Assembly (NCBI GenBank): GCA_963717745.1
Contig: CAVQXJ010000011.1
Coordinates: forward strand, 26,948 to 90,947
Length of the DNA stretch: 64,000 bases
Direction of reading: 5' to 3'
From: an uncultured Acidobacteriota bacterium
GTDB taxonomy: Bacteria; Acidobacteriota; Vicinamibacteria; Vicinamibacterales; 2-12-FULL-66-21
Part shown: positions 1 to 64,000 of the stretch, one piece after another
How positions within the stretch are numbered: position 1 is the first letter of the stretch
Layout of the letters: the number at the start of each line of letters is the position of its first letter
Made by a program: the position numbers and the translations under genes
Notes under the pieces: generated by a model
Seen by the model: the letters and a program-made list of their open reading frames with translations, nothing else
The model's database searches: none
Told to the model about the DNA's origin: nothing

Positions 1-398
1 CGCCGCCATAGAGGAGAAGGCCGCCAAAGGTCATGCGGGGCCGGGCAAACCTCCAGGCCCACTTGCCGGTCTAAGTACTCCACGATGCGGATCAGGCGTG
101 GACTTGGCAGCCGTCGATTGCCGTGCGGTTGTATCGCCGGCATCTACGAAACTTATCGCGACGAGGTCGTCACGATTCTCGACGCACCTGCGACCGGTTG
201 TGTCGACCCCGACCACCTTGCTGGCACCATCCTTCCCACGCTCGTGACCGACGCCGATCGTTCGCTCGAGCCTTCCAGCCCACCTGAATAGTTCCGCCTT
301 CCAGCGGGTAGTCGTCGATCCGCAGACCGGATACAGTGGGTATCGGCGCCGGCACGCGGTCTGAGCCGTGGCAAGAGCGGTGCCGCGTCTCTATCCCG

Positions 399-1148
399 AT
401 GAAGATTGCAACCTGGAACGTCAACGGCATTCGCGCCCGCCAAGCTCAGGTTCAGGACTGGATCGAGGCCGAACGCCCCGATGTGGTCTGCCTGCAGGAG
501 ATCAAGGCGTCGGTCGATCAGCTTCCGGTCTGGCTGTGCGAGCTGGAAGGCTACTGGTGCTACTGGCACGGCGAGAAGGGCTACTCCGGCGTGGGCCTGC
601 ATGTGAGCAAGTCGGTGTCGCCCGAGCGGCCCGACTTCTCACACCCGCCGTTCGACTACGAGAACCGGATGGTGCAGGTGCGGCTGCCGGCGCTCACCGT
701 GGTATCGGTCTACGTGCCGAACGGCGGCAAGGACTTCGACGCCAAGATGCGCTTCCTGGGAGAGCTGGAGTCGTACACCGCGGCGCTCGAAGCGAGCGCG
801 TCGCCGGTGGTGATCTGCGGAGACCTCAACATCGCGCGCACCGATCGCGACGTGCATCCGAAAGAGCGCAAGCCGCGCATCATCGGCCAGCTCCCCGAGG
901 AGCGCGCGCTGCTCGAGCGCATCATCGGCCACGGGCTGGTCGACACCGGCCGCGCGCTGGATCCCGAGAACGATCAGATGTTCACGTGGTGGGCGCCGTG
1001 GCGCAACATGCGGCAGCGGAACATCGGGTGGCGGCTCGACTACCTGCTCGCGAGTCAGCCGATCTTCGACACCGTGCGCAGTTGCGTGGTGCAGAAGGAC
1101 ATCGGCACCAGCGATCACGCGCCGGTGGTGGCTGAATACGGGTTCTAG
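399..1148 (+). CDS. xthA: exodeoxyribonuclease III / AP endonuclease (EEP fold)
   Basis: Track ORF 336..1148. From the internal Met (ATG 399) it reads MKIATWNVNGIRAR..PDVVCLQEIKA..GYSGV..SDHAPVV, which matches the ExoIII family pattern end to end. The 21-codon upstream extension is not family-like. Confidence 0.9.
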   Translation: MKIATWNVNGIRARQAQVQDWIEAERPDVVCLQEIKASVDQLPVWLCELEGYWCYWHGEKGYSGVGLHVSKSVSPERPDFSHPPFDYENRMVQVRLPALTVVSVYVPNGGKDFDAKMRFLGELESYTAALEASASPVVICGDLNIARTDRDVHPKERKPRIIGQLPEERALLERIIGHGLVDTGRALDPENDQMFTWWAPWRNMRQRNIGWRLDYLLASQPIFDTVRSCVVQKDIGTSDHAPVVAEYGF

Positions 1149-1152
1149 AGAG

Positions 1153-1304
1153 GTCAAATCCCAAGCTTCAAGCTCCAAATCCCAACCACTCCCAACTTCC
1201 AAATCCCAAAAGGAACTCCCACCTTCCAAATTCCAATGAACTTCCCATTGGGATTTGGGAGTTGGGCGTGGTTGGAGCTTGGGATTTGGAGCTTGGGATT
1301 TGAC
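1153..1304. repeat. palindromic intergenic element, family A (CCAA/TTGG heptamer-array arms)
   Basis: A ~57-nt C/A-rich left arm (gtcaaatcccaagcttcaagctccaaatcccaacc...) faces its imperfect reverse complement (...ggttggagcttgggatttggagcttgggatttgac) around a ~38-nt loop. 1268..1301 is identical over 34 nt to 61821..61854. Confidence 0.85.
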
Positions 1305-1311
1305 ACAACCC

Positions 1312-1350
1312 TTGACAAACGGATTACTAAATACTAAATACTTAGTAATG
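1312..1350 (+). promoter_or_regulatory. candidate sigma70-type promoter plus BlaI-type dyad operator overlapping the blaI-like start codon
   Basis: TTGACA (1312..1317), 17 nt spacer, TAAATA (1335..1340). An AT-rich island attactaaatactaaatacttagtaat carries the dyad tactaa-atac-ttagta (1332..1347) and an outer dyad attactaa/ttagtaat. The ATG is at 1348. Confidence 0.4.
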
Positions 1351-1725
1351 AGATCCGCGCACCCCACCCTGACCCCGCACGAGCTGGCGATCATGAAGAT
1401 CGTCTGGCGGCTCGAGCGGGCCACCACCCGTGACGTCTACGAGGCGCTGCGCGAGCGGCGCGACATCGCCTACACCACGGTGATGACCATGATGAAGATT
1501 CTCGAGGAAAAGAAATACCTCAAGAAGACGCAGGTCGATCGCGCCTATGAATACCGCCCCGCCAAACCCCATCAGCAGGTGATCGGCGCGATGGTGCGGG
1601 ACTTCCTGGATCGGGTGTTCGACGGGGCGGCCACCCCGCTGCTCGTCCATCTCGCCAGGGATCGCAAGCTGTCGAAGGCCGACAAGGAAACCATCCTGCG
1701 GATGACCGAGGAGATCGACGAATGA
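1348..1725 (+). CDS. BlaI/MecI/CopY family transcriptional repressor
   Basis: From Met 1348: MRSAHPTLTPHELAIMKIVWRLERATTRDVYEALRERRDIAYTTVMTMMKILEEKKYLKK, a winged-helix penicillinase-repressor pattern. The stop overlaps the start of the M56 gene (ATGA at 1722). The track extension 1255..1347 runs through repeat A1 and is rejected. Confidence 0.9.
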   Translation: MRSAHPTLTPHELAIMKIVWRLERATTRDVYEALRERRDIAYTTVMTMMKILEEKKYLKKTQVDRAYEYRPAKPHQQVIGAMVRDFLDRVFDGAATPLLVHLARDRKLSKADKETILRMTEEIDE

Positions 1726-3560
1726 CCCCGCTGCCGCTGGGCAACCTGATCGCGTGGAGTGTGCAGGTCGCGCTGATCGTCGGAGTCGGGCTCGCCGCGC
1801 TCTGGCTGGTCCGGCTCGAGGCGCCGGCGGTGCGGTACGTGCTCCTTCGCGCGCTGCTCGTGATCTGCCTCGCGCTGCCGTTCGTGCAGCCGCGCATCGC
1901 ACTCCAACGCCCGGCTGTCTCCCCGGCTGCACCGGCCGCCGCGGTGGACGTCTCCACGGGCCTTTCAACCGGCGCTGCACCGGCCGCGCGGGCGGCCTGG
2001 CTCCCTTCAGATGCGGCGGTGGTGGCCGCGGTGATCGGCGGCGGCGCATTGCTGCGGCTGCTCTGGATCGTGGCGGGCATCGCCAGGCTGCGGAGGCTGC
2101 GGCGTGCCGGCGTCATCGCGGACGCTTCGCGCGATCATGACGAGCTGCAGCGGGTGATCACCGGGCGCGCGACGATCCGCTATGTGCCGGGGCTCGGCCA
2201 GCCGGTGACCTTCGGCTTTCAGTCGCCGGTGATTCTGCTGCCGTCCGCGGTCCGGGATCTGCCGATCCCGATCCAGCGGGCCGTGCTCGCGCACGAGCTC
2301 TGGCACGTGCAGCGCGCCGATTGGCTGTCGACGTTGTGCGAAGAAGCGGTGCGCGCTCTGCTTTGGTTCCATCCCGCGGTCGGCGCACTCGTCTCGCGGA
2401 TTCAGGCGGCGCGCGAAGAAGTGGTCGACGAGCTGGCGATTCTGACCACCGGCTCGCGGCGGACCTATGTGAATGCCCTGCTCGCGTTTGCTGATGCCCC
2501 CTCTTCAGTGGCCGCCCCCGCGTTCGCGCGCCGCCGGCACCTGGTTCGCAGGCTCGTACTGATTTCCAAGGAGGTTGTGATGTCCGGAAGACGCGTGGTC
2601 GTGAGCGCTGCGGCAGTCGGCGCCCTGGTCCTGGGCAGCGCCTGGTATTCGGTCCAGGCCTTTCCGATGCGGGAGCAGCAGCCCCCAGCGGACAGCCTGC
2701 GCAGCGTACCGGGGCCGGTCGAGAGTCAAGCCCGGCCCATCACTCCTGAGAATCCAGTTCCGCGGCGAACCTACAGCGTGCCGGCCGCGGATCCCGCGGT
2801 GATGCCCGCCGGATCGGCCGGGACGGTCACCGTGCGGCTGATCCTGGACGAAACCGGACACGTCGCCGAACAGCGCATCGCGGGAGTGACGCTGCGGCAG
2901 AACGATGGCTTCACGGTGAACCTCCCCAGGCCAACTCGAGAGAGTCTCGACTGGTATGAAGCGGGGGACCTATCGAGGATCGGCGGGGGTGCAAGCACTC
3001 TCGATGCAGCCTGCGGCGGAGGTCGTCGAGGCGATGATGGATTCTGCCGTGCGGGCGGTCACGCAATGGCAATACGCGCCGCCTGAGGATGGTCCCATCG
3101 CCTTTGACGTGGTGCTGCGGTTTGGCGCACCGCCACCTCCGCCGCCCCCCCTCCCCCGGGGACGCGCGCCTCGGGCCGGTCGATGCCGCCACCTCCGCCC
3201 CCCCCGCCCGCGACCAGTCCACGCCCCGGCATGCTTTCGGCACCGGCACCCCCGCCGGGCGCCGGCGACGACGGTGCGGTTCGCGTGGGCGGTGAGATCA
3301 AGGCCCCGATGAAGGTGAGGAACGTCAACCCTGTTTATCCGCAGGACGCGCAGACCGCGCGGGTGCAGGGGGTGGTGATCATCGAAGCGCGGATCGAGGC
3401 TGATGGCACGGTCGGCAGCGCCCGGGTGCTGCGCTCGATCCCGATGCTGGACGAGGCCGCCGTCGACGCGGTGCGGCAGTGGGAGTTCACCCCGACGCTG
3501 GTGAATGGCGTGCCTGTACCGGTCATCATGACCGTGACGGTGAATTTCACGCTTCAGTGA
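1722..3560 (+). pseudogene. BlaR1-like M56 metallopeptidase sensor fused to two TonB C-terminal-like domains; reading frame broken twice
   Basis: HELWHVQRAD (HEXXH) and the N-terminal TM segments are in frame 1722..3086. The end of a first TonB_C-like domain (AAEVVEAMMDSAVRAVTQWQYAPPEDGPIAFDVVLRF) appears only in the frame of ORF 2956..3312. After a poly-Pro linker, a second TonB_C domain (VRVGGEIKAP..YPQDAQTARVQGVVIIEARI..AAVDAVRQWEFTP) is in frame 3183..3560. The frame switches fall at G5 runs (~2953-2988) and at C7-C8 runs (~3143-3204). Confidence 0.65.
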
Positions 3561-3569
3561 GGCGGGCGG

Positions 3570-3651
3570 GGAGGGTGTCAGGCAGTGAATCGTGAACGAA
3601 GGCGGGGCCTGACACTTGCCTTCGTTCACGATTCACTGCCTGACACCCTCC
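3570..3651. terminator. 34-bp perfect-stem palindrome between convergent genes; the right arm supplies the last codons and stop of pepT
   Basis: ggagggtgtcaggcagtgaatcgtgaacgaaggc (3570..3603), then a 13-nt loop, then the exact reverse complement (3617..3651, one extra unpaired 5' t). No T-tract. The arm contains the tandem units gtgaatc/gtgaacg. Confidence 0.55.
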
Positions 3652-4868
3652 TCCCACACGCGCGCGAGGTTGACGATCACCTCCACGGCCTTCTCCATGT
3701 CCTGCACCGACACCCACTCCAGCCGGGAGTGAAAATTGTGTTCGCCGGCAAAAAGGTTGGGCGTCGGCAGGCCCATGAACGAGAGTCGTGAGCCGTCGGT
3801 GCCGCCGCGGATCGGCTTCTCGATCGGCTCGATCCCGGCGCGCCGGATCGCCGCTCGCGCGTGCTCGAGCACCAGGGGATGGTGGTCGAGGATTTCGCGC
3901 ATGTTCCGGTAGGACTCGTCGATCCGGATGTCGAGCGTCGCGCCGGGCGTCGCAGCGACCACTTCGCGTGCGAGCCGTTCGACCAGCGCCTCCTTCTCCG
4001 CCAGTGACGCCGTCACGAAATCTCTGATCAGGATCTTCACCCGGGTGCGATCCACCGACGCCTCGAGTTGATACGGGTGCACGAACCCCTCGTAGCCCTC
4101 GGTCGTCTCCGGGGACAGTGCCGAGGTCGGCAGGCGATCGATGAAGCGGGACGCCACTCGAATCGCATTGATCATCCGACCCTTCGCATAGCCCGGATGG
4201 GTGTTGAACCCTCCGAAGGTCAAGGTCATCGCATCCGCCGAGAAGCTCTCGTACTCGAGCTCGCCGCGCGCGCCGCCGTCAAGCGTGTACGCGCACACCG
4301 CGCCGAACCGCGCGACGTCGAAGTGATCGGCGCCGCGCCCGATCTCCTCGTCCGGGGTGAAGGCAATCCGGATGGCTCCGTGCGGGATCTCCGGGTGGCG
4401 CATCAGGTAGTCGGCCGCGGTCACGATCTCGGCCACGCCCGCCTTGTCGTCCGCTCCGAGCAGGGTCAGGCCGGACGCCGTCACGATGTCGTGGCCCAGC
4501 TGCTCGGCGAGCTCCGGAATCTCGCGCGTCCGGAGCACCGCGGTTGGATCGTCCGGCAGCAGCAGGTCGCGGCCGTCGTACCGCTCGTGCACGATCGGAC
4601 GGACGTGGTCCGACGGCATTTCCGGCGAGGTGTCGACGTGCGCCACCAGCCCGATCACCGGCACCGCGTGGCCGACCGTCGCGGGCACGGTCGCCATCAG
4701 GTATCCATTCGTGTCGAGGGTCACGTCCTCGAGACCAATGACGCGCAGCTCCTCGGCCAGGATCCGCATGAGCACCAGCTGGCCAGGGGTGCTCGGGACG
4801 GTCGCCGAATGTTCATCGGACCGGGTGTCGATGGACGCGTAACGAAGGAAGCGATCGAGGACGGACAT
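3633..4868 (-). CDS. pepT: peptidase T (tripeptide aminopeptidase, M20B)
   Basis: 411 aa: MSVLDRFLRYASIDTRSDE..GLVAHVDTSPE..ADDKAG..FTPDEEIG..FAGEHNFHS. This is the full-length PepT pattern. Confidence 0.9.
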   Translation of the reverse strand: MSVLDRFLRYASIDTRSDEHSATVPSTPGQLVLMRILAEELRVIGLEDVTLDTNGYLMATVPATVGHAVPVIGLVAHVDTSPEMPSDHVRPIVHERYDGRDLLLPDDPTAVLRTREIPELAEQLGHDIVTASGLTLLGADDKAGVAEIVTAADYLMRHPEIPHGAIRIAFTPDEEIGRGADHFDVARFGAVCAYTLDGGARGELEYESFSADAMTLTFGGFNTHPGYAKGRMINAIRVASRFIDRLPTSALSPETTEGYEGFVHPYQLEASVDRTRVKILIRDFVTASLAEKEALVERLAREVVAATPGATLDIRIDESYRNMREILDHHPLVLEHARAAIRRAGIEPIEKPIRGGTDGSRLSFMGLPTPNLFAGEHNFHSRLEWVSVQDMEKAVEVIVNLARVWEEGVRQ

Positions 4869-5865
4869 GGGTGCGTGAATGCCTCAGGCGAAAGTCGGCG
4901 GCGCGAACCGCCGCGATGAACGGCGCACGGGAGTCGCCTTCGTCAAGGCGACGGCGCCCAAGGTCGCCTTCGCCGCCAAGGCGACGGCGCCCAAGGAGCT
5001 CCCGCATGACGGTCGCATGTGCGTTGTCGACGGCGCGAACCACGCCGGCCAGGCCGCCGTCCTGGTAGGCGCTCCAGCTGGCGAAGAGATGCGCCGCGAG
5101 GAACGCCTTGATCCCGCGGTCGAGGGATGACGGCTCGCCTTTCGGCGGACCAGAGCGGCGGGCGCGATGGAACGCCTCGCCGACCCGGGTCGCGAGCGAG
5201 TCGCCCCCCGGCTGCCACGCTTGCACATCGTCAGTGGCCGCGGCAATCACCGCCAGCGCGTCGCGCGCGGCGCGGCTGCGGTCGTTGAACGTGGCAACCG
5301 CTTCCCGCTCCCAGCCGCCATAGCCGTCGGGATCGGTGAGCATGCCCGGCCGCAGGAGCGGCGGAAGGACCGCGGTCGCATCGAGCCCCTCGGCCGCTCC
5401 ATTCAAGGACAGCGCTGCCGGCGCTTCCACGATCGCGATCTCCCCGCCGTCTTCCAGCAGTGCGGCTGCGGTGGGGCAGAAGTGCGACAGGGTGATGAAC
5501 ATGCCGCGCCGGTCGAGCAGCGTGACCCGGGGGAAATTGCGGCACGCGACCGGAAGCACGGCCTCACCCGCCTGCCGGTGGACGCCGCAGCGCTGCCGGT
5601 CGGCTTCGAGAAACACGCACGCGTGGCCGTCCTTTGTTCGAAGGACCTGGGACCGGCCGTCCGGGCCTTCGCTTTCTTCGAAAGCGCGATCAGCGGTCCA
5701 GGCCGGCCCGAGCCCGCCCCGGTTCAGCACCTCAATCAGCGGCGGCTCGGCTGGGATTGGCCAACCGGCAGTGCAGCACGCGCCGGAGTGTGCGCACCGG
5801 TAGCGGGCATGGACGCTGAGACAGTAGGCGGGCACCGGATTTCGATTCTGTAACATCGATTGCAA
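4813..5865 (-). CDS. YkgJ-type (CxxCxxCC) zinc/iron-chelating cysteine-cluster protein
   Basis: N-terminal CAHSGACCTAGW and later ACVFLEADRQRCGVHR..ACRNFPR cysteine clusters typical of the PF03692-like family. The 3' end overlaps pepT by 56 nt in another frame. There is an in-frame tandem repeat at 4933..4995. Confidence 0.6.
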   Translation of the reverse strand: MQSMLQNRNPVPAYCLSVHARYRCAHSGACCTAGWPIPAEPPLIEVLNRGGLGPAWTADRAFEESEGPDGRSQVLRTKDGHACVFLEADRQRCGVHRQAGEAVLPVACRNFPRVTLLDRRGMFITLSHFCPTAAALLEDGGEIAIVEAPAALSLNGAAEGLDATAVLPPLLRPGMLTDPDGYGGWEREAVATFNDRSRAARDALAVIAAATDDVQAWQPGGDSLATRVGEAFHRARRSGPPKGEPSSLDRGIKAFLAAHLFASWSAYQDGGLAGVVRAVDNAHATVMRELLGRRRLGGEGDLGRRRLDEGDSRAPFIAAVRAADFRLRHSRTHVRPRSLPSLRVHRHPVR

Positions 5866-5959
5866 AACTGCGAGCGGTCACCACGCGATCTGCAAGGACA
5901 TCGGGCGAAAAGACCGGCCGGTTCCGGGCCCATCTCTTGCTCCGGGAGAGATACCCATC

Positions 5960-6592
5960 ATGTCAGACAGGGAGACCTTCGGACCCCGGTTGCGCAGCGA
6001 GCGTGAGCGCCGCGGCATTTCACTGGAGACCATTGCCACGGTCACCAAAGTGAGCGCGGATCTGTGGGATGGCCTCGAGCGCAATGATTTTTCGCGCTGG
6101 CCCACCGGAATCTTCGCCCGTGCCTTCGTTCGCGACTACGCGAAAGCGGTCGGACTCGATGCCGACGAAATCGTCGACGAGTTCTGCCGGCTGTTCGCGA
6201 TCGGCGACCGCCGGGCGGAACGGGTGATCAAGGCGCAGGGAGCACTGATTGGGCACGCCGTCACCCTCGACGGGTCGATGGTGCCACCGACCGGCGACCG
6301 TCGCGTCATTGCCCGCATCAAGCAGGAGCAGGCCCGGGCGCGCCGCATCCGCCTCGCCCCGCGCACGGTCGCGGCCGGAATCGACACCGGCGTCGCCCTC
6401 TTCGCCACCGCCGGCGTGTCGATGGCGCTCAATACCGGCTTCTGGACCACCGCCGCCGCGCTCGGCCTCGCCTACTACGGCGTCTCAACCATCGTCCTGG
6501 GCACGACCCCGGGCAGCAAGGCCGTCGACGCGCTCCGCCACCGTCTCCCGACGCTGTTCGCCGTCCACGATCGCCGCGCGCACGCGGCGTGA
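5960..6592 (+). CDS. helix-turn-helix (RodZ/XRE-like) membrane-anchored protein
   Basis: FGPRLRSERERRGISLETIATVTKVSADLWDGLERNDFSRWP is an HTH_25-like N-terminus. Hydrophobic segments follow at the C-terminus. Confidence 0.7.
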   Translation: MSDRETFGPRLRSERERRGISLETIATVTKVSADLWDGLERNDFSRWPTGIFARAFVRDYAKAVGLDADEIVDEFCRLFAIGDRRAERVIKAQGALIGHAVTLDGSMVPPTGDRRVIARIKQEQARARRIRLAPRTVAAGIDTGVALFATAGVSMALNTGFWTTAAALGLAYYGVSTIVLGTTPGSKAVDALRHRLPTLFAVHDRRAHAA

Positions 6593-6720
6593 GTCTCTTC
6601 GGACGCCTGTTCGCTGTCACGCTGCAATCGTGATCACGGCGCCTGCGGCGCGCTGGCGCTTCGTCCGCCTTCGCGCGAAGCGCTTCGGCAAGACCTAGCC
6701 GTTCCCCGCCGAAGGCGGCG
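6591..6720. repeat. arm-less fragment related to the element at 56775..57050
   Basis: It shares agtctcttcg (6592..6601 = 56841..56850), gctgcaatcgtg (6621..6632 = 56960..56971) and the 22-mer cctgcggcgcgctggcgcttcg (6642..6663 = 56779..56800). It contains its own hairpin ccgccttcg...cgaaggcgg. Confidence 0.6.
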
Positions 6721-6789
6721 TGACACGCGACCGGTGTTCAATCCAGCACCAGCCTCGGCTTAGCACCGCGGCTGGTGTCTAATCCTTCC

Positions 6790-9700
6790 ATGCGGCACTA
6801 CGCGTGGCTTCTTGTGCTCCTCAGCGCGTCCCCGGCAGCGGCGCAGACAAGTGCTCCCTCACTTCGTGTCCTCAGCGCCGGGCCGACCGGCGAGATAGCG
6901 ACCCTCTCCGAGGCCAACGAGATACGGGTGGTCTTCTCGGAGCCGATGGTGGCGGTGGGCCGCATCCCCGAGCGCGTGGTGGCGCCATTCTTTCGTGTCA
7001 CGCCGGCAATCCCCGGGGCGTTCCGCTGGTCAGGCACGACCATCCTGATCTTCACGCCGGACGCGAAGCGTCCGCTGCCTTACGCCACCAAGTTCGACGT
7101 CACCATCGATCCCGGCGCCACCGCGGTCAGCGGCCGGCGGCTCGCGCGCGTGCATCGGTTCAGCTTCACGACGCCGACCGTCCGCCTCTTGAACACGAAC
7201 TGGTATCGCCGCGGCGGTCGCGCTGGAGCGCCAATGGTGATCCTGCTGCGCTTCAACCAGCCGGTCCGGCCGGCCGACGTCGCTCCCCACATCGCGGCCC
7301 GGCTCCAGCAGCACGACTGGGACGTGCCGGGGCTCACCCCTGAAGGTATCGAGCGGCTGAAGACGATCGATCCGTCGGCCGTCCAGCGCTTCAACGCCAA
7401 GGTGACGGCCACGGCGGCCGTCACGAAGTCGACCGCGCCGGTCGCGCTTCGGCTCACGACCGACTGGGACAAGAAGCAGACTCCGCCGGCGCGCGATCTG
7501 GTCGTCTTCGAAACGACGACGGCGGTCGCGCCGGAGGCGTGGGTGCGGGTCGCGGTTCTTCCGACGGTGCCGTCGCCCGCGGGCCCGGAGAAGCCGCGCG
7601 GCGAGACCGAATATGTGATCAAGGTGGAGCGCGCCTTCTTCGTCGACGGATTCCACTGCAGGCAGGCCTGCCCGGCCGACCTCGGGAACCACGTAAGCTT
7701 CCGCGGCCTGGTCGACGCGAAAGCGTACGCGTCTGCGACCCAGGCCGCGCAGGCGACGGCGCCAGGCCGGTTCGTGCCCGTGGCCAAGCTCCCGGTTCCG
7801 CATCCGCGGCCCAGTTGGGCGCTGGACGAGGCCCCGAGTTTCTCGCTCGAGGACGCCGGGTTCGATCGGCAACCACCGGCGCAGACGTTCAGCGTCACCA
7901 TCGACGGATCGCTGCGTGCCGCCGACGGTCAGACGCTCGGCTACACCTGGGCCGGCTCTGTCGAGAACTGGCACGAGCGGGCGTTCACCAGCTTTGGCGA
8001 CGGCCACGGCGTCTGGGAGCGGGGCGCCGGACTTCAGCTGCCGTTCTACGCGCGTAACATGCGCGGCATTACGCAGTGGTCGCAGCGCGTGCCGCTTCCC
8101 GATCTCGTGCCGATGGTCGTCCGCCTGCAGCCGGACACCATGGAAGGTGGTTTCCGGCAGTTCAGCGAGACACCGGCGTCGCCGGGACAGAACCGGCGGC
8201 TCAACGTCACGCCTGACCGCATCCAGTCGCACGGCTTCGATCTGTCGCCGGTGCTCGGCTCGTCCGACACCGGCCTGGTGTGGGCCGCGATCCGTGAAGG
8301 CGATCCGATCGAACGCGCGGTCCCGCTGTCCGACAGCAACGACGTCAAGACCCGCTCGACGATCGTCCAGGTCACGAACCTCGGACTCTCGGTCAAGGAC
8401 AGCCCGCAGAACACTCTCGTGTTCGTCACGCGGCTGGACACCGCTGCACCGGTGCCGGCCGCCAGAGTCTCGATTCTCAACCTGAAGAATCAGACGGTGT
8501 GGAGCGGCACCACCGCCGCCGACGGCGTCGCGGTCGCCCCGAAAACACCCACCCTGCGCGACCCGGAGCGGTGGTGGAGGCTGTCCTTCGTCGTCACCGC
8601 AGAAAAGGACGGTGACGTCGCGTATGTCGGCAGCGATTGGACAGAAGGGATCACGCCTTGGGAGTTCGGGTCGCACTTCGACCTGAATCAGGCGCAGCCG
8701 ATGCTGCGTGGCACGGTCTTCACCGACCGCGGCGTCTATCGGCTCGGCGAGGAAGTGCGATTGAAGGCCATCCTGCGCCACAACACGCCGCAGGGGATCC
8801 GGTTGCTGGCTGCCGGGACCAGCGTGCTGCTCTCGGTGCGCGACGGTCAGGATCGGCTGATCGCGGAACGCGCCGTCACCGTGAATGCCTGGAGCAGTGC
8901 GGAGTGGGCGCTGACGCTGCCAGCCGAAGGCAACCTCGGCTCCTATTCGGTCCGCGCCATCCTCGAGAGCGACAAGCCGGTCGCGAAAAAGCCCGAGGAG
9001 CTGCGCCCGGGCGACGAGCCCGGGCCGGGTGCCGACGATGAGGTGGCTTACGAGAAGGTGGTGCGGGCGTCGTTTCTGGTGGCGGCGTACCGCAGGCCGG
9101 ACTTCCGCGTCGACGTGAAGCTGACGAGCGCGTCGGCCAAGGCCGGCGACCCGGTGAAAGCCGTGGTCTCAGCGAAGTACCTGTTCGGCGCGGCGATGCC
9201 GGTGCGGCCGGCGACGTGGACCTGGACGCGGTCGCCCGCAAGCGCGGCGCCGGCCGCGGTGTATGACGCGCTGCCCGACGGCGACCGCTGGGAATTCGTC
9301 GGTTCGGTCGAGCGCGACCCAGACCAGTCGCCGGTGATGAGCCGGGAGGCGAAGACCACCAAGATCGGCGAGCTGAGTCTGGACCTGCCGACCAGACTCG
9401 ATGCCGGCGTGCCCTACCTCTACACGCTCGAGGCGGATGTCGAGGACGTGTCGCGCCAGCACATCGCGAACCGCGCCACCGTGACCGTCCATCCCGCCGA
9501 CTGGTACATCGGTGTCCGCCGGCCGAACTACTTCATCGATCAGAAGGCAGGTCTCAAGACTGAAGTGGTCAGCGTCACGCCGACCGGTCAGGTGATCGCC
9601 GGGGTGCCCATCGAGATCAAGCTGACGCAGGTGCAGTGGAACAGCGTCCGACGCGCCGAAGGCAACGGGTTCTACACGTGGGAGACGGAGAAGAAGCGAG

Positions 9701-12700
9701 TGCCCGCCGGCTCCTGGACGGTGACGAGCGGTGCCTCGCCGGTGCCGTTCGAAGCCACGCTCGCCAACGGCGGCTATTTCGAGCTCGAGGCGACCGCCCG
9801 CCAGGAGTCCGGCCGCTACGCGGTGACCACGACGTCGTTCTATGTGCTCGGCTCCGGCTACACCGCCTGGGAGCGTTTCGATCACAATCGCATCGAGCTG
9901 GTCGGCGACAAGCCGCGCTACAAGCCGGGCGACACCGCCCGGATCATGATCCAGTCCCCCTGGGAGCGCGCCACCGCGCTGGTCACGACCGAGCGGGAAG
10001 GCATCCGCTCTCACCGGCAGTTCACGCTGACCTCGACCCAGCAGTCCGTCGACATTCCGGTTACGGAAAACGACATCCCCAACCTGTTCGTCTCGGTGCT
10101 GCTGATCAAGGGCCGCACCGTCGTCGCCGCGGCCCCTACCGAGGGGCCAACCGGCGGCCCTTACGCGATAGCGGATCCGAGCGATCCCGGCAAGCCCGCG
10201 TTCCGCCTGGGCTACGTCGACCTGCAGGTCGAGGATGGCAGCCGGCGGCTGACCGTCGGGGTGACCGCGAATCGCGAGGAATACCGGCCGGCAACCGACG
10301 CGCAGGTGAGGGTGCGGGTTGCGGATGTGCAGGGGAAGCCCGTGCAGAGTGAAGTCACGCTCTGGGCGGTGGACTACGGGGTCCTGTCGCTCACCGGCTA
10401 CCGGACGCCGGATGTGCTCGGCTCCGTCTACGTCCACAAGGCGCTGCAAGTCACCAACACCGACAGCCGGCAGCGCATCGTCAGCCGCCGGGTGCTGACT
10501 CCGAAGGGTGACGCCGAAGGCGGCGGCGGGGGAGTCGACGGCGGTGCGGTGCGGAAGGACTTCCGCGTGCTGGCGTTCTGGATTGGCTCGGTCGTGACGA
10601 ATGCCAATGGTGAGGCAACCGCCGACGTGAAGCTGCCGGAGTCGCTGACCACCTATCGCATCATGGCGGTCGCCGGCGATCGCGCGTCGAGGTTCGGCAA
10701 TGGCGACGCGGAGGTGCGGGTCAACAAGCCGCTGACGATGAAGCCGACGTTCCCGCGGTTCCTGGCGGTGGGGGACAAGGCGCTGTTTGGCGCGGTGGTC
10801 ACCAGTCAGCTCGCCGCCGCCGGCGATGCGACGGTCACGATTCGCAGCCTCGATCCCAACCTGCTGGTGCTCGACGGGCCGGCGGAGCTCACGCTGCCGA
10901 TCGCCGCCGGCGGATCGGTCGAAGCCCGGTTCGCGGCCGCCGCCAAGGCGATCGGACGGGCGCGGATCCAGATGACGGTCAAGCTCGGGAACGAGACCGA
11001 CTCGTTCGAGGACGTCATTCCGGTGGAAGTGCTGGCCTCGCCCGAGACCGTCGCCGCTTACGGGCAGCTCTCGGGTGCGACCGCGCGCGGAGAGGAGTCC
11101 TTGACCGTTCCGCAGGGCGTCGTTCCCGGGTTCGGCGGCCTTCATCTGGAGATGTCCTCGACGGCGATGGTTGGCCTGAGTGAGGGCGCCCGCTATCTGG
11201 TCGAGTATCCGTACGGGTGCGCGGAGCAGAAAGGGTCTCGAGCGCTGGCGATGGTGCTGGCGGCCGATCTCGGCGACGCTTTCTCGCTGCCGGGCGTGGA
11301 CACCACGAAGATGCGCCCCGCCGTGCAGCAGTCGCTGACGGAGCTGGAGCGGTTCCAGTGTCCCAACGGCGGCTTCACCTACTGGCCCGGGAGATGTCAG
11401 TGGACATCTGCCTACCTGACCAGCTATCTGCTCCATGTATTCAAGGTCGCCTCGGATCTCAAGTACCAGGTCGATCGCGGGATGCAGCAGCGCGCGTATG
11501 GCTATCTGGAGCGCGAGCTGGCGCTGCCGCCGCCCACCAACGAAAGCTGGTGGCCGGCGTACACCGCGTGGCAGGCGTTCGCGGTGAAGGTCATGGTCGA
11601 AGGCGGGCGCAATCAGGACTCGCACCTGACCCGCCTCTATGGCTATCGCGATCGCATGCCGGTGTTCGCGCTCGCCTACCTTCACGACGCGCTGCTGGCG
11701 AAAGGCGAGAAGTCGGGCACGCGAGTGGAGGAGATCCGGCGTCGCATGACCAACGCGGTGCTGCCCGAGGCCGGCTCCGCGCACGTCGAGGAGCTGAGCG
11801 ATCCCTATCTGTTGTGGTTCTGGAACTCGAACGTGCGGTCCACCGCGATCGTGCTCAATTCGCTGGTCAAGGCATCGGCGAGCGCCGACGAGATCCGGCC
11901 GATCGTCCGCTGGATGATGGCGGCGCGGAAGAACGGCCGCTGGGGCAACACCCAGGAGAACGCGCACGCGATGGAGTCGCTGGTCGCGTATTACCGCCGC
12001 TACGAGCCGACGGTCCCCGACTTCACCGGCGTCGCGCTGCTCGGCGAGCGGGTGGTCGCGCGTGAGCAGTTCAAAGGCCGGTCGACGCAGGCGTCGAGCC
12101 ACGATATTCCGATGACGGAGATCCTCGCGACCGGTCCGGCCGGGACCGCGCGTCCCGTGACGTTCACCCGCGACGGCGCGGGCACGCTCTTCTACACCGC
12201 GCGGATGCGGTACGCGGCCGACCAGCTGTTCCAGCAGGGGCTCGACAGCGGGATTCGCATCGAACGCATGTTCGCGCCCTACGTGGAGACTGGGACCCGT
12301 CCGGCGGCGACGTCGTACAAGGCGGGCGATCTGATTCGGGTCACGCTCACGCTGCGGCTGACCAAGGAGCGCCGGTTCGTCGCCGTCACGGATCCGCTGC
12401 CGGCGGGGTTCGAGCCGCTCGAGTCGTGGTTCGCGACCACGGCGAGGGCGATCGGCACCACCGAGCCGGATGCGGACGATCGCGAGTCGACCTGGGAGTC
12501 GGTGTGGGCGCGTGGCGGGTTCGATCACGTCGAACGGCACGACGACCGCGTCCAGTTGTTCGCGACGCGGCTGGCCGAGGGCCGCCACCAGTTCACCTAC
12601 GTCGTCCGCGCCACCACCGCGGGCACGTTCCGGACCGCACCGGCGCGGGCGGAGGAGATGTACGAGCCCGAGGTGTTCGGGCGAACCGCGACCGCGGTGA

Positions 12701-12717
12701 TCACGGTGCAGCGATGA
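6790..12717 (+). CDS. bacterial alpha-2-macroglobulin family protein with thioester motif
   Basis: A ~1975-aa ORF with a signal peptide MRHYAWLLVLLSASPAAAQ (alternative GTG start at 6775). YPYGCAEQKG carries the CxEQ thioester motif at 11218..11229. pbpC follows directly, as in the known yfhM-pbpC arrangement. Confidence 0.9.
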   Translation: MRHYAWLLVLLSASPAAAQTSAPSLRVLSAGPTGEIATLSEANEIRVVFSEPMVAVGRIPERVVAPFFRVTPAIPGAFRWSGTTILIFTPDAKRPLPYATKFDVTIDPGATAVSGRRLARVHRFSFTTPTVRLLNTNWYRRGGRAGAPMVILLRFNQPVRPADVAPHIAARLQQHDWDVPGLTPEGIERLKTIDPSAVQRFNAKVTATAAVTKSTAPVALRLTTDWDKKQTPPARDLVVFETTTAVAPEAWVRVAVLPTVPSPAGPEKPRGETEYVIKVERAFFVDGFHCRQACPADLGNHVSFRGLVDAKAYASATQAAQATAPGRFVPVAKLPVPHPRPSWALDEAPSFSLEDAGFDRQPPAQTFSVTIDGSLRAADGQTLGYTWAGSVENWHERAFTSFGDGHGVWERGAGLQLPFYARNMRGITQWSQRVPLPDLVPMVVRLQPDTMEGGFRQFSETPASPGQNRRLNVTPDRIQSHGFDLSPVLGSSDTGLVWAAIREGDPIERAVPLSDSNDVKTRSTIVQVTNLGLSVKDSPQNTLVFVTRLDTAAPVPAARVSILNLKNQTVWSGTTAADGVAVAPKTPTLRDPERWWRLSFVVTAEKDGDVAYVGSDWTEGITPWEFGSHFDLNQAQPMLRGTVFTDRGVYRLGEEVRLKAILRHNTPQGIRLLAAGTSVLLSVRDGQDRLIAERAVTVNAWSSAEWALTLPAEGNLGSYSVRAILESDKPVAKKPEELRPGDEPGPGADDEVAYEKVVRASFLVAAYRRPDFRVDVKLTSASAKAGDPVKAVVSAKYLFGAAMPVRPATWTWTRSPASAAPAAVYDALPDGDRWEFVGSVERDPDQSPVMSREAKTTKIGELSLDLPTRLDAGVPYLYTLEADVEDVSRQHIANRATVTVHPADWYIGVRRPNYFIDQKAGLKTEVVSVTPTGQVIAGVPIEIKLTQVQWNSVRRAEGNGFYTWETEKKRVPAGSWTVTSGASPVPFEATLANGGYFELEATARQESGRYAVTTTSFYVLGSGYTAWERFDHNRIELVGDKPRYKPGDTARIMIQSPWERATALVTTEREGIRSHRQFTLTSTQQSVDIPVTENDIPNLFVSVLLIKGRTVVAAAPTEGPTGGPYAIADPSDPGKPAFRLGYVDLQVEDGSRRLTVGVTANREEYRPATDAQVRVRVADVQGKPVQSEVTLWAVDYGVLSLTGYRTPDVLGSVYVHKALQVTNTDSRQRIVSRRVLTPKGDAEGGGGGVDGGAVRKDFRVLAFWIGSVVTNANGEATADVKLPESLTTYRIMAVAGDRASRFGNGDAEVRVNKPLTMKPTFPRFLAVGDKALFGAVVTSQLAAAGDATVTIRSLDPNLLVLDGPAELTLPIAAGGSVEARFAAAAKAIGRARIQMTVKLGNETDSFEDVIPVEVLASPETVAAYGQLSGATARGEESLTVPQGVVPGFGGLHLEMSSTAMVGLSEGARYLVEYPYGCAEQKGSRALAMVLAADLGDAFSLPGVDTTKMRPAVQQSLTELERFQCPNGGFTYWPGRCQWTSAYLTSYLLHVFKVASDLKYQVDRGMQQRAYGYLERELALPPPTNESWWPAYTAWQAFAVKVMVEGGRNQDSHLTRLYGYRDRMPVFALAYLHDALLAKGEKSGTRVEEIRRRMTNAVLPEAGSAHVEELSDPYLLWFWNSNVRSTAIVLNSLVKASASADEIRPIVRWMMAARKNGRWGNTQENAHAMESLVAYYRRYEPTVPDFTGVALLGERVVAREQFKGRSTQASSHDIPMTEILATGPAGTARPVTFTRDGAGTLFYTARMRYAADQLFQQGLDSGIRIERMFAPYVETGTRPAATSYKAGDLIRVTLTLRLTKERRFVAVTDPLPAGFEPLESWFATTARAIGTTEPDADDRESTWESVWARGGFDHVERHDDRVQLFATRLAEGRHQFTYVVRATTAGTFRTAPARAEEMYEPEVFGRTATAVITVQR

Positions 12718-12724
12718 TGGGGCG

Positions 12725-15142
12725 ATGGATCTTCGGCTACGGGCCCTTCGACTGTGCTCAGGGCCGGAAGGCTGCGCCGATTCCGCCGGCCTGATCCTCC
12801 TGTCCATCGCGGCGATCGCCGCCGCGATCTGGCTTCGCTGCGGCCCGCTGCCGGATGGCCTGCTGCAGATGGACGCCATCGACTCGACCGTGGTCGTCGA
12901 TCGCAACGGCATCGAATTGTACGAAGCGCTCGGCAGCGATGGCACTCGCTCCCGGCAGCTGCGCCAGGAAACCATTCCCGAGATCGTGGCTGCGGCCACG
13001 GTCGCGGCAGAGGATCGCCGTTTCTGGTCGCATCACGGGATCGATCCGATCGCGGTGCTGCGGGCGGTGAAGCAGAACGTCGCCGAAGGCACCACCGTCC
13101 AGGGGGGCTCGACCATCACGCAACAGACCGCCAAGCTGCTGCGGTTGCGGCGGGCGGCCGATCGGCGGCGCGGGTGGCGAACCAAGCTGTCGGAGGCGGT
13201 GATCGCGCTGCGGCTCGAGCACCGTCTGAGCAAGCGCGAGATCCTCGCGCTCTATCTCAACCTCGCCTCGTACGGCAATCAGACGACCGGCTTCGCTCGC
13301 GCGAGCCGCCTCTACTTCGGCGTAGGACCGGAGATGCTGACGCCGGCGCAGGCCGCCTTCCTCGCCGGGCTCCCGCAGCGGCCGAGCACCTTCAATCCGT
13401 ACCGAAGCCAGGCGCTGGCGATTTCACGCCAGCGAGTCGTGCTCGCGCGCATGGCGGCGGCGGGCCTGCTCAACCCGGCCCGGCTCCAGGAAGCGAGGGC
13501 TGAGCGGCTGACCTTTTCACGCCAGGACCGGCGGTTCCTCGCACCGCACTTCGTCGAGATGGTCCTCTCCGGCGCCGGCGCGCCTCGTCCAAACCGCATC
13601 GAGACCACGCTGGATGCGCGGCTCCAGGCAGACATCGCGGGCATCCTGCGGACGCACCGCCCGGTTCTCGACCGTCATGGCGCGGCCAACGTCGCGGTCG
13701 TCGTGCTCGACAACGTCCGCAATGAATGGCTGGCCTGGGAGGGCTCCGGCGACTATTTCGATGGCGCGCGCGGCGGCACGATCAACGGCCCGCTGATGCC
13801 GCGGCAACCTGGCTCAGCCCTCAAGCCCTTCACCTACGCGCTGGCGTTCGAGAAGGGGTTCACTCCCGCCAGCGTCCTGCCCGACGTGCCGCTGAACTTT
13901 CCAACCGCGCAGCCGGGGATCGTTTACAGCCCCCGAAACTACGATGGCCGCTACCGCGGTCCGCTGCTGGCGCGCGCCGCTCTGGCCGGATCGGAGAACG
14001 TTCCCGCGGTCGCGCTGGCGTCGGAGGTCGGGATTCCGGATCTGCTGCGATTCCTGCGCCGGGCCGGCTTCTCCACCTTCGACAAAACCGCGGCGTACTA
14101 CGGCCTCGGGCTGACTCTCGGCAATGCGGAGGTCAGGCTCGACGAGCTGGTCGCCGCGTATGCGGCGTTCGCGAGAAACGGCGAGTGGCGTCGTCCGACC
14201 TATCTGATGGATCGCTCGGGACGCGAAGCGGGCGAGGCCGCGATGCTGGTCTCGCCGCGGACGGCATTCTGGATCGGCGACATCCTCGCCGACGCCGACG
14301 CTCGTGCCTATATCTTCGGGCGCGGCAGCAGCCTGGAGCTGCCGTTCGAGGCGGCGGTCAAGACCGGGACCTCGCAGGCGTACCACGACAACTGGACGAT
14401 CGGCTTCACCCGGCACGTGACGGTCGGGGTCTGGGTCGGCAACTTCGATCGGCGTCCGCTGCGGAATTCGAGCGGCGTCACGGGCGCGGCCCCGATCTTC
14501 CAGGCGATCATGCTCGCCGCGCACCGGCGGGCTGGCGGAGCGGAGGCCGCGCTTGCGCGGCCCGACAGCGGGCTCGAGCGGCGCGATGTCTGCGGCCTCT
14601 CCGGCGAAGCCGCGAACGCCTGGTGCCCGGTGCGGCGACGCGAATGGCTGCCCATCGAGCACCCGTCGCTGCCCTGCAGCTGGCACTTGTCCGCCGTAGC
14701 TTCAGCGAAGGTGGACCATCTAGCTGGCGAAGGCCTGCGGACGCTGTGGCCGGCGGAGTTTCGCGACTGGGCAGGCCGGCGCGCGGAGACGATGGCGCGG
14801 CCAGCCGGGGACTCCGGCGGAGACGCGGCAGTCCGGCGTGTCGCGATCACGGCGACGGCCGGCACGCGGTCAACGCGCGCGAAGCCGGCCTTCCGCCTGG
14901 CCAACCCGCCGACCGGCGCAACCTATCTGATCGATCCGACCCTGCGCCCCGAGTTCCAGACCCTGCCGCTGCGGGTCGTGTCCGCCTCGCCCACGCGGGT
15001 CGAGTGGACCGTCAACGGGTCGCGCCTCGGCACGGCCAGCTCGGAGTCGGCGCTGGAGTGGCGGTTGAGGCCGGGACGCCATTCCATCGTCGCGCGCGAT
15101 GCGCGCGGTAACGTGGCGGAGTCGGTGGTGGTCGTGAGGTAG
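12725..15142 (+). CDS. pbpC: penicillin-binding protein 1C (bifunctional transglycosylase/transpeptidase)
   Basis: EDRRFWSHHGIDP..GGSTITQQ (GT51 motifs), PGSALKPF (SxxK), KTGTS, and a C-terminal PbpC-type extension. It starts 8 nt after the A2M stop. Confidence 0.9.
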   Translation: MDLRLRALRLCSGPEGCADSAGLILLSIAAIAAAIWLRCGPLPDGLLQMDAIDSTVVVDRNGIELYEALGSDGTRSRQLRQETIPEIVAAATVAAEDRRFWSHHGIDPIAVLRAVKQNVAEGTTVQGGSTITQQTAKLLRLRRAADRRRGWRTKLSEAVIALRLEHRLSKREILALYLNLASYGNQTTGFARASRLYFGVGPEMLTPAQAAFLAGLPQRPSTFNPYRSQALAISRQRVVLARMAAAGLLNPARLQEARAERLTFSRQDRRFLAPHFVEMVLSGAGAPRPNRIETTLDARLQADIAGILRTHRPVLDRHGAANVAVVVLDNVRNEWLAWEGSGDYFDGARGGTINGPLMPRQPGSALKPFTYALAFEKGFTPASVLPDVPLNFPTAQPGIVYSPRNYDGRYRGPLLARAALAGSENVPAVALASEVGIPDLLRFLRRAGFSTFDKTAAYYGLGLTLGNAEVRLDELVAAYAAFARNGEWRRPTYLMDRSGREAGEAAMLVSPRTAFWIGDILADADARAYIFGRGSSLELPFEAAVKTGTSQAYHDNWTIGFTRHVTVGVWVGNFDRRPLRNSSGVTGAAPIFQAIMLAAHRRAGGAEAALARPDSGLERRDVCGLSGEAANAWCPVRRREWLPIEHPSLPCSWHLSAVASAKVDHLAGEGLRTLWPAEFRDWAGRRAETMARPAGDSGGDAAVRRVAITATAGTRSTRAKPAFRLANPPTGATYLIDPTLRPEFQTLPLRVVSASPTRVEWTVNGSRLGTASSESALEWRLRPGRHSIVARDARGNVAESVVVVR

Positions 15143-15167
15143 TGGCGCGGCGGGGTCTGGGTGATGA

Positions 15168-15250
15168 GCCCGCGTGTCAAGGGAGAAGGCATTCTCCCTT
15201 TTCCCTTCTGCCTTCTCCCTTGACATGCGGGGTTTTTCGGCAGCCCCGCG
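15168..15250. repeat. palindromic intergenic element, family C (GGGAGAA/GGCAGAA/GGGAAAA units), reverse orientation plus short forward arm
   Basis: 15192..15226 is the exact reverse complement of 37027..37061 (35 nt, atgtcaagggagaaggcagaagggaaaagggagaa). gtcaagggagaaggca at 15175..15190 pairs with 15209..15224. It lies between convergent pbpC and the ADOP gene. Confidence 0.85.
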
Positions 15251-15252
15251 CC

Positions 15253-17925
15253 CTACATCCGCAGCGCTGCCGTCGGATCAGAGCCGGCGGCGCGGAGCGC
15301 CGGAATCAGCGAGGCCAACAGCGCCACCAGCGCCAGAGCGACGGCGACCACGCCGAACGTGACGGGATCCGCCGGCGCCACGCCGAACAACTGGTTGGTG
15401 AGCAACCGGGTCGCCGCCAGCGACGCTGCCAGACCAATCGCGATCCCCAGTCCAACCGGCCAGAGCGCCTGGCGGATGACCAGGGTGATGACGTCAGCCC
15501 GGGAGGCGCCGAGCGCCATCCGCACGCCGAGCTCCCGGGTACGGCGGGTCACGAAGTAGGCGATGACGCCGTAGATCCCGACCACCGCCAGCACGACGCC
15601 GAGGCTGCCAAGGATCGTCAGCAGCAGCGTGTTGAAGCGTGCGGTCTGCAGCGACGCGCCGATCCGCTGCTCCATGGTTCTCATATCGAACAGCGGAACG
15701 CCGGGGACGATCGGCGCGATCGCCGCGCGCAACGGGTTGATGATCGTGGATGGCTCGCCGCCGGTGCGGGCGGCGACGTAGAGCGTTCGCTGAATCCATT
15801 CCCAGGCCCCCGCCGGGATCTGCGCGGCCGGCAGGTAGAACTCCGGCGACGGCGACACGGCTGGGCCGCGCCAGCGCGTGTCGGCGGCGACGCCAACCAC
15901 CGTCTTGAAGTCCGGGCCCTTGCCGTCGGGTCCCGGCTCGCAGCAGGCGACGCGCCGGCCGATCGGATCGGCCTCCTTGAAGAGCGCCTGCGCGAGCGCC
16001 TGGCTCACCACCATCACCTTCAGTGCGCCGCGCCGATCCTCGGCCGTGAGCGCCCGGCCGCGGACGATCGCGATCCCCATCGTGTCGAAGTAGCCGGGTG
16101 TGACGATCCGCAGCTGGCTCTGCACCGAGTTCCTGATCTCGAAGGCCACTCCTTCGGGCACGAGACCGTTGCCGTTTCCGCCAGGCCCCATCGGCACCTG
16201 CGAGGTCAGCGCGGCGGCGCGCACTCCGGGAACCGCCGCCGCGGCGGCGGCCACCTGCTCGAACGTCTGCAGGATGCGATCGGGCTCTGTGTAATCGGCG
16301 GCCGGCAGCGACAGGCGCGCCGCGAGCACGCGCGACGGATCGAATCCCGGGTTGACCCGTTCGAGCGCGATGCCACTGCGGATCAGCAGCACGGCGCCAA
16401 CCAGCAGGACCAGCGCCAGGGCCAGCTCGCCGACGATGACCGAGGTGCGGAGGCGGTCGCGGACCACGCCGGCGCCGGTGCCTCGGCCTCCTTCCTTGAG
16501 GACACCGTGCACGTCGGTCCGCGCGGCGCGCAGCGCAGGGGCGAGCCCGAAGATGAAGGCGCTGGCGATGACGACCAGCCCGGTGAACGCCAGCACCATC
16601 GGATCGATCGACGCCTGTTCGAGTCGCGGCACTCCCGGCGGGGCCGCGGCCGCGAGCGCCTTGACGCCCCACGAGGCCAGCGCCAGGCCGGCCGCTCCTG
16701 CGAGCATCGACAACAGCAGACTCTCGGTCAGCAGCTGGCGAAGGATCCGGCTGCGTCCGGCGCCAAGTGCCACCCGAATCGCCAGCTCGCCCGATCGCGC
16801 GGCTGCACGCGCCAACAGGAGATTGGCGATATTGCCGCAGGCGATCAGCAAGACGAGTCCGACCGCCCCGAGGAGGATCAGGAGCCGGCGGCGATAGTCG
16901 CCGACCAGTTGGTCCATCACCGTGGTGGTCCCGAAGTCGATCTCTGAGGCCTCTTTCGGAAAGCGCAGGCGAAGGCTCTCCGCGTTCCGGTGGAGCTCGG
17001 CGAGCGCGCGCTCGGCGGTCGCGCCCGCGGCCAGGCGGCCGTAGACCTGGTACTGGTGCTCGTCGTGGATCGCCTTCCGCTCCGCCGTGAAGGCCATCGG
17101 CATCCAGAGCTCCTCGGTCTGCGCGGTGAAGTCGAACGCCTGCGGCATCACGCCGATCACTTCGAACGGTCGTCCTCCCAGCCGCACCTGCGTGCCGATC
17201 ACCGCCGCCTCCTCCGCGAACCGCCGGCTCCACAGCCGGTGGCTCAGCACCACGACGTTCGGTCCACCGGGGCGATCCTCGGCGGCGGTGAACACCCGGC
17301 CGCGCGCCGGAGCGACGCCGAAGACGTCGAAGAAGCCGGCGGTCACTTGCGCGCCGATGATCCGCTCGGCCTCGGCGGTGTCCGCGAGATTGACGCTCGA
17401 ATAGCGGATTGCCGTGGTCGCGGAGAAGCTCGAGACCGGCTCGATGGCGTCCACGTAGTTCCCGGCGGAGACGTTGGCCTGACCCTGCCGGAAGATGGTC
17501 GAGACCGCGAGAATCCGCTCCGGCTGCGGCACCGGAATCGGACGGAGAACGACGGCCTGCACCGCGCTGAAGATGGCGGCGGTGGCCCCGATGCCGAGCG
17601 ACAGTGTCAGCAGCGCGACGACCGTGAAGCCCGGGTGATGGAGCAGCTGCCGGGCGGCGAAGGTGAGATCCTGGATGAGCTCGGCGAGGTATTCGGTGCG
17701 GCGCATTCCGCGGTCCCTCCGTCTGCCGATGGCGCGGCAGGTGGCGTTGACATGATGGATGTTGCCGAAGCGGCGGATCGCGGCTTCGTGCGCGTCGCTC
17801 CGGGACAGGCCCCGAGCCTCGAGCTCGCGCGCCCGCATTTCGACATGGAACTCGAGCTCGGCGTCGACCTCGTCTTCAACGGCTGCACGCCAGAAGCGCG
17901 AACGGAGCCGGCGGCCGAAGGTCAT
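15253..17925 (-). CDS. ADOP-family duplicated FtsX/MacB-type permease with N-terminal prefix domain
   Basis: From Met 17925: MTFGRRLRSRFWRAAVEDEVDAELEFHVEMRARELE.., followed by two FtsX-like 4-TM modules. The ATG overlaps the PadR stop (ATGA 17925..17922). The longer track ORF (to 18063) would overlap PadR. Confidence 0.85.
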   Translation of the reverse strand: MTFGRRLRSRFWRAAVEDEVDAELEFHVEMRARELEARGLSRSDAHEAAIRRFGNIHHVNATCRAIGRRRDRGMRRTEYLAELIQDLTFAARQLLHHPGFTVVALLTLSLGIGATAAIFSAVQAVVLRPIPVPQPERILAVSTIFRQGQANVSAGNYVDAIEPVSSFSATTAIRYSSVNLADTAEAERIIGAQVTAGFFDVFGVAPARGRVFTAAEDRPGGPNVVVLSHRLWSRRFAEEAAVIGTQVRLGGRPFEVIGVMPQAFDFTAQTEELWMPMAFTAERKAIHDEHQYQVYGRLAAGATAERALAELHRNAESLRLRFPKEASEIDFGTTTVMDQLVGDYRRRLLILLGAVGLVLLIACGNIANLLLARAAARSGELAIRVALGAGRSRILRQLLTESLLLSMLAGAAGLALASWGVKALAAAAPPGVPRLEQASIDPMVLAFTGLVVIASAFIFGLAPALRAARTDVHGVLKEGGRGTGAGVVRDRLRTSVIVGELALALVLLVGAVLLIRSGIALERVNPGFDPSRVLAARLSLPAADYTEPDRILQTFEQVAAAAAAVPGVRAAALTSQVPMGPGGNGNGLVPEGVAFEIRNSVQSQLRIVTPGYFDTMGIAIVRGRALTAEDRRGALKVMVVSQALAQALFKEADPIGRRVACCEPGPDGKGPDFKTVVGVAADTRWRGPAVSPSPEFYLPAAQIPAGAWEWIQRTLYVAARTGGEPSTIINPLRAAIAPIVPGVPLFDMRTMEQRIGASLQTARFNTLLLTILGSLGVVLAVVGIYGVIAYFVTRRTRELGVRMALGASRADVITLVIRQALWPVGLGIAIGLAASLAATRLLTNQLFGVAPADPVTFGVVAVALALVALLASLIPALRAAGSDPTAALRM

Positions 17926-18266
17926 GCGCCGGCCGGGGTCAGGACCTTCGAGACCGCCGCGGAGAACCGCGCCCACTCCCTGGTATCGGCGGCGAGCTGG
18001 CGGCGCCCCTTCGGCGTGATCCGGTAGAACTTGGCCTTGCGGCCAAGCTCGGAGACGCCCCATTCGGCCTCGATCAACCCGCGGCGCTCGAGCCGGTAGA
18101 GTGCGGGATACAGCGAGCCCTCTTCGATCGGCACCGCGTCCTCGGTCGCTTCCTCCAGCCAGCGCGCGATGCCGTAGCCGTGGCGCACGCCCCAGGTGAG
18201 GGTTTTCAGAATGAGCGCGTCGAGCGTGCCGTGGAGCATGCCGCTGGCATCGGATCGCGTAGGCAT
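17922..18266 (-). CDS. PadR family transcriptional regulator
   Basis: LDALILKTLTWGVRHGYGIARWLEE..EGSLYPALYRLERRGLIEAEWGVSELGRKAKFYRITPKGRRQL is the canonical PadR winged helix. Confidence 0.9.
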   Translation of the reverse strand: MPTRSDASGMLHGTLDALILKTLTWGVRHGYGIARWLEEATEDAVPIEEGSLYPALYRLERRGLIEAEWGVSELGRKAKFYRITPKGRRQLAADTREWARFSAAVSKVLTPAGA

Positions 18267-18369
18267 AGACCTCAGGTTTTCGACTGCCGGTGCGTTACCG
18301 AGATTGTCTAGGTATCCTAGCCAAGGAAGCCTAGATAGTCAAGGCATTGGCCGGCGATAGGCTGGGGCG

Positions 18370-18883
18370 ATGCCTGACCACCTCGCGCTGGACTACTGCG
18401 TGATCGACTCCCCGCTCGGGCCGCTGACCATCATGGCGGCCGCCGAACGCGTGATGGAGGTGCGATTCGGGGACCATCGCGCCGAGTTCGAAGACGAGCT
18501 GGCTGCGGGGAAAGCGTCTGGTCAACGAGCACCCCGACCCAGGCGGGGCCGTCACCGTGCTGACCGGGTACTTCAGCGGCGACCTGCACGCGCTCGATCG
18601 CCTGACCGTCGACCCGATGGGTACGCCGTTTCAGATCCGGGTGTGGAACGCGCTGCGCTCGGTCGGCGTGGGGCGCACCGCGTCGTACACCGAGATCGCC
18701 AACGCCATCGGCGCTCCCACCGCTACCCGCGCCGTCGGCGCGGCGAACGGCGCCAATCCCATCGCCATCGTCGTGCCCTGCCATCGCATCATCGGCGCCG
18801 CGGGATCGCTCGTCGGCTATGGCGGCGGCCTCGACCGTAAGCGCTGGCTGCTCGAGCACGAAGGGGTGTTGTTGAAGATGTGA
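18370..18883 (+). pseudogene. ogt: methylated-DNA--protein-cysteine methyltransferase, one frame break
   Basis: The N-terminal half (DYCVIDSPLGPLTIMAAAERVMEVRF) is in frame 18370. The C-terminal half (RLVNEHPDPGGAV..FQIRVWNALRSV..ASYTEIA..IVVPCHRIIGA, PCHR active site) is in the frame of ORF 18557..18883. The switch is at the G4 run gcgggga at ~18506..18510. Confidence 0.8.
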
Positions 18884-18959
18884 TTGCCTGTCGCGGTTTG
18901 CCTCATCCATAAAACTTGGTTTCCTGCTTGCAAACAGGAGCGGCAGAGCAGGAGGACCT

Positions 18960-19211
18960 ATGGGGATTCTGTCGTGGATTCTGTTCGGGCTGGTCGTCGG
19001 GGTGATTGCCAAGCTGTTGATGCCCGGCCGCGATCCTGGCGGCTTCATCGTCACGATGCTGTTGGGCATTGCCGGTGCGCTCGTGGGCGGCTTCGTCGGA
19101 CGGGCCATGGGGTTCTACGGTGAGAGCCAGGGAGCCGGCTGGATCATGTCGATCCTCGGCGCCATCGTGCTGCTGGCGTTGTATCGGATGACGGCGCGCC
19201 GCCGCGTCTAG
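18960..19211 (+). CDS. GlsB/YeaQ/YmgE family stress-response membrane protein
   Basis: MGILSWILFGLVVGVIAKLLMPGRDPGGFIVTMLLGIAGALVGGF is the family signature. A good AGGAGGA RBS lies upstream. Confidence 0.85.
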   Translation: MGILSWILFGLVVGVIAKLLMPGRDPGGFIVTMLLGIAGALVGGFVGRAMGFYGESQGAGWIMSILGAIVLLALYRMTARRRV

Positions 19212-19222
19212 TCACGAGGACG

Positions 19223-19246
19223 CCCGGGGCTCGGCGAGGCCCCGGG
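19223..19246 (+). terminator. GC-rich stem-loop after the yeaQ-like gene
   Basis: cccggggc (19223..19230), 8-nt loop, gccccggg (19239..19246), 12 nt after the stop. The T-tract is weak. Confidence 0.4.
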
Positions 19247-19379
19247 TCGCCTCTCGTTCCGCTCGGTTCAGTTCTATCCGAGTCGGTACTCTCCTGCCAC
19301 GCCGAGCTCCGGATTCACCAGTACAATCGAACGTCAACGCTGATCCAGCCTGCGGTATCGGTTGTTGCCAGGAGGCGCT

Positions 19380-20123
19380 ATGTCCCGTCGTATTTCCCGT
19401 CTGACGCTCGCGCTGTCGCTGCTGTGGGCCGTGGCCGCGCATGCCCAGACCGTGGACGAGATGGTCGCGAAGAACCTTCAAGCGAAAGGCGGCGCCCAGA
19501 AGTGGCAATCGGTGAGCACGGTCAAGATGGTGGGGAAGATCACCGTCCAGGGCAAGGAGCTGCCGCTGACCGTTTACGCCAAGCGGCCCAACCTGAACCG
19601 CCAGGAGATCTCGCTGCCGGATGGGAACGTGGTCCAGGCCTTCGACGGCACCACCGCGTGGCTGATCAATCCGATGACCGGCAGTGCTGAGCCGCAGGCG
19701 GTTCCCGGCGCCGCCGCCGATATGATGAAGAACAGCGCAGATTTCGACGGGGCGCTGATCAATTACAAGGCGAAGGGGCACACCATCGAGCTCGTCGGGA
19801 AGGAGACGCTGCGGGACCGGCCTGTCTATCACCTGAAGGTCACGATGAAGGGCGGCCTGATGCAGGACTACTTCCTCGATGCCGAGAGCGGCATCGAACT
19901 GAAGACGTCGGCCCAGGTCGAGTTCGGCATGGCCCCCGGCGCCGGCGGACAGAAGCAGGCGCTCGATACCGAGATGTCGAACTACAAAGCCATCGACGGC
20001 ATCATGATTCCGCACACCGTCAAGCAGTTCATGAACGGGAATCAGATGGTCGAGATGTCGATCACGAGCGTCGAGCTCAACACCCCGATAGACAACGCCC
20101 TGTTTTCGATGCCGAAGAAATGA
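19380..20123 (+). CDS. LolA-fold outer-membrane lipoprotein-sorting-like protein (secreted)
   Basis: Signal peptide MSRRISRLTLALSLLWAVAAHAQ, then TVDEMVAKNLQAKGGAQKWQSV..LTVYAKRPN..RPVYHLKV. This is the pattern of the 'outer membrane lipoprotein-sorting protein' family. Confidence 0.65.
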   Translation: MSRRISRLTLALSLLWAVAAHAQTVDEMVAKNLQAKGGAQKWQSVSTVKMVGKITVQGKELPLTVYAKRPNLNRQEISLPDGNVVQAFDGTTAWLINPMTGSAEPQAVPGAAADMMKNSADFDGALINYKAKGHTIELVGKETLRDRPVYHLKVTMKGGLMQDYFLDAESGIELKTSAQVEFGMAPGAGGQKQALDTEMSNYKAIDGIMIPHTVKQFMNGNQMVEMSITSVELNTPIDNALFSMPKK

Positions 20124-20148
20124 GAGCTGGGGGCTCCGTACAAGAAAA

Positions 20149-20171
20149 CGGCGCCGGTATACCCGGCGCCG
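20149..20171. terminator. bidirectional stem-loop between convergent genes
   Basis: cggcgccgg (20149..20157), loop tatac, ccggcgccg (20163..20171), preceded by an aaaa run. Confidence 0.45.
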
Positions 20172-20199
20172 GTGTCATCTATCAGAGTAACGCGCGCGC

Positions 20200-20601
20200 T
20201 CAGGCCGCGACGCCGGAAAGCGCCAGTTCGATGTGCCCGACCAGATCGTCTTTGGTGAACGGCCGGACGAGCAGGTGATCGACTCCGTCGGGTGAGCCGG
20301 GGTTCCCCAGGTAAATCGAGGACATCTCGGGCTGGTGCCGGCGGAGCGAATCCATCAACGAGGGGCCCGACACGTCGGGGCCGGAGAGCTCGACAATCGC
20401 CACGTCGAACTGGTGGGTCCGGCAGACCAGCAGGGCATGGCCCGAATGCGCCACCGCCGTCACGTCGAAGCGGTCGCCCTCGAGCACGCGGCTCACGACC
20501 GCGCGCAGGTCGGCATCAGCATTCACGAACAGCACCCGCCGCCGGACCCGGACCTCTCCGCCGCACGCCAGGTACTCTTCGGTATCAGTTACGACACGCA
20601 C
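20200..20601 (-). CDS. stand-alone degenerate (pseudo-)receiver domain protein
   Basis: It has a CheY-like layout (VLFVNADADLRAV..FDVAIVELSGPDVSG..LLVRPF), but all conserved receiver residues are substituted (DD->NA, phospho-Asp->Glu, Thr->Gly, Lys->Arg). GTG start. Confidence 0.6.
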   Translation of the reverse strand: MRVVTDTEEYLACGGEVRVRRRVLFVNADADLRAVVSRVLEGDRFDVTAVAHSGHALLVCRTHQFDVAIVELSGPDVSGPSLMDSLRRHQPEMSSIYLGNPGSPDGVDHLLVRPFTKDDLVGHIELALSGVAA

Positions 20602-20785
20602 TTTCGCCCCCCGTGTTCACTCGAGTCTCGAACCGCCCTGACTGTGGATGGAATCCACACCTCTATAGGCAAGTGGAATGCCGCACGAGGTCAGGCCTGT
20701 TTTCGTCGATCCCGCCAGTGAGGCCAGGCGAGACTCCTCGCAAACTGAACACTGATTACGAATGCGTTACCTCCCTGTCGCTCGC

Positions 20786-20946
20786 CGCGGGCTCGCGGTT
20801 CGGGGGCTCGCGGGCTCGGAGATCCGGGTTCTAGCCCCGACAAACCCAGTCGATCAGGTGGTGGTGCCGCAAGTTTCGGCCTCGGACCCGCTAGTTGCCC
20901 CGAACCGCGAACCCGCGAACCCGCCTTCGCGCTTCGCGCTACGGCG
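20786..20946. repeat. arm-core-arm palindromic element (CGCGAAC-type units) plus 27-nt shared header motif
   Basis: The left arm gggctcgcggttcgggggctcgcgggctcgg is roughly the reverse complement of the right arm ccgaaccgcgaacccgcgaacccgcc, around a ~77-nt core. 20920..20946 (cccgccttcgcgcttcgcgctacggcg) is identical to 48510..48536. Confidence 0.7.
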
Positions 20947-20962
20947 GGCAAGCCGCGAAACG

Positions 20963-21733
20963 TCAGATTGACCGCCCCAACCGGTCCTGCAACTTCTCCC
21001 GGTAGCCGCGGCTTAGCGTGAGCCGGGTGCCGGTCCGCAGCAGCACCGCATATTCGCCGTTCAGCCAGGGCTGCAGCTCCTGGATCCGCTCCATGTTGAC
21101 GATGCGGGAGCGGTGGATGCGGAAGAACTTCTCGGGATCGAGCCGTCCTTCGATCGCGTTCATGGTTTCGCGCAGCAGGTGGGAGCCAGGGCCGACGTGG
21201 AGGCGGACGTAGTTGCCCGCGGCTTCGACCCAGTCGATTTCATCGGTGCGCAGGAAGAAAAGCCGGCCGCCGGACTTGACCACCAGTCGATCGGATTTCG
21301 GCTGATCGCGGCGGAGATCCTTGACGAGCGCCAGGAGGCGCCGGCCAAGGTCGCCGTTCTCTTCGCGTTCGAGCTGTTTCCGGGCGCGTTGCAGCGCGTC
21401 CTTGAAACGCTCGCGGTCGAACGGCTTCAGCAGGTAGTCGAGCGCGCGGACCTGGAAGGCCTTGAGCGCGTGCTGATCGTAGGCGGTCACGAAGATCACC
21501 AGCGGCATCTTGTCGGTGCCGACCGCCTCGATCACCTCGAAGCCGTTCATCTGGGGCATCTGGACGTCGAGGAACACCAGGTCCGGCGTGTCGTCGTGGA
21601 TCGCGGTGATCGCCTCCTCGCCGTCCCGCGCCTGCCCGACCACTTCGATGTCCGGCTCCTGCGAGAGGAGGCCGGTGAGCCGTTCGCGCGCAAGCGGCTC
21701 GTCGTCTGCAACCAGAACCTTGATTTTTGTCAT
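20963..21733 (-). CDS. LytR/AlgR family response regulator (receiver + LytTR DNA-binding domain)
   Basis: From Met 21733: MTKIKVLVADDEPLARERL..DLVFLDVQMPQMNGFEV.., with a C-terminal LytTR pattern (VVKSGGRLFFLRTDEIDWVEAAGNYVRLH). Confidence 0.9.
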   Translation of the reverse strand: MTKIKVLVADDEPLARERLTGLLSQEPDIEVVGQARDGEEAITAIHDDTPDLVFLDVQMPQMNGFEVIEAVGTDKMPLVIFVTAYDQHALKAFQVRALDYLLKPFDRERFKDALQRARKQLEREENGDLGRRLLALVKDLRRDQPKSDRLVVKSGGRLFFLRTDEIDWVEAAGNYVRLHVGPGSHLLRETMNAIEGRLDPEKFFRIHRSRIVNMERIQELQPWLNGEYAVLLRTGTRLTLSRGYREKLQDRLGRSI

Positions 21734-21743
21734 GACTGGATCC

Positions 21744-22994
21744 TCAGGACGTTGAAAGCGGCGGCCAGGCGGCCGCCGGGCTCTGACCATTCAGCACCCC
21801 GGTCAGGCTGTCCGACGAATCGGCGGCCCCCCCGGTGTCTTGCACCGCGCCGGCGTGCCGCCAGGGCACGGCGACGACCACCGCCAACCCCTGCGCCAGC
21901 CGGTGGAATTCGAAGCGGTAGTCGGCCCCGAACAGATGCTGGAGCCGCGCCCGCGTCGTCGACACTCCGATGCCCTTCTGCAGGGCGGTCAGCGCGTCCT
22001 CGGTGAGGCCCGCGCCGTCGTCGCGAACTTCGAGCCGGAGCTTGTCCCCTTCGCGCCGCGCCCGGATGTCGACGTGTCCAGGCCCGGACTTCCGGGCCAC
22101 GCCGTATTTGATGGCGTTCTCGACCAGGGGCTGCAGCAGCAGGCTCGGGACCAGGCAGTCGAGCGTCTCCGGCTGGATCTCGAATGCGACCACCAGCCGA
22201 TCGGCGAACCGCGTCTGTTCGATTGCGACGTACTTCGACAGCGCTCCGAGCTCGGCGTCGAGCGTGATCTCCTGGTGGCCGAGATGTTCGAGCGTGATGC
22301 GGAGCAGATCGCTCAACTGGATCAGCACGCGGTCGGCGGCCTCGACGTCCTTGTGCATCAGCGTCGAGATCGCGTGCAGCGTGTTGAAGAGGAAGTGCGG
22401 GTGGAGCTGCTGCTGGAGGCTGGAAAGCTGGGCGGCGACCAGGCGCGTCTCGAGCTGCGCGGCGCGAAGCTCCCGCGCGCGCGACTCCCGGTAGTAGAGG
22501 AGCGCGTGGCTCAGGCCCACGATCGCCCAGTAGGTCATCATCTCCCAGTCGAGATAGAGAAAGGCCGAACGTTGCACCTGGGTCCACCAGGCGTAGCTCT
22601 TGCCTTGCGAACGGGCGACCCACCAATGGACCGCTTCCATGCCGGCGATGTGGGTGAACGAGAACACGATCACCGCGGGGACGTGCACCGCCACCGCCCG
22701 CGCCAGGCTGCCCCGGGCGAACTGCACGTGCTGCGCGAGCCAGACCACCGATGGCGCCATCAGCGCCCACAGGTACCACCACGCGAAGTTGAGGATGATC
22801 AGCGTGCTGAGACTGGCCGGCCACTTCCCGACGAACCGTGTGAACTGCCACGCCAGCGTGGTCGACAGCACGCCGAGCGCGGTCGCGACCACGAATACGT
22901 GCATCCACCGGACGCCGTACTTCGGCCGGGGCCGCGGCGGCAGATCGGCGCCGGTTCCGCGGCTGTCGAGGAAGCGATCGGGAGGCGGCCTCAT
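21744..22994 (-). CDS. LytS/YehU-type sensor histidine kinase
   Basis: Multi-TM N-terminus, then LQQQLHPHFLFNTLHAISTLM (His_kinase PF06580-type H-box) and a HATPase_c tail (ENAIKYG..DDGAG). It ends 10 nt before the response regulator. The start could instead be Met 22904. Confidence 0.85.
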   Translation of the reverse strand: MRPPPDRFLDSRGTGADLPPRPRPKYGVRWMHVFVVATALGVLSTTLAWQFTRFVGKWPASLSTLIILNFAWWYLWALMAPSVVWLAQHVQFARGSLARAVAVHVPAVIVFSFTHIAGMEAVHWWVARSQGKSYAWWTQVQRSAFLYLDWEMMTYWAIVGLSHALLYYRESRARELRAAQLETRLVAAQLSSLQQQLHPHFLFNTLHAISTLMHKDVEAADRVLIQLSDLLRITLEHLGHQEITLDAELGALSKYVAIEQTRFADRLVVAFEIQPETLDCLVPSLLLQPLVENAIKYGVARKSGPGHVDIRARREGDKLRLEVRDDGAGLTEDALTALQKGIGVSTTRARLQHLFGADYRFEFHRLAQGLAVVVAVPWRHAGAVQDTGGAADSSDSLTGVLNGQSPAAAWPPLSTS

Positions 22995-23355
22995 CGCGAG
23001 GCTTCGCCCGCTGGGACGAACGACATGTTTTCCGTTAGACGTAGGAATCCGGGTTTCGGGCTAGCTCCACCGCGGCTTTTTGGTGCATTGCCTCGGCCAG
23101 TCGGGCTTCACGCGGCGGTGCGGTGGGTACGGCGCGGGACGTCTGCTGCACTCGTCAGCCCGCCACCGCCCTTCGTCCCGCTCTGACGCGGTTCGTCCCT
23201 CGAAAGGAAATCAGCGGTCTTTTTGTTTCGCGATGCCCCGGACCGATTCCGGCCGCTGTTTTCTTTCGCACGCTGCCCGCTGCCGAACAGCAGCGTCCCG
23301 GGTGTGGGACGGCCGGCGCGGCCGGCGGTCGCTGCTCCCAGCGCCCCGATGGTCG

Positions 23356-23495
23356 CGGCGTCGGGATGCTTTCAGCGGCAAGCGGGGTGATTCGAGGGCC
23401 GGTGCGCTTCTGACAGGAGGGCAGGAGGACCAGAAAAACCACTGGTTTTTCGGTCCTCCTTTCCTCCTGTGATCGCGAGCGTCGCGCACTGCCCC
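23356..23495. repeat. palindromic intergenic element, family B (CAGGAGG units)
   Basis: Core hairpin acaggagggcaggaggaccagaaaaacc / ggtttttcggtcctcctttcctcctgt. The left end gcggcgtcgggatgctttcagcggc matches the ends of 41499..41675. The whole element aligns by eye to the reverse complement of 45742..45890. Confidence 0.8.
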
Positions 23496-23659
23496 GATCG
23501 CCACTCCAATTGCCCCGGAAGCTCGCGGCGTGGGCACTCTCTGTCGCGAATTGGCTGGTGCGATGGCTGGTGGATTTAACAGGACGACAGGAGAACGCAA
23601 CGACGCTCCACGTCATCAAGTCGTTGCAAACCACTGCGATCAAACGAGAATGCCGTATC

Positions 23660-25619
23660 ATGATCCGCGTGAGTTCATCCGCGACGCGCGGTCATCGCAA
23701 CTGGCAGACCGGAGATGTGTTCACCTCCACCGACGCGTCCGAGCTCTACGAGGTCGAGCGCTGGGGGAAGGACTACTTCTCGGTGTCCGCCGACGGCCAT
23801 GTCCTGGTCCATCCTACGAAGGATCCGGCCCGGTCGATCGACCTCAAGGAGCTCGTCGACCACCTGATGCTGCGCGGGATCCATCTTCCCGTGCTGATCC
23901 GGTTCCGGGACATCCTCCGCCACCGCGTCGCCGACATCGCCAACGCCTTCAAGACCGCGATCACCCAGCATCAATACCAGGGCCGCTACATCTGCGTCTA
24001 CCCGATCAAGGTGAACCAGCAGCGCCAGGTCGTCGAGGAAGTGCTCGATTTCGGGCGCGAATATGGCTTCGGCCTGGAGGCCGGGTCCAAGCCTGAGCTG
24101 CTGGCGGTGGCGGCGCAGGCCTACAACGACACGCCGATCATCTGTAACGGCTTCAAGGACGCCGAGTTCATCGAGATGGCGATGCTGGCCCAGAAAATCG
24201 GCCGGAACGTCATCCCGGTGGTCGAGAAATACACCGAGCTCGGGCTGATCCTGAAATACGCCGAGAAGGTCGGGGTCCGGCCGCAGATCGGCATGCGCGT
24301 CAAGCTCGCGGCGCGCGGCGGCGGACGCTGGCAGGGATCAGGCGGCTACCGCTCGAAGTTCGGCCTGACCGTCGCCGAGGTGCTGCGGGGTCTGAACGAG
24401 CTGCGCTCGCTCGGCATGGAGGACTGTTTCAAGCTCCTCCACTTCCACCTCGGCAGCCAGATCCCGAACATCCGCATCGTCAAGGGCGCGCTCAACGAAG
24501 CGGCGCGGGTCTACGTGGAGCTGGTGAAGGCCGGCGCCGGCCTCGAGCTCCTCGACGTCGGCGGCGGCCTCGGCGTGGACTACGACGGCTCGCACACCAA
24601 CTTCGAATCGAGCGTGAACTACACGCTCGAGGAATACGCCAACGACGTCGTCTACCACATCCAGACGGTGTGCGACGATGCCGGCGTCAAGCACCCGACG
24701 ATCGTCTCGGAGAGCGGCCGCGCGATCGTCGCGTATCACAGCGTCCTGGTCTTCAACGTGCTGGGGGTGTCGGCGTTCGGCGAAGAGAAGATCCCCGACG
24801 CGATTGCGCCGGAGGAGGCCGAGCAGCCGGTCATCGACCTGCTCGAGACCTACCAGAACCTCTCGGCCCGGAACGCGCTCGAAGGCTACCACGACGCGCA
24901 GCAGGCGCTCGACATGGCGCTCAGCCTGTTCAGCGGCGGCTACCTGCCGCTCGAGCAGCGCTGCCAGGCCGAGAACCTGTACTGGGCGATCCTGGTGAAG
25001 CTGAAAAAGCTGGTCGCCCAGATGGACGACGTGCCCGAGGACCTGCAGGGCCTGGACGACGTGATGGCGGATACGTATTTCTGCAATTTCTCGTTGTTCC
25101 AGTCGTGCCCGGACAGCTGGGCGATCAAGCAGCTGTTCCCGGTGATGCCGATCCATCGGCTGAACGTGAGGCCGACCCAGCACGCCGTGCTCGGCGACAT
25201 CACCTGCGATTCCGACGGCAAGATCGATCAGTTCATCGACCGGCGCGACGTCAAGCGGACGCTGCCGCTGCACACCATCAACGGCGAGCCGTACTACCTC
25301 GGGGTGTTCCTGGTCGGCGCGTATCAGGAGATCCTCGGCGACCTCCACAACCTGTTCGGAGATACGCACGCCGTGCACGTCAGCCTGGACGAGCGTGGCA
25401 GCGTGGTGCTCGACGCGGTGATCAAAGGGGACACGGTCAAGGAAGTGCTCGACTACGTCGAGTTCGATGCCGACACCCTGGTCGGCAAGCTGCGCAACGA
25501 CGTCGAGCTCGCGGTGCGGCAGGGGAAGATCAGCTACGAAGAATCAGGCCGCCTGCTCGCAGTTCTACGAAGACGGCCTCCACGGGTATACCTACCTCGA
25601 AGATCCCAAAGAGCGGTGA
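23660..25619 (+). pseudogene. speA: biosynthetic arginine decarboxylase, frame break 20 codons before the stop
   Basis: From Met 23660: WQTGDVFTSTDASELYEVERWGKDYFSV..YPIKVNQQ..(PLP fold)..HNLFGDTH. After ~25559 the family C-terminus QFYEDGLHGYTYLEDPKER-stop (TGA 25617..25619) is in the next frame (ctg ctc g cag ttc). The annotated frame instead runs on to 25639. Confidence 0.85.
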
Positions 25620-25625
25620 TAGTCT

Positions 25626-25672
25626 TCAGTTTCCAGTAGCCAGTTTCCAGTTTGACTGCCAACTGGCTACTG
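25626..25672. repeat. hairpin element, family D (CAGTTTC/CAGTAGC heptamers)
   Basis: cagtttc cagtagc cagtttc cagtttg, then ..aactggctact. The stem is agtagccagtt/aactggctact. It lies between convergent speA and the M28 gene, and the M28 stop codon (25667..25669) is inside the right arm. Confidence 0.7.
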
Positions 25673-27385
25673 TCCACCTTTCAGCATCTTCTCGCGCTTC
25701 GCCCTGAACTCGTTGCCCGGCTTCCACTCGGGCATCTTGTCGGCGTTGGCGACGCGGTAGCCGACCGCGAAAATCAGCTGCGCGTCCTCGACGGCGCCGC
25801 TCAGATCCCAGTCCGGCTTCACCTGGTCCGACGGCTCGTGATAGTCGACGTTGGTGTACTCCTCGCGCTTCTGCTTGCCGTAGTCCGCCGGCTTGCCGAT
25901 GAACTCCTCGCCTGAGTCGGTGTAGAGCGCCGGCACGCCCTGCTTGGCGAAGTTGAAGTGGTCGGAGCGGTAGTAGAAGCCCTTCTCTGACTCGGGATCG
26001 GGACGCAGCATGCGGCCCTGCTCGGTGGCGGCGTCGCGGAGGTAGTCGTCGAGATCCGAGGCGCCCAGGCCGACCACGGTGATGTCCTTGGTGCGGCCCC
26101 ACTGGTTGATGCCGTCGACGTTGATGTTGGCGACGGTCTTCGCCAGCGGATAGACCGGCGTGACCGAGTAGTACTGCGACCCGAGCAGCCCCTGCTCTTC
26201 CGCCGTCACCATCAGGAAGAGGATCGAGCGCTTCGGCTTCGGCTCGACCTGCGTGAAGGCGCGCGCGATCTTCGAGCAGCTGCGCCACGCCGGAGGCGTT
26301 GTCGAGCGCGCCGTTGTAGATCCGGTCGCCCTTCACCGGCGCGCCGACGCCGAGGTGATCCCAGTGCGCCGAGTAGACGACGTACTCGTCGCGCAACCGC
26401 GGATCGCTGCCTTCGAGCTTGGCGAGGACGTTCTTCGAGTCGAGCGTCCGCATCGTGTTCTTGACGCCGAGCGACGCCTTGAGGCCGAGCGGCACCGGCT
26501 TGAACTCGCGGGTGAGCGCCTGCTTCTTGAGCGCGTCGAAGTCCTGGCCGGCCATCTTCAGGATGGCCTTCGCGGCGTCGAGCGTCACCCAGCCCTCGAT
26601 CGCGGCGCGTCCCATGTTCTTGTCGGGCGTGACCAGGTCGAATTTCTCGCGCAGGTTGCCCTGCACGACCTGGAACGGATAGCCGGCCGGCTCGGTCTCG
26701 TGCACGATCAGGATGCCGGCCGCGCCGCGGCGCGCACCCTCCTCGAACTTGTAGGTCCAGCGGCCGTAGTAGGTCATCGCCTTGCCGTTGAACGTCTTCT
26801 GATCGAGCTTCGCTGGATCGGCGGGGTCGGGCACCTGCGGGTCGTTGACCAGCACGACGATCGTCTTGCCCTTGACGTCGACGTCCTTGAAGTCGTCCCA
26901 GTTGAATTCGGGAGCGGTGACGCCGTAGCCGGCGAAGATCATCTCGGAGTCGGTCGATGCGCGGCGCCGTCGGCGACGTGCTTGGTCCACGCCACCACCT
27001 CGTCTGCCCACTTGAAGGTGCGTTTGGTGGCGCCCTTCGTGACCGTCAGCGGCACGGTGTTGGCGCCGGTGATGCCGACCAGCGGCACCTTCTGAATGTA
27101 GGTGCCGTCGGTGTTGCCCGGCTTCAGCCCCAGCGTGCGGAACGCGTCCTCGAGGTACTTGACGGTGAGGTCTTCGCCCTTCGAGCCGGGCGCACGCCCT
27201 TCGAACTCGTCGGCCGACAGCGCCTTGATTCGTTCCAGCACCGGAGCCGCCTCGAACCTGGGCATGGTGGTGATGGTGACCGGCGCCGAGGAAGACGCGG
27301 CGCCGGGCGCCGGCGGGGCGTCTCCGGTTTCGAGCAGCGCACACAACGAGGCCAACAGGCCGCACACCAGGAAGGAACGCTTCAT
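25667..27385 (-). pseudogene. secreted M28 family aminopeptidase (PA domain + M28), two frame breaks
   Basis: Three collinear pieces in three frames. N-terminus 27385..~26960: signal peptide [18 protein letters not shown].., [14 protein letters not shown]. Middle ~26960..~26270, in the frame of the 788-aa track ORF: [40 protein letters not shown]-terminus ~26270..25667: [40 protein letters not shown]. Confidence 0.8.
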
Positions 27386-27415
27386 CGTCGTCTTCTTTTC
27401 GTCTTCCGGAGAGTC

Positions 27416-27928
27416 CTAGGCGGTTGCCGGTGGGGCAGGCGCGCCGATGCGGGCGCCGAGCTCCCGGTCCATCTCGAGCAGGGATGACGGGTCGTTGCCG
27501 ATCATCTTCAGCTTGGTGACGATTTCCCGGCCGACCTTCTCTTCCTCGACCTGCTCGGTGAGGAACCACTGCAGCTCGGCGACCGCCGCGAAGGCCTTCT
27601 CGTTGAACGCGGTCTCGTACAGCGCGTCGATCTGGTGGCTGACTTCCTGCTCCTGCTCGAGCGCGCGCTCGAATACGTTGAGCATTGACGTATAGGGTGC
27701 CTGCGGCGCCTGAATGGGTCGGAATTCCACGTCGCAGTCGCGGGCCAGCAGGAAGTCCAGCAGCTTCATGGCGTGCATGTACTCTTCCTGGCTCTGCAGC
27801 CGCAGCCAGCGGGCGGCGCCCACGAACTTCTGGTGCTCGCACCAGGCCGACATCGCGAGGTACGAGTACGACGCGCTCAGTTCGGAGTTGATCTGACGGT
27901 TGATGGCTTCGACAACACGCTGGTTCAT
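27416..27928 (-). CDS. ftnA: non-heme bacterial ferritin
   Basis: [61 protein letters not shown] shows the ferroxidase-centre pattern of Ftn. Confidence 0.85.
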
Positions 27929-28042
27929 CGCGAAAATCCTCGCCGGCCGATACGCATCGGGACTCGTCCCCGGGCGTCTGGCCGGCAGTCAATCCTGTAA
28001 GTCTATCAATCCGTCCCAGTTCCGCGGCAGAGCCGAACCGGG

Positions 28043-30022
<1,980 letters not shown>

Positions 30023-30087
30023 GAGCTTTCGCCGTCAACTGCCAACGTCCAACTTCCATTCCAAAGGAAGCGGGTCGAAGGCGGGAA

Positions 30088-30144
30088 TTCTCCCTTGTCC
30101 CTTCTGCCTTCTCCCTTGTCACGCGGGGCTTTTCATCACCCCGC
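30088..30144. repeat. family C element, reverse orientation
   Basis: The reverse complement reads ggtgatgaaaagccccgcgtgacaagggagaaggcagaagggacaagggagaa. It lies between convergent genes and abuts the stop codon at 30144..30146. Confidence 0.8.
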
Positions 30145-30929
30145 TAGAAAACTGCCCAGCCGGCAAGCGCCTGCCAGCCCGCCGTTGACGCGAGCGGCAT
30201 CCGGAGTGCCTGCGTCAGGACGATGGTGGCTCCCCCGATGAGCGTCGCCGGGTGCATCCGCCCGCGCGCCCTGAAATCCCACACGATGAGCGGTACCAGA
30301 AAGAGATCGGTGACCAGGCTGGGCATGTCGAGGAATGGAACCGGGGATGAGCCGTTCATGAACGCGAAGGGCCAGCGGCCGACCGCGGCTTCGACCATGA
30401 CGATCGACGCCAGCAGCATGTAGCGCTTATGCGCTTGCGGGTCGCGCCGCGCGACGACTGCCAGCGTGACGAAGACGGCAAAGAGCACGATGGCCGCGAT
30501 CGGCACGACGAGGAACTGGAGCGGCGGGAGAGGGATATCGATGAAGCCGGTGGCCCGGCGAGCCGCCACGAGGGAGCCAACAATCCCCAGCACCACCATG
30601 CCCGCGGCAAGACCCAGGCTGGCGAACCCGAGGCGCCGATGCCAGGCTACGCGCCTTGCCGCGATGAGGGAGGCCTGAACCGGGAGGAGCAGGTACCACG
30701 CTGCGAACAGGGTCCCGTGCAGGATGAAGATGCTCTCTGGTGCGGCGTGGGCAGCGGCCCAGGCCGGAAACCACGCGCGCAGGAAGAACGTTCGCGCGAA
30801 GCCGACGAACACGGCAATCGCGAGCGCGGCGGAGAATGTGAGATAGAACCGCCGCTCGGCGGTCCGGATCGCTGCGGATGATCGAACGAGCGGTCGTGGA
30901 ACAGCCGCGGCGTCAATCGTCGTTGACAT
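30144..30929 (-). CDS. polytopic membrane protein, function unknown
   Basis: From Met 30929: ~6 hydrophobic segments (FYLTFSAALAIAVFVGFA.., ILHGTLFAAWYLLLPV..), with high third-position GC. I do not recognise the family. Confidence 0.55.
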   Translation of the reverse strand: MSTTIDAAAVPRPLVRSSAAIRTAERRFYLTFSAALAIAVFVGFARTFFLRAWFPAWAAAHAAPESIFILHGTLFAAWYLLLPVQASLIAARRVAWHRRLGFASLGLAAGMVVLGIVGSLVAARRATGFIDIPLPPLQFLVVPIAAIVLFAVFVTLAVVARRDPQAHKRYMLLASIVMVEAAVGRWPFAFMNGSSPVPFLDMPSLVTDLFLVPLIVWDFRARGRMHPATLIGGATIVLTQALRMPLASTAGWQALAGWAVF

Positions 30930-31014
30930 GTGTGCGCCACCCGGGTCGAAGACAGGCAGATCGAATGGTTTCAGGGAGTGGAATCGCGTCAACTATACGC
31001 CGGTCCCTCCTCCG

Positions 31015-33667
31015 CTACGGCATTCCCTTCCAGTTGAGAATCACCGTGATCGCCGCCGGATCGATCGCGTCAGTCGCGGCGTTGATCAGGAACCGCTCGC
31101 CGTCGGCCGACACGACGTACTGCTGCCGCGTCATGGAGCTGCGGTCGAGCTCAGTTCGAAAGAGAGCGAGCCGCGGGCCCAGAACGGGCTTTCCGTTCGT
31201 GCGGGAATGTCACCCGGACCGATGTCAATCGTTGATCGCCAGCAATGTAGAACAGTTCCGCCCCGTTCTTTGCCCAGCGCACTTGCTGGCCACCGCCCGC
31301 CGAGACCTGAAACCGATCGCCGGGGCCGGGAAACGGCTGCAGATAGATTTCAAAATGGCCCGCGTCATTCGATTCATATGCGACCCACTTGCCGTCGGGA
31401 GAGAACTGGCCGTCGCGTTCGTGGAAGGCCGTCTGAACGAAAGGGTGAGGCGTGCGGTCGCTACCGAGCGACACATACCAGAGGTCGACTGACAGACCCG
31501 TGCCCCGGGTGTACAGAAGCACGCTTCCGTCCGGCGACACCGCCGACGGGTAAATCATCGTTGGCTCTTTCAGCACGGGTTGCTCGGGCGTGCCTTCGGT
31601 CACTGATCGTGAATAGATGTTTGAATTGTTTGCCTGGTAGAAGATCCGCCGCCCGTCCGATGACCAGATTGGATTGAAGTCGATGGACCTGGGCGACGTG
31701 AATGTGCTGACAGCGCCTTCCATGTCGACCAGCCAGATGTCCCAGCTACCACCGCCCCCCCGGCTGAAGGCGATCCGACTGCCGTCGGGCGACAGCGAAA
31801 GATTGGCCATGCTTCTTTGATCCGGTGTACCAAGCGTCTCGAGCCGCTTGCCAGAACGATTGAACCAGGCGAACTGCGTGCGCCGGATGCTGTCCGTCCC
31901 ATACGCAACCGGTCCTGATGCTGACGCGGCGAGCGAGGCGAGGCTGATCCCTGGATTGACCGAGACGTTGTCGGCGACGCGAAAGGCCTCACCGGCGAGG
32001 GCCAGCCGCGTGGCATCGAAAGACTGCGCCAGCAGCTCTCCCTGCCGCGCAAAGAGCAGATGACCCGATCGTGCATGGACGGCGGCACCGTCCGCCTCGA
32101 GCAGCCGCCGCGCCTCAGTGCCGTCGAGGCGGGCCACGTGTACCCCGCGGACGTGCGCCTCCCCTCTAGCGAAATAGAGAAAGTGTTTACCGTCCGGAAG
32201 TATGAAGGGCGCTCGATGGTCGTTTTGCCCGGCCTCGAGTCGTGTGGCGACGATTGACTGGCCGCCGGTTGCCGACACCCGGAATAGCGGACCCTTTGGG
32301 TTCGGCGCGAACAGAATTGTGCCGTCGGCCTGCCATGCGCCGCCGCGCGGGACCGGAGCGTCGGCGACGATCTGGATGGCCTGGCTGTCCACGTCGAGAC
32401 GCTTCAACTTCTGCTCGGCGAAGAACCCAATCGACCGGCCGTCCGGCGACCAGAACGGAAAGCTTGCGCCCTCAGTTCCGAGCAGCAGCCGGCCCGACGA
32501 CGAAGCCAGCGGCCGCAGCCACAGCGGACTGGGCTGCTGGACGCCGAAGCCCGGCGCCACGACGATCTGTTGACCATCTGGCGAGATCGCAAGCTGTGCG
32601 AAGTCAGGGACAACGCCGCGGGGAAACAAGAGGTTGAATCTGACTTCCGATGGAGCAGCCGCCTTGCGGTACACCGGGGCCACCACCACGGCCGCGACCG
32701 CGGCCGCCAGTGCGACCAGCAGCGCCAGCGCCCAGGCCGTTCGTTCGGCACGCCACATCTTCGGCGATGCGCTGTCTGTCTGCGGGCGCCACCCCTTCGC
32801 GTCCTCGAGCGCGATGCGTACGTCGCCGATGTCCCGCCAGCGCTCTTTCGGATCCTTTTCGAGACAACGCGTCAGAACGTGCCGCACGGGCGTCGGAGTT
32901 GCCGGCGGCAGCGCGGTCCAGTCGGGCGATCGCTCCAGGACCGCGGCGATCGTGTCTGAAATCGTTGCGCCGCGGAACACCATGCGACCGGTGATCATCT
33001 CGAACAGCACACAGCCGAACGCCCAGATGTCCGTGCGCTGGTTGACCGCCTGACCGCGCGCCTGCTCGGGACTCATGTAGGCCGCGGTCCCAAGAATCAC
33101 GCCGACGCCGGTCATCAGCGCCGGTGCGGTGGCGGTCGGCGGTGCGGTCATGTCCACGGCTCCGGCGGCCGTCAGGTCGAACGCCTTGGCGAGCCCGAAG
33201 TCGAGGACCTTCACGGTGCCGTCGGTCCGAACCTTGACGTTCGCGGGCTTCAAATCACGATGGATGATGCCCTGTTCGTGAGCGGCCTCCAGTGCTCCAG
33301 CGATCTGGAGGGCGATGGTCACCGCTTCGGCAGCCGGGATGGGTCCCTGCGCGATCCGATCCGCGAGCGTGGGTCCGTCCACGAGCTCCAACACCAGTGC
33401 GCGCACGCCGTTGGAGTCTTCAAGGCCATGAATCTGCGCGATGTGTGGATGATTGAGGGCGGCGAGGGTTTTCGCCTCGCGCTCGAACCGCGCGAGCCGT
33501 TCGGGGTCGGTCGCGAACGCTTCCGGCAGGATCTTCAGCGCAACGTCACGATCCAGCCTCGTGTCGCGGGCGCGATACACCTCGCCCATGCCGCCAGCGC
33601 CGATTTTGGCGGCGATTTCGTAGGAGCCGAAGCGCACGCCAGAAGCCAGGGCCATGGGCGAAGCCAT
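31015..33667 (-). pseudogene. Ser/Thr protein kinase fused to TolB-like beta-propeller, one frame break near the C-terminus
   Basis: The kinase domain (GSYEIAAKIGAGGMGEVYRARD..HRDLKPANV..DFGLAK) plus a TM segment plus propeller repeats are in frame to 31151. The expected family C-terminus TNGKPVLGPRLALFRTELDRSSMTRQQYVVSADGERFLINAATDAIDPAAITVILNWKGMP-stop (31015) is in the next frame. The break is at ~31201..31205 (ttc ccg c acg aac). Confidence 0.8.
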
Positions 33668-33725
33668 TCTACGGTGTTTACCGGTACCGACTCCGGCCCG
33701 AGGAGGTCACCGCGTTGTCGCGCCG

Positions 33726-36563
33726 TCAGCGCGCCGCGGTTGCCGTCGGCTGTCCCGGTGCCTGATAGAGTCGCAGGCGCTGAATAGACCAGGTCGGACC
33801 GTTCTCGACGGTCGCCGTCTGCGTGATCCGCACGAACTTCGCGCTCACGGGCCTGAAGAGAATCACCGTCGTCGGCGTGCTTCCCTGGCCTTCGGCCACG
33901 GGCGCACTCCAGGTCATGCCGTCCATCGAGACCTGCACGCGATAGCCGAGCGGGGACGTTCCAACCATCGTGGGCGCTCCACCTCCGGTCGCACCAGCGC
34001 CGCCGCGCGCCCCTGGAGCTGCGCCGCGCCCTGCCGCCTGCATCGTGGAGTTGAAGTGGATCTCGGTGAGCAGGATCGGTTCCGGAAGCTGAATCTGGAA
34101 CCACATGCCGGCCTGCTGAGGCACGGTGGTCGTCCATCCCTGGAAATTCAAGCCGCCCGGCGCGGCCTGGGTGTTGTGGCTGGCCGTGATGTTCCACGAG
34201 CTCAGCGGCGTCAGGGCCACAGGCAGCGATGCTTCGATCTCCGCCTGCGTCCATGGCTTCTTGCGATCGCCGATCGCCGCGCGCACGCGCGCCACGTCCG
34301 CGGCGGTGACGAACGAACCGGAGTTGCCGAAGTTGGTCCGGAGGAACGAGCTCACGGCCGCGACCCATTCATCTTGGTTCGTCCCCATCGGGACCATTAC
34401 GTCCGTGTACGTCCGTCCGTCGATGGGCCCGGTCAGGCCGTGCAGAATCGCTTTGAGCACGTAGTCCCGATGCCCCTGCACCCGCGGCGAGCCGACCAAT
34501 GACGGCGCCTTCATCACGCCGCCGGTTTCCCCCGGCGTTCCGCGGCCGTCCGGACCGTGACAGATGGAGCACAGCTCGCCGTAGATCGTGGCTCCCCGCT
34601 GCAGCGCCGCCTGCTGTTCCGGAGTGCCTCCCCGCCCACCGCCACCCGTAAGGACCATCGCCGGTTGGAGGACCTGCGTCCCGATCAGCTGCACGCCGCG
34701 GGCTGTGTTGGTGGCCTGCGTTTCCTTCACGACGGCGCTCAGGTCTGGGGCTTTGAACAGCGACAGCGTGAGCATTCCCTGGATCACCACGTCGGTGTCC
34801 GCGTCTTTGGTGGCCGCCCGATAGTCGTCGAGCAACGAGCGATGACCGGCCTTGTAAAGGGTCTCGCTGGCGCGGATCGCCTGGATGCGCATCTGCGGAT
34901 TCGGATCCTTCATCTGATCGCGAACCAGGCCGAGGTCGAGCGCACTCAGGCCCTCCAGCGTCCACAGCGCGTGGAACCGCCCCAACAGGCTGTCGGAGGT
35001 GCGGACCATGCGTTGCAGCGCCGGCACCACCGACTTGTCCTGCTTCAAGACGAGCAGTTGCTGCGCCGAATCGCGCCACCAGCCGTTCGGATGGCCCAGC
35101 CGCTCCACCAATTGGGCAGCGGTGGCGTCGAGCAGCCGTGGCTGGGTCCGGTCGCGGTCCATGCCCTCGTAGGTGAGGCGCCAGATGCGTCCCCTGCGTA
35201 TATTGCTCGCCAGCTTGTATTGATCGATCTTCGAGCGGAGGTAGCTGCCCGGCCGCGTCCAGTTGCCTTCCTGGATGATGCCGCGGTACGGATCGACGAT
35301 GTAGATGGTCCCGTCAGGAGCCGTCGCGACGTCAACCGGCCGGAATAGATGATCGGTGGAACGAATGAACTCGGCGTGTTGCCACTGGTACACCTGCCTG
35401 AGCGTCGTCAGGCCTTCCGAGTGGATCGGCGTGGCGCGCCGCACGATCCGTGCGACCGGCTCACCGTAAAGATAGTCGCCCTGAAGATCGGAAGGCATCC
35501 GGTGGGCCCGGACGATGTCGTTGCCGGCAGCGCCGGTGACGCGCTGGAGCGTGAGCTCTCCGGGACGAATCGCGCCGGTCCCAGGCTGATAGTCTCCAAC
35601 GCCGGCGGTGCCCCACGCGATCTCGAATCCTGGTTCGAGGAACTGCTGGTTGCCGCCCCCACCGCCGCCGGCGGCCGCGAACGACACCCCGTAGTGGATC
35701 GGCAGCTGGAAATACCCAGGAAGCCCGCTGGCGCCTCCCTGGAACCAGACTTTTCCGAAATTGTCCTGGGTGATGCCCCACTGGGAGTTGTTGGCGGCGG
35801 TGGGTTCCTTGAGGATGCCGGCTGGTGTCCACCGCACGCGAAAGGCGTTGTAGGTCGAGTACATCCAGTTGTCCATGCCCCACATCAGGCTGCTCTGCTG
35901 ATGCTCGACGTTTCCGGCGCGTCCGAAATTCGTCGTGAACAACTCCTTCTTGTCGGCAACCGAGTCCCCGTTGGTGTCCGTGTATTTCCAGACCTCGTCG
36001 GTGTTGGACTCCATCGCGAGAATCGCGTTCGCGCCGATCGGCATCGCAAATCGGGGAAAGACCAGCTTGTCGACGAACACGCTGTGCTTCTCGTACACCC
36101 CGTCGTTGTTGACGTCTTCGTGCACCGAGATGCGGCCGGTCGGCGCAAGCTCGTCGGTCGCGTCCGCGTCCTGCATGTAGCCGCGAATCTCGACGACGAA
36201 CATCCGGCCGTTGCCGTCGAACGCAATCTGCATCGGCTCTTCGATGTCGGGTTCGGTGAGGACCGGCTCCATACGGTACCCGGGGGGAAGCACGAACCGC
36301 TTTTGTTCTTCTGCCGGCGATACTGCCGTGATCGGCGCCTTCGGAGACAGGTCCGCGCCTTCGAACGGATCGCTGCCGCGCCCGCCACCCGCTTGCCCTC
36401 GGCCACCTGGCGGCGCCGTTACGGCCGGAACGCCGGCGGACGGCGTCTGTGCGGTTGGCTGCGGTGCGCCCGCCGGCGGTGTTGGCGTCTGAGCGACCAC
36501 AGTCAGCCACGCGGTAGCGGTGGCCACGACGACAACGGGAACGACTCTCGACTTGGAAGACAT
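33726..36563 (-). CDS. large secreted heme-binding CxxCH protein (dehydrogenase-like propeller + HEAT repeats + cytochrome c + discoidin-like C-terminus)
   Basis: Signal peptide, then DGNGRMFVVE-type propeller region, a HEAT-like region (HPNGWWRDSAQQLL), CSICHGPDGRG (heme c site), and a C-terminal F5/8-type-C-like domain. Confidence 0.75.
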   Translation of the reverse strand: MSSKSRVVPVVVVATATAWLTVVAQTPTPPAGAPQPTAQTPSAGVPAVTAPPGGRGQAGGGRGSDPFEGADLSPKAPITAVSPAEEQKRFVLPPGYRMEPVLTEPDIEEPMQIAFDGNGRMFVVEIRGYMQDADATDELAPTGRISVHEDVNNDGVYEKHSVFVDKLVFPRFAMPIGANAILAMESNTDEVWKYTDTNGDSVADKKELFTTNFGRAGNVEHQQSSLMWGMDNWMYSTYNAFRVRWTPAGILKEPTAANNSQWGITQDNFGKVWFQGGASGLPGYFQLPIHYGVSFAAAGGGGGGNQQFLEPGFEIAWGTAGVGDYQPGTGAIRPGELTLQRVTGAAGNDIVRAHRMPSDLQGDYLYGEPVARIVRRATPIHSEGLTTLRQVYQWQHAEFIRSTDHLFRPVDVATAPDGTIYIVDPYRGIIQEGNWTRPGSYLRSKIDQYKLASNIRRGRIWRLTYEGMDRDRTQPRLLDATAAQLVERLGHPNGWWRDSAQQLLVLKQDKSVVPALQRMVRTSDSLLGRFHALWTLEGLSALDLGLVRDQMKDPNPQMRIQAIRASETLYKAGHRSLLDDYRAATKDADTDVVIQGMLTLSLFKAPDLSAVVKETQATNTARGVQLIGTQVLQPAMVLTGGGGRGGTPEQQAALQRGATIYGELCSICHGPDGRGTPGETGGVMKAPSLVGSPRVQGHRDYVLKAILHGLTGPIDGRTYTDVMVPMGTNQDEWVAAVSSFLRTNFGNSGSFVTAADVARVRAAIGDRKKPWTQAEIEASLPVALTPLSSWNITASHNTQAAPGGLNFQGWTTTVPQQAGMWFQIQLPEPILLTEIHFNSTMQAAGRGAAPGARGGAGATGGGAPTMVGTSPLGYRVQVSMDGMTWSAPVAEGQGSTPTTVILFRPVSAKFVRITQTATVENGPTWSIQRLRLYQAPGQPTATAAR

Positions 36564-36642
36564 GGGCGACTCCTGACGACCAACGACGAATTATCCAGCC
36601 AATCGGCCGCCGACGCCTCGCTCCTGACGAATCCTCGAGGTG

Positions 36643-36984
36643 CTATCGCAGCTTCACCACGCCCCCGACCATCAGCATCGCGATCACCACGACCATGACC
36701 GCGAGGATCGCCAGCGCGCGCTTGCGGCGCACGACGCGCCAGGCCTGGTAGCCGTTCTCGTCCAGGTAGAACCGGCTGGCGCCGGTCTCGCGGACAGCGC
36801 CGACCGACAGCATCCGGCGCAGCCGCGCGTGGCCGATCGGGCCGGGCGGATCGAACACGACGGCGTGTGCCGCGGTAGTCGCCCCTGCGGCGCGCAGCCG
36901 GCGGACGATCTTCTTGTCGGTGGCAAGAATCAAGGCGGCCAGGACCGCGGGGAACTGACTGCCGATGGCGGCGAGTGGACCCAT
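36643..36984 (-). CDS. small membrane protein, function unknown
   Basis: 113 aa with hydrophobic N- and C-terminal segments. Third codon positions are almost all G/C, as in the confident genes. Confidence 0.5.
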   Translation of the reverse strand: MGPLAAIGSQFPAVLAALILATDKKIVRRLRAAGATTAAHAVVFDPPGPIGHARLRRMLSVGAVRETGASRFYLDENGYQAWRVVRRKRALAILAVMVVVIAMLMVGGVVKLR

Positions 36985-37020
36985 GTGTGCAGGGTCCCAC
37001 GAGCGCCATCGGATGGCAAA

Positions 37021-37062
37021 CCCTGCATGTCAAGGGAGAAGGCAGAAGGGAAAAGGGAGAAC
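37021..37062. repeat. family C element, forward orientation
   Basis: 37027..37061 atgtcaagggagaaggcagaagggaaaagggagaa is the exact reverse complement of 15192..15226. Confidence 0.85.
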
Positions 37063-37076
37063 GTGGCTCTCGGTGC

Positions 37077-37697
37077 TCAGAGCAACAGCTGAATGAACTC
37101 CCCCAGCACCATCGCCGTCGCTCCCCACACCTGGTGTCCGCCCAGGTCGAGATAGGAGTATTCCACTTCGACTCCTTCCCGCTGCCGGGTGCCGGTTCTG
37201 ATCCGCGACGCGTCCTGCAGATCCTCGAGCGGCACTTCGACGATGGCCTCCACCTCGCCGGGTGCGGGATGGAACGCCGGCCGCACGTCGGTGACGCCGA
37301 CGACCGGATGCAGGGTGAAGCCGCTCACGAGCACGTGGATCGGCGTGAGCTCGCCGAGGATGCGGACCGATGACGGGTCGATGCCGATTTCTTCCGACGC
37401 CTCGCGCAGCGCCGCCTGCGCGAGTGTCTCGCCGGGGTCGGTGGCGCCGCCCGGCAGGCTGATCTGGCCGGCGTGCCGCGCCAGCGTCGAGGCGCGGACC
37501 GTCAGCGGGAAGGCGACGCCGGTCTCAACCGGATAGAGACAGAGCAGCGCCGCGGCGACGCGCGCACCGACCGGGAACTCCCCGGCGCGCCAGCCTGGGC
37601 TTTTCGGGAACGGCGCGAATGGAATCTGCGCGTCGACACCGGGCAGCGTCCCGCTGAGCCGCTCGCGCAGTCGCGCCTCGAGTTCCACCAGCCGCAT
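37077..37697 (-). CDS. NUDIX hydrolase, CoA pyrophosphatase type
   Basis: FPLTVRASTLARHAGQISLPGG (NudL/Nudt7-type upstream motif) followed by the Nudix box GETLAQAALREASEEIG. Confidence 0.8.
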   Translation of the reverse strand: MRLVELEARLRERLSGTLPGVDAQIPFAPFPKSPGWRAGEFPVGARVAAALLCLYPVETGVAFPLTVRASTLARHAGQISLPGGATDPGETLAQAALREASEEIGIDPSSVRILGELTPIHVLVSGFTLHPVVGVTDVRPAFHPAPGEVEAIVEVPLEDLQDASRIRTGTRQREGVEVEYSYLDLGGHQVWGATAMVLGEFIQLLL

Positions 37698-37767
37698 GCG
37701 CTATTGTGCCGCTTTCGGCGGCGTCGAGTGTCGCGCCGGCGCCGCAGTGATCGCCTACCATAGCGGA

Positions 37768-39291
37768 ATGGCTGCCTTTCCTTCGATCGATGCCCGGCAC
37801 GGCGCGATGGTGCTCGAGCTGGTGCGCGGCTGCACGTTCGACGACTTCATCCTGGCGCCGCAGTACAGCGTGCTGCCGCGCCGCGATCCCGACGCCATCG
37901 ATCTGTCCTGTCAGCTGACCCGCGGCATCGTGCTGCGGCGGCCGGTGGTCTCCGCCAACATGGATACGGTCACGCGGGCGCCGATGGCGGTGGTGCAGGC
38001 TGAAGAAGGCGGCATCGGCATCATCGACCGCGGCTACCGGCCGGGCGAAATCGATCCGCAGGTGCGCGAAGTGGAGAAGGTCAAGCGCACGCAGCACGGG
38101 GTCATCGGCGATCCCTACAGCATCGCGCCAGGCGCCGCGCTGTCCGAGGCGCGGGCGTTGATGTCGCGATCGCGAGTCGGCACCCTGGTGGTCGTCGACG
38201 ATCGCCGCCGGCTGCTCGGACTGTTGACCGAGCGCGATCTCCGGTTCGTCGACGCGCGGCAGTCGACGGTGGCCGACCGGATGACGCCGGTCGATCGGCT
38301 GGTCGTGCATCAGGGCGATGTCTCGGCGGAAATCGCGCAGCAGGTGATGGTGCAGCGCAAGGTCAAGAAGCTGCCGCTGGTCGATGCCGCCGGCGTGCTG
38401 ACCGGGCTGGTGACGGCGAAGGACCTCATCCGGCAGCGGCGGCGCCCGTTCGCCACCCGGGATGCGCAGGGCCGACTGATGGTCGGCGCGGCGATCGGCG
38501 CCACCGGCGACTATCTCGAGCGCGCGTCCGAGCTGGTCCGCGCCGGTGTCGACGTGCTGGTCATCGACATCGCGCACGGACACTCGGTGGTGATGGACCG
38601 CGCGCTGCGCGAGTTCCGCCGGATGTTCCCCGACGTGCCATTGATCGCCGGCAATGTCGCGACCGCGGCGGGCACCACGTTCCTGGTCGAGCGCGGCGCC
38701 GACGGCGTCAAGGTGGGGATCGGTCCGGGCGGCGGCTGCACGACGCGAATCACCACCAGCTTCGGGGTGCCCCAGGTCCAGGCGCTGGTCGAGTGCCGTC
38801 TCGCGGTCCAGGGATCAGGCGTCCCGATCATCGCGGACGGCGGGATCAAGCGGCACGGCGCGCTCGCCGAAGCCCTGCTCCTTGGCGGCGACTGCGCGAT
38901 GCTCGGCAGCGCGTTTGCCGGGACCGACGAGGCGCCCGGCGAAGTGGTGCACAAGTCGGTGGTCCTGCCCGAATCGCAGAAGACCGTCAAAGTCCCGTTC
39001 AAGGTGCTGCGCGGCATGGCCTCCATCGAAGCGATCCGCGACCGCCTCGACGTCGAGGAAGCGGATACACGCGAGCTCGAGGCGATCGGCGCGGAAGGCA
39101 TGGAGATCAGTGTTCCGGCGCGCGGCTCGGCTCGAACCGTCGTTCGCGACATGATGAAGCACCTGTGCTCCTCGATCAGCTACGGCGGCGCCTCGTCGCT
39201 CCAGGAGCTCCGCCACTTGTTCTGGGCGGATCCGGGGACGTATCTGATCAAGCTGTCCGCGTCGGGACGCCGCGAATCGTATGAGCGGTGA
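37768..39291 (+). CDS. guaB: IMP dehydrogenase family protein with CBS pair
   Basis: From Met 37768: FDDFILAPQYS.., ANMDTVT, two CBS motifs, GIGPGGGCTTR catalytic-loop-like segment, IADGGI, GSAFAGT. The loop differs slightly from the canonical GSICTTR. Confidence 0.75.
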   Translation: MAAFPSIDARHGAMVLELVRGCTFDDFILAPQYSVLPRRDPDAIDLSCQLTRGIVLRRPVVSANMDTVTRAPMAVVQAEEGGIGIIDRGYRPGEIDPQVREVEKVKRTQHGVIGDPYSIAPGAALSEARALMSRSRVGTLVVVDDRRRLLGLLTERDLRFVDARQSTVADRMTPVDRLVVHQGDVSAEIAQQVMVQRKVKKLPLVDAAGVLTGLVTAKDLIRQRRRPFATRDAQGRLMVGAAIGATGDYLERASELVRAGVDVLVIDIAHGHSVVMDRALREFRRMFPDVPLIAGNVATAAGTTFLVERGADGVKVGIGPGGGCTTRITTSFGVPQVQALVECRLAVQGSGVPIIADGGIKRHGALAEALLLGGDCAMLGSAFAGTDEAPGEVVHKSVVLPESQKTVKVPFKVLRGMASIEAIRDRLDVEEADTRELEAIGAEGMEISVPARGSARTVVRDMMKHLCSSISYGGASSLQELRHLFWADPGTYLIKLSASGRRESYER

Positions 39292-39982
39292 GATCCGCGC
39301 CCGGCTGCGCGAGCGCGCCGACCCGGCCCGGGTCCCGATCCTCCAGCGGTTCTTCAAGACCGGCCCAGGCGAGTACGGGGAGGGGGACGTCTTCGCCGGC
39401 ATCACGGTGCCAGACCTGCGCGCCGTGTGCCGGGAGTGCCGTGCCGCGGCCATCCCCGAGATCCTCGAGCTGCTCGCATCGCCGGTGCACGAAGAGCGTC
39501 TGCTCGCGCTGATGCTGCTGGTCGAGGCGTTCAAACGCGGCACGGATGCCAGGAAGCGCGACATCTATCGGCTCTATCTCGCGAACACGAAGTTCATCAA
39601 CAACTGGGATCTCGTCGACAGCTCGGCGGCGCAAATCGTCGGCGCCTTTCTGTCCACCCGATCGCGCGCACCGCTCCGCCGGCTGGCCCGGTCGTCGTCT
39701 CTGTGGGAACGCCGCATTGCGATCATCGCGACGCTGTTCTTCATTCGGCAGGACGACCTCGACGAGACGTTCCGGATCGCGGATCTGCTGCTGGCCGACG
39801 ATCACGATCTGATTCACAAGGCAGTCGGATGGATGCTGCGCGAGGCGGGAAAACGCAATTCCGAGGCGGAGCGCGACTACCTGAAAACCCGCTACCGGCG
39901 GATGCCGAGGACGATGCTCAGGTATGCGATTGAGAGGTTTCCGGAAGCCGAGCGCCGCCGATATCTGGCCGGAACGATCTGA
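39281..39982 (+). CDS. DNA alkylation repair protein (AlkD-like HEAT-repeat glycosylase family)
   Basis: RFFKTGPGEYGEGDVFAGI..NNWDLVD..LWERRIAII..HDLIHKAVGWMLRE matches the family pattern. The start overlaps the guaB-like stop by 11 nt. Confidence 0.8.
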   Translation: MSGEIRARLRERADPARVPILQRFFKTGPGEYGEGDVFAGITVPDLRAVCRECRAAAIPEILELLASPVHEERLLALMLLVEAFKRGTDARKRDIYRLYLANTKFINNWDLVDSSAAQIVGAFLSTRSRAPLRRLARSSSLWERRIAIIATLFFIRQDDLDETFRIADLLLADDHDLIHKAVGWMLREAGKRNSEAERDYLKTRYRRMPRTMLRYAIERFPEAERRRYLAGTI

Positions 39983-40628
39983 TGGCGGCCGGCAGCGCCG
40001 ACGGAACATCCACGGCAAGCTCGCCGGGCTGGAGCGCGACGCCGCCCGGCGGCAGCCCGAATCCGTAACGCGCGAGGCACACGATGGCTCGGGCCGCTCT
40101 GGCGGTCGTCACGTCGATCGGCGAGTCGCCCACCAGCACGGTGGCCGACGGCGTGACGTCGGCCCGTGCCGCGAGGCTGAGCAATCCCGCCGGATCGGGC
40201 TTCCGTCCGAGCGGGCTGTCGCCGCCAATGACCTGCGAAAAGAAACCGGCCAGCCCGAGCCGCTCCAGGATCTCGCGCGTGGGCCGGCCGGGCTTATTGG
40301 TCAGGACCGCCAGGGCGAGGCCATCGGAGCGGAGCGCCTCGAGCGATGCCACGATGCCGTCGTACGGCCTGGTGTGCACGGTGAGCCGGTCGTCGTAGTG
40401 GGCAAGGAACCGCTCGAGCGCGCCCGGTGCGGAAGGGTCGAGTCCGGCGGCGGTCAGCGCCCGTCGAACGAGAACCGCCGCCCCTTCGCCCACCATTGCG
40501 GTCACCGCCTCGAGGCTGAGCGGTTCGCCACCGAGCTCGGCGATCAGCGCGTTGGTCGCGTCGGCGAGATCCCGGCGCGAATCGATCAGCGTGCCGTCGA
40601 GATCGAAAATCACCAGCCGGATCGCCAT
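39918..40628 (-). CDS. HAD-IA hydrolase, phosphoglycolate phosphatase-like
   Basis: From Met 40628: MAIRLVIFDLDGTLIDS..VLTNKP..GRKPDP..VGDSPIDV (HAD motifs I-IV). The remaining upstream part of the 455-aa track ORF is antisense to the PAP2 gene. Confidence 0.8.
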   Translation of the reverse strand: MAIRLVIFDLDGTLIDSRRDLADATNALIAELGGEPLSLEAVTAMVGEGAAVLVRRALTAAGLDPSAPGALERFLAHYDDRLTVHTRPYDGIVASLEALRSDGLALAVLTNKPGRPTREILERLGLAGFFSQVIGGDSPLGRKPDPAGLLSLAARADVTPSATVLVGDSPIDVTTARAARAIVCLARYGFGLPPGGVALQPGELAVDVPSALPAAIRSFRPDIGGARLPETSQSHT

Positions 40629-40685
40629 GGCCGCATTGTACCGGGCGAGCCGAACCACCGGCCGTTTACGCCTTGACCAGATGAC

Positions 40686-41465
40686 ATGCCCGGATGGATG
40701 GCCGCCAGCGCGGTGTTCTTCGTCTACGTCATCGCGGCCGCGCCGATTGTCCCGCGGTTGACGCGGCGTGGGCGCGGGCTCGCGATGGCTGGCGGGGCCG
40801 CCGGCCTGGTGATCACAGCCGCCGCGTATGTGACGCCGCCGACCCCGCTGCGGCACGACTGGCTGGTGCCGCCGGCGCTGCTGCTCCTCGGCTACTGGAC
40901 GAGCGGCCAGCTGTTCGCCGCACCGATGCCGCGGGTCGAGGCCGCCCTGTCCGCGGTCGATCGCTGGCTCGAGATCGGTCCGGCGGCCCGGGCGACGCCG
41001 CGCTGGCTGGCGGAGGTGCTGGAGCTGGCCTACGCCGGCGTCTACGTGCTCGTGCCGATCGCGTTGGTGATTCATCTTGGATCTGCCTCCGAGCCGGACC
41101 CGGCACGCTTCTGGACCGTCATCCTGATCACCGACTTCGTGTGCTTCGGATGCCTGCCGTGGATCCAGACCCGCCCGCCGCGCGCGCTGTCCGCCGCACC
41201 GCCTTGGGACACCGCCTTGAGGCGACTCAACCTGCGGCTCCTCGGCACGACCAGCATTCACGTCAACACGTTCCCAAGCGGACACGCCGCGGAAGCGGTG
41301 GCCGCGGCGCTGCTCGTCGCCGCCGCGCCCTGGCCCCTTGCGGCCGCGGTCGCCATCGCGGCGTTGCTGGTGTCAGCCGGCGCCGTGCTGGGCCGCTATC
41401 ACTATGCGGCCGACGCGTTCGCCGGGTGGGCTGTGGCGGTGATGGTGTGGGTGGCGTGCCGGTGA
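40686..41465 (+). CDS. PAP2 superfamily membrane protein, PAP2_C (sphingomyelin/IPC-synthase-like) type
   Basis: Six hydrophobic segments, with FPSGHAAEA and GRYHYAADAF motifs (SGH ... HYxxD). Confidence 0.65.
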   Translation: MPGWMAASAVFFVYVIAAAPIVPRLTRRGRGLAMAGGAAGLVITAAAYVTPPTPLRHDWLVPPALLLLGYWTSGQLFAAPMPRVEAALSAVDRWLEIGPAARATPRWLAEVLELAYAGVYVLVPIALVIHLGSASEPDPARFWTVILITDFVCFGCLPWIQTRPPRALSAAPPWDTALRRLNLRLLGTTSIHVNTFPSGHAAEAVAAALLVAAAPWPLAAAVAIAALLVSAGAVLGRYHYAADAFAGWAVAVMVWVACR

Positions 41466-41498
41466 CGGCGTGGCAATTTCGCTCCTCGCTCTTGGCTC

Positions 41499-41675
41499 GC
41501 GGCGTCGGGGTGCTTTCAGCGGCGACTTGGGCCATTCGACGGCCTGCGAGCTTTACAGGAGGGCCAGGAGGTCAGGAGAAAAACTATGAATTTCCTCCTG
41601 ATCTCCTGGCCCTCCTGTAAAAAGCTCACCGGCCGTCGATTGGCCCATCCGCGTCTGAAAGCACCCCGACGCCGC
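41499..41675. repeat. family B element: 177-nt near-perfect palindrome
   Basis: The ~80-nt left arm gcggcgtcggggtgctttcagcggcgacttgggccattcgacggcctgcgagctttacaggagggccaggaggtcaggag is mirrored by 41593..41675. 41555..41578 is identical to 45767..45790, and 41593..41615 is identical to 45811..45833. Confidence 0.9.
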
Positions 41676-41722
41676 GAGGCAATGGGGCACTGGGGACGGC
41701 GACGGTGGCGTACAGTGGTCAC

Positions 41723-42650
41723 ATGAAACCGCGACTGATCGCCCCGTTGCTGGCCTTGATCGCCGTGGGCTCCGCGCATGGGCAAGACGCGCAGGGCCCC
41801 GCGCCCGTCCCCACCCGCCTCGCGCTTGATGTGGTCGCCGTCGATCGCAACGGCGCGCCGGTGACCGATCTCCGGCCGGACGAGTTCGAAGTCTGGATCA
41901 GCGGTTACCGGGTGCCGGTCGAGGACGTCGTCTTCGTGACGCCGGCGACCTCGCCGCGCACCGTCGTGTTGCTGCTCGACAATGCGGCGGTGGGGTTCGA
42001 CCTGGCACCGCGGGTGAAAGAGGCCGCCCGCGCGCTCGTCAAGCGGATGGGCGACACCGATCGGATTATGGTGGTCCCGGTCCACGGCGCGAGGACCGAC
42101 AGCACTGGGCGATCCCGCCCGGCTGCTGCAGGCGATCGACAGCTACCGCGTGCAGGGCATTCCGTTCCGGATCGAGGACGCCGGCGAGCACGTGCTCCGG
42201 CTGCTGACGGCGATTGCCAGACAGTTGACCGAGGTTCCCGGGCGCCGCAAGGCGATCGTCGCGATCGGGGCAGGATGGCTGTTCGACACGCCGCTGCCTC
42301 CGCCCAGCCTGCGCGACCTGCACGACGAGTGGCTCGTCGCGATGCGTGCGATGGCCGCCGCGAACGCGAGCCTCTATGTCATCGATCCGGTAGGCCTCCG
42401 TCCGGCGCGCGGCCTCACCTTCGGCGGCGACAGCGGCTTCGCCAACCAGACCGGCGGATATGCCTTCGTCAACATGAACGATCCTGGTGGCGCCGCGGAG
42501 CGGATCTTCGAGGAGGCGGGAACCTACTATGTCTTGCGCATGACGGATCCGCCGGTGCAGAGGACGGCCGATCTGCGGAAAGTGGAAGTCAAGGTCTCGC
42601 GCAAGGACGTCACCGTTCGCGCCCGCCGAGGGATCCCCGGAAAACGGTGA
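41723..42650 (+). pseudogene. VWFA-related acidobacterial-domain protein (secreted), one frame break
   Basis: The signal peptide MKPRLIAPLLALIAVGSAHG and LALDVVAVDRNGAPVTDLRPDEFEV.. are in frame 41723. After ~42107..42111 (act ggg c gat) the family continues in the frame of ORF 42150..42650 (DPARLLQAIDSYRVQGIPFRIED..ASLYVIDPVGL..TYYVL..VEVKVSRKDVTVRARRG). Confidence 0.75.
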
Positions 42651-42659
42651 CGCCGAGTG

Positions 42660-45320
42660 TCATGAATTGCGCAGCGCCTTGACCGGATCGACCAGCATCG
42701 CGCGCCGCGCCGGCAGGTAGCAGGCGAGCACGCTGGTCGCCGCGAGGATCGCGGCGACACCCGCCAGCGTCAGCGGATCGGCCGGCCCCACTTCGAACAG
42801 CAGGGCTCGCATCGACCGCATCAGCAGGACTGCGCCGCTCAGCCCGATGGCCAGACCGGCCAGCGCCTGCAGCGTCCCTTCACGCAGGACCAGCCCAAGG
42901 ACGTTGGCCGGGGTCGCGCCGAGCGTCATGCGGACGCCGATTTCTCCGGTCCGCAGCGCGACCAGGTGCGCCATCACGCCATAGATCCCGGCGGCGGCGA
43001 GCACCAGCGCCAGCACCCCGAACACGCTGAGCAGGATCATCGTCGATCGCCTGGTCGCCGTCGACAAGCGCGCGACCTCCTCCATCGTCCGCACGCTCGA
43101 GAGCGGCAGATCGGGATCGACCGAGCGCAGCGCCTCGCGCATCGCCGGCGCGGGCGACGGCGAGCGCTGGTCGGTCGCCACGACGTAGAAGAGCGTGGTC
43201 CACGGCAGCTGGCGAACCGGGAGATACATCTCCGGGTTGACCGGGCGGTCGAGTCCCCAGTTGCGTGCGTCGGCGAGCACGCCGACGACCTCGCGCCATT
43301 CCTCGGTGCCGCCCATCCGCACCCGTTTACCGAGCGGCGAGGCGCCGGGCCAGTACCGCTCGGCCATCGTGCGATTGACGATCGCCACGGGCAGCGACTT
43401 GTCGTGGTCGCTCGCGCCGAATCGGCGGCCGCTGACCAGCGTCATCCCCATCGCGTCGAAGAATCCATTGGTGACCGCGCGCATGTGCGCCCGGGTGGGG
43501 ACGTCGGGCGTTGGTTCGCGCCCTTCGATCGCGACGCCCATGCGCGAGTTCTCGTTGCCGAGCGGCAAGCGGGTGGTCGCGCCAACCGCGCGGACGCCGG
43601 GGATCGCCGCGAACCGGCGCTCCACTTCCGCGACCGCTTCCAGCCTCACCCCGTCGTCGGCGTACTTGCGTCCTGGCAGCACCACCAGGGCCGTGGTCCG
43701 GTCGCCGATCTCGAATCCGGCCTCGGCGTTCAGCAGGCGTTGAAAGCTGCGCAGGGTCAGGCCGGCGCCGACCAGCAGCAGCGAGGCGAGCGCGATCTCG
43801 CCGATCACCAGTGCCGTGCGCAGCCGGCGCCGGACAGTCCCCGGCGACCGTCCGCCGTCTTTGAGCGATTCGTTGACGTCCTCGCGCGCGATGTGCCACG
43901 CCGGCAGCAACCCGAAGAGGAGGCCGGTGAAGAGCGAGATCAGAAAGGTGAACAGCAGCACGCGGCGATCGAGTGCGAGATGCTGCAGCCCGAAGACCGG
44001 CAGGCCGGCGGGCATCAGCCGGCGGAGCAGTCCGATCGCCCAGTAGGCGACGGCCAGTCCCGCGGCGCCGCCGGCGAGGCCGAGCAGCACGCTTTCGGTC
44101 AAGGCCTGACCGGCGAGCCGTCCGCGGCCCGCGCCGAGCGCGGCGCGGACCGCCATTTCCCGCCGGCGCGCCGCCGCCCGCACCAGCAGCAGGTTCGCGA
44201 CGTTGACGCAGGCGATCAGCAGCACGAAGGCCACTGCCGCGAGCAGCATCAGCAGTCCGGAGCGCACATGCCGCGCCAGGTCCTCGGCGAGCGGCCGCAC
44301 GTAGACGCCGTGGGTGCGATTGGTGTCGGGGTAGTCCTTCTGCAGCAGCGCGCCGATCCGATCCATATCAGCGCGGGCGGTGTCGATCGTCACGCCCGGC
44401 TTCATGCGGGCGAAGACCTCGAGCGAGTGGTTCGAACGCGTCGGCGGCGTCGGTCCGCCGCTGAGCGGCATCGGCGCCCACAGCTCGATGGCCGAGTCGG
44501 GGGCTTCGAAGTCCGGCGGCAGCACGCCAACGATCTCGTGCGGCACGCCGTTCAGCGCAATCTTGCGCCCGACCGCGCCGGGGTCGCTGCCGAACCTGGC
44601 CTGCCACAACGCGTGGCCGAGCACGACGACGCGGTGCTGGCCGGGCGTCGCTTCCTCGCGCCGGAACGTCCGGCCGAGGGCGGGCTGCACCCGCAGGATG
44701 TCGAAGAACGGCGGCGACACGCCGGCCGCGGACAGCCGCACCGGTTCGCCGGTGCCGGTCAGGTCGGCGGTGATCGGCACGTAGGCCGCCATGTCCTCGA
44801 ACACGGTGTTCATGCGGGCCCAGTCGAGGAAGTCCGCCGGCGCGACGAAGTTGTCGAGCACACCTTCGGCGGTCCGCTTCTCCCACACCTTCACCAGCCG
44901 ATCCGGATCCCGGTAGGGGAGCGGCCGGAGCAGCACCGCATCGACCGCCGAGAAGATCGCCGTGTTGCCGCCGATGCCGATGGCGAGCGTCAGCAGCGCC
45001 ACGACTGTCACTCCCGGCTGCCTGACCAGCAGCCGCACCGCGTACCGCGCGTCGCGAACCCATGCGTGCATCCACCACCTCCAGCGGCCGAGCTCTCGTC
45101 CGGCGGTGCGCCGGGCCTCCATGACCACCGCCAGCCGTTCGCCGAGCCCCTCGACGCAGGCGTCGGCCACGGCATGCATCCACAGCGGTAGCACCGGCCT
45201 GCCGGCGGCCCGGGCGTCGGTGAGTTGCCGCTCGAACATCCGCACCATATCGGCGCCGAACCGGCGGCGCACACGCGCGGGAAATGCCAGCCGCACCAGC
45301 AGCCGGTAGAGGCTCGTCAC
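42660..45320 (-). CDS. ADOP-family duplicated FtsX/MacB-type permease
   Basis: GTG start overlapping the PadR stop (GTGA 45320..45317): VTSLYRLLVRLAFPARVRRRFG.., with two FtsX-like modules. The track extension to 45476 would overlap PadR. Confidence 0.85.
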   Translation of the reverse strand: MTSLYRLLVRLAFPARVRRRFGADMVRMFERQLTDARAAGRPVLPLWMHAVADACVEGLGERLAVVMEARRTAGRELGRWRWWMHAWVRDARYAVRLLVRQPGVTVVALLTLAIGIGGNTAIFSAVDAVLLRPLPYRDPDRLVKVWEKRTAEGVLDNFVAPADFLDWARMNTVFEDMAAYVPITADLTGTGEPVRLSAAGVSPPFFDILRVQPALGRTFRREEATPGQHRVVVLGHALWQARFGSDPGAVGRKIALNGVPHEIVGVLPPDFEAPDSAIELWAPMPLSGGPTPPTRSNHSLEVFARMKPGVTIDTARADMDRIGALLQKDYPDTNRTHGVYVRPLAEDLARHVRSGLLMLLAAVAFVLLIACVNVANLLLVRAAARRREMAVRAALGAGRGRLAGQALTESVLLGLAGGAAGLAVAYWAIGLLRRLMPAGLPVFGLQHLALDRRVLLFTFLISLFTGLLFGLLPAWHIAREDVNESLKDGGRSPGTVRRRLRTALVIGEIALASLLLVGAGLTLRSFQRLLNAEAGFEIGDRTTALVVLPGRKYADDGVRLEAVAEVERRFAAIPGVRAVGATTRLPLGNENSRMGVAIEGREPTPDVPTRAHMRAVTNGFFDAMGMTLVSGRRFGASDHDKSLPVAIVNRTMAERYWPGASPLGKRVRMGGTEEWREVVGVLADARNWGLDRPVNPEMYLPVRQLPWTTLFYVVATDQRSPSPAPAMREALRSVDPDLPLSSVRTMEEVARLSTATRRSTMILLSVFGVLALVLAAAGIYGVMAHLVALRTGEIGVRMTLGATPANVLGLVLREGTLQALAGLAIGLSGAVLLMRSMRALLFEVGPADPLTLAGVAAILAATSVLACYLPARRAMLVDPVKALRNS

Positions 45321-45682
45321 GACCGCGCCTTCGGGAGCAGCCGCTTCGCTCGCGCCTCGAGCAGTAGCGCCTCCAGCCGTCTCGCTTCGGCGGTCGCGGT
45401 CGCCGACCCGAGCGGCGTCAGCTGGAAATACCGGCGCCGCTCGTCGTCCTGACGGCGGTCGCGGAGGTCGCCGCATTCCTCGATCAGGCCCTCCGCGAGC
45501 ATGGCGCGGAGGGTGCGGTAGAAGTTGCCCGGCATCAGCTTCTCGAAGCCGCCGCGCATCTGCACTTCGCGGACCACGGCCCAGCCGTGACGCTCGCCGT
45601 CGGCGAGCGCGACCAGCACCTGGAAAACCAGCGGCTTCAGTGGGAGTCTGGCGTCGACGTCTTCACGGCGCGGTCGAACCAT
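45317..45682 (-). CDS. PadR family transcriptional regulator
   Basis: PLVFQVLVALADGERHGWAVVREV..PGNFYRTLRAMLAEGLIEE..RRYFQLTPLG. Confidence 0.85.
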   Translation of the reverse strand: MVRPRREDVDARLPLKPLVFQVLVALADGERHGWAVVREVQMRGGFEKLMPGNFYRTLRAMLAEGLIEECGDLRDRRQDDERRRYFQLTPLGSATATAEARRLEALLLEARAKRLLPKARS

Positions 45683-45741
45683 GACGTGGAGAGTAGTATC
45701 AAGATGATGCTAGTGTCAACGACGCTCGTGGAGTGGCGACC

Positions 45742-45890
45742 GGGGCACCTCGCGACGCCCGCGATCACAGGAGGGCCAGGAGGTCAGGAGGACCGAAAAA
45801 CAATTGGTCTTCCTCCTGATCTCCTGGCCCTCCAGTAAAAGATCACAGGCCATCGAATCACCCCGTTTGCCGCTGCGAGCGTCCGGATGC
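45742..45890. repeat. family B element, opposite orientation to 23356..23495
   Basis: Core hairpin gatcacaggagggccaggaggtcaggaggacc / ggtcttcctcctgatctcctggccctccagtaaaagatc. The right flank tcgaatcaccccgtttgccgctg is the reverse complement of 23371..23393. The left flank matches the reverse complement of 23463..23495. Confidence 0.8.
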
Positions 45891-45940
45891 AGCGAGTCAG
45901 CGGGGCGCTTGGAGTGGCGCCGGGCGGGAGGGCCCGGACG

Positions 45941-47711
45941 TCACGGTGCGGGTGAGGCGCGGAATTCCGAGGGAGCGGCGAGTGGGTCCGGCGTTCTCGG
46001 CATGCCCGCCAGCGCTTCGCTGAGTTGGAACCCCTGGAAGATGGCCTGCGGATCCTCTTCCTCGAACCGCATTCCGGCCATCGCCGTCAGGACCCGTTTG
46101 CGGTACCACACGAGGAGCTGCGCGGCGAACGTGGCGGCCACGCAGAACCACACCAGCTTGCCGGGCCGGCTGGAGAGGGCCTGATCGATGGCCGCGAACA
46201 CCACCGTATAAATGAAAAACGCCAGGATGTAGAGCGGCCACAGCGCGAAGATGTGCGAGTTGCCGGGGAAATAGGTGCAGGCGAATGGGAGCTTGCCGCG
46301 TCCTCGGGACCAGCAGCTCGGTCATCAGGCGGCCCAGCACCCAGGTGAACGCCGCATGCGAGACGGCGACCGCGAGCGTCCAGAACACCAGCCCTTGTAA
46401 CAGTGCAAACATCGTAGTCGGCAGCACGACCAGCAGCAGCATGGCGTCGCGGGTGCCGGCGACGGCGGCTGCCCGATCGGCCGGCTCGCACACCCGGAAC
46501 ACCCACCGCGCCTTGGGCTCCGAGGGAATGGCGACGATCGCCCGCAGGGCGATGAGCAGCAGGAACTGCGCAATGAGCGGCATCGACATCATGGCCAGCC
46601 CCGGCCGCCACAAGCCCTCGCCGCCGTTGCGAAAGGCCACCGAGATCGCCGACGACAGGATCAGGGCGAGGGCAAATCCTCCGTACACCGCGAACATCAT
46701 CCGGTGGGTGCGGCTGCGCACCAGCGTTCGCACCATGAACCCGCGGACCGCGGCGGCCAGCGGCCGGTTCACCGTCCGCGACAGGCGGCGGTTGCGGGCC
46801 GCGCGCGCGACCAGCGAGGCCGAGGTTCTGGGGATCACGCCTTCGAGCGCGCGCTGCGACAGGCGCGTATAGCTGAACGCGTAGAGGCCTACCGCTGCCG
46901 CGGCCGCCCCAACTGTCACCTGCACGGCCAGCCGGGCCAGCACTTCCGTGCCTCCGTAGGCCGTACCCGCCAGCAGCTCGTAGAAGCTGAAGAACCATGT
47001 CGGCGGAACCGCCGACAATCGCGCGAGCCCCTCGTGGCTGGCCCCGCCGAGCCGCAGCGCCCGGCCGAGATCGGGCAGGAAGAACAACAGCTGCACCAGG
47101 CCGACCGCGAAGAGCACCTGGAAGGTGACCGAGGCCGCCTGCGCCGCCCGCCGCCCGAACGCCAGCAGCAGGAGACACTGCGCCGCGACCAGGGCGCTGA
47201 ACACGAACGTACACGCGAGCGCCACGGTCAGGAAATGCGCGCTGATCCCGTGGATCCTCGAGATCGGCGCGCCGAAGCCGGTCACGGTCATGCCGAAGAT
47301 AATCGACTGCAGCGTACACTGCGGTGTCGCGAAGAGCACGAAAACCCGGCCGAGCGATGCCAGCCGGGCGATCACGAAGCTGCGCGTCGGGATCGGCAGC
47401 ACGCCGAGGATCCGCACGTCCCGCCGATCGGGAAAGACCCCGTCCCAGATCACGAGCCCGACCACCCCGATGGCGATCATGGACAGCGTGATCAGGATCA
47501 GCCGGTCGGCATCGAACTCGGGTGCGAGCGGCACCGAGAATTGCGCCTTGGCGTACTTCTTCGGCATGAGGGTCGCGTACGCGAAGGTGGGCGTGGCGGC
47601 GAGCAGCATGCCCCAGATGACCAGCTGCACCTGCGGCAGCCCGTCGGGCATCAGATCGCTCTCGAACAGTCTGGAGAAGAAGGCGCGCGAGAGCAGTCTG
47701 ATCTGGTGCAC
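45941..47711 (-). pseudogene. polytopic permease partner of the adjacent ABC ATPase, one frame break
   Basis: ~12 hydrophobic segments in frame from GTG 47711 down to ~46300. Downstream of the break at ~46291..46305 the hydrophobic continuation KLPFACTYFPGNSHIFALWPLYILAFFIYTVVFAAIDQAL..WFCVAATFAAQLLVWY is in the frame of ORF 45941..46204. The nominal frame turns into an Arg/Pro-rich tail. Confidence 0.65.
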
Positions 47712-47712
47712 G

Positions 47713-48477
47713 CTAGGCCTTCATCACCGCGACAATGTCGGCGGCCACGCCGTCCAGGTCGGTGGCGATCACCAGGTTCTTGAACACTTCCTCGAGCGAC
47801 GACAGCTTCATCAGCTCGCGCAGCCGCAACACCGAGTCATGTGCGACGACCCGGCCGTCGTGCAGAATCAGCACGTCGGTGGCGACCTGCTCGACGATTT
47901 CGAGCACATGCGAGGAGTAGACGACCATCCGACCCTCGGCGGCGAGCCGCTGCACCAGCCGGCGCAGCACCAGCGAGGTCGTGACATCGAGCCCGGAGTT
48001 CGGCTCGTCCAGAACGATGATTGCGGGATCGTGCAGCAGGGCGGCGGCAATCAGGATCTTCTGCCGCATGCCCTTCGAGTACGCCGACATCGGCGCGTGC
48101 ACGTCGTCCTGCAGCCCGAACAAGGTGAGGAACCCTTCGATCTTCTGCTGCAGTCGAGGTTGCGGAATGCCGCGCAGCCCCCCGACGAGGGAGAGGTACT
48201 CGGGACCGGTCAGATAGGTGTAGAGCACCGCCTCTTCCGGCACGTAGCCGATGCGCGACTTGTAAGCCAGCAGGTCGTCGCGGATGGGGCGTCCATCGAG
48301 GAAGACCGTCCCGCCCGATGGCTCGAGCAGCCCGGTCAGAATCGAGACCGTCGTCGATTTGCCCGACCCGTTCGGCCCGAGCAGCCCGAGGATGCCCCCA
48401 GGTGCGAGGGTGAAGCTCAAATCCCGAACCGCAGGCAGCGCCGAGTAGTACTTCGTGAGCGACCGGGCCTCGAGCAT
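47713..48477 (-). CDS. ABC transporter ATP-binding protein
   Basis: From Met 48477: MLEARSLTKYY..GLLGPNGSGKST (Walker A), SKGMRQK (signature-like), ILDEP (Walker B). The stop is 1 nt before the permease start. Confidence 0.9.
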   Translation of the reverse strand: MLEARSLTKYYSALPAVRDLSFTLAPGGILGLLGPNGSGKSTTVSILTGLLEPSGGTVFLDGRPIRDDLLAYKSRIGYVPEEAVLYTYLTGPEYLSLVGGLRGIPQPRLQQKIEGFLTLFGLQDDVHAPMSAYSKGMRQKILIAAALLHDPAIIVLDEPNSGLDVTTSLVLRRLVQRLAAEGRMVVYSSHVLEIVEQVATDVLILHDGRVVAHDSVLRLRELMKLSSLEEVFKNLVIATDLDGVAADIVAVMKA

Positions 48478-48509
48478 GGGGCATTGGACACGCAAAACCG
48501 GGGGATGTT

Positions 48510-48739
48510 CCCGCCTTCGCGCTTCGCGCTACGGCGCGGCAGTCCGTGGTCCGTGGTCCGCGGCCCGTAGTCCGTTCAGAGTCAATCGAACGATCGGGGT
48601 GAAAGACATCGCGATCAGCTGGTTGCCGCGCCTCTGCCCCGCCGCGCCGGGGGGCTCGACCCGGACCACGGGCTACGGACCACGGACCACGGACCACGGA
48701 CCACGGACCACGGACCACGGACAGCGGACTGCGGGCTAC
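48510..48739. repeat. arm-core-arm element with GGACCAC heptamer microsatellite arms (5 vs 11 units) and shared 27-nt header
   Basis: The header 48510..48536 is identical to 20920..20946. The left arm 48542..48576 is gtccgtg gtccgtg gtccgcg gcccgta gtccgtt. The core is ~86 nt. The right arm 48663..48739 is 11 heptamers (7 exact ggaccac plus gggctac, ggacagc, ggactgc, gggctac). It ends 10 nt before ATG 48749. Confidence 0.9.
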
Positions 48740-48748
48740 AATCCCCCC

Positions 48749-49210
48749 ATGTATCCGACCGTTCTCCTCCTGCACTCCTGGATTCGATGGGCCGTGATTC
48801 TGCTCGGCCTGGTGGCAACCCTCCGGGCGATCTCGGGCTCGATGAGCGGGCGCTCGTGGCTGCCGGCCGACGCACGGATCAGCCGGATCTTCGTCGGCCT
48901 GCTCGATCTGCAGATGATGGTCGGGCTGGGGCTCTACTTCGCGCTCAGCCCGATTACCAAGGCGGCGCTGTCGGACTTCGGCGGCGCGATGAGCCAGCCG
49001 ACGATGCGCTACTGGGCGGTCGAGCACGTGGTGGGAATGGTGGTCGGCATCACGCTGGCGCACGTCGGTGTCGCGCGCGCCGGCCGCACCCCGGACGGTG
49101 CGCTCAAGCACCGGCGTATCGCGACGTTCTTCGTCCTTGCGCTGATCGCGATTCTCGCGTCGGTGCCCTGGCCCGGAACTCCGAACGGCCGGCCGCTCAT
49201 CAGGTGGTGA
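48749..49210 (+). CDS. four-TM membrane protein, function unknown
   Basis: From ATG 48749: MYPTVLLLHSWIRWAVILLGLVATL.. with four hydrophobic segments. It ends 4 nt before the S9 peptidase start. The track extension 48455..48748 runs through the repeat. Confidence 0.6.
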   Translation: MYPTVLLLHSWIRWAVILLGLVATLRAISGSMSGRSWLPADARISRIFVGLLDLQMMVGLGLYFALSPITKAALSDFGGAMSQPTMRYWAVEHVVGMVVGITLAHVGVARAGRTPDGALKHRRIATFFVLALIAILASVPWPGTPNGRPLIRW

Positions 49211-49214
49211 TTCG

Positions 49215-51273
49215 ATGACTCGCGCACGCCCCGTAGCTGCCGGTACGGCCGTCGCCGCCGTCGCTGCGACGCTGCTGCTGTCGGCCGCGGTTCCGCGCGC
49301 GCAGAGCAGCCGGCCGATGATGCTGGACGATCTGCTGTCAGCCGTGAGAATCGCCGACCCGCAGTTGTCCCCCGACAGCCGCACGGTGGTCTATGTGCGC
49401 ACCACCACTGACCTGCCGTCGGGCCGCCGGAATGCGGATCTGTGGAGCGTGCCGGCGGACGGCGGGACGGCCAAGCTGCTGATCGGCGGTGACAAAGCGG
49501 AGAACACGCCCCGGTGGAGCGCCGACGGGCGGCGCCTCCTGTTCATCTCGACCCGGGACGGCGCGGCGCAGGTGTTCGTCGCGGACGCCGATGGCACCGG
49601 CATCAGGAAGATCACCGATCTCGCGATGGGTGTGCAGCCCCCGTTGATCGCGTCGCCGGACGGGACCAGGATCGCGTTCGTCTCCGACGTCTACCCCGAG
49701 TGTGCGGACGAGGCCTGCAACAAGCGCCGGAAAGAGGAAATCGAGAAGAACCCGGTCAAGGTCCGCCGGCTCACCCGTCTCCTGTCGCGGCATTGGGACG
49801 AATGGCGCGAGAACGTGCGTCACCATGTGATGGTGGCCGACGTCGAGTCCAAGCGGGTCGTCGACGTCACACCCGGCGACTTCGATTCGCCGCCGGGCCA
49901 GCAGGAGGACGCGGCGATCGCGTTCTCACCGGACGGCCGTGAGATCGCCTTCGTCTCGAACCGCGAGGGCAACGACCGCGAAGCCTGGACCACCAACAAC
50001 GACGTGTGGATCGTCGCCGCGACCGGCGGCGCCGCGAAGAAGCTGACGCCGGGCGCCGGTGCCGATGTGCAGCCGGTGTTCTCGCCGGACGGCCGCACCA
50101 TCTTCGTGCGCGCGCAGCGGCGCGGCGGGTTCGAATCCGACCGCTGGTATCTCGACGCGTACGATCGCGCCAGCGGGCAGAAGCGCACCCTCTTCGAGGC
50201 ACCCGATCTCTCCGTCGGCGACTTCGCGCTGTCGAAGGATGGCACGGCGATCTGGTTCACCGCCGCGGATCAAGGCCGTGAACACCTGTATACCCTGCCC
50301 GCCGCGGGTGGCACGCCGAAACGGATCGCCGAAGGCGGCGCGATCGGCGCGCCGCGCCCCGGCAGCGGCTTCGTGGTGTTCTCGAAATCGTCGCTCGTGT
50401 CACCCCCGGAAATCTTTCGCGTCGCCGCCACCGGCGGCAGCGAGAAGGCCCTCACGACGGATGGGGCGAAGCTGGCGGGCGAGGTGGCATTCACACCGCC
50501 CGAGAGCCGGAGCGTCAGGGGCGGCGCCGGGGCCACCGTGCAGTACCTGGCTGATCAAGCCCCCCAACTTCGATGCCTCGAGGAAATATCCCGTCGTCTT
50601 CCTGATTCACGGCGGACCGCAAGGCGCGTGGGAGGATGCCTGGTCGACGCGGTGGAATCCTTCCCTGTGGGCGGCTCAGGGCTGGGTGATCGCCGCGCCG
50701 AATCCGCGCGGGTCGACCGGGTTCGGCCAGAAGTTCGTCGACGAGATTTCGAGCGACTGGGGCGGCAAGGTGATGGCCGACATCGATGCGGTGGTGAACG
50801 AGGTGTCGAAGCTGCCGTTCACCGACTCGACCCGCATGGGCATCGCCGGCGCCAGCTACGGAGGCTACGCCGTCAACTGGATCCTGGGTCACACCAACCG
50901 GTTCAAGGCCGCGGTGACCCACGACGGCGTGTTCAACCTCGAGTCGATGTCGCTCGCGACCGAAGAGTTGTGGTTCACCGAGTGGGAGTTCGGCGGACCG
51001 CCGTGGGCGTCCAAGGCGCGCGAGCAGTTCCTGCAGTGGTCGCCGCACCTGTTCGCCCACAACATCAAGACGCCGACGCTCATCATCACCAACGAGCTCG
51101 ATTTCCGCGTGCCGGTCGACCAGGGCCTGCAGATGTTCACCGTGCTGCGGCGCAACGGCGTCCAGGCCGAAGCCCTGGTCTTTCCGGACGAGGGGCACTG
51201 GGTGCTTGGCGCGAACAACAGCCGCGTATGGCACGAGGCGGTGTTCGGCTGGATGACGAAGTATCTGCAGTAG
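49215..51273 (+). pseudogene. S9 family serine peptidase (TolB-like propeller + prolyl-oligopeptidase alpha/beta hydrolase), one frame break
   Basis: The propeller (PRWSADGRRLLFIS..SPDGTRIAFVS..) is in frame 49215. After ~50546 (cag tac c tgg ctg) the catalytic domain WLIKPPNFDASRKYPVVFLIHGGPQG..GASYGGY..FPDEGHW is in the frame of ORF 50059..51273. Confidence 0.8.
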
Positions 51274-51278
51274 AAGAG

Positions 51279-51347
51279 TTGTCAGTGTCCCAGTTCCCAG
51301 TTACTGGCAGACTCGCTACTGGGAACTGGCCACCGGAAACTGACTGC
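51279..51347. repeat. hairpin element, family D (CCCAGTT heptamers)
   Basis: gtcagtgt cccagtt cccagtt actggcagactcgct actgggaactgg ccaccggaa actgac. It lies between convergent genes. ccagttcccagt differs by 1 nt from ccagtttccagt in 25626..25672. Confidence 0.6.
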
Positions 51348-51361
51348 GAAGAAACGGACGA

Positions 51362-52201
51362 CTATTTCCGCGTCAGCCGCACTCCGCCATTCGTCGTGCG
51401 CACGCGGATTGGCGCCCCACCGGATCCGAGCTGCGTGTTGATGTCGCGGTTCTCGCGGTTGCGGCGGTTCTGGGTCACGCCCGGGTAATCGACGTTCACC
51501 CCGCCGTTGCTGGTGCTCGCCTCGAAGCGCGCGGAATAGTTCTCGGGAACCACCACCTTCACGCCACCGTTGGTCGTCTCGACATCGAGTCCTTCGCCGC
51601 TCCAGAACGTGCCGTCGAGATCGATGTCGACGCCGCCATTCGTCGTCCGGCCCTTGACGTCGCCGTTGACCCCCATCAGCTTCACGCCGCCGTTGGTCGT
51701 CTCGAACTCCACCTTCGAGTCCATGTCGCGGAGCGAGATGCCGCCGTTGCTGCTGCGGAGGGCCAGGTTGAGCGCTCGCGGCACATACAGCCGGTAGCTC
51801 ACCGACCATCCCTCTCGGTTCTGCGTCCGGGGTCCAGTCGCCTCGACCTGATCGAGTGTCGGGGTGAGCCGGATCGACGCCGCAATCTGCCGGGCCCGGG
51901 CATCGGTCTCAGCGCTGGCGACGATCTTCGCGAGGATGTGCACGTCGCCGCGCGCTTCTCCCTCGACGCTGATTCCGCCGTTCGTCCCCGACACGGACAG
52001 CGTGCCGGCGGTCGCCGCGACCTTGAACTCCCGGACCTCGCAAAACGACGCCCGGTCCGAATTCCCGTCTCGTTCGTTCCGGCACCAGTCGTCGCCGCCA
52101 CGCTGCTGTTCAGCCGCAGCACCCAATCCCATCGGAGCCGCCAACAGCGCCGCCAACACCAGCGCCCCGACCCGCCCCTGTTCACCTACGAATCTGTTCA
52201 T
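51362..52201 (-). CDS. DUF4097-type beta-strand repeat protein (secreted)
   Basis: Signal peptide, then repeated TNGG[IV]x[LV] strands (SGTNGGISVEG, SSNGGISLRD, TTNGGVKLMG, TTNGGVDIDL, TTNGGVKVVV, TSNGGVNVDY, TTNGGVRLTR). Confidence 0.8.
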   Translation of the reverse strand: MNRFVGEQGRVGALVLAALLAAPMGLGAAAEQQRGGDDWCRNERDGNSDRASFCEVREFKVAATAGTLSVSGTNGGISVEGEARGDVHILAKIVASAETDARARQIAASIRLTPTLDQVEATGPRTQNREGWSVSYRLYVPRALNLALRSSNGGISLRDMDSKVEFETTNGGVKLMGVNGDVKGRTTNGGVDIDLDGTFWSGEGLDVETTNGGVKVVVPENYSARFEASTSNGGVNVDYPGVTQNRRNRENRDINTQLGSGGAPIRVRTTNGGVRLTRK

Positions 52202-52267
52202 TGCGCATCACCTCGCACCTTTGACGGAAGGGCGGCCCCTCGCGTTGGTGGGGGGCCGCAATGGCTC

Positions 52268-52304
52268 AATCCCTAATCCCTCATCCGATGAGGGATTAGG
52301 GATT
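52268..52304. repeat. 37-nt perfect palindrome built from AATCCCT heptamers
   Basis: aatccct aatccct catc c gatg agggatt agggatt. It is preceded by a second hairpin gcggcccc..ggggccgc (52232..52259). It lies in the divergent gap between the DUF4097 gene and the ADOP-type permease. Confidence 0.75.
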
Positions 52305-52350
52305 CGACTAGGGTCCGGAACCCCCCTCCCCCTCGCCCGTCTAAGTGCCT

Positions 52351-54765
52351 ATGCTTCTACAGGATGTGCGCTACGCCTGGCGCTCGCTGACCAAGAGTCG
52401 CGGGTTCACCGCCATCGCCGTCGCGTGCCTGGCCCTTGGGATCGGCATCAACACCACGATTTTCAGTGTCGTCGACGGGGTGATGCTCCAGCCCTACCCC
52501 TATCAGGATGCCGACGGCATCGCCGTCGTCAACGGCCGGAACCAGCGGCTGAACATCAACCGTGCCAGCCTGTCGTACGCGGACTACAAAGATCTGCGGG
52601 ACCAGACCAGCACCGTCCAGTCGCTGGCCGGGTTCAGCCGCCGCAGTCTCACCATTTCGGACGGATCGACCGAGCCCACGCGCTACGACGGCAGCACCAT
52701 CACCTGGAATCTGTTCCCGTTGCTGGGCCAGCCGCCGGCGATGGGCCGCAACTTCGGCCCGGAAGACGACCGGCCCGGCGCCGAGCCGGTCGTGATGCTC
52801 AGCCACGAGGTCTGGCAGACGCGCTATGCCGGCGACCGTGCCGTGGTCGGCCGGGCGATCAGCATCAATGGCCGGCCGCACACCATCATCGGCGTGATGC
52901 CGCCGCGATTCGCGTTTCCCGAGACCCAGCGCCTCTGGGTGCCGCTCGCGGAGTACGGCGAGAAGATGAGCCGCGACGAGCGGAACGTCCAGGCGTTCGC
53001 GCGGATGAAGCCGGGAGCGACGATCGACCAGGTCTCCACCGACTTGAACGGCATCGCCGAACGTCTTGCCGCCGCCTATCCCGCGAATCGCGACTGGAGT
53101 ACCAACGTGCGGCCGCTCAGCGACTGGATGCTGCCCGAGCAGCCGAAGCTGATCATCATGATGATGATGGGCGCGGTTACGCTGGTGCTGCTGATCGCCT
53201 GCTCCAACGTCGCGAACCTGCTGCTCGCGCGCGCCTCGGTGCGGCATCGCGAGATCTCGATCCGGTCGGCGCTCGGCGCCGGACGGTTCAGAATCGTCCG
53301 TCAGCTGCTCACCGAGGCGATCATGATCGGCCTGTTCAGCGCGCCGCTCGGCTTCGTGGTCGCCTGGGCCGGGCTGCAGCTGCTGGACCGTTCGATTCCG
53401 CCCGACAGCATTCCCTATTTCATCCACTGGAGCCTCGACGCGCGGTCGCTCGCCTACACCATCGCCATTGCGGTGGGCACCGGCATCTTCTTCGGCGTCG
53501 TCCCGGCGCTGCAGGCGACCGGCACCAGCCTGCAGGAGAGTCTCCGCGAGGGCGGCCGCGGCTCGACCGGCGAGCGCCGCGCATGGATGCGGAACACGCT
53601 GGTGGTCGCGCAGGTCGGCTTCGCGTTGATCCTGCTGATCGGCTCGTCGCTCTTCATTCGCAGCTTCCTCAACCTGCAGGGGGCGAGCGTCGGATTCGAC
53701 ACCGCGCCGCTGATGACGCTGCGCTTCTACCTTCCCGGCCAGGTCTACGAGCCCAACGACGCGAAGGCCAGAAGAGTGGAAGACATCGTCCGGCGCACTG
53801 AGACGCTGCCGGGTGTGCAGCAGGCGTTCGCGTCGAACTTCGTCCCGCTCGGCGGCGGCGGCGGCGGCGACGACGTGATCGTCGAAGGCAAGCCGGTCGA
53901 GCCGGGGCAGGAGCCAGGCATCGCCTTCATTGCCGCCACGCCGCACCTGCGGCAGACGCTCGGCGTCGCCCTGGTGCGGGGACGCGACCTGACCGACAGC
54001 GAGGGGGCCACGAAGAGCCCGGTCGCGCTGATCAACCAGACGATGGCCAAGCGAGCGTGGGGTGATGCCGATCCGCTCGGCCGCCGTTTCAGGCTCAAAG
54101 GCGATCGCACTCCCGACTGGTTCACCGTGGTCGGCATCGTCGCCGATTTCCGTCACTACCAGGGGGACGACGACGATGCGATCGTCCCGGCCGCCTATGT
54201 GCCGTATCCGTTCGATCCGACGCTGAACACCGGCCTCAGCATCCGGGTCGCCGGCGGCGATCCCGCGGCGATCAGCGCGGCGGTCCGCGAGCAGATTCGC
54301 CTGTCCGACGGCACGTTGCCGGTGTTCCAGGTCTCGACCATGGAGGCACTCCGGCAGCGGAGCTTCTGGCAATTCCGGATGTTCGGAGTGATGTTCTTCC
54401 TGTTCGGAGCGGTCGCGCTGGTGCTCGCGTCGATCGGGGTCTACGGTGTGCTCTCGTATTCCGTCTCACAGCGCACGCAGGAGATCGGCGTCCGGGTGGC
54501 GCTTGGCGCGGCACGCGCCGACGTGATGCGGCTGATCATCGGGCAGGGCCTCAAGCTCGCGGGCATGGGGATCGTCCTCGGCACTGCCGGCGCTTTCGGC
54601 GTGACACCGGCGGCGCGCAGCATGCTTTACAAGGTGACCCCCACCGACCCGCTCAGCTTTGGCCTGGTGGCGGTCTTCCTGCTCCTGGTCGCGCTGACCG
54701 CCAGCTACATTCCCGCGCGCCGTGCGATGGCCGTCGATCCCCTGATCGCCATGCGCAACGACTGA
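52351..54765 (+). CDS. ADOP/MacB-type duplicated FtsX permease without prefix domain and without adjacent PadR
   Basis: MLLQDVRYAWRSLTKSRGFTAIAV.., two FtsX modules. ATG at 52351 (the track uses GTG 52345). Confidence 0.85.
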   Translation: MLLQDVRYAWRSLTKSRGFTAIAVACLALGIGINTTIFSVVDGVMLQPYPYQDADGIAVVNGRNQRLNINRASLSYADYKDLRDQTSTVQSLAGFSRRSLTISDGSTEPTRYDGSTITWNLFPLLGQPPAMGRNFGPEDDRPGAEPVVMLSHEVWQTRYAGDRAVVGRAISINGRPHTIIGVMPPRFAFPETQRLWVPLAEYGEKMSRDERNVQAFARMKPGATIDQVSTDLNGIAERLAAAYPANRDWSTNVRPLSDWMLPEQPKLIIMMMMGAVTLVLLIACSNVANLLLARASVRHREISIRSALGAGRFRIVRQLLTEAIMIGLFSAPLGFVVAWAGLQLLDRSIPPDSIPYFIHWSLDARSLAYTIAIAVGTGIFFGVVPALQATGTSLQESLREGGRGSTGERRAWMRNTLVVAQVGFALILLIGSSLFIRSFLNLQGASVGFDTAPLMTLRFYLPGQVYEPNDAKARRVEDIVRRTETLPGVQQAFASNFVPLGGGGGGDDVIVEGKPVEPGQEPGIAFIAATPHLRQTLGVALVRGRDLTDSEGATKSPVALINQTMAKRAWGDADPLGRRFRLKGDRTPDWFTVVGIVADFRHYQGDDDDAIVPAAYVPYPFDPTLNTGLSIRVAGGDPAAISAAVREQIRLSDGTLPVFQVSTMEALRQRSFWQFRMFGVMFFLFGAVALVLASIGVYGVLSYSVSQRTQEIGVRVALGAARADVMRLIIGQGLKLAGMGIVLGTAGAFGVTPAARSMLYKVTPTDPLSFGLVAVFLLLVALTASYIPARRAMAVDPLIAMRND

Positions 54766-54844
54766 GTCGTCGCGCCCCTCGACTCCCGCTCGGGACGGCC
54801 TGAGCTTGTCGATGGCCGGCGCGTAAACGTCGTATCCTCATCGG

Positions 54845-55549
54845 GTGCAGCTGGATCTTCCTTTCCTGCGCGCCTCCGAGCCCGCGCCTCAGCCTGACGT
54901 TCATTTCGTTCGCGTCAAGCGCGCCCGCAAATACATCCTTCGAGTGCACCCCGACGGATCGTTGCGGGTGACGATTCCGCGAGGCGGTTCGCGCCGCGAG
55001 GCCGAGGCGTTCGTCCAGCGCCATCAGGCGTGGGTCGCCGCGGAACGGCTGCGCGTGGCGGAACGGCACGCGCCGGTGCAGTGGCACGTCGGCGATGCGA
55101 TCCTGCTGCACGGCGAGCCGAGCGTGCTCCGTGTTCAGGAAGCCGGCCGCAGCCGGATGCTGATGGTTGGCGATCAGCGCGTGCGGCTCGCCGGCGGGGT
55201 CGACAACGTGCGGCCGGCAGCGGAGCTCGCGCTGCGACGGCTCGCGGGGCGCGAGCTGGTGCCGCGCCTCGAGGCGCTGGCCGCCGAGCATCGGCTCACC
55301 GTGTCCCGCATCACCATCCGTAACCAGCGATCGCGTTGGGGATCCTGCTCCCATCGCGGCGTGATCGCGTTGAACTTCAGGTTGGTGCAGATGCCGCCGT
55401 GGGTGTGCGACTACGTGCTGCTCCACGAGCTCATGCACCTGCGCCAGCAGAATCATTCGCGCCGCTACTGGCGATTGGTGGCTGAAGTCTTTCCCGAGTA
55501 CCGCGCGGCGGAGCGTTGGCTGAAGCTGGAAGGGAAGGCCCTCTTCTGA
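54845..55549 (+). CDS. YgjP-like (DUF45 / M48-related) metal-dependent hydrolase
   Basis: RNQRSRWGSCS..LNFRL..VCDYVLLHELMHLRQQNHSRRYW (HExxH in SprT/YgjP context). GTG start. Confidence 0.8.
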   Translation: MQLDLPFLRASEPAPQPDVHFVRVKRARKYILRVHPDGSLRVTIPRGGSRREAEAFVQRHQAWVAAERLRVAERHAPVQWHVGDAILLHGEPSVLRVQEAGRSRMLMVGDQRVRLAGGVDNVRPAAELALRRLAGRELVPRLEALAAEHRLTVSRITIRNQRSRWGSCSHRGVIALNFRLVQMPPWVCDYVLLHELMHLRQQNHSRRYWRLVAEVFPEYRAAERWLKLEGKALF

Positions 55550-56085
55550 TGATGGTCCAGGGCGAGCGGTGTCTCCTCAGGCCGTGGCGGGTACGGGACG
55601 CGCCATCCGTGGTCCGCTACGCGAACAACGCCAACGTGTCCCGCTACCTTCGCGATCGGTTCCCTTACCCCTACACAATGGCGCATGCACGGGGCTTTCT
55701 CGCGGGCGCCGTCGGCGAGGAAGGAGAACCGACCAAGTTCGCGATCGCCGTGGACGACGAAGCGGTCGGCGGCATCGGCCTGATTCCGGGCGCCGACATC
55801 GAGCAGTTCTCCGCGGAGATCGGCTATTGGCTCGGCGAGCCGTTCTGGGGCCGCGGCATCGTCTCCGAGGCGCTGATGATGGTGACGGAACACGCCTTCC
55901 AACGCCTGAACCTGCTGCGGCTGTTCGCGTTCGCGTTCACCGAGAACGTCGGTTCGGTGCGAGTGCTCGAGAAGGCGGGTTATGAGCGTGAGGGCTGCCT
56001 GAAATCCGGGGCCGTGAAGCTCGGCCAGGTCTACGATCAGCTGCTCTACGCGCGGGTCAATCCGAGTTGGCGCGGTCCGGGCTGA
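55549..56085 (+). CDS. GNAT family N-acetyltransferase (RimJ/RimL-like)
   Basis: MMVQGERCLLRPWRVRDAPSVVRYANN..IGYWLGEPFWGRGIVSEAL..NVGSVRVLEKAGYEREG. The start overlaps the previous stop. Confidence 0.85.
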   Translation: MMVQGERCLLRPWRVRDAPSVVRYANNANVSRYLRDRFPYPYTMAHARGFLAGAVGEEGEPTKFAIAVDDEAVGGIGLIPGADIEQFSAEIGYWLGEPFWGRGIVSEALMMVTEHAFQRLNLLRLFAFAFTENVGSVRVLEKAGYEREGCLKSGAVKLGQVYDQLLYARVNPSWRGPG

Positions 56086-56088
56086 CAG

Positions 56089-56139
56089 GCGGATGAAAAC
56101 CCCGCGTGTCAAGGGAGAAGGCAGAAGGGAAAACGGGAG
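56089..56139. repeat. family C element, forward orientation
   Basis: gcggatgaaaaccccgcgtgtcaagggagaaggcagaagggaaaacgggag. It fills the gap between convergent GNAT and DinB genes. Confidence 0.8.
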
Positions 56140-56724
56140 TTACGTGGGAAAGTCCGCGCGCTCGATCACTCGCCGCGCCTGCCACAGGTGGCGGCGGTTG
56201 TGCGCGGCGATCACGTGAAACCCCGTTGCCACCTTGACCCGCACCATCTTGAAGAACGGGTTCTGGAAGGTCGCGCCATTGGCGTCGATCTCGGCCGCCT
56301 CGCGCGCCATCGCCTTCAGCTCCGCATGCGTGCCGAAGTAGCGGCGCAGAATCTCCTCGCGGCTCAACGAGGACTGCGGGACGATCCGCGAGGGGGCTCG
56401 GGTGCGAAGCTTGACCGGCGGCTCGAGGCTGTTCGCGAACTTGCGGCCGAAGAATCCTGGCGCGAATGGCCCCCGTCGGACCGAGCCGCTCCGCCGCGCG
56501 CGATCGATGGCGTCGCGCATCAGCGAGGCGTACAGCGCGTCGCCGGTGGCCAGATGTTCCAGGCACTGCGCGACGCTCCATCGTTTCCCGCCATCGGGCT
56601 GCCAGTGGAACTGGTCGTCGCGCAGACTGGCCGCGAGCGTTTTCGCGGTGCGATCAGCCTCGTCCAGCTGATCGATGATGGCTTGCACGTCGTCCGGAAG
56701 CGGCATGGTAATCACGGGTGCCAT
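56140..56724 (-). CDS. DinB family (DinB_2) protein
   Basis: QFHWQPDGGKRWSVAQCLEHLA..GFHVIAAHNRRHLWQARRV shows the His-triad layout of DinB-fold proteins. Confidence 0.75.
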   Translation of the reverse strand: MAPVITMPLPDDVQAIIDQLDEADRTAKTLAASLRDDQFHWQPDGGKRWSVAQCLEHLATGDALYASLMRDAIDRARRSGSVRRGPFAPGFFGRKFANSLEPPVKLRTRAPSRIVPQSSLSREEILRRYFGTHAELKAMAREAAEIDANGATFQNPFFKMVRVKVATGFHVIAAHNRRHLWQARRVIERADFPT

Positions 56725-56774
56725 TCGGGAATTTTACGGGAAGCTGGCCTATTCGTGGCGTCGGCGGCCCTTAC

Positions 56775-57050
56775 GGCCCCTGCGGCGCGCTGGCGCTTCG
56801 CGCCAGGACGAGACGACGACACGACGACCACGACGTTGAGAGTCTCTTCGACGGGTTGGGCCCGTTGGCGGCGCCGCGCAACGCCGGCCGTGGCCGGCGT
56901 CGCCGCCAACGGGGGAGAGCCGCTGATATTCAGCCGGGGCACAAAGGATTTGGCCGAGCGCTGCAATCGTGGCCGGGCGTGAATCGTAAAACGTCGTTGT
57001 CGTCGTGTCGTCGTCGTGTCGTCGTAGGGCCGCAGGCAGCCGCAGGCCCC
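56775..57050. repeat. arm-core-arm element with ACGACG/GTCGTCG-type arms, nested palindromes
   Basis: Outer cctgcggc../..gccgcagg. Arms are gacgagacgacgacacgacgaccacgacgt (56807..56836) and aacgtcgttgtcgtcgtgtcgtcgtcgtgtcgtcgt (56990..57025). The ~150-nt core has an internal dyad gttggcggcg..acgccggcc gt ggccggcgt..cgccgccaac. It shares three blocks with 6591..6663. Confidence 0.85.
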
Positions 57051-57131
57051 CCGCCGGAGGCGCCGTGGGCACGATCGCAGCGTGACAGCGAACACCCCCA
57101 CGAAGAGACTCCCCTGACTTATCATCTTGGG

Positions 57132-57734
57132 ATGTCCGCCGAATACCTGATCAAGCAGTACGGGCTCCAGCAGGGTGCGCTGGAGATTCAGTACATCGAG
57201 GAGTTCTTCCTCGACTTCAAGCGGAAGAAATCGGCCAACGAAGTGATCCAGCGCCTGGCCAACCGTGACCACCAGATCCTGATGGCCGAGGCGGGTCTGC
57301 CCGAAGAGCCCGGCACGTTCGTGCCGGTCTCGTTCAAGGTGTCGCACGAGCTGCGAGCGCAGGAGACCGATCCCAAGCTCGCCGATCTGGTCGCGCAGCT
57401 CGAGGACTGTGTCGAGTTCAACGGACGGCGTGTGCTCTATCAGTGGATCGGCGGCACCCGCAGCGACTGGCGCGGGCAGGGGCACTTCCGTGCGCTGACC
57501 GAGGAGCAGGAAGTCTGGGCCATGGACAACGGCTTCGACGAGATCATCGTCAAGACCAAGAACCGGTTCTACGAGATGCGCAGCACCCTCGCCCAGCTGC
57601 GGTTCGACATCATCCGGTTCGTGCAGCACCCGGTCGACCCCAGCGAGTCGAAGGTCTTCTTCAGCAAGCGGCTCGGCCAGCACGTCATCGACAGTCACCG
57701 CAGCCGGCGGTCGGTCGTGCGGACCGATCAGTGA
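57132..57734 (+). CDS. GNAT-fold acetyltransferase-like protein
   Basis: From ATG 57132: ..YQWIGGTRSDWRGQGHFRALTEEQEVWAMDNGFDEIIVKTKNRF.. (R/Q-x-x-G-x-G/A motif A). The track extension 56718..57131 runs through the repeat. Confidence 0.6.
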   Translation: MSAEYLIKQYGLQQGALEIQYIEEFFLDFKRKKSANEVIQRLANRDHQILMAEAGLPEEPGTFVPVSFKVSHELRAQETDPKLADLVAQLEDCVEFNGRRVLYQWIGGTRSDWRGQGHFRALTEEQEVWAMDNGFDEIIVKTKNRFYEMRSTLAQLRFDIIRFVQHPVDPSESKVFFSKRLGQHVIDSHRSRRSVVRTDQ

Positions 57735-58522
57735 TCCAGCGGATCGAGTCGGCGGAGGATCCGCGGCTCGATCCCTATCGCCACGTCGCCAACCCGCGCT
57801 GGATTCGCGAACGCCACATGTTCGTGGCCGAGGGCCGGCTCGTCGTCGAGCGGCTGCTGGCGCTCGGCCGGTTCGAGCTCCATTCCATCCTGGTCAACGG
57901 TGCGGCTCACGCTGCGATGGAAGCGGTCCTGACGGCGGTGGACGCGCCGGTGCTGGTGTGTGACGACGCGGCGCTGCTGGCCGGGATCACCGGTTACGAC
58001 TTTCACCGCGGTTGTCTCGCGCTGGTCGCACGTCCGCCCGCGCTGCGGCCGGCGGATCTGGCCGGCTGCCGCCGTCTGCTCGCACTGGAAGGGGTCGCGA
58101 ACCCCGACAACGTCGGCGGCCTCTTCCGCACCGCCGCCGCGCTCGGTGTGGACGGCGTGCTGCTCAATCCCACCAGCGGCGACCCGTGGTATCGCAAGGC
58201 GATCCGTACGTCGATGGGCGCCGCGCTCCGGATCCCGTTCGCACGGGCCGAGGATTGGCGAGCGGCGCTCGCCGACTTCCGGTCTCGCGGGTTCCGTGTC
58301 GTCGCGTTGACGCCGTCAGAAGACGCCGTGGACATCAGCGGTCTGGCCGCGTTGCGGGATCACGAACGCGTGCTGGTCATGGTCGGGGCCGAAGGTCCGG
58401 GCCTGGATCCCGTCTCGCTCGATGATGCCGACATCAAGGCGCGCATTCCGATCGATGCCGCGGTCGACTCGTTGAACGTGGTGGTCGCCGCCGGCATTGC
58501 CCTCGATCGACTGCGCCATTAG
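57731..58522 (+). CDS. TrmH/SpoU family RNA 2'-O-methyltransferase
   Basis: GTG 57731 overlapping the previous stop (GTGA). LEGVANPDNVGGLFRTAAALGV..VMVGAEGPGL..IPIDAAVDSLNVVVAAGIAL matches SpoU motifs 1-3. Confidence 0.85.
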   Translation: MIQRIESAEDPRLDPYRHVANPRWIRERHMFVAEGRLVVERLLALGRFELHSILVNGAAHAAMEAVLTAVDAPVLVCDDAALLAGITGYDFHRGCLALVARPPALRPADLAGCRRLLALEGVANPDNVGGLFRTAAALGVDGVLLNPTSGDPWYRKAIRTSMGAALRIPFARAEDWRAALADFRSRGFRVVALTPSEDAVDISGLAALRDHERVLVMVGAEGPGLDPVSLDDADIKARIPIDAAVDSLNVVVAAGIALDRLRH

Positions 58523-58527
58523 GAGCC

Positions 58528-58557
58528 GGATGAAAGCCACGCGGGGGTCTTTCATCC
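58528..58557. terminator. stem-loop between convergent genes
   Basis: ggatgaaag (58528..58536), 12-nt loop, ctttcatcc (58549..58557). The ggatgaaa..ccccgcg motif also heads family C copies at 56091 and 30121 (reverse complement). Confidence 0.45.
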
Positions 58558-58569
58558 GCCCAGTAGTCC

Positions 58570-61227
58570 TCATTCACTCTTCAACGCAATCACCGGGTCG
58601 ACCCGCGAGGCCCGCCACGCCGGGCCCGCTCCGGCCAGCCCGGCGACGACCAGCATGGCCAGCGCGGCCGCGCCGATCGACAGCGGGTCAGCGGGTGTGA
58701 CCTGAAACAGCAGCCCGCGCACGACGCGCCCCGAAGCCAGCGTGGCGGCGATACCAAGCGCGACGCCAATCGACGCGAGCATCAACGACTCCGAGAGCAC
58801 CCCGAACACCACGGTGCGCCGCTCGGCGCCGAGCGCCAGGCGCACGCCGATTTCGCGGGCCCGCCGTGACACGCCGTAGGCGAGCAGTCCATACAGCCCG
58901 GCGCACGAGAGCGCGGCCGCCGCGGCCGCCAGGAGTCCGGCCAGCGACGCCAGGACCCGTTCGGTGACGAGCGAGTCGCGGATGCGCTCGGCGACGGTCT
59001 GCATGTGCATCGGCACGACCGCGTCGAGACCACGGACCTCACTTCTGATGGCGTCGGCGACCGCGGTCCGGCCCGCGACGCGCAGCTCGATGAACATGTT
59101 GCCGCCCCGCTGCTGCAGCCAGGGCGCAAACGCCACCGCACGCGGAGCCTCCTGCAGCCGCTGATACTTGGCGTCCGAGACCAGACCGACAATCTGCAGG
59201 CTCTTGCGCGCTTTGTCCCGCCCGATCGTGATCTGTCGCCCCAGTGGATCCTGACCGGGGAAGAAGCGGCGGGCCAGCGTCTCGTTCACGACCACGACGG
59301 CCGGGGTTGTGCGCTGATCGTCCTCGCGGATATCCCGGCCACGCAGCAGCCTCATGCCGGTCGTCTCGAAGTAGTGCGGCGAAACGGTGTTGAAATACAC
59401 CAGCGTGGGCTCGGACCTGGGCGCGCCGTCGATGACCACGTTCTCGTTCCACGCGCCGTCGCCGCCGCTGAGCGGCGGATACATCGAGAGGCTCGCCGCC
59501 TCGACTCCCGGTACTCGCCGCACCCGCGCGACCAGGTCCTGATAGAAGCGGACGGCGCGGTCATCGTCATATCCGGCGGCTTCGACGTCAGCGGCGAGCA
59601 CCAGGACGTTCTGGCGGTCGACGCCGGCGCTCTGGTTCACGACCTCATACAGACTGCGTCCGAACAAGGCCGCGCTGCCGAGCAGCAGCACCGAGACCGC
59701 GACCTGCGCCGCGACGATCCATCGGCCGGAGGCCCAGCGCGGTGCGACGACGCTGCCGGCGGTGGGTGTGCTCTTCAGTCCGGATGCGGGATGGATCCGG
59801 GTCGACCGGAACGCCGGCCATACTGAACAAATCGCCGACGTGAAGGCCGCCACCACGATCGAGAACAGGAGGACCCGGCTACTCACGCCGGCGTCGAGCA
59901 CGATTGTCTGATCCCGGGTGGTCATCAGCGCGAGCAGCGAGCCAGCGCCCCATGACGCGATCAGGAGACCGCCGGTGGCCGCGATCAGGGTCCAGACCAG
60001 CGATTCGGTCAGCATCTGGCGAATCAGCCGCGCGCGGCCGGCGCCAATCGCCAGCCGCACCGCGATTTCCCGGCCGCGCCCGGCGCCGCGCGCCAGCAGC
60101 AGGTTCGCGGCGCTGGCGCAGGCGACGACGAGCAACAGCCCGACCAGCCCGAACAGGAACCACAATGGTTGGGCGAAGCGGTTGCGCACCCGGGAAAAGC
60201 CCGTGCGCGCCGATTCGAGCGACGTGGTCCTGCCCAGGTACTGCGCCCGCCGGCCGGCCTCGAGATTCGGCGGGGCGGTGGCCTCGAGCGCCGCCGGCCA
60301 GACCCGTCCCAGCCCTGCATTCGCTTCGGCCAGCGTGATCCCGCCGCGGAGCCGTCCAATCAGATGAACCCAGCTCGATGTGGCCGACCGCAGGTCGGAA
60401 GGATCCGCGTTGGTGGTCAGCGGGATCGTGATCTCAGGGGCAACTCCCGGGGCCACGCCGAAGAAGCCCGCCGGAGTCACGCCGACGATGGTGTGGGTGT
60501 CCGGTCCGATCCGCACGGTCCGGCCGATGACGGCCGGATCGGCGCCGTAACGCCGGTGCCAGGCCGCATCGCTGATCATGGCGACCCGGCCTTCACGGCC
60601 ACCGCCGATCCGGTCGTCGCTATCGGAGAAGGTGCGGCCGATCGCGGCGGTCACGCCGAGCGTCGCATAGTACTCGCCCGATGCGGTCAGGACCGGCGTC
60701 GGTTCCAGCTGCTGGCCCCACGCGACGTGCATGTCTTCGACACTCCAGGCGCCGAGACTCTCGAAGATCTCGGTGCCGCGCGCGCGGACCTCCGAGAAGA
60801 CCGGATACGAGAACGAGGGGCTGCTGAAATAGACCAGCCGTGCCGCTGCCGGCACCGGCAAATCTTTCAGCATCAGGCCGTCGACCAGCGTGAAGACCGC
60901 GGTCGCCGCGCCGATGCCCATCGCCATCACCAGCACCAGCGCGCTCATGAAAGCCGGAGCGCGGCGGAACATCCGCAAGGCATACGCGACGTCCTGCCAC
61001 GCGCTGTCCATCCACGGCGCGATCCAGGCGGCCCGCGCCTCTTCACGAGCCAGCATGACGTTCCCCATCACGCGGCGGCTGGCGGCCCCGGCATCCCGCA
61101 ACGTTTCGCCGTTCGCGCGGGCACGCTCCTCGGCCATGAGGCGATGGGCCTCGAGTTCTTCCGCCATTTCGGCCTCGAGCTTCCGCTGCTGCAGCAGGTA
61201 ACGGACCCGTCTCAGGAAGGTTGTCAT
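58570..61227 (-). CDS. ADOP-family duplicated FtsX/MacB-type permease with prefix domain
   Basis: MTTFLRRVRYLLQQRKLEAEMAEELEAHRLMAEERA.., two FtsX modules. A PadR gene lies 62 nt upstream. Confidence 0.9.
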   Translation of the reverse strand: MTTFLRRVRYLLQQRKLEAEMAEELEAHRLMAEERARANGETLRDAGAASRRVMGNVMLAREEARAAWIAPWMDSAWQDVAYALRMFRRAPAFMSALVLVMAMGIGAATAVFTLVDGLMLKDLPVPAAARLVYFSSPSFSYPVFSEVRARGTEIFESLGAWSVEDMHVAWGQQLEPTPVLTASGEYYATLGVTAAIGRTFSDSDDRIGGGREGRVAMISDAAWHRRYGADPAVIGRTVRIGPDTHTIVGVTPAGFFGVAPGVAPEITIPLTTNADPSDLRSATSSWVHLIGRLRGGITLAEANAGLGRVWPAALEATAPPNLEAGRRAQYLGRTTSLESARTGFSRVRNRFAQPLWFLFGLVGLLLVVACASAANLLLARGAGRGREIAVRLAIGAGRARLIRQMLTESLVWTLIAATGGLLIASWGAGSLLALMTTRDQTIVLDAGVSSRVLLFSIVVAAFTSAICSVWPAFRSTRIHPASGLKSTPTAGSVVAPRWASGRWIVAAQVAVSVLLLGSAALFGRSLYEVVNQSAGVDRQNVLVLAADVEAAGYDDDRAVRFYQDLVARVRRVPGVEAASLSMYPPLSGGDGAWNENVVIDGAPRSEPTLVYFNTVSPHYFETTGMRLLRGRDIREDDQRTTPAVVVVNETLARRFFPGQDPLGRQITIGRDKARKSLQIVGLVSDAKYQRLQEAPRAVAFAPWLQQRGGNMFIELRVAGRTAVADAIRSEVRGLDAVVPMHMQTVAERIRDSLVTERVLASLAGLLAAAAAALSCAGLYGLLAYGVSRRAREIGVRLALGAERRTVVFGVLSESLMLASIGVALGIAATLASGRVVRGLLFQVTPADPLSIGAAALAMLVVAGLAGAGPAWRASRVDPVIALKSE

Positions 61228-61289
61228 CTCAGTGATCCTCTGACACCAGCTTCATGGCCTGCTCCCGCACCCGCCTCACGGCGGGGCAT

Positions 61290-61628
61290 CTACGCGGACT
61301 CGAGCACCTGTTGGATGGCGCCGATCAGCCGCTGGAACTCCTTGCGCTCGGCGGCGAGCCGCTTGCGTCCGGCCGCGGTCACGGTGTAGTAGCGGGCCCG
61401 GCGGTTGTTCTCGGACGCGCCCCATTCGCCGCTGACCCACCCGTTCACCAGCAGCCGCTGCAGCGCTGGATACAGCGAGCTCTCGCCGACCACCAGCACG
61501 TCATCCGAGACCAGGCGGATCCGCTCCGCGATCGCATAGCCGTGCAGCGCGCCGCGGCCGAGCGTCCGCAGAATCAGCATGTCGAGGGTGCCGGGCAGCA
61601 AATCCGGCGGTTGATTGGTGACGCCCAT
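61290..61628 (-). CDS. PadR family transcriptional regulator
   Basis: LLPGTLDMLILRTLGRGALHGYAIAERI..ESSLYPALQRLLVNGWVSGEWGASENNRRARYYTVTAAGRKRL. Confidence 0.9.
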   Translation of the reverse strand: MGVTNQPPDLLPGTLDMLILRTLGRGALHGYAIAERIRLVSDDVLVVGESSLYPALQRLLVNGWVSGEWGASENNRRARYYTVTAAGRKRLAAERKEFQRLIGAIQQVLESA

Positions 61629-61632
61629 CTCT

Positions 61633-61655
61633 CTCCCATCGTTAGACGATGGGAG
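61633..61655 (-). promoter_or_regulatory. 9-bp perfect dyad immediately upstream of the PadR start, containing the likely RBS
   Basis: ctcccatcg ttaga cgatgggag. On the coding strand it reads ..ctcccatcgtctaacgatgggagagagATG, so the GGGAG Shine-Dalgarno-like block is one arm of the dyad. Confidence 0.4.
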
Positions 61656-61662
61656 TATAGAT

Positions 61663-61856
61663 CAAAATCCCAAGCTCCAAGCTCCAAATCCCAACCACGC
61701 CCAAATCCCAAGCTCCAACCACTCCCAACCCCCAAATAGCAATCGGAACTTCCAAACCGCCGGCAGCGAGGGGTTGGGCTTTGGAAATGGGAATTTACAT
61801 TTGGGACTTGGGGGTTGGGAGTGGTTGGAGCTTGGGATTTGGAGCTTGGGATTTTG
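61663..61856. repeat. palindromic intergenic element, family A
   Basis: The ~75-nt C/A-rich left arm (caaaatcccaagctccaagctccaaatcccaaccacgcccaaatcccaagctccaacc..) faces a T/G-rich right arm. 61821..61854 is identical to 1268..1301. It fills the whole gap between the tldD-like stop and the PadR upstream dyad. Confidence 0.85.
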
Positions 61857-61858
61857 CT

Positions 61859-63528
61859 CTAGGCGTACGCCGCGCCGACCATGATCTTGCGGATCCGCAG
61901 ATACGGCGAGCCGTGCGAGATGCTGTTGGTCTGGGTCGGCTGGCCCTTCGCGTCGCCGCCGGTGCCGAACATCCGCCACGACTCCTTGCCGGAAATCGCG
62001 TCGAGGTTGCCCCAGAAATCGGTGGTGATCGCGTTGTAGGTGACGTTGCTCACCATCCGCGTGATCTTGCCGTTCTTGATCTCCCAGAACGCGTTGCCGC
62101 CGAACTGGCCGTTGTAGCGCTGCTGGTCGATCGAGTAGCTGCCGCGGCCGTCGATCAGCACGCCGTCCTTGGTGTCGGCGATGATCTGTTCGGGCGTCGG
62201 CGATCCGGCCGGGCCCGGTTCGACGTGCACGTTCGGCATCCGCAGGAACGGGTAGTCGCGCCACGAGTTGGCGGAGGTGCAGCCGCGGCTCTCCTTCTCG
62301 CCGATGAGATGCGCCGTCTCGCGGTTGGTCTGCAGGCCCGACCAGGATCCCTTCGCGCACCAGCGGCCACTGCTGCGTCTTCACGCCGTCATCGTCGTAG
62401 CCGACCGTGCCGACGCCGCCGGGCATGGTCCGGTCCGCGGTGACGTTGAACAGCTTCGAGCCGTACTTGAGCTTGTCGAGGTCGGCAATCTTGACGAAGC
62501 TGGTGCCGGCGTAGTTCGCTTCGTAGCCGAGGATGCGATCGAGCTCGGTGGCGTGCGCCGACGATCTCGTGGATGGTGAGCATGGCGTGCGACGGGGTCA
62601 TCACCACGTCCTTGACCCCCATCTCGACCGGCTTGGCGGTGCAGAACTCGACCGCTTCGGCGGCGATGCGCTCGGCGTTCTCGGGCATCTGGGCGCGCTC
62701 GGCGATCTCCCAGCCGCCGGTCATCATCTCACCGGTGTAGGTGCGCGACTTGGTCTCGCCGTCCTTGCGCGCGGTCACCGTGAACGAGGGGGAGGAGGAC
62801 CAGACTTCCTGCTCGATGTACGAGCCTTCGCGAGCTGGCGAAGTATTTCCACTCGCGCTCGATCGCCGACCGATGCCGACACGTTGACCACGTCCTTGTT
62901 CTTCACCGCGATGTCGACGACGCGCTGGACCAGCGCCTGCTTGTCTTCGCGCGAGATCGAGTCGGGATTCTTCTGGACCGGGGTCGCCCAGTATTCGGTG
63001 TAGGCGCGGACCGGCGCCAGCACGACGTCGCGCTGCTTGGCGATGGCGCTGGCCTTGGCCACCTCGGTCGCGATGCGCGTGATCCGGCGGATCTCGTCCT
63101 CGGTGACGATCGGGCTGCTGGCGAAGCCCCACACGCCGCTGTGAATCACCCGCACCCCGAAGCCGGCCGCGCCGCGTCCGGCGGTCTCGTCGGCGCCGCC
63201 GAATCCACCGCCGCCGCCCCCACCGCCCCGGCCGCCCCGTCCGCCGCGCCCGCCGCGACCCCCGCCGCCAAAGCCGCCGAAGCCTTCGAAGTCACTGTTG
63301 CCGCCGGTGGCGTTGACGCTCGAGTTGGTGCGCCGGGTGAACCGGATGTCGGCATAGGTGCAGCCGGTGCGCTTCGCTTCGCCCAGCGCCACGTCCGCGA
63401 GCCCCTTGAATTGTGATTCCAGCGGTTTGCCCGCCGGCGACTGGGCGATCAGCTCGCCAACCAGATCGGTCGCGGCGATGGCCATGCCGGAGAAGGCGAC
63501 GGTCTTGACGAAGTCTCTGACGTTTCAT
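61859..63528 (-). pseudogene. tldD: Tat-signal TldD-type metallopeptidase, at least five frame breaks
   Basis: The family sequence can be followed only by hopping frames. MKR|RDFVKTVAFSGMAIAATDLV (break ~63519). ..NVSASVGDRA|EWKYFASS|EGSYIEQEVW (breaks ~62855 and ~62830). ..MLTIHEIVG|HATELDRILGYEANYAG..MPGGVGTVGYDDDG..REGILVG (break ~62556, inside HExxxH). |LQTNRETAHLIGEKESRGCTSANSWRDYPFLRMPNVHVEPG.. to the stop at 61859 (break ~62336). Confidence 0.8.
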
Positions 63529-63540
63529 GGCTCATCCCCA

Positions 63541-64000
63541 TCACACCGCGGGCGATACCGACGTCATGTAGAAGTCTTCCATCCGGACCGGCGGCACCAG
63601 CGCCGTGCCGGGACCGTCGTACGACTCGCCGGTGTGAATCGGCACCGGCTGTGCCGAGCGCGGTGATGTTGTTGAAGCCGACGATCGGCGACATGTTCCA
63701 GCGGAAGTTCTGCACCGGCCCGGCGATCTCGCCGTTCTCGATCAGGAACAGGCCGTCGCGGGTCATGCCGGTGTTGAGCAGCGTCGGTTGATCGACCGGC
63801 CGGATGTACCAGAAGAACGTCACCAGCAGCCCGCGGCGCGTGCTCTTGATCATCTCCGCGAGGGTCAGGTTCGAGCCTTCCATCACCAGGCTGTTGTTGG
63901 TGGTCGCGGGAGTCGGATCCTTCTTCTGGCGGGTCGCCCACTGGCGGTCGTAGTAGAGAGTCTTCAGCACGCCCTTTTCGACCCAGGTGACGTCGCGCGC
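63541..64000 (-). pseudogene. pmbA: PmbA/TldD family metallopeptidase, 3' part (5' end outside window), one frame break
   Basis: ARDVTWVEKGVLKTLYYDRQWA..RGLLVTFFWYIRPVD..DGLFLIENGEIAGPVQNFRWN..GFNNITALGTA, then after ~63648 (aca gcc g gtg) the C-terminus VPIHTGESYDGPGTALVPPVRMEDFYMTSVSPAV-stop (63541) is in the next frame. Confidence 0.75.

Follow-up and report, generated by a model that had tools for sequence, protein, structure and literature searches.

Dispersed foldback repeats built from heptamer arrays in the intergenic DNA of a soil acidobacterium

Introduction

Why should so many gaps between the genes of one bacterium contain hairpins whose arms are themselves arrays of short tandem units? 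The question is raised by a 64,000-nt stretch of DNA, referred to below as the window, whose host is a soil bacterium of the Vicinamibacterales (Acidobacteriota) with about 67% GC, in agreement with the GC-rich, Acidobacteria-like genome that a sequence-only reading of the window had suggested. That reading described several families of palindromic intergenic elements that share arms composed of heptamers. Here we ask which parts of the description hold, how such elements are distributed among related genomes, and which explanation best accounts for them.

Results

Periodicity and hairpins in the window

Both the period of 7 and the hairpins exceed chance by far in the window. Across its 31 curated intergenic gaps the lag-7 autocorrelation is 0.336, as compared with 0.269 in shuffled intergenic sequence (z = 10.1), and the signal recurs at lag 14 (z = 6.1); the coding DNA shows period 3 only. 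An ungapped scan finds 10 strong hairpins, all of them intergenic even though intergenic DNA makes up 7.5% of the window, and none in each of four shuffled sequences. The inverted repeats reported by the sequence-only reading are present at the coordinates given, and they fold far more stably than shuffles, with z between -4 and -21 as RNA (C2, C3 and C4 apart) and between -4.8 and -15.5 as DNA. The listed elements (Table 1) occupy 16 of the 31 gaps, about half, so that the earlier statement that nearly every gap carries one was too strong. None of them matches an Rfam family at the gathering score, the sub-threshold matches being to generic eukaryotic miRNA hairpin models only. A Pfam search of the window finds neither a transposase nor an integrase nor a RAYT (REP-associated tyrosine transposase); for transposases this had been claimed before.

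Table 1. Elements of the window, with fold stability relative to shuffled sequence (z)
Element	Position	Structure	Setting	RNA z	DNA z	Related loci
A1	1153..1304	152-nt foldback; CCCAA-type heptamer arms (AAATCCC/AAGCTCC)	begins 4 nt past stop codon of Exo_endo_phos gene; blaI promoter downstream	-11.2 (-89.3 kcal/mol)		
A2	61658..61861	204-nt foldback	between two minus-strand genes	-10.7		
B1	23335..23508	~175 nt; central hairpin, CAGGAGG-like units in arms	divergent gap, ~160 nt upstream of speA	-6.0		
B2	41492..41682	191-nt near-perfect palindrome; outer 60-nt arms non-repetitive, inner arms (CAGGAGG)3		-20.7 (-163.7 kcal/mol)		
B3	45729..45914	hairpin at 45767-45836		-8.3	-8.4	homologue in metagenome locus L112
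C1	15169..15238	23-bp stem; GGGAGAA/GGCAGAA units; sole palindromic C copy	directly precedes T5 run; terminator-like site 15218-15232 with TTTTT tail	-11.8		
C2	30087..30144	non-palindromic; single-arm pyrimidine-rich array plus small GCGGGG..CCCCGC hairpin		-1.2		
C3	37018..37062	single-arm purine-rich array		-1.9		
C4	56089..56139	single-arm array plus small hairpin	entire 54-nt convergent gap	-1.2		
D1	25626..25672	hairpin; CAGTTTC-type units	convergent gap after speA	-6.2	-7.4	
D2	51279..51347	hairpin; CCCAGTT units	convergent gap	-3.9	-4.8	
S1	48539..48732	GGACCAC heptamer arms (5 units versus 9.4); ~85-nt core	divergent gap	-4.8		
S2	20786..20924	arms of 8-nt CGCGGGCT/CGCGAACC units; ~80-nt core				arm units in L164, L114, L129, L081, L109
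S3	56807..57025	GACGACG-type arm units (period 3/8/11); structured ~150-nt core	divergent gap			related copy in L107
S4	3570..3651	perfect palindrome, 34-nt arms	convergent gap	-15.4	-15.5	L021, L030, L149
S5	52268..52304	37-nt hairpin; AATCCCT/AGGGATT heptamers	divergent gap		-7.3	
27-nt module	20920..20946 and 48510-48536	CCGCCTTCGCGCTTCGCGCTACGGCG; 27/27 identity	flanks S2 and S1			L169 (8 times), L175, L157, L201, L188

Families and architecture

Self-BLASTN of the window confirms that families A, B and C are dispersed repeats, as the sequence-only reading had argued, and not chance hairpins. It links the two copies of A over 54 nt at 94%, the three copies of B over 90-190 nt at 78-83% (B1 and B3, in inverted orientation, at 78% over 188 nt), and the four copies of C over 41-49 nt at 90-98% (C3 and C1 at 97.7% over 44 nt). 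D1 and D2, which had been placed in a further family, show no significant similarity in the same comparison, and we do not retain D as a dispersed family.

The shared architecture of heptamer-array arms holds for many of the elements, with exceptions. A lag-7 signal is found in the arms of A1 (p = 0.002) and in C2 (p = 0.002), and the lag-7 match reaches 0.77-0.85 in the arms of S1 and 0.92 in S5. The arms of S4 (p = 0.86) and the 60-nt outer arm of B2 (p = 0.66) carry no tandem signal, however, and that of the family B inner arms, as of B1, is marginal. Likewise, palindromy is clear in elements such as those of family A, B2, C1 and S4, but C2, C3 and C4 are single-armed. S4 groups with REP-like hairpins starting GGG(G/T)GTCAG.

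D1 seems to supply the stop codon of speA, as had been claimed of some elements, only because the window carries a frameshift; by homology, the stop codon of the gene is TGA at 25617-25619. Several other conserved genes of the window are apparently frameshifted as well.

Spread and decay of family A

A 20-mer of family A is present in over 120 soil metagenome contigs. Among GTDB species genomes it is found in at least 83 stretches, representing at least 83 species and several phyla. About 85 of the metagenome copies are palindromes of 120-190 nt. These copies have a common end of about 45 nt, imperfectly periodic, of the form (G)TCAAATCCCAAGCTCCAAATCCCAAGCTCCAAC(G)CACTCCCAAC, and unrelated flanks; to judge from such resemblance, the copies of family A share a common source. 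The left arm of a copy scores equally well against the right arm of that copy and against the right arms of other copies (30.8 versus 30.7; median rank 27 of 60), which we read as decay of the copies after insertion. No target-site duplication is found at family A copies, for which the observed distribution equals that of a shuffled-partner control.

Relatives and strain turnover

Our survey of 80 related genomes covered 189 kb of their non-coding DNA. Arrays of period 7 predominate (n = 140), as compared with periods 6 (n = 5), 8 (n = 40) and 9 (n = 25), and the 140 arrays represent 86 different canonical heptamers. An inverted partner lies within 500 nt of 92 of the 180 period-7/8 arrays, about half being unpaired. 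Period-7 arrays are a trait of the lineage. Families B, C, S1/S2, S3 and S4 are found again at other loci in related genomes.

Comparison of orthologous gaps for presence or absence, which the sequence-only reading had proposed, gives a positive result: the gaps differ in whether they hold an element as well as in its kind. After speA, the closest relatives (L033, L008 and L002) have an empty gap without D1, one clade has orthologous AGCTNNC foldbacks of 3-9 units, and other genomes have heptamer foldbacks with unrelated units. At the blaI slot, contigs whose BlaI is 100% identical to that of the window, with flanks 95-98% identical, carry a long or a short form of A, or a long or a short form of C. 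Locus L205 resembles A1 with part of its interior deleted. A2 is nearly identical in a strain that is 96% identical (L206); its ortholog in L159 is 147 nt long, with an identical right end and a different interior. Turnover of the elements is fast. Since the same gene ends occur without an element in close relatives, no single copy is essential.

Position relative to genes

The placement at gene ends that had been noted in the window is borne out by family A. Of the gaps that hold its copies, 31 are tandem, 23 convergent and 3 divergent, against a baseline of 538, 178 and 292. A median of 11 nt separates a copy from the stop codon upstream of it, and the figure is 3-10 nt in convergent gaps. 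Divergent promoter gaps house 4 of the 16 window elements. Among the hairpins of the window only C1 is followed by a U-tract, and C1 looks like the intrinsic terminator of the PBP1C gene. The hairpins probably act at the 3' ends of transcripts, where they may serve in termination.

Discussion

Any explanation must accommodate the repeat families, their period of 7, their dispersal, their position relative to genes and their turnover. The one that we favour, and consider reasonably probable, is that the elements are non-autonomous mobile or recombining foldback DNA, similar to MITEs or REPs and made of slippage-prone heptamers, whose hairpins come to lie in terminator position. The intergenic gaps are colonised by a number of families of dispersed non-coding repeats, each repeat being about 40-220 nt long. 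Their base material is a degenerate tandem array of 7-nt, sometimes 8-nt, units, a period that replication slippage may have generated. In about half of the cases two such arrays stand inverted around a short loop or a core of 80-250 nt, and an inverted pair makes a foldback element able to form a long hairpin as single-stranded DNA or as RNA. Palindromic source copies would give rise to later copies, moved by an enzyme presumably encoded outside the window, and these would arrive beside stop codons without target-site duplication. Thereafter the two arms would mutate independently, slippage would add or remove units, material between the arms would be deleted, and entire elements would be lost or swapped between strains. 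Once transcribed, the hairpins occupy the terminator position of the upstream gene, where they probably act as 3'-end structures that stop the polymerase or hold back exonucleases, and between convergent genes they would do so for either strand.

The lack of a target-site duplication departs from classical MITEs moved by DDE transposases, and recombination or gene conversion is possible instead. No autonomous partner element was seen in any locus examined. Nor is there an end motif common to all families; TGWCA lies near 14% of ends, as compared with 2.8% at random, and GTCA near 19%, as compared with 12%. The unpaired half of the arrays, the 4 of 16 window elements in divergent promoter gaps, the lack of a U-tract on every hairpin but C1, and the absence of a transposase or RAYT gene from the window also count against this reading.

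This reading has to be weighed against others. The elements might be hairpin terminators or mRNA stabilisers, acting in both directions, that are maintained by selection and whose heptamer make-up is incidental. Their tight association with stop codons, their enrichment in convergent and depletion in divergent gaps, their very stable folds and the T5 tail on C1 all favour this, as does the observation that sites with a hairpin and a T-run barely exceed shuffles (6 versus 7.9, 17 versus 10.6 and 13 versus 7.6) and lie mostly within genes. Selection on the fold is nevertheless at odds with the arm comparison, which gives no compensatory evolution between the arms of one copy, with the close relatives in which the corresponding gene end has no element, with the window elements in divergent gaps and with C2, C3 and C4, which do not fold; we take the possibility seriously but think it unlikely. 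Alternatively, the elements might be local simple-sequence repeats that do not move at all, with slippage acting in place and local fold-back duplication producing the inverted pairs. Such an origin fits the 86 units among 140 arrays and the many unpaired arrays, the AGCTNNC orthologs after speA, which vary chiefly in unit number and unit variants, the internal unit changes between A2 and its ortholog in L159, and the reported standing of heptamers among long simple repeats, for which polymerase slippage is invoked in the account relayed by PMC4679880. It does not fit the imperfectly periodic end of family A, conserved in more than 120 unrelated contexts and several phyla, the reappearance of B, C, S1/S2, S3 and S4 at other loci, or the interchange of A and C in one slot between strains that are 95-98% identical. 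We regard purely local origin as decidedly doubtful.

We give next to no weight to the idea that the elements are artefacts of long-read metagenome assembly. The frameshifts in conserved window genes would suit it, but these families are also found in short-read assemblies made independently (k141_ and NODE_ contigs) from many samples, which in effect refutes it, and in the cultured isolates Salinimicrobium nanhaiense and Luteirhabdus pelagi. Structured ncRNAs or arrays of protein-binding sites, for example CsrA-type GGA sponges or arms that mimic a ribosome-binding site and its complement, are also highly improbable. The family B unit CAGGAGG resembles the CsrB repeat consensus, CAGGAUG, and GGA occurs in 37% of units where 25% is expected; this enrichment is weak, however, at about 2.6 standard errors over 86 units. 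RNA-binding proteins have been proposed for TAACTGA heptamers (MacGregor 2015, PMC4679880). Against such a role, the motifs are buried within long stems, no Rfam family is matched, orientation relative to genes is variable, the arms of one copy do not co-vary, and the very presence of an element differs among strains. A somewhat better case, though still an improbable one, can be made for G-quadruplex or i-motif regulatory repeats, as proposed for GGGNATC of Xanthomonas and Nostoc: on one strand, each 7-nt unit of A, C, D2 and S5 includes a GGG tract, and similar units form quadruplexes in vitro (Rehm et al. 2015, PMC4692102). Most units in the relatives, however, lack a G3 tract (e.g. AGCTTCC, CAGTCGT, GATTGCG, GGACCAC), GGG occurs in 30% of units where 26% is expected, and in foldbacks the complementary arm competes.

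Comparison with known systems

The novelty of architecture that the sequence-only reading implied does not survive comparison: the elements come nearest to the inverted GGGAATC repeats found in Xanthomonas and to the cyanobacterial STRR, the latter reportedly described by Mazel in 1990. With STRR and heptanucleotide repeats the elements share several heptamer families per genome, an intergenic and dispersed distribution and, as far as the secondary account goes, a favoured period of 7 explained by slippage. STRR occur in another phylum and are mostly direct, few being paired in Nostoc, whereas half of the present arrays are part of foldbacks and adjoin stop codons. The Foldback (FB) transposons of Drosophila have long inverted arms of degenerate tandem short units around a variable centre, and vary in length by unit number; they are eukaryotic and kilobase-scale, with 9-bp target duplications and, in some cases, coding sequence, so that the likeness is one of architecture only.

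Xanthomonas genomes contain 70-75 pairs of GGGAATC arrays each, in convergent inverted orientation, within 50 bp of stop codons and rarely between divergent genes (Rehm et al. 2015, PMC4692102). There, as here, tandem heptamers are mainly non-coding, inverted pairs near stop codons can form stem-loops, and unit number differs among related genomes. Unlike the single G3-tract consensus of Xanthomonas, the units here number dozens per lineage, unrelated and mostly without G3; in some families the ends are conserved and non-periodic, and the cores or outer arms contain no repeats; and whole elements are exchanged between strains, with one family extending across phyla. More generally, among the long simple repeats of repeat-rich bacteria, heptanucleotide arrays are reported to be the most common, with a proposed origin in polymerase slippage, according to Mrazek (2007) as cited in PMC4679880.

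REP/BIME sequences are likewise extragenic, palindromic and multi-copy, lie at gene 3' ends without target-site duplication, are thought to stabilise or terminate mRNA, and vary among strains in number and type (Di Nocera et al. 2013, PMC3733652). REPs are 20-40 nt long, begin with a conserved head (GTAG or CGTC) and are associated with a RAYT transposase gene (PMC3733652), whereas the present elements span 40-220 nt and contain tandem sub-repeats, with no shared head motif found and no RAYT seen. Bacterial MITEs such as Correia and Nezha are also non-coding, 50-500 nt long, dispersed in many copies with inverted conserved ends, and variably present among strains; their ends are simple inverted sequences, in contrast to the tandem arrays here, for which no target-site duplication was found, nor any parent insertion sequence whose ends match. 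A heptamer array common to distant phyla, by means of transfer that are not evident, has a parallel in the TAACTGA direct repeats of Beggiatoaceae, Cyanobacteria and Bacteroidetes (MacGregor 2015, PMC4679880), which lie just upstream of start codons, whereas most of the arrays here form inverted pairs that closely follow stop codons. This kind of heptamer repeat is already known from Xanthomonas and cyanobacteria, and is unusually diverse here; what is new is the phylum of the host, how many unit families there are, the occurrence of a single family in several phyla, and the replacement of one family by another among strains of the same species.

Inverted heptamer arrays in the window

The window, whose GC content is about 64-71%, carries ordinary chromosomal genes according to Pfam, such as those for BlaI/BlaR1, alpha-2-macroglobulin with PBP1C, MacB/FtsX-type permeases, two-component systems, IMP dehydrogenase and ferritin. 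Its speA (arginine decarboxylase) has 85-95% identity with proteins from metagenome-assembled genomes that carry the label Vicinamibacterales or Acidobacteriota, and exact-protein look-ups returned no record for five of seven window proteins. The Pfam search found no transposase in the window, as the sequence-only reading had said, and no integrase or Y1/RAYT protein (RAYT, REP-associated tyrosine transposase). From a gene map based on a codon-usage model trained on long genes, we curated 31 intergenic gaps, which sum to 4,822 nt, or 7.5% of the window.

The inverted repeats described by the sequence-only reading are present where it placed them (see table), and its observation is real in substance. 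The listed elements occupy 16 of the 31 gaps, however, and not nearly every gap as had been claimed. Using an ungapped hairpin scan (score >= 16, span <= 420 nt), we find ten clusters of strong hairpins in the window, all of them intergenic, and none in four block-shuffled copies. The RNA folds of A1, A2, B1-B3, C1, D1, D2 and S1-S5 beat dinucleotide shuffles by 4 to 21 SD, and six elements folded as single-stranded DNA yield z-values of -4.8 to -15.5. The expected period is also found: the lag-7 match fraction is 0.336 in intergenic DNA versus 0.269 in shuffled DNA (z = 10.1). The signal recurs as a harmonic at lag 14 (z = 6.1) and has shoulders on either side, at lags 6 and 8. The coding DNA of the window has period 3 only.

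Self-BLASTN confirms A, B and C as dispersed families; it finds no significant likeness between D1 and D2. Arms built as heptamer arrays are borne out for A, C, D, S1 and S5 (per-arm p <= 0.02), but not for S4 or the 60-nt outer arms of B2, which lack tandem structure; the tandem signal in the inner arms of B is marginal. Nor is family C palindromic throughout, since C2, C3 and C4 are single-arm arrays beside a small GCGGGG..CCCCGC hairpin and have no palindromic fold.

Coordinates of repeat elements and associated features (L-numbers denote loci or contigs from other genomes)
Feature	Locus	Coordinates	Remark
A1	window	1153-1304	family A
A2	window	61658-61861	family A
B1	window	23335-23508	family B; 5' of speA
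B2	window	41492-41682	family B
B3	window	45729-45914	family B
C1	window	15169-15238	family C
C2	window	30087-30144	family C
C3	window	37018-37062	family C
C4	window	56089-56139	family C
D1	window	25626-25672	convergent gap after speA
D2	window	51279-51347	
S1	window	48539-48732	single-locus unit
S2	window	20786-20924	single-locus unit
S3	window	56807-57025	single-locus unit
S4	window	3570-3651	hairpin opening GGGTGTCAGG
S5	window	52268-52304	single-locus unit
TACTAAATACTAAATACTTAGTA	window	1318-1347	directly 5' of blaI
CCGCCTTCGCGCTTCGCGCTACGGCG module	window	20920-20946; 48510-48536	flanks S2; flanks S1
CCGCCTTCGCGCTTCGCGCTACGGCG module	L169	8922-9093	8 occurrences
GAGTCTCTTCG...GCTGCAATCGTG...CCTGCGGCGCGCTGGCGCTTCG	window	6591-6665; 56773-56800; 57040-57111	repeat of about 75 nt
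GGGGTCAG(A/G) hairpins	L027; L030; L038; L066	20472; 3834; 5739 and 14436; 21256	same family as S4
speA stop codon	window	25617-25619	TGA
Apparent frameshift	window	25590-25640	speA 3' end
Apparent frameshift	window	25667-27385	M28 peptidase
Apparent frameshift	window	49215-51273	S9/PD40 peptidase
Apparent frameshift	window	61859-63485	PmbA/TldD
Candidate ORF	window	48599-49210	203 aa; start within S1 core
Gene	window	45897-47711	one distant ortholog
Small gene, minus strand	L005; L017	11953-12400; 11956-12420	between speA and M28 peptidase
GT(C/G)TGTAT(C/T)ATG..CGTGA	L027, L018, L036, L052, L033	~9960-10010	directly before speA start

Four conserved genes of the window are apparently frameshifted, and gene calls are fragmented too in L206, a strain at 96% identity. 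Probably the frameshifts reflect indel errors of long reads and do not mark pseudogenes; they produce false overlaps of genes and elements. It takes the frameshift near the 3' end to carry the speA frame into D1; the homologous stop, as in relatives, lies 6 nt ahead of the element. The candidate ORF that the codon model places partly within S1 has no Pfam match. For the gene at 45897-47711, the ortholog search returned a single distant relative at 65% identity, which is of no use for comparison.

Other repeats accompany the foldbacks, that is, the elements in which two inverted arms surround a loop or core. A 27-nt module next to S1 and S2 is identical at 27 of 27 positions by self-BLASTN, and its occurrences in L169 include a tandem cluster with a spacing of about 36 nt; this module is a separate repeat family travelling with heptamer foldbacks. 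The repeat of about 75 nt is intact in the gap at 6593-6789, and self-BLASTN links it to two parts that are split and inverted around S3, which suggests nested insertion or rearrangement. The hairpins of the S4 type constitute a REP-like family without heptamer arms.

Heptamer arrays across the lineage

We scanned 80 speA loci of related genomes (1.39 Mb), picked irrespective of repeats, with the settings used for the window. The scan yields 114 hairpins, and the arms of most are visibly heptameric, with units very different from each other (for example CAGTCGN, GATTGNN, ACGGAGAC, AGCTNNC, GGCTCAG, GCGAGGG and GGGTTCAAG). Among the arrays that TRF reports in 189 kb of predicted non-coding DNA from these relatives, 140 have period 7, whereas periods 6, 8 and 9 are represented by 5, 40 and 25 arrays. 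For period 7, the count in their 1.2 Mb of coding DNA is 23. Altogether 86 different canonical heptamers serve as units of the 140 non-coding arrays, and 92 of 180 period-7/8 arrays have a reverse-complement partner at most 500 nt away. Thus, the basic phenomenon is the non-coding heptamer array, about half of which occur as foldbacks, and the repeat habit is a trait of the lineage, not of the window alone.

GGG occurs in 30% of the units versus 26% expected. Enrichment of a CsrA or ribosome-binding-site-like motif is too weak to retain (GGA in 37% versus 25% expected, GGAG in 12% versus 7%), and no universal REP-like end motif emerges: TGWCA lies near 14% of hairpin ends and GTCA near 19% versus a background of 12%; the enrichment is only 1.6-5x, and each is found at fewer than 20% of ends. 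A search of Rfam 15 gave no match to a known RNA family at gathering score, and in E-value mode only sub-threshold matches to generic hairpin models of eukaryotic miRNA. Families B, C, S1/S2, S3 and S4 recur in related contigs. In GTDB species genomes neither an exact family C 23-mer nor a degenerate pattern for the family B outer arm has any match, and families B and C appear restricted to the species group of the window.

Turnover at orthologous sites

Comparison of orthologous gaps among related genomes reveals both filled and empty sites. The closest relatives (L033, L008, L002, L038, L043) have a nearly empty D1 site. In one clade (L004, L014, L015, L016, L018, L027, L028) the 3' gap of speA holds orthologous AGCTNNC foldbacks with 3-9 units per arm, which start within the speA stop codon itself (TAGCT...AGCTA); other genomes have unrelated units there, and a few have one-sided arrays. 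This gap therefore shows both in-place evolution and turnover. Many relatives have a small minus-strand gene between speA and the M28 peptidase, which is absent from the window and L033.

On the 5' side of speA, where the window has B1, many relatives carry foldbacks that reach about 430 nt, their arms measuring 100-180 nt and their cores 200-250 nt. A motif conserved directly before the aligned speA start, 3' of these large foldbacks, may be a leader or regulatory element of the gene.

Replacement between strains is seen next to blaI. Four other contigs encode a BlaI protein identical to that of the window, with flanking sequence that matches the window at 95-98.6%. The slot, which is bounded by the last codon of the gene upstream and by the blaI -35 box, contains a 152-nt family A element in the window, a 57-nt family A element resembling an internal deletion in L205, a family C element in L202 and L203, and a shorter family C element in L204. 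Thus, one site is occupied by either of two unrelated families among strains that in effect belong to a single species. At the A2 site, L206 has nearly the same element; in a more distant ortholog, L159, the 60-nt right end is exact and the interior and left arm differ. The sequence next to blaI that TRF reports as a period-7 repeat (TACTAAATACTAAATACTTAGTA) is kept in all strains, whichever element is present; it looks like a BlaI/MecI-type operator beside the TTGACA -35 box and does not belong to family A.

Dispersal of family A

More than 120 soil-metagenome contigs, a lower bound, contain a 20-mer of family A, and about 85 of the contig matches listed are palindromes of 120-190 nt. These share an imperfectly periodic end of about 45 nt; their interiors are variable and their flanks unrelated. 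Such conserved ends in unrelated flanks show a common source and exclude slippage acting independently at each site. The two arms of one copy are no more alike than arms of different copies, and so the arms decay independently from a palindromic consensus. We see no co-evolution of a copy's arms, which excludes structure-driven compensatory evolution as well as conversion between arms. There is no target-site duplication, since the best direct-repeat lengths at 64 family A copies equal those of a shuffled-partner control, and in the loci examined no gene is enclosed by a pair of family A ends, as it would be in the parent insertion sequence of a MITE. An outer inverted module, TAGTGGACTGTTCCGGTCATTTGCAGAG, is found on 13 copies and is absent from the window, where the likeness in the left flank of A1 reflects C-terminal codons of the upstream gene.

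A search of GTDB species genomes places the 20-mer in 83 stretches or more; by our own arithmetic, about one match would be expected by chance in 596 Gb. The hosts include many Verrucomicrobiota, several Acidobacteriota, Planctomycetota, Chloroflexia, one Burkholderiales genome, Elusimicrobia and Omnitrophota, as well as Bacteroidota at 41-46% GC, including Salinimicrobium nanhaiense and Luteirhabdus pelagi, which are in culture. Hairpins contain 51 of 88 GTDB matches. The matches in one Nitrospirales genome (L218, L227, L229, L232, L237, L242, L269, L271, L272, L283) come from another repeat, which is conserved and exceeds 150 nt (..AACCCAAGGATCGAAAGGCGTGTTCCCCGGTTGTTGGTTCGTGGTTCAGGACGGCTTGGGATTTGGAGCTTGGGCGTGTTTCCGGAGCGCC..); it is highly multi-copy there and happens to include the 20-mer. 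In Bacteroidota at 37-46% GC (L213, L215, L234, L263, L277, L284), arrays of heptamers or 9-10-mers (TAGTGAT, GTGAAGA, TCATTGATGG, GATACTGTG) adjoin TTGGRRY arrays; the multi-family heptamer habit is thus not confined to GC-rich Acidobacteriota. Phages are no obvious vector, as the 20-mer is present in one of 2.9 million viral contigs. A literature search for family A 14-mers returned an unrelated primer only.

Position relative to genes and transcript ends

Family A lies in 31 tandem, 23 convergent and 3 divergent gaps, against a baseline of 538, 178 and 292 in the same loci; divergent gaps thus account for 3 of 57 copies versus 29% of the baseline. Measured to the upstream stop codon, the median distance is 11 nt in family A and 6.5 nt in other hairpins (3-10 nt in convergent gaps); downstream start codons are farther away. 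Sites with a hairpin and T-run barely exceed the shuffled expectation in 60 kb, and most are within genes. The only element resembling a canonical intrinsic terminator (GC-rich hairpin plus U-tract) is C1, whose 23-bp stem is followed by TTTTT; the other elements end without T-runs. The elements probably act as transcript 3'-end structures, a role that fits their positions and stabilities. None of the copies can be essential by itself.

Interpretation

The elements are best explained as non-autonomous foldback repeats made of slippage-prone heptamers. Conserved ends, the many contexts, filled and empty sites and replacement between strains all point to spread. Decay would follow, with arms diverging independently, units gained and lost, and interiors deleted. 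The elements would accumulate in terminator slots just 3' of stop codons, as the sole places in which a compact genome tolerates them.

As to how such repeats spread, the lack of target duplication together with hairpin ends is expected of single-strand HUH/Y1 systems (IS200/IS605, REP-RAYT). No such gene was seen in the window or the loci examined, and the elements share no head motif. Recombination may also account for the spread. A bolder proposal would treat heptamer-array foldbacks as one mobile intergenic class, transferred horizontally across phyla without target-site duplication, moved by a hairpin-recognising enzyme and doubling as bidirectional terminators that lack a U-tract; taken as a whole, we think it unlikely. 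The enzyme, for example a single-strand HUH/Y1-type transposase, would recognise the hairpin and not a fixed sequence, and this would explain why dozens of unrelated unit families have one architecture. The hairpins would terminate transcripts in both directions in phyla with few canonical terminators, and family A (TTGGGAT/TTGGAGC) would have reached Acidobacteriota, Verrucomicrobiota, Planctomycetota, Bacteroidota and Chloroflexota by horizontal transfer and not by convergence.

The repeats matter for both practical and conceptual reasons. Vicinamibacterales belong to the commonest bacteria of soil, and most of what is known of them comes from metagenome-assembled genomes; their intergenic DNA is dominated by fast-evolving heptamer foldbacks. 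These can break assemblies and mislead gene-end calls, stop codons sometimes lying inside them. Since they vary between strains of one species, they are possible strain markers. Identical family A 20-mers in several phyla offer a concrete test of horizontal movement and of the mover. If the hairpins end transcripts, they would help to explain 3'-end formation in phyla with few hairpin-plus-U-tract terminators.

Comparison with known systems

Arrays of heptamers have been described before, in cyanobacteria under the name STRR and in several phyla as long simple repeats. The elements share with the heptanucleotide LSSR/STRR type both its head-to-tail 7-nt arrays and its mostly non-coding location. 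They differ from strict cyanobacterial STRR, whose hosts are heterocystous and whose units are CCCCAGT, TTGGTCA and CAACAGT, in their Vicinamibacterales host and their units; a CCCCGGT/CCCCAGT array occurs in L040 only. The preference for 7 nt has been ascribed to polymerase slippage (Mrazek 2007, as cited in PMC4679880), and a heptamer common to several phyla without an evident vector has been described (MacGregor, PMC4679880).

The closest match is with the inverted GGGAATC arrays of Xanthomonas, of which each genome has 70-75 pairs; they are placed near stop codons, seldom fall between divergent genes, and differ in how many units they contain (Rehm et al., PMC4692102). Paired inverted arrays, proximity to stop codons and, for family A, rarity in divergent gaps are all found here. 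The single GGGNATC unit with its quadruplex-capable G3 tract is not, given the 86 units of this lineage.

With REP/BIME and MITEs the elements have in common a dispersed, extragenic and palindromic nature; they do not qualify as members of these classes, since head motif, size and target duplication do not agree. REP/BIME are imperfect palindromes of 20-40 nt with a GTAG or CGTC head and a RAYT (Y1 transposase) gene flanked by repeats, whereas the elements here measure 40-220 nt, lack that head, and have no such gene within the window. Family A resembles MITEs in its many dispersed non-coding copies with conserved inverted ends, and the D1 site and the blaI slot supply the filled and empty sites among relatives; the target-site duplication of MITEs is missing. 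The likeness to Drosophila Foldback elements is one of architecture only. The data join heptamer simple repeats (STRR/LSSR) to palindromic dispersed elements (REP/MITE), which have been treated as separate classes. The combination had been called unfamiliar, which is too broad for heptamer arrays and for inverted pairs near stop codons, both known before. What is new is the host phylum, the many unit families in one lineage, the non-periodic conserved ends and cores of composite elements, the replacement of one family by another at a single slot in one species, and one family common to several phyla.
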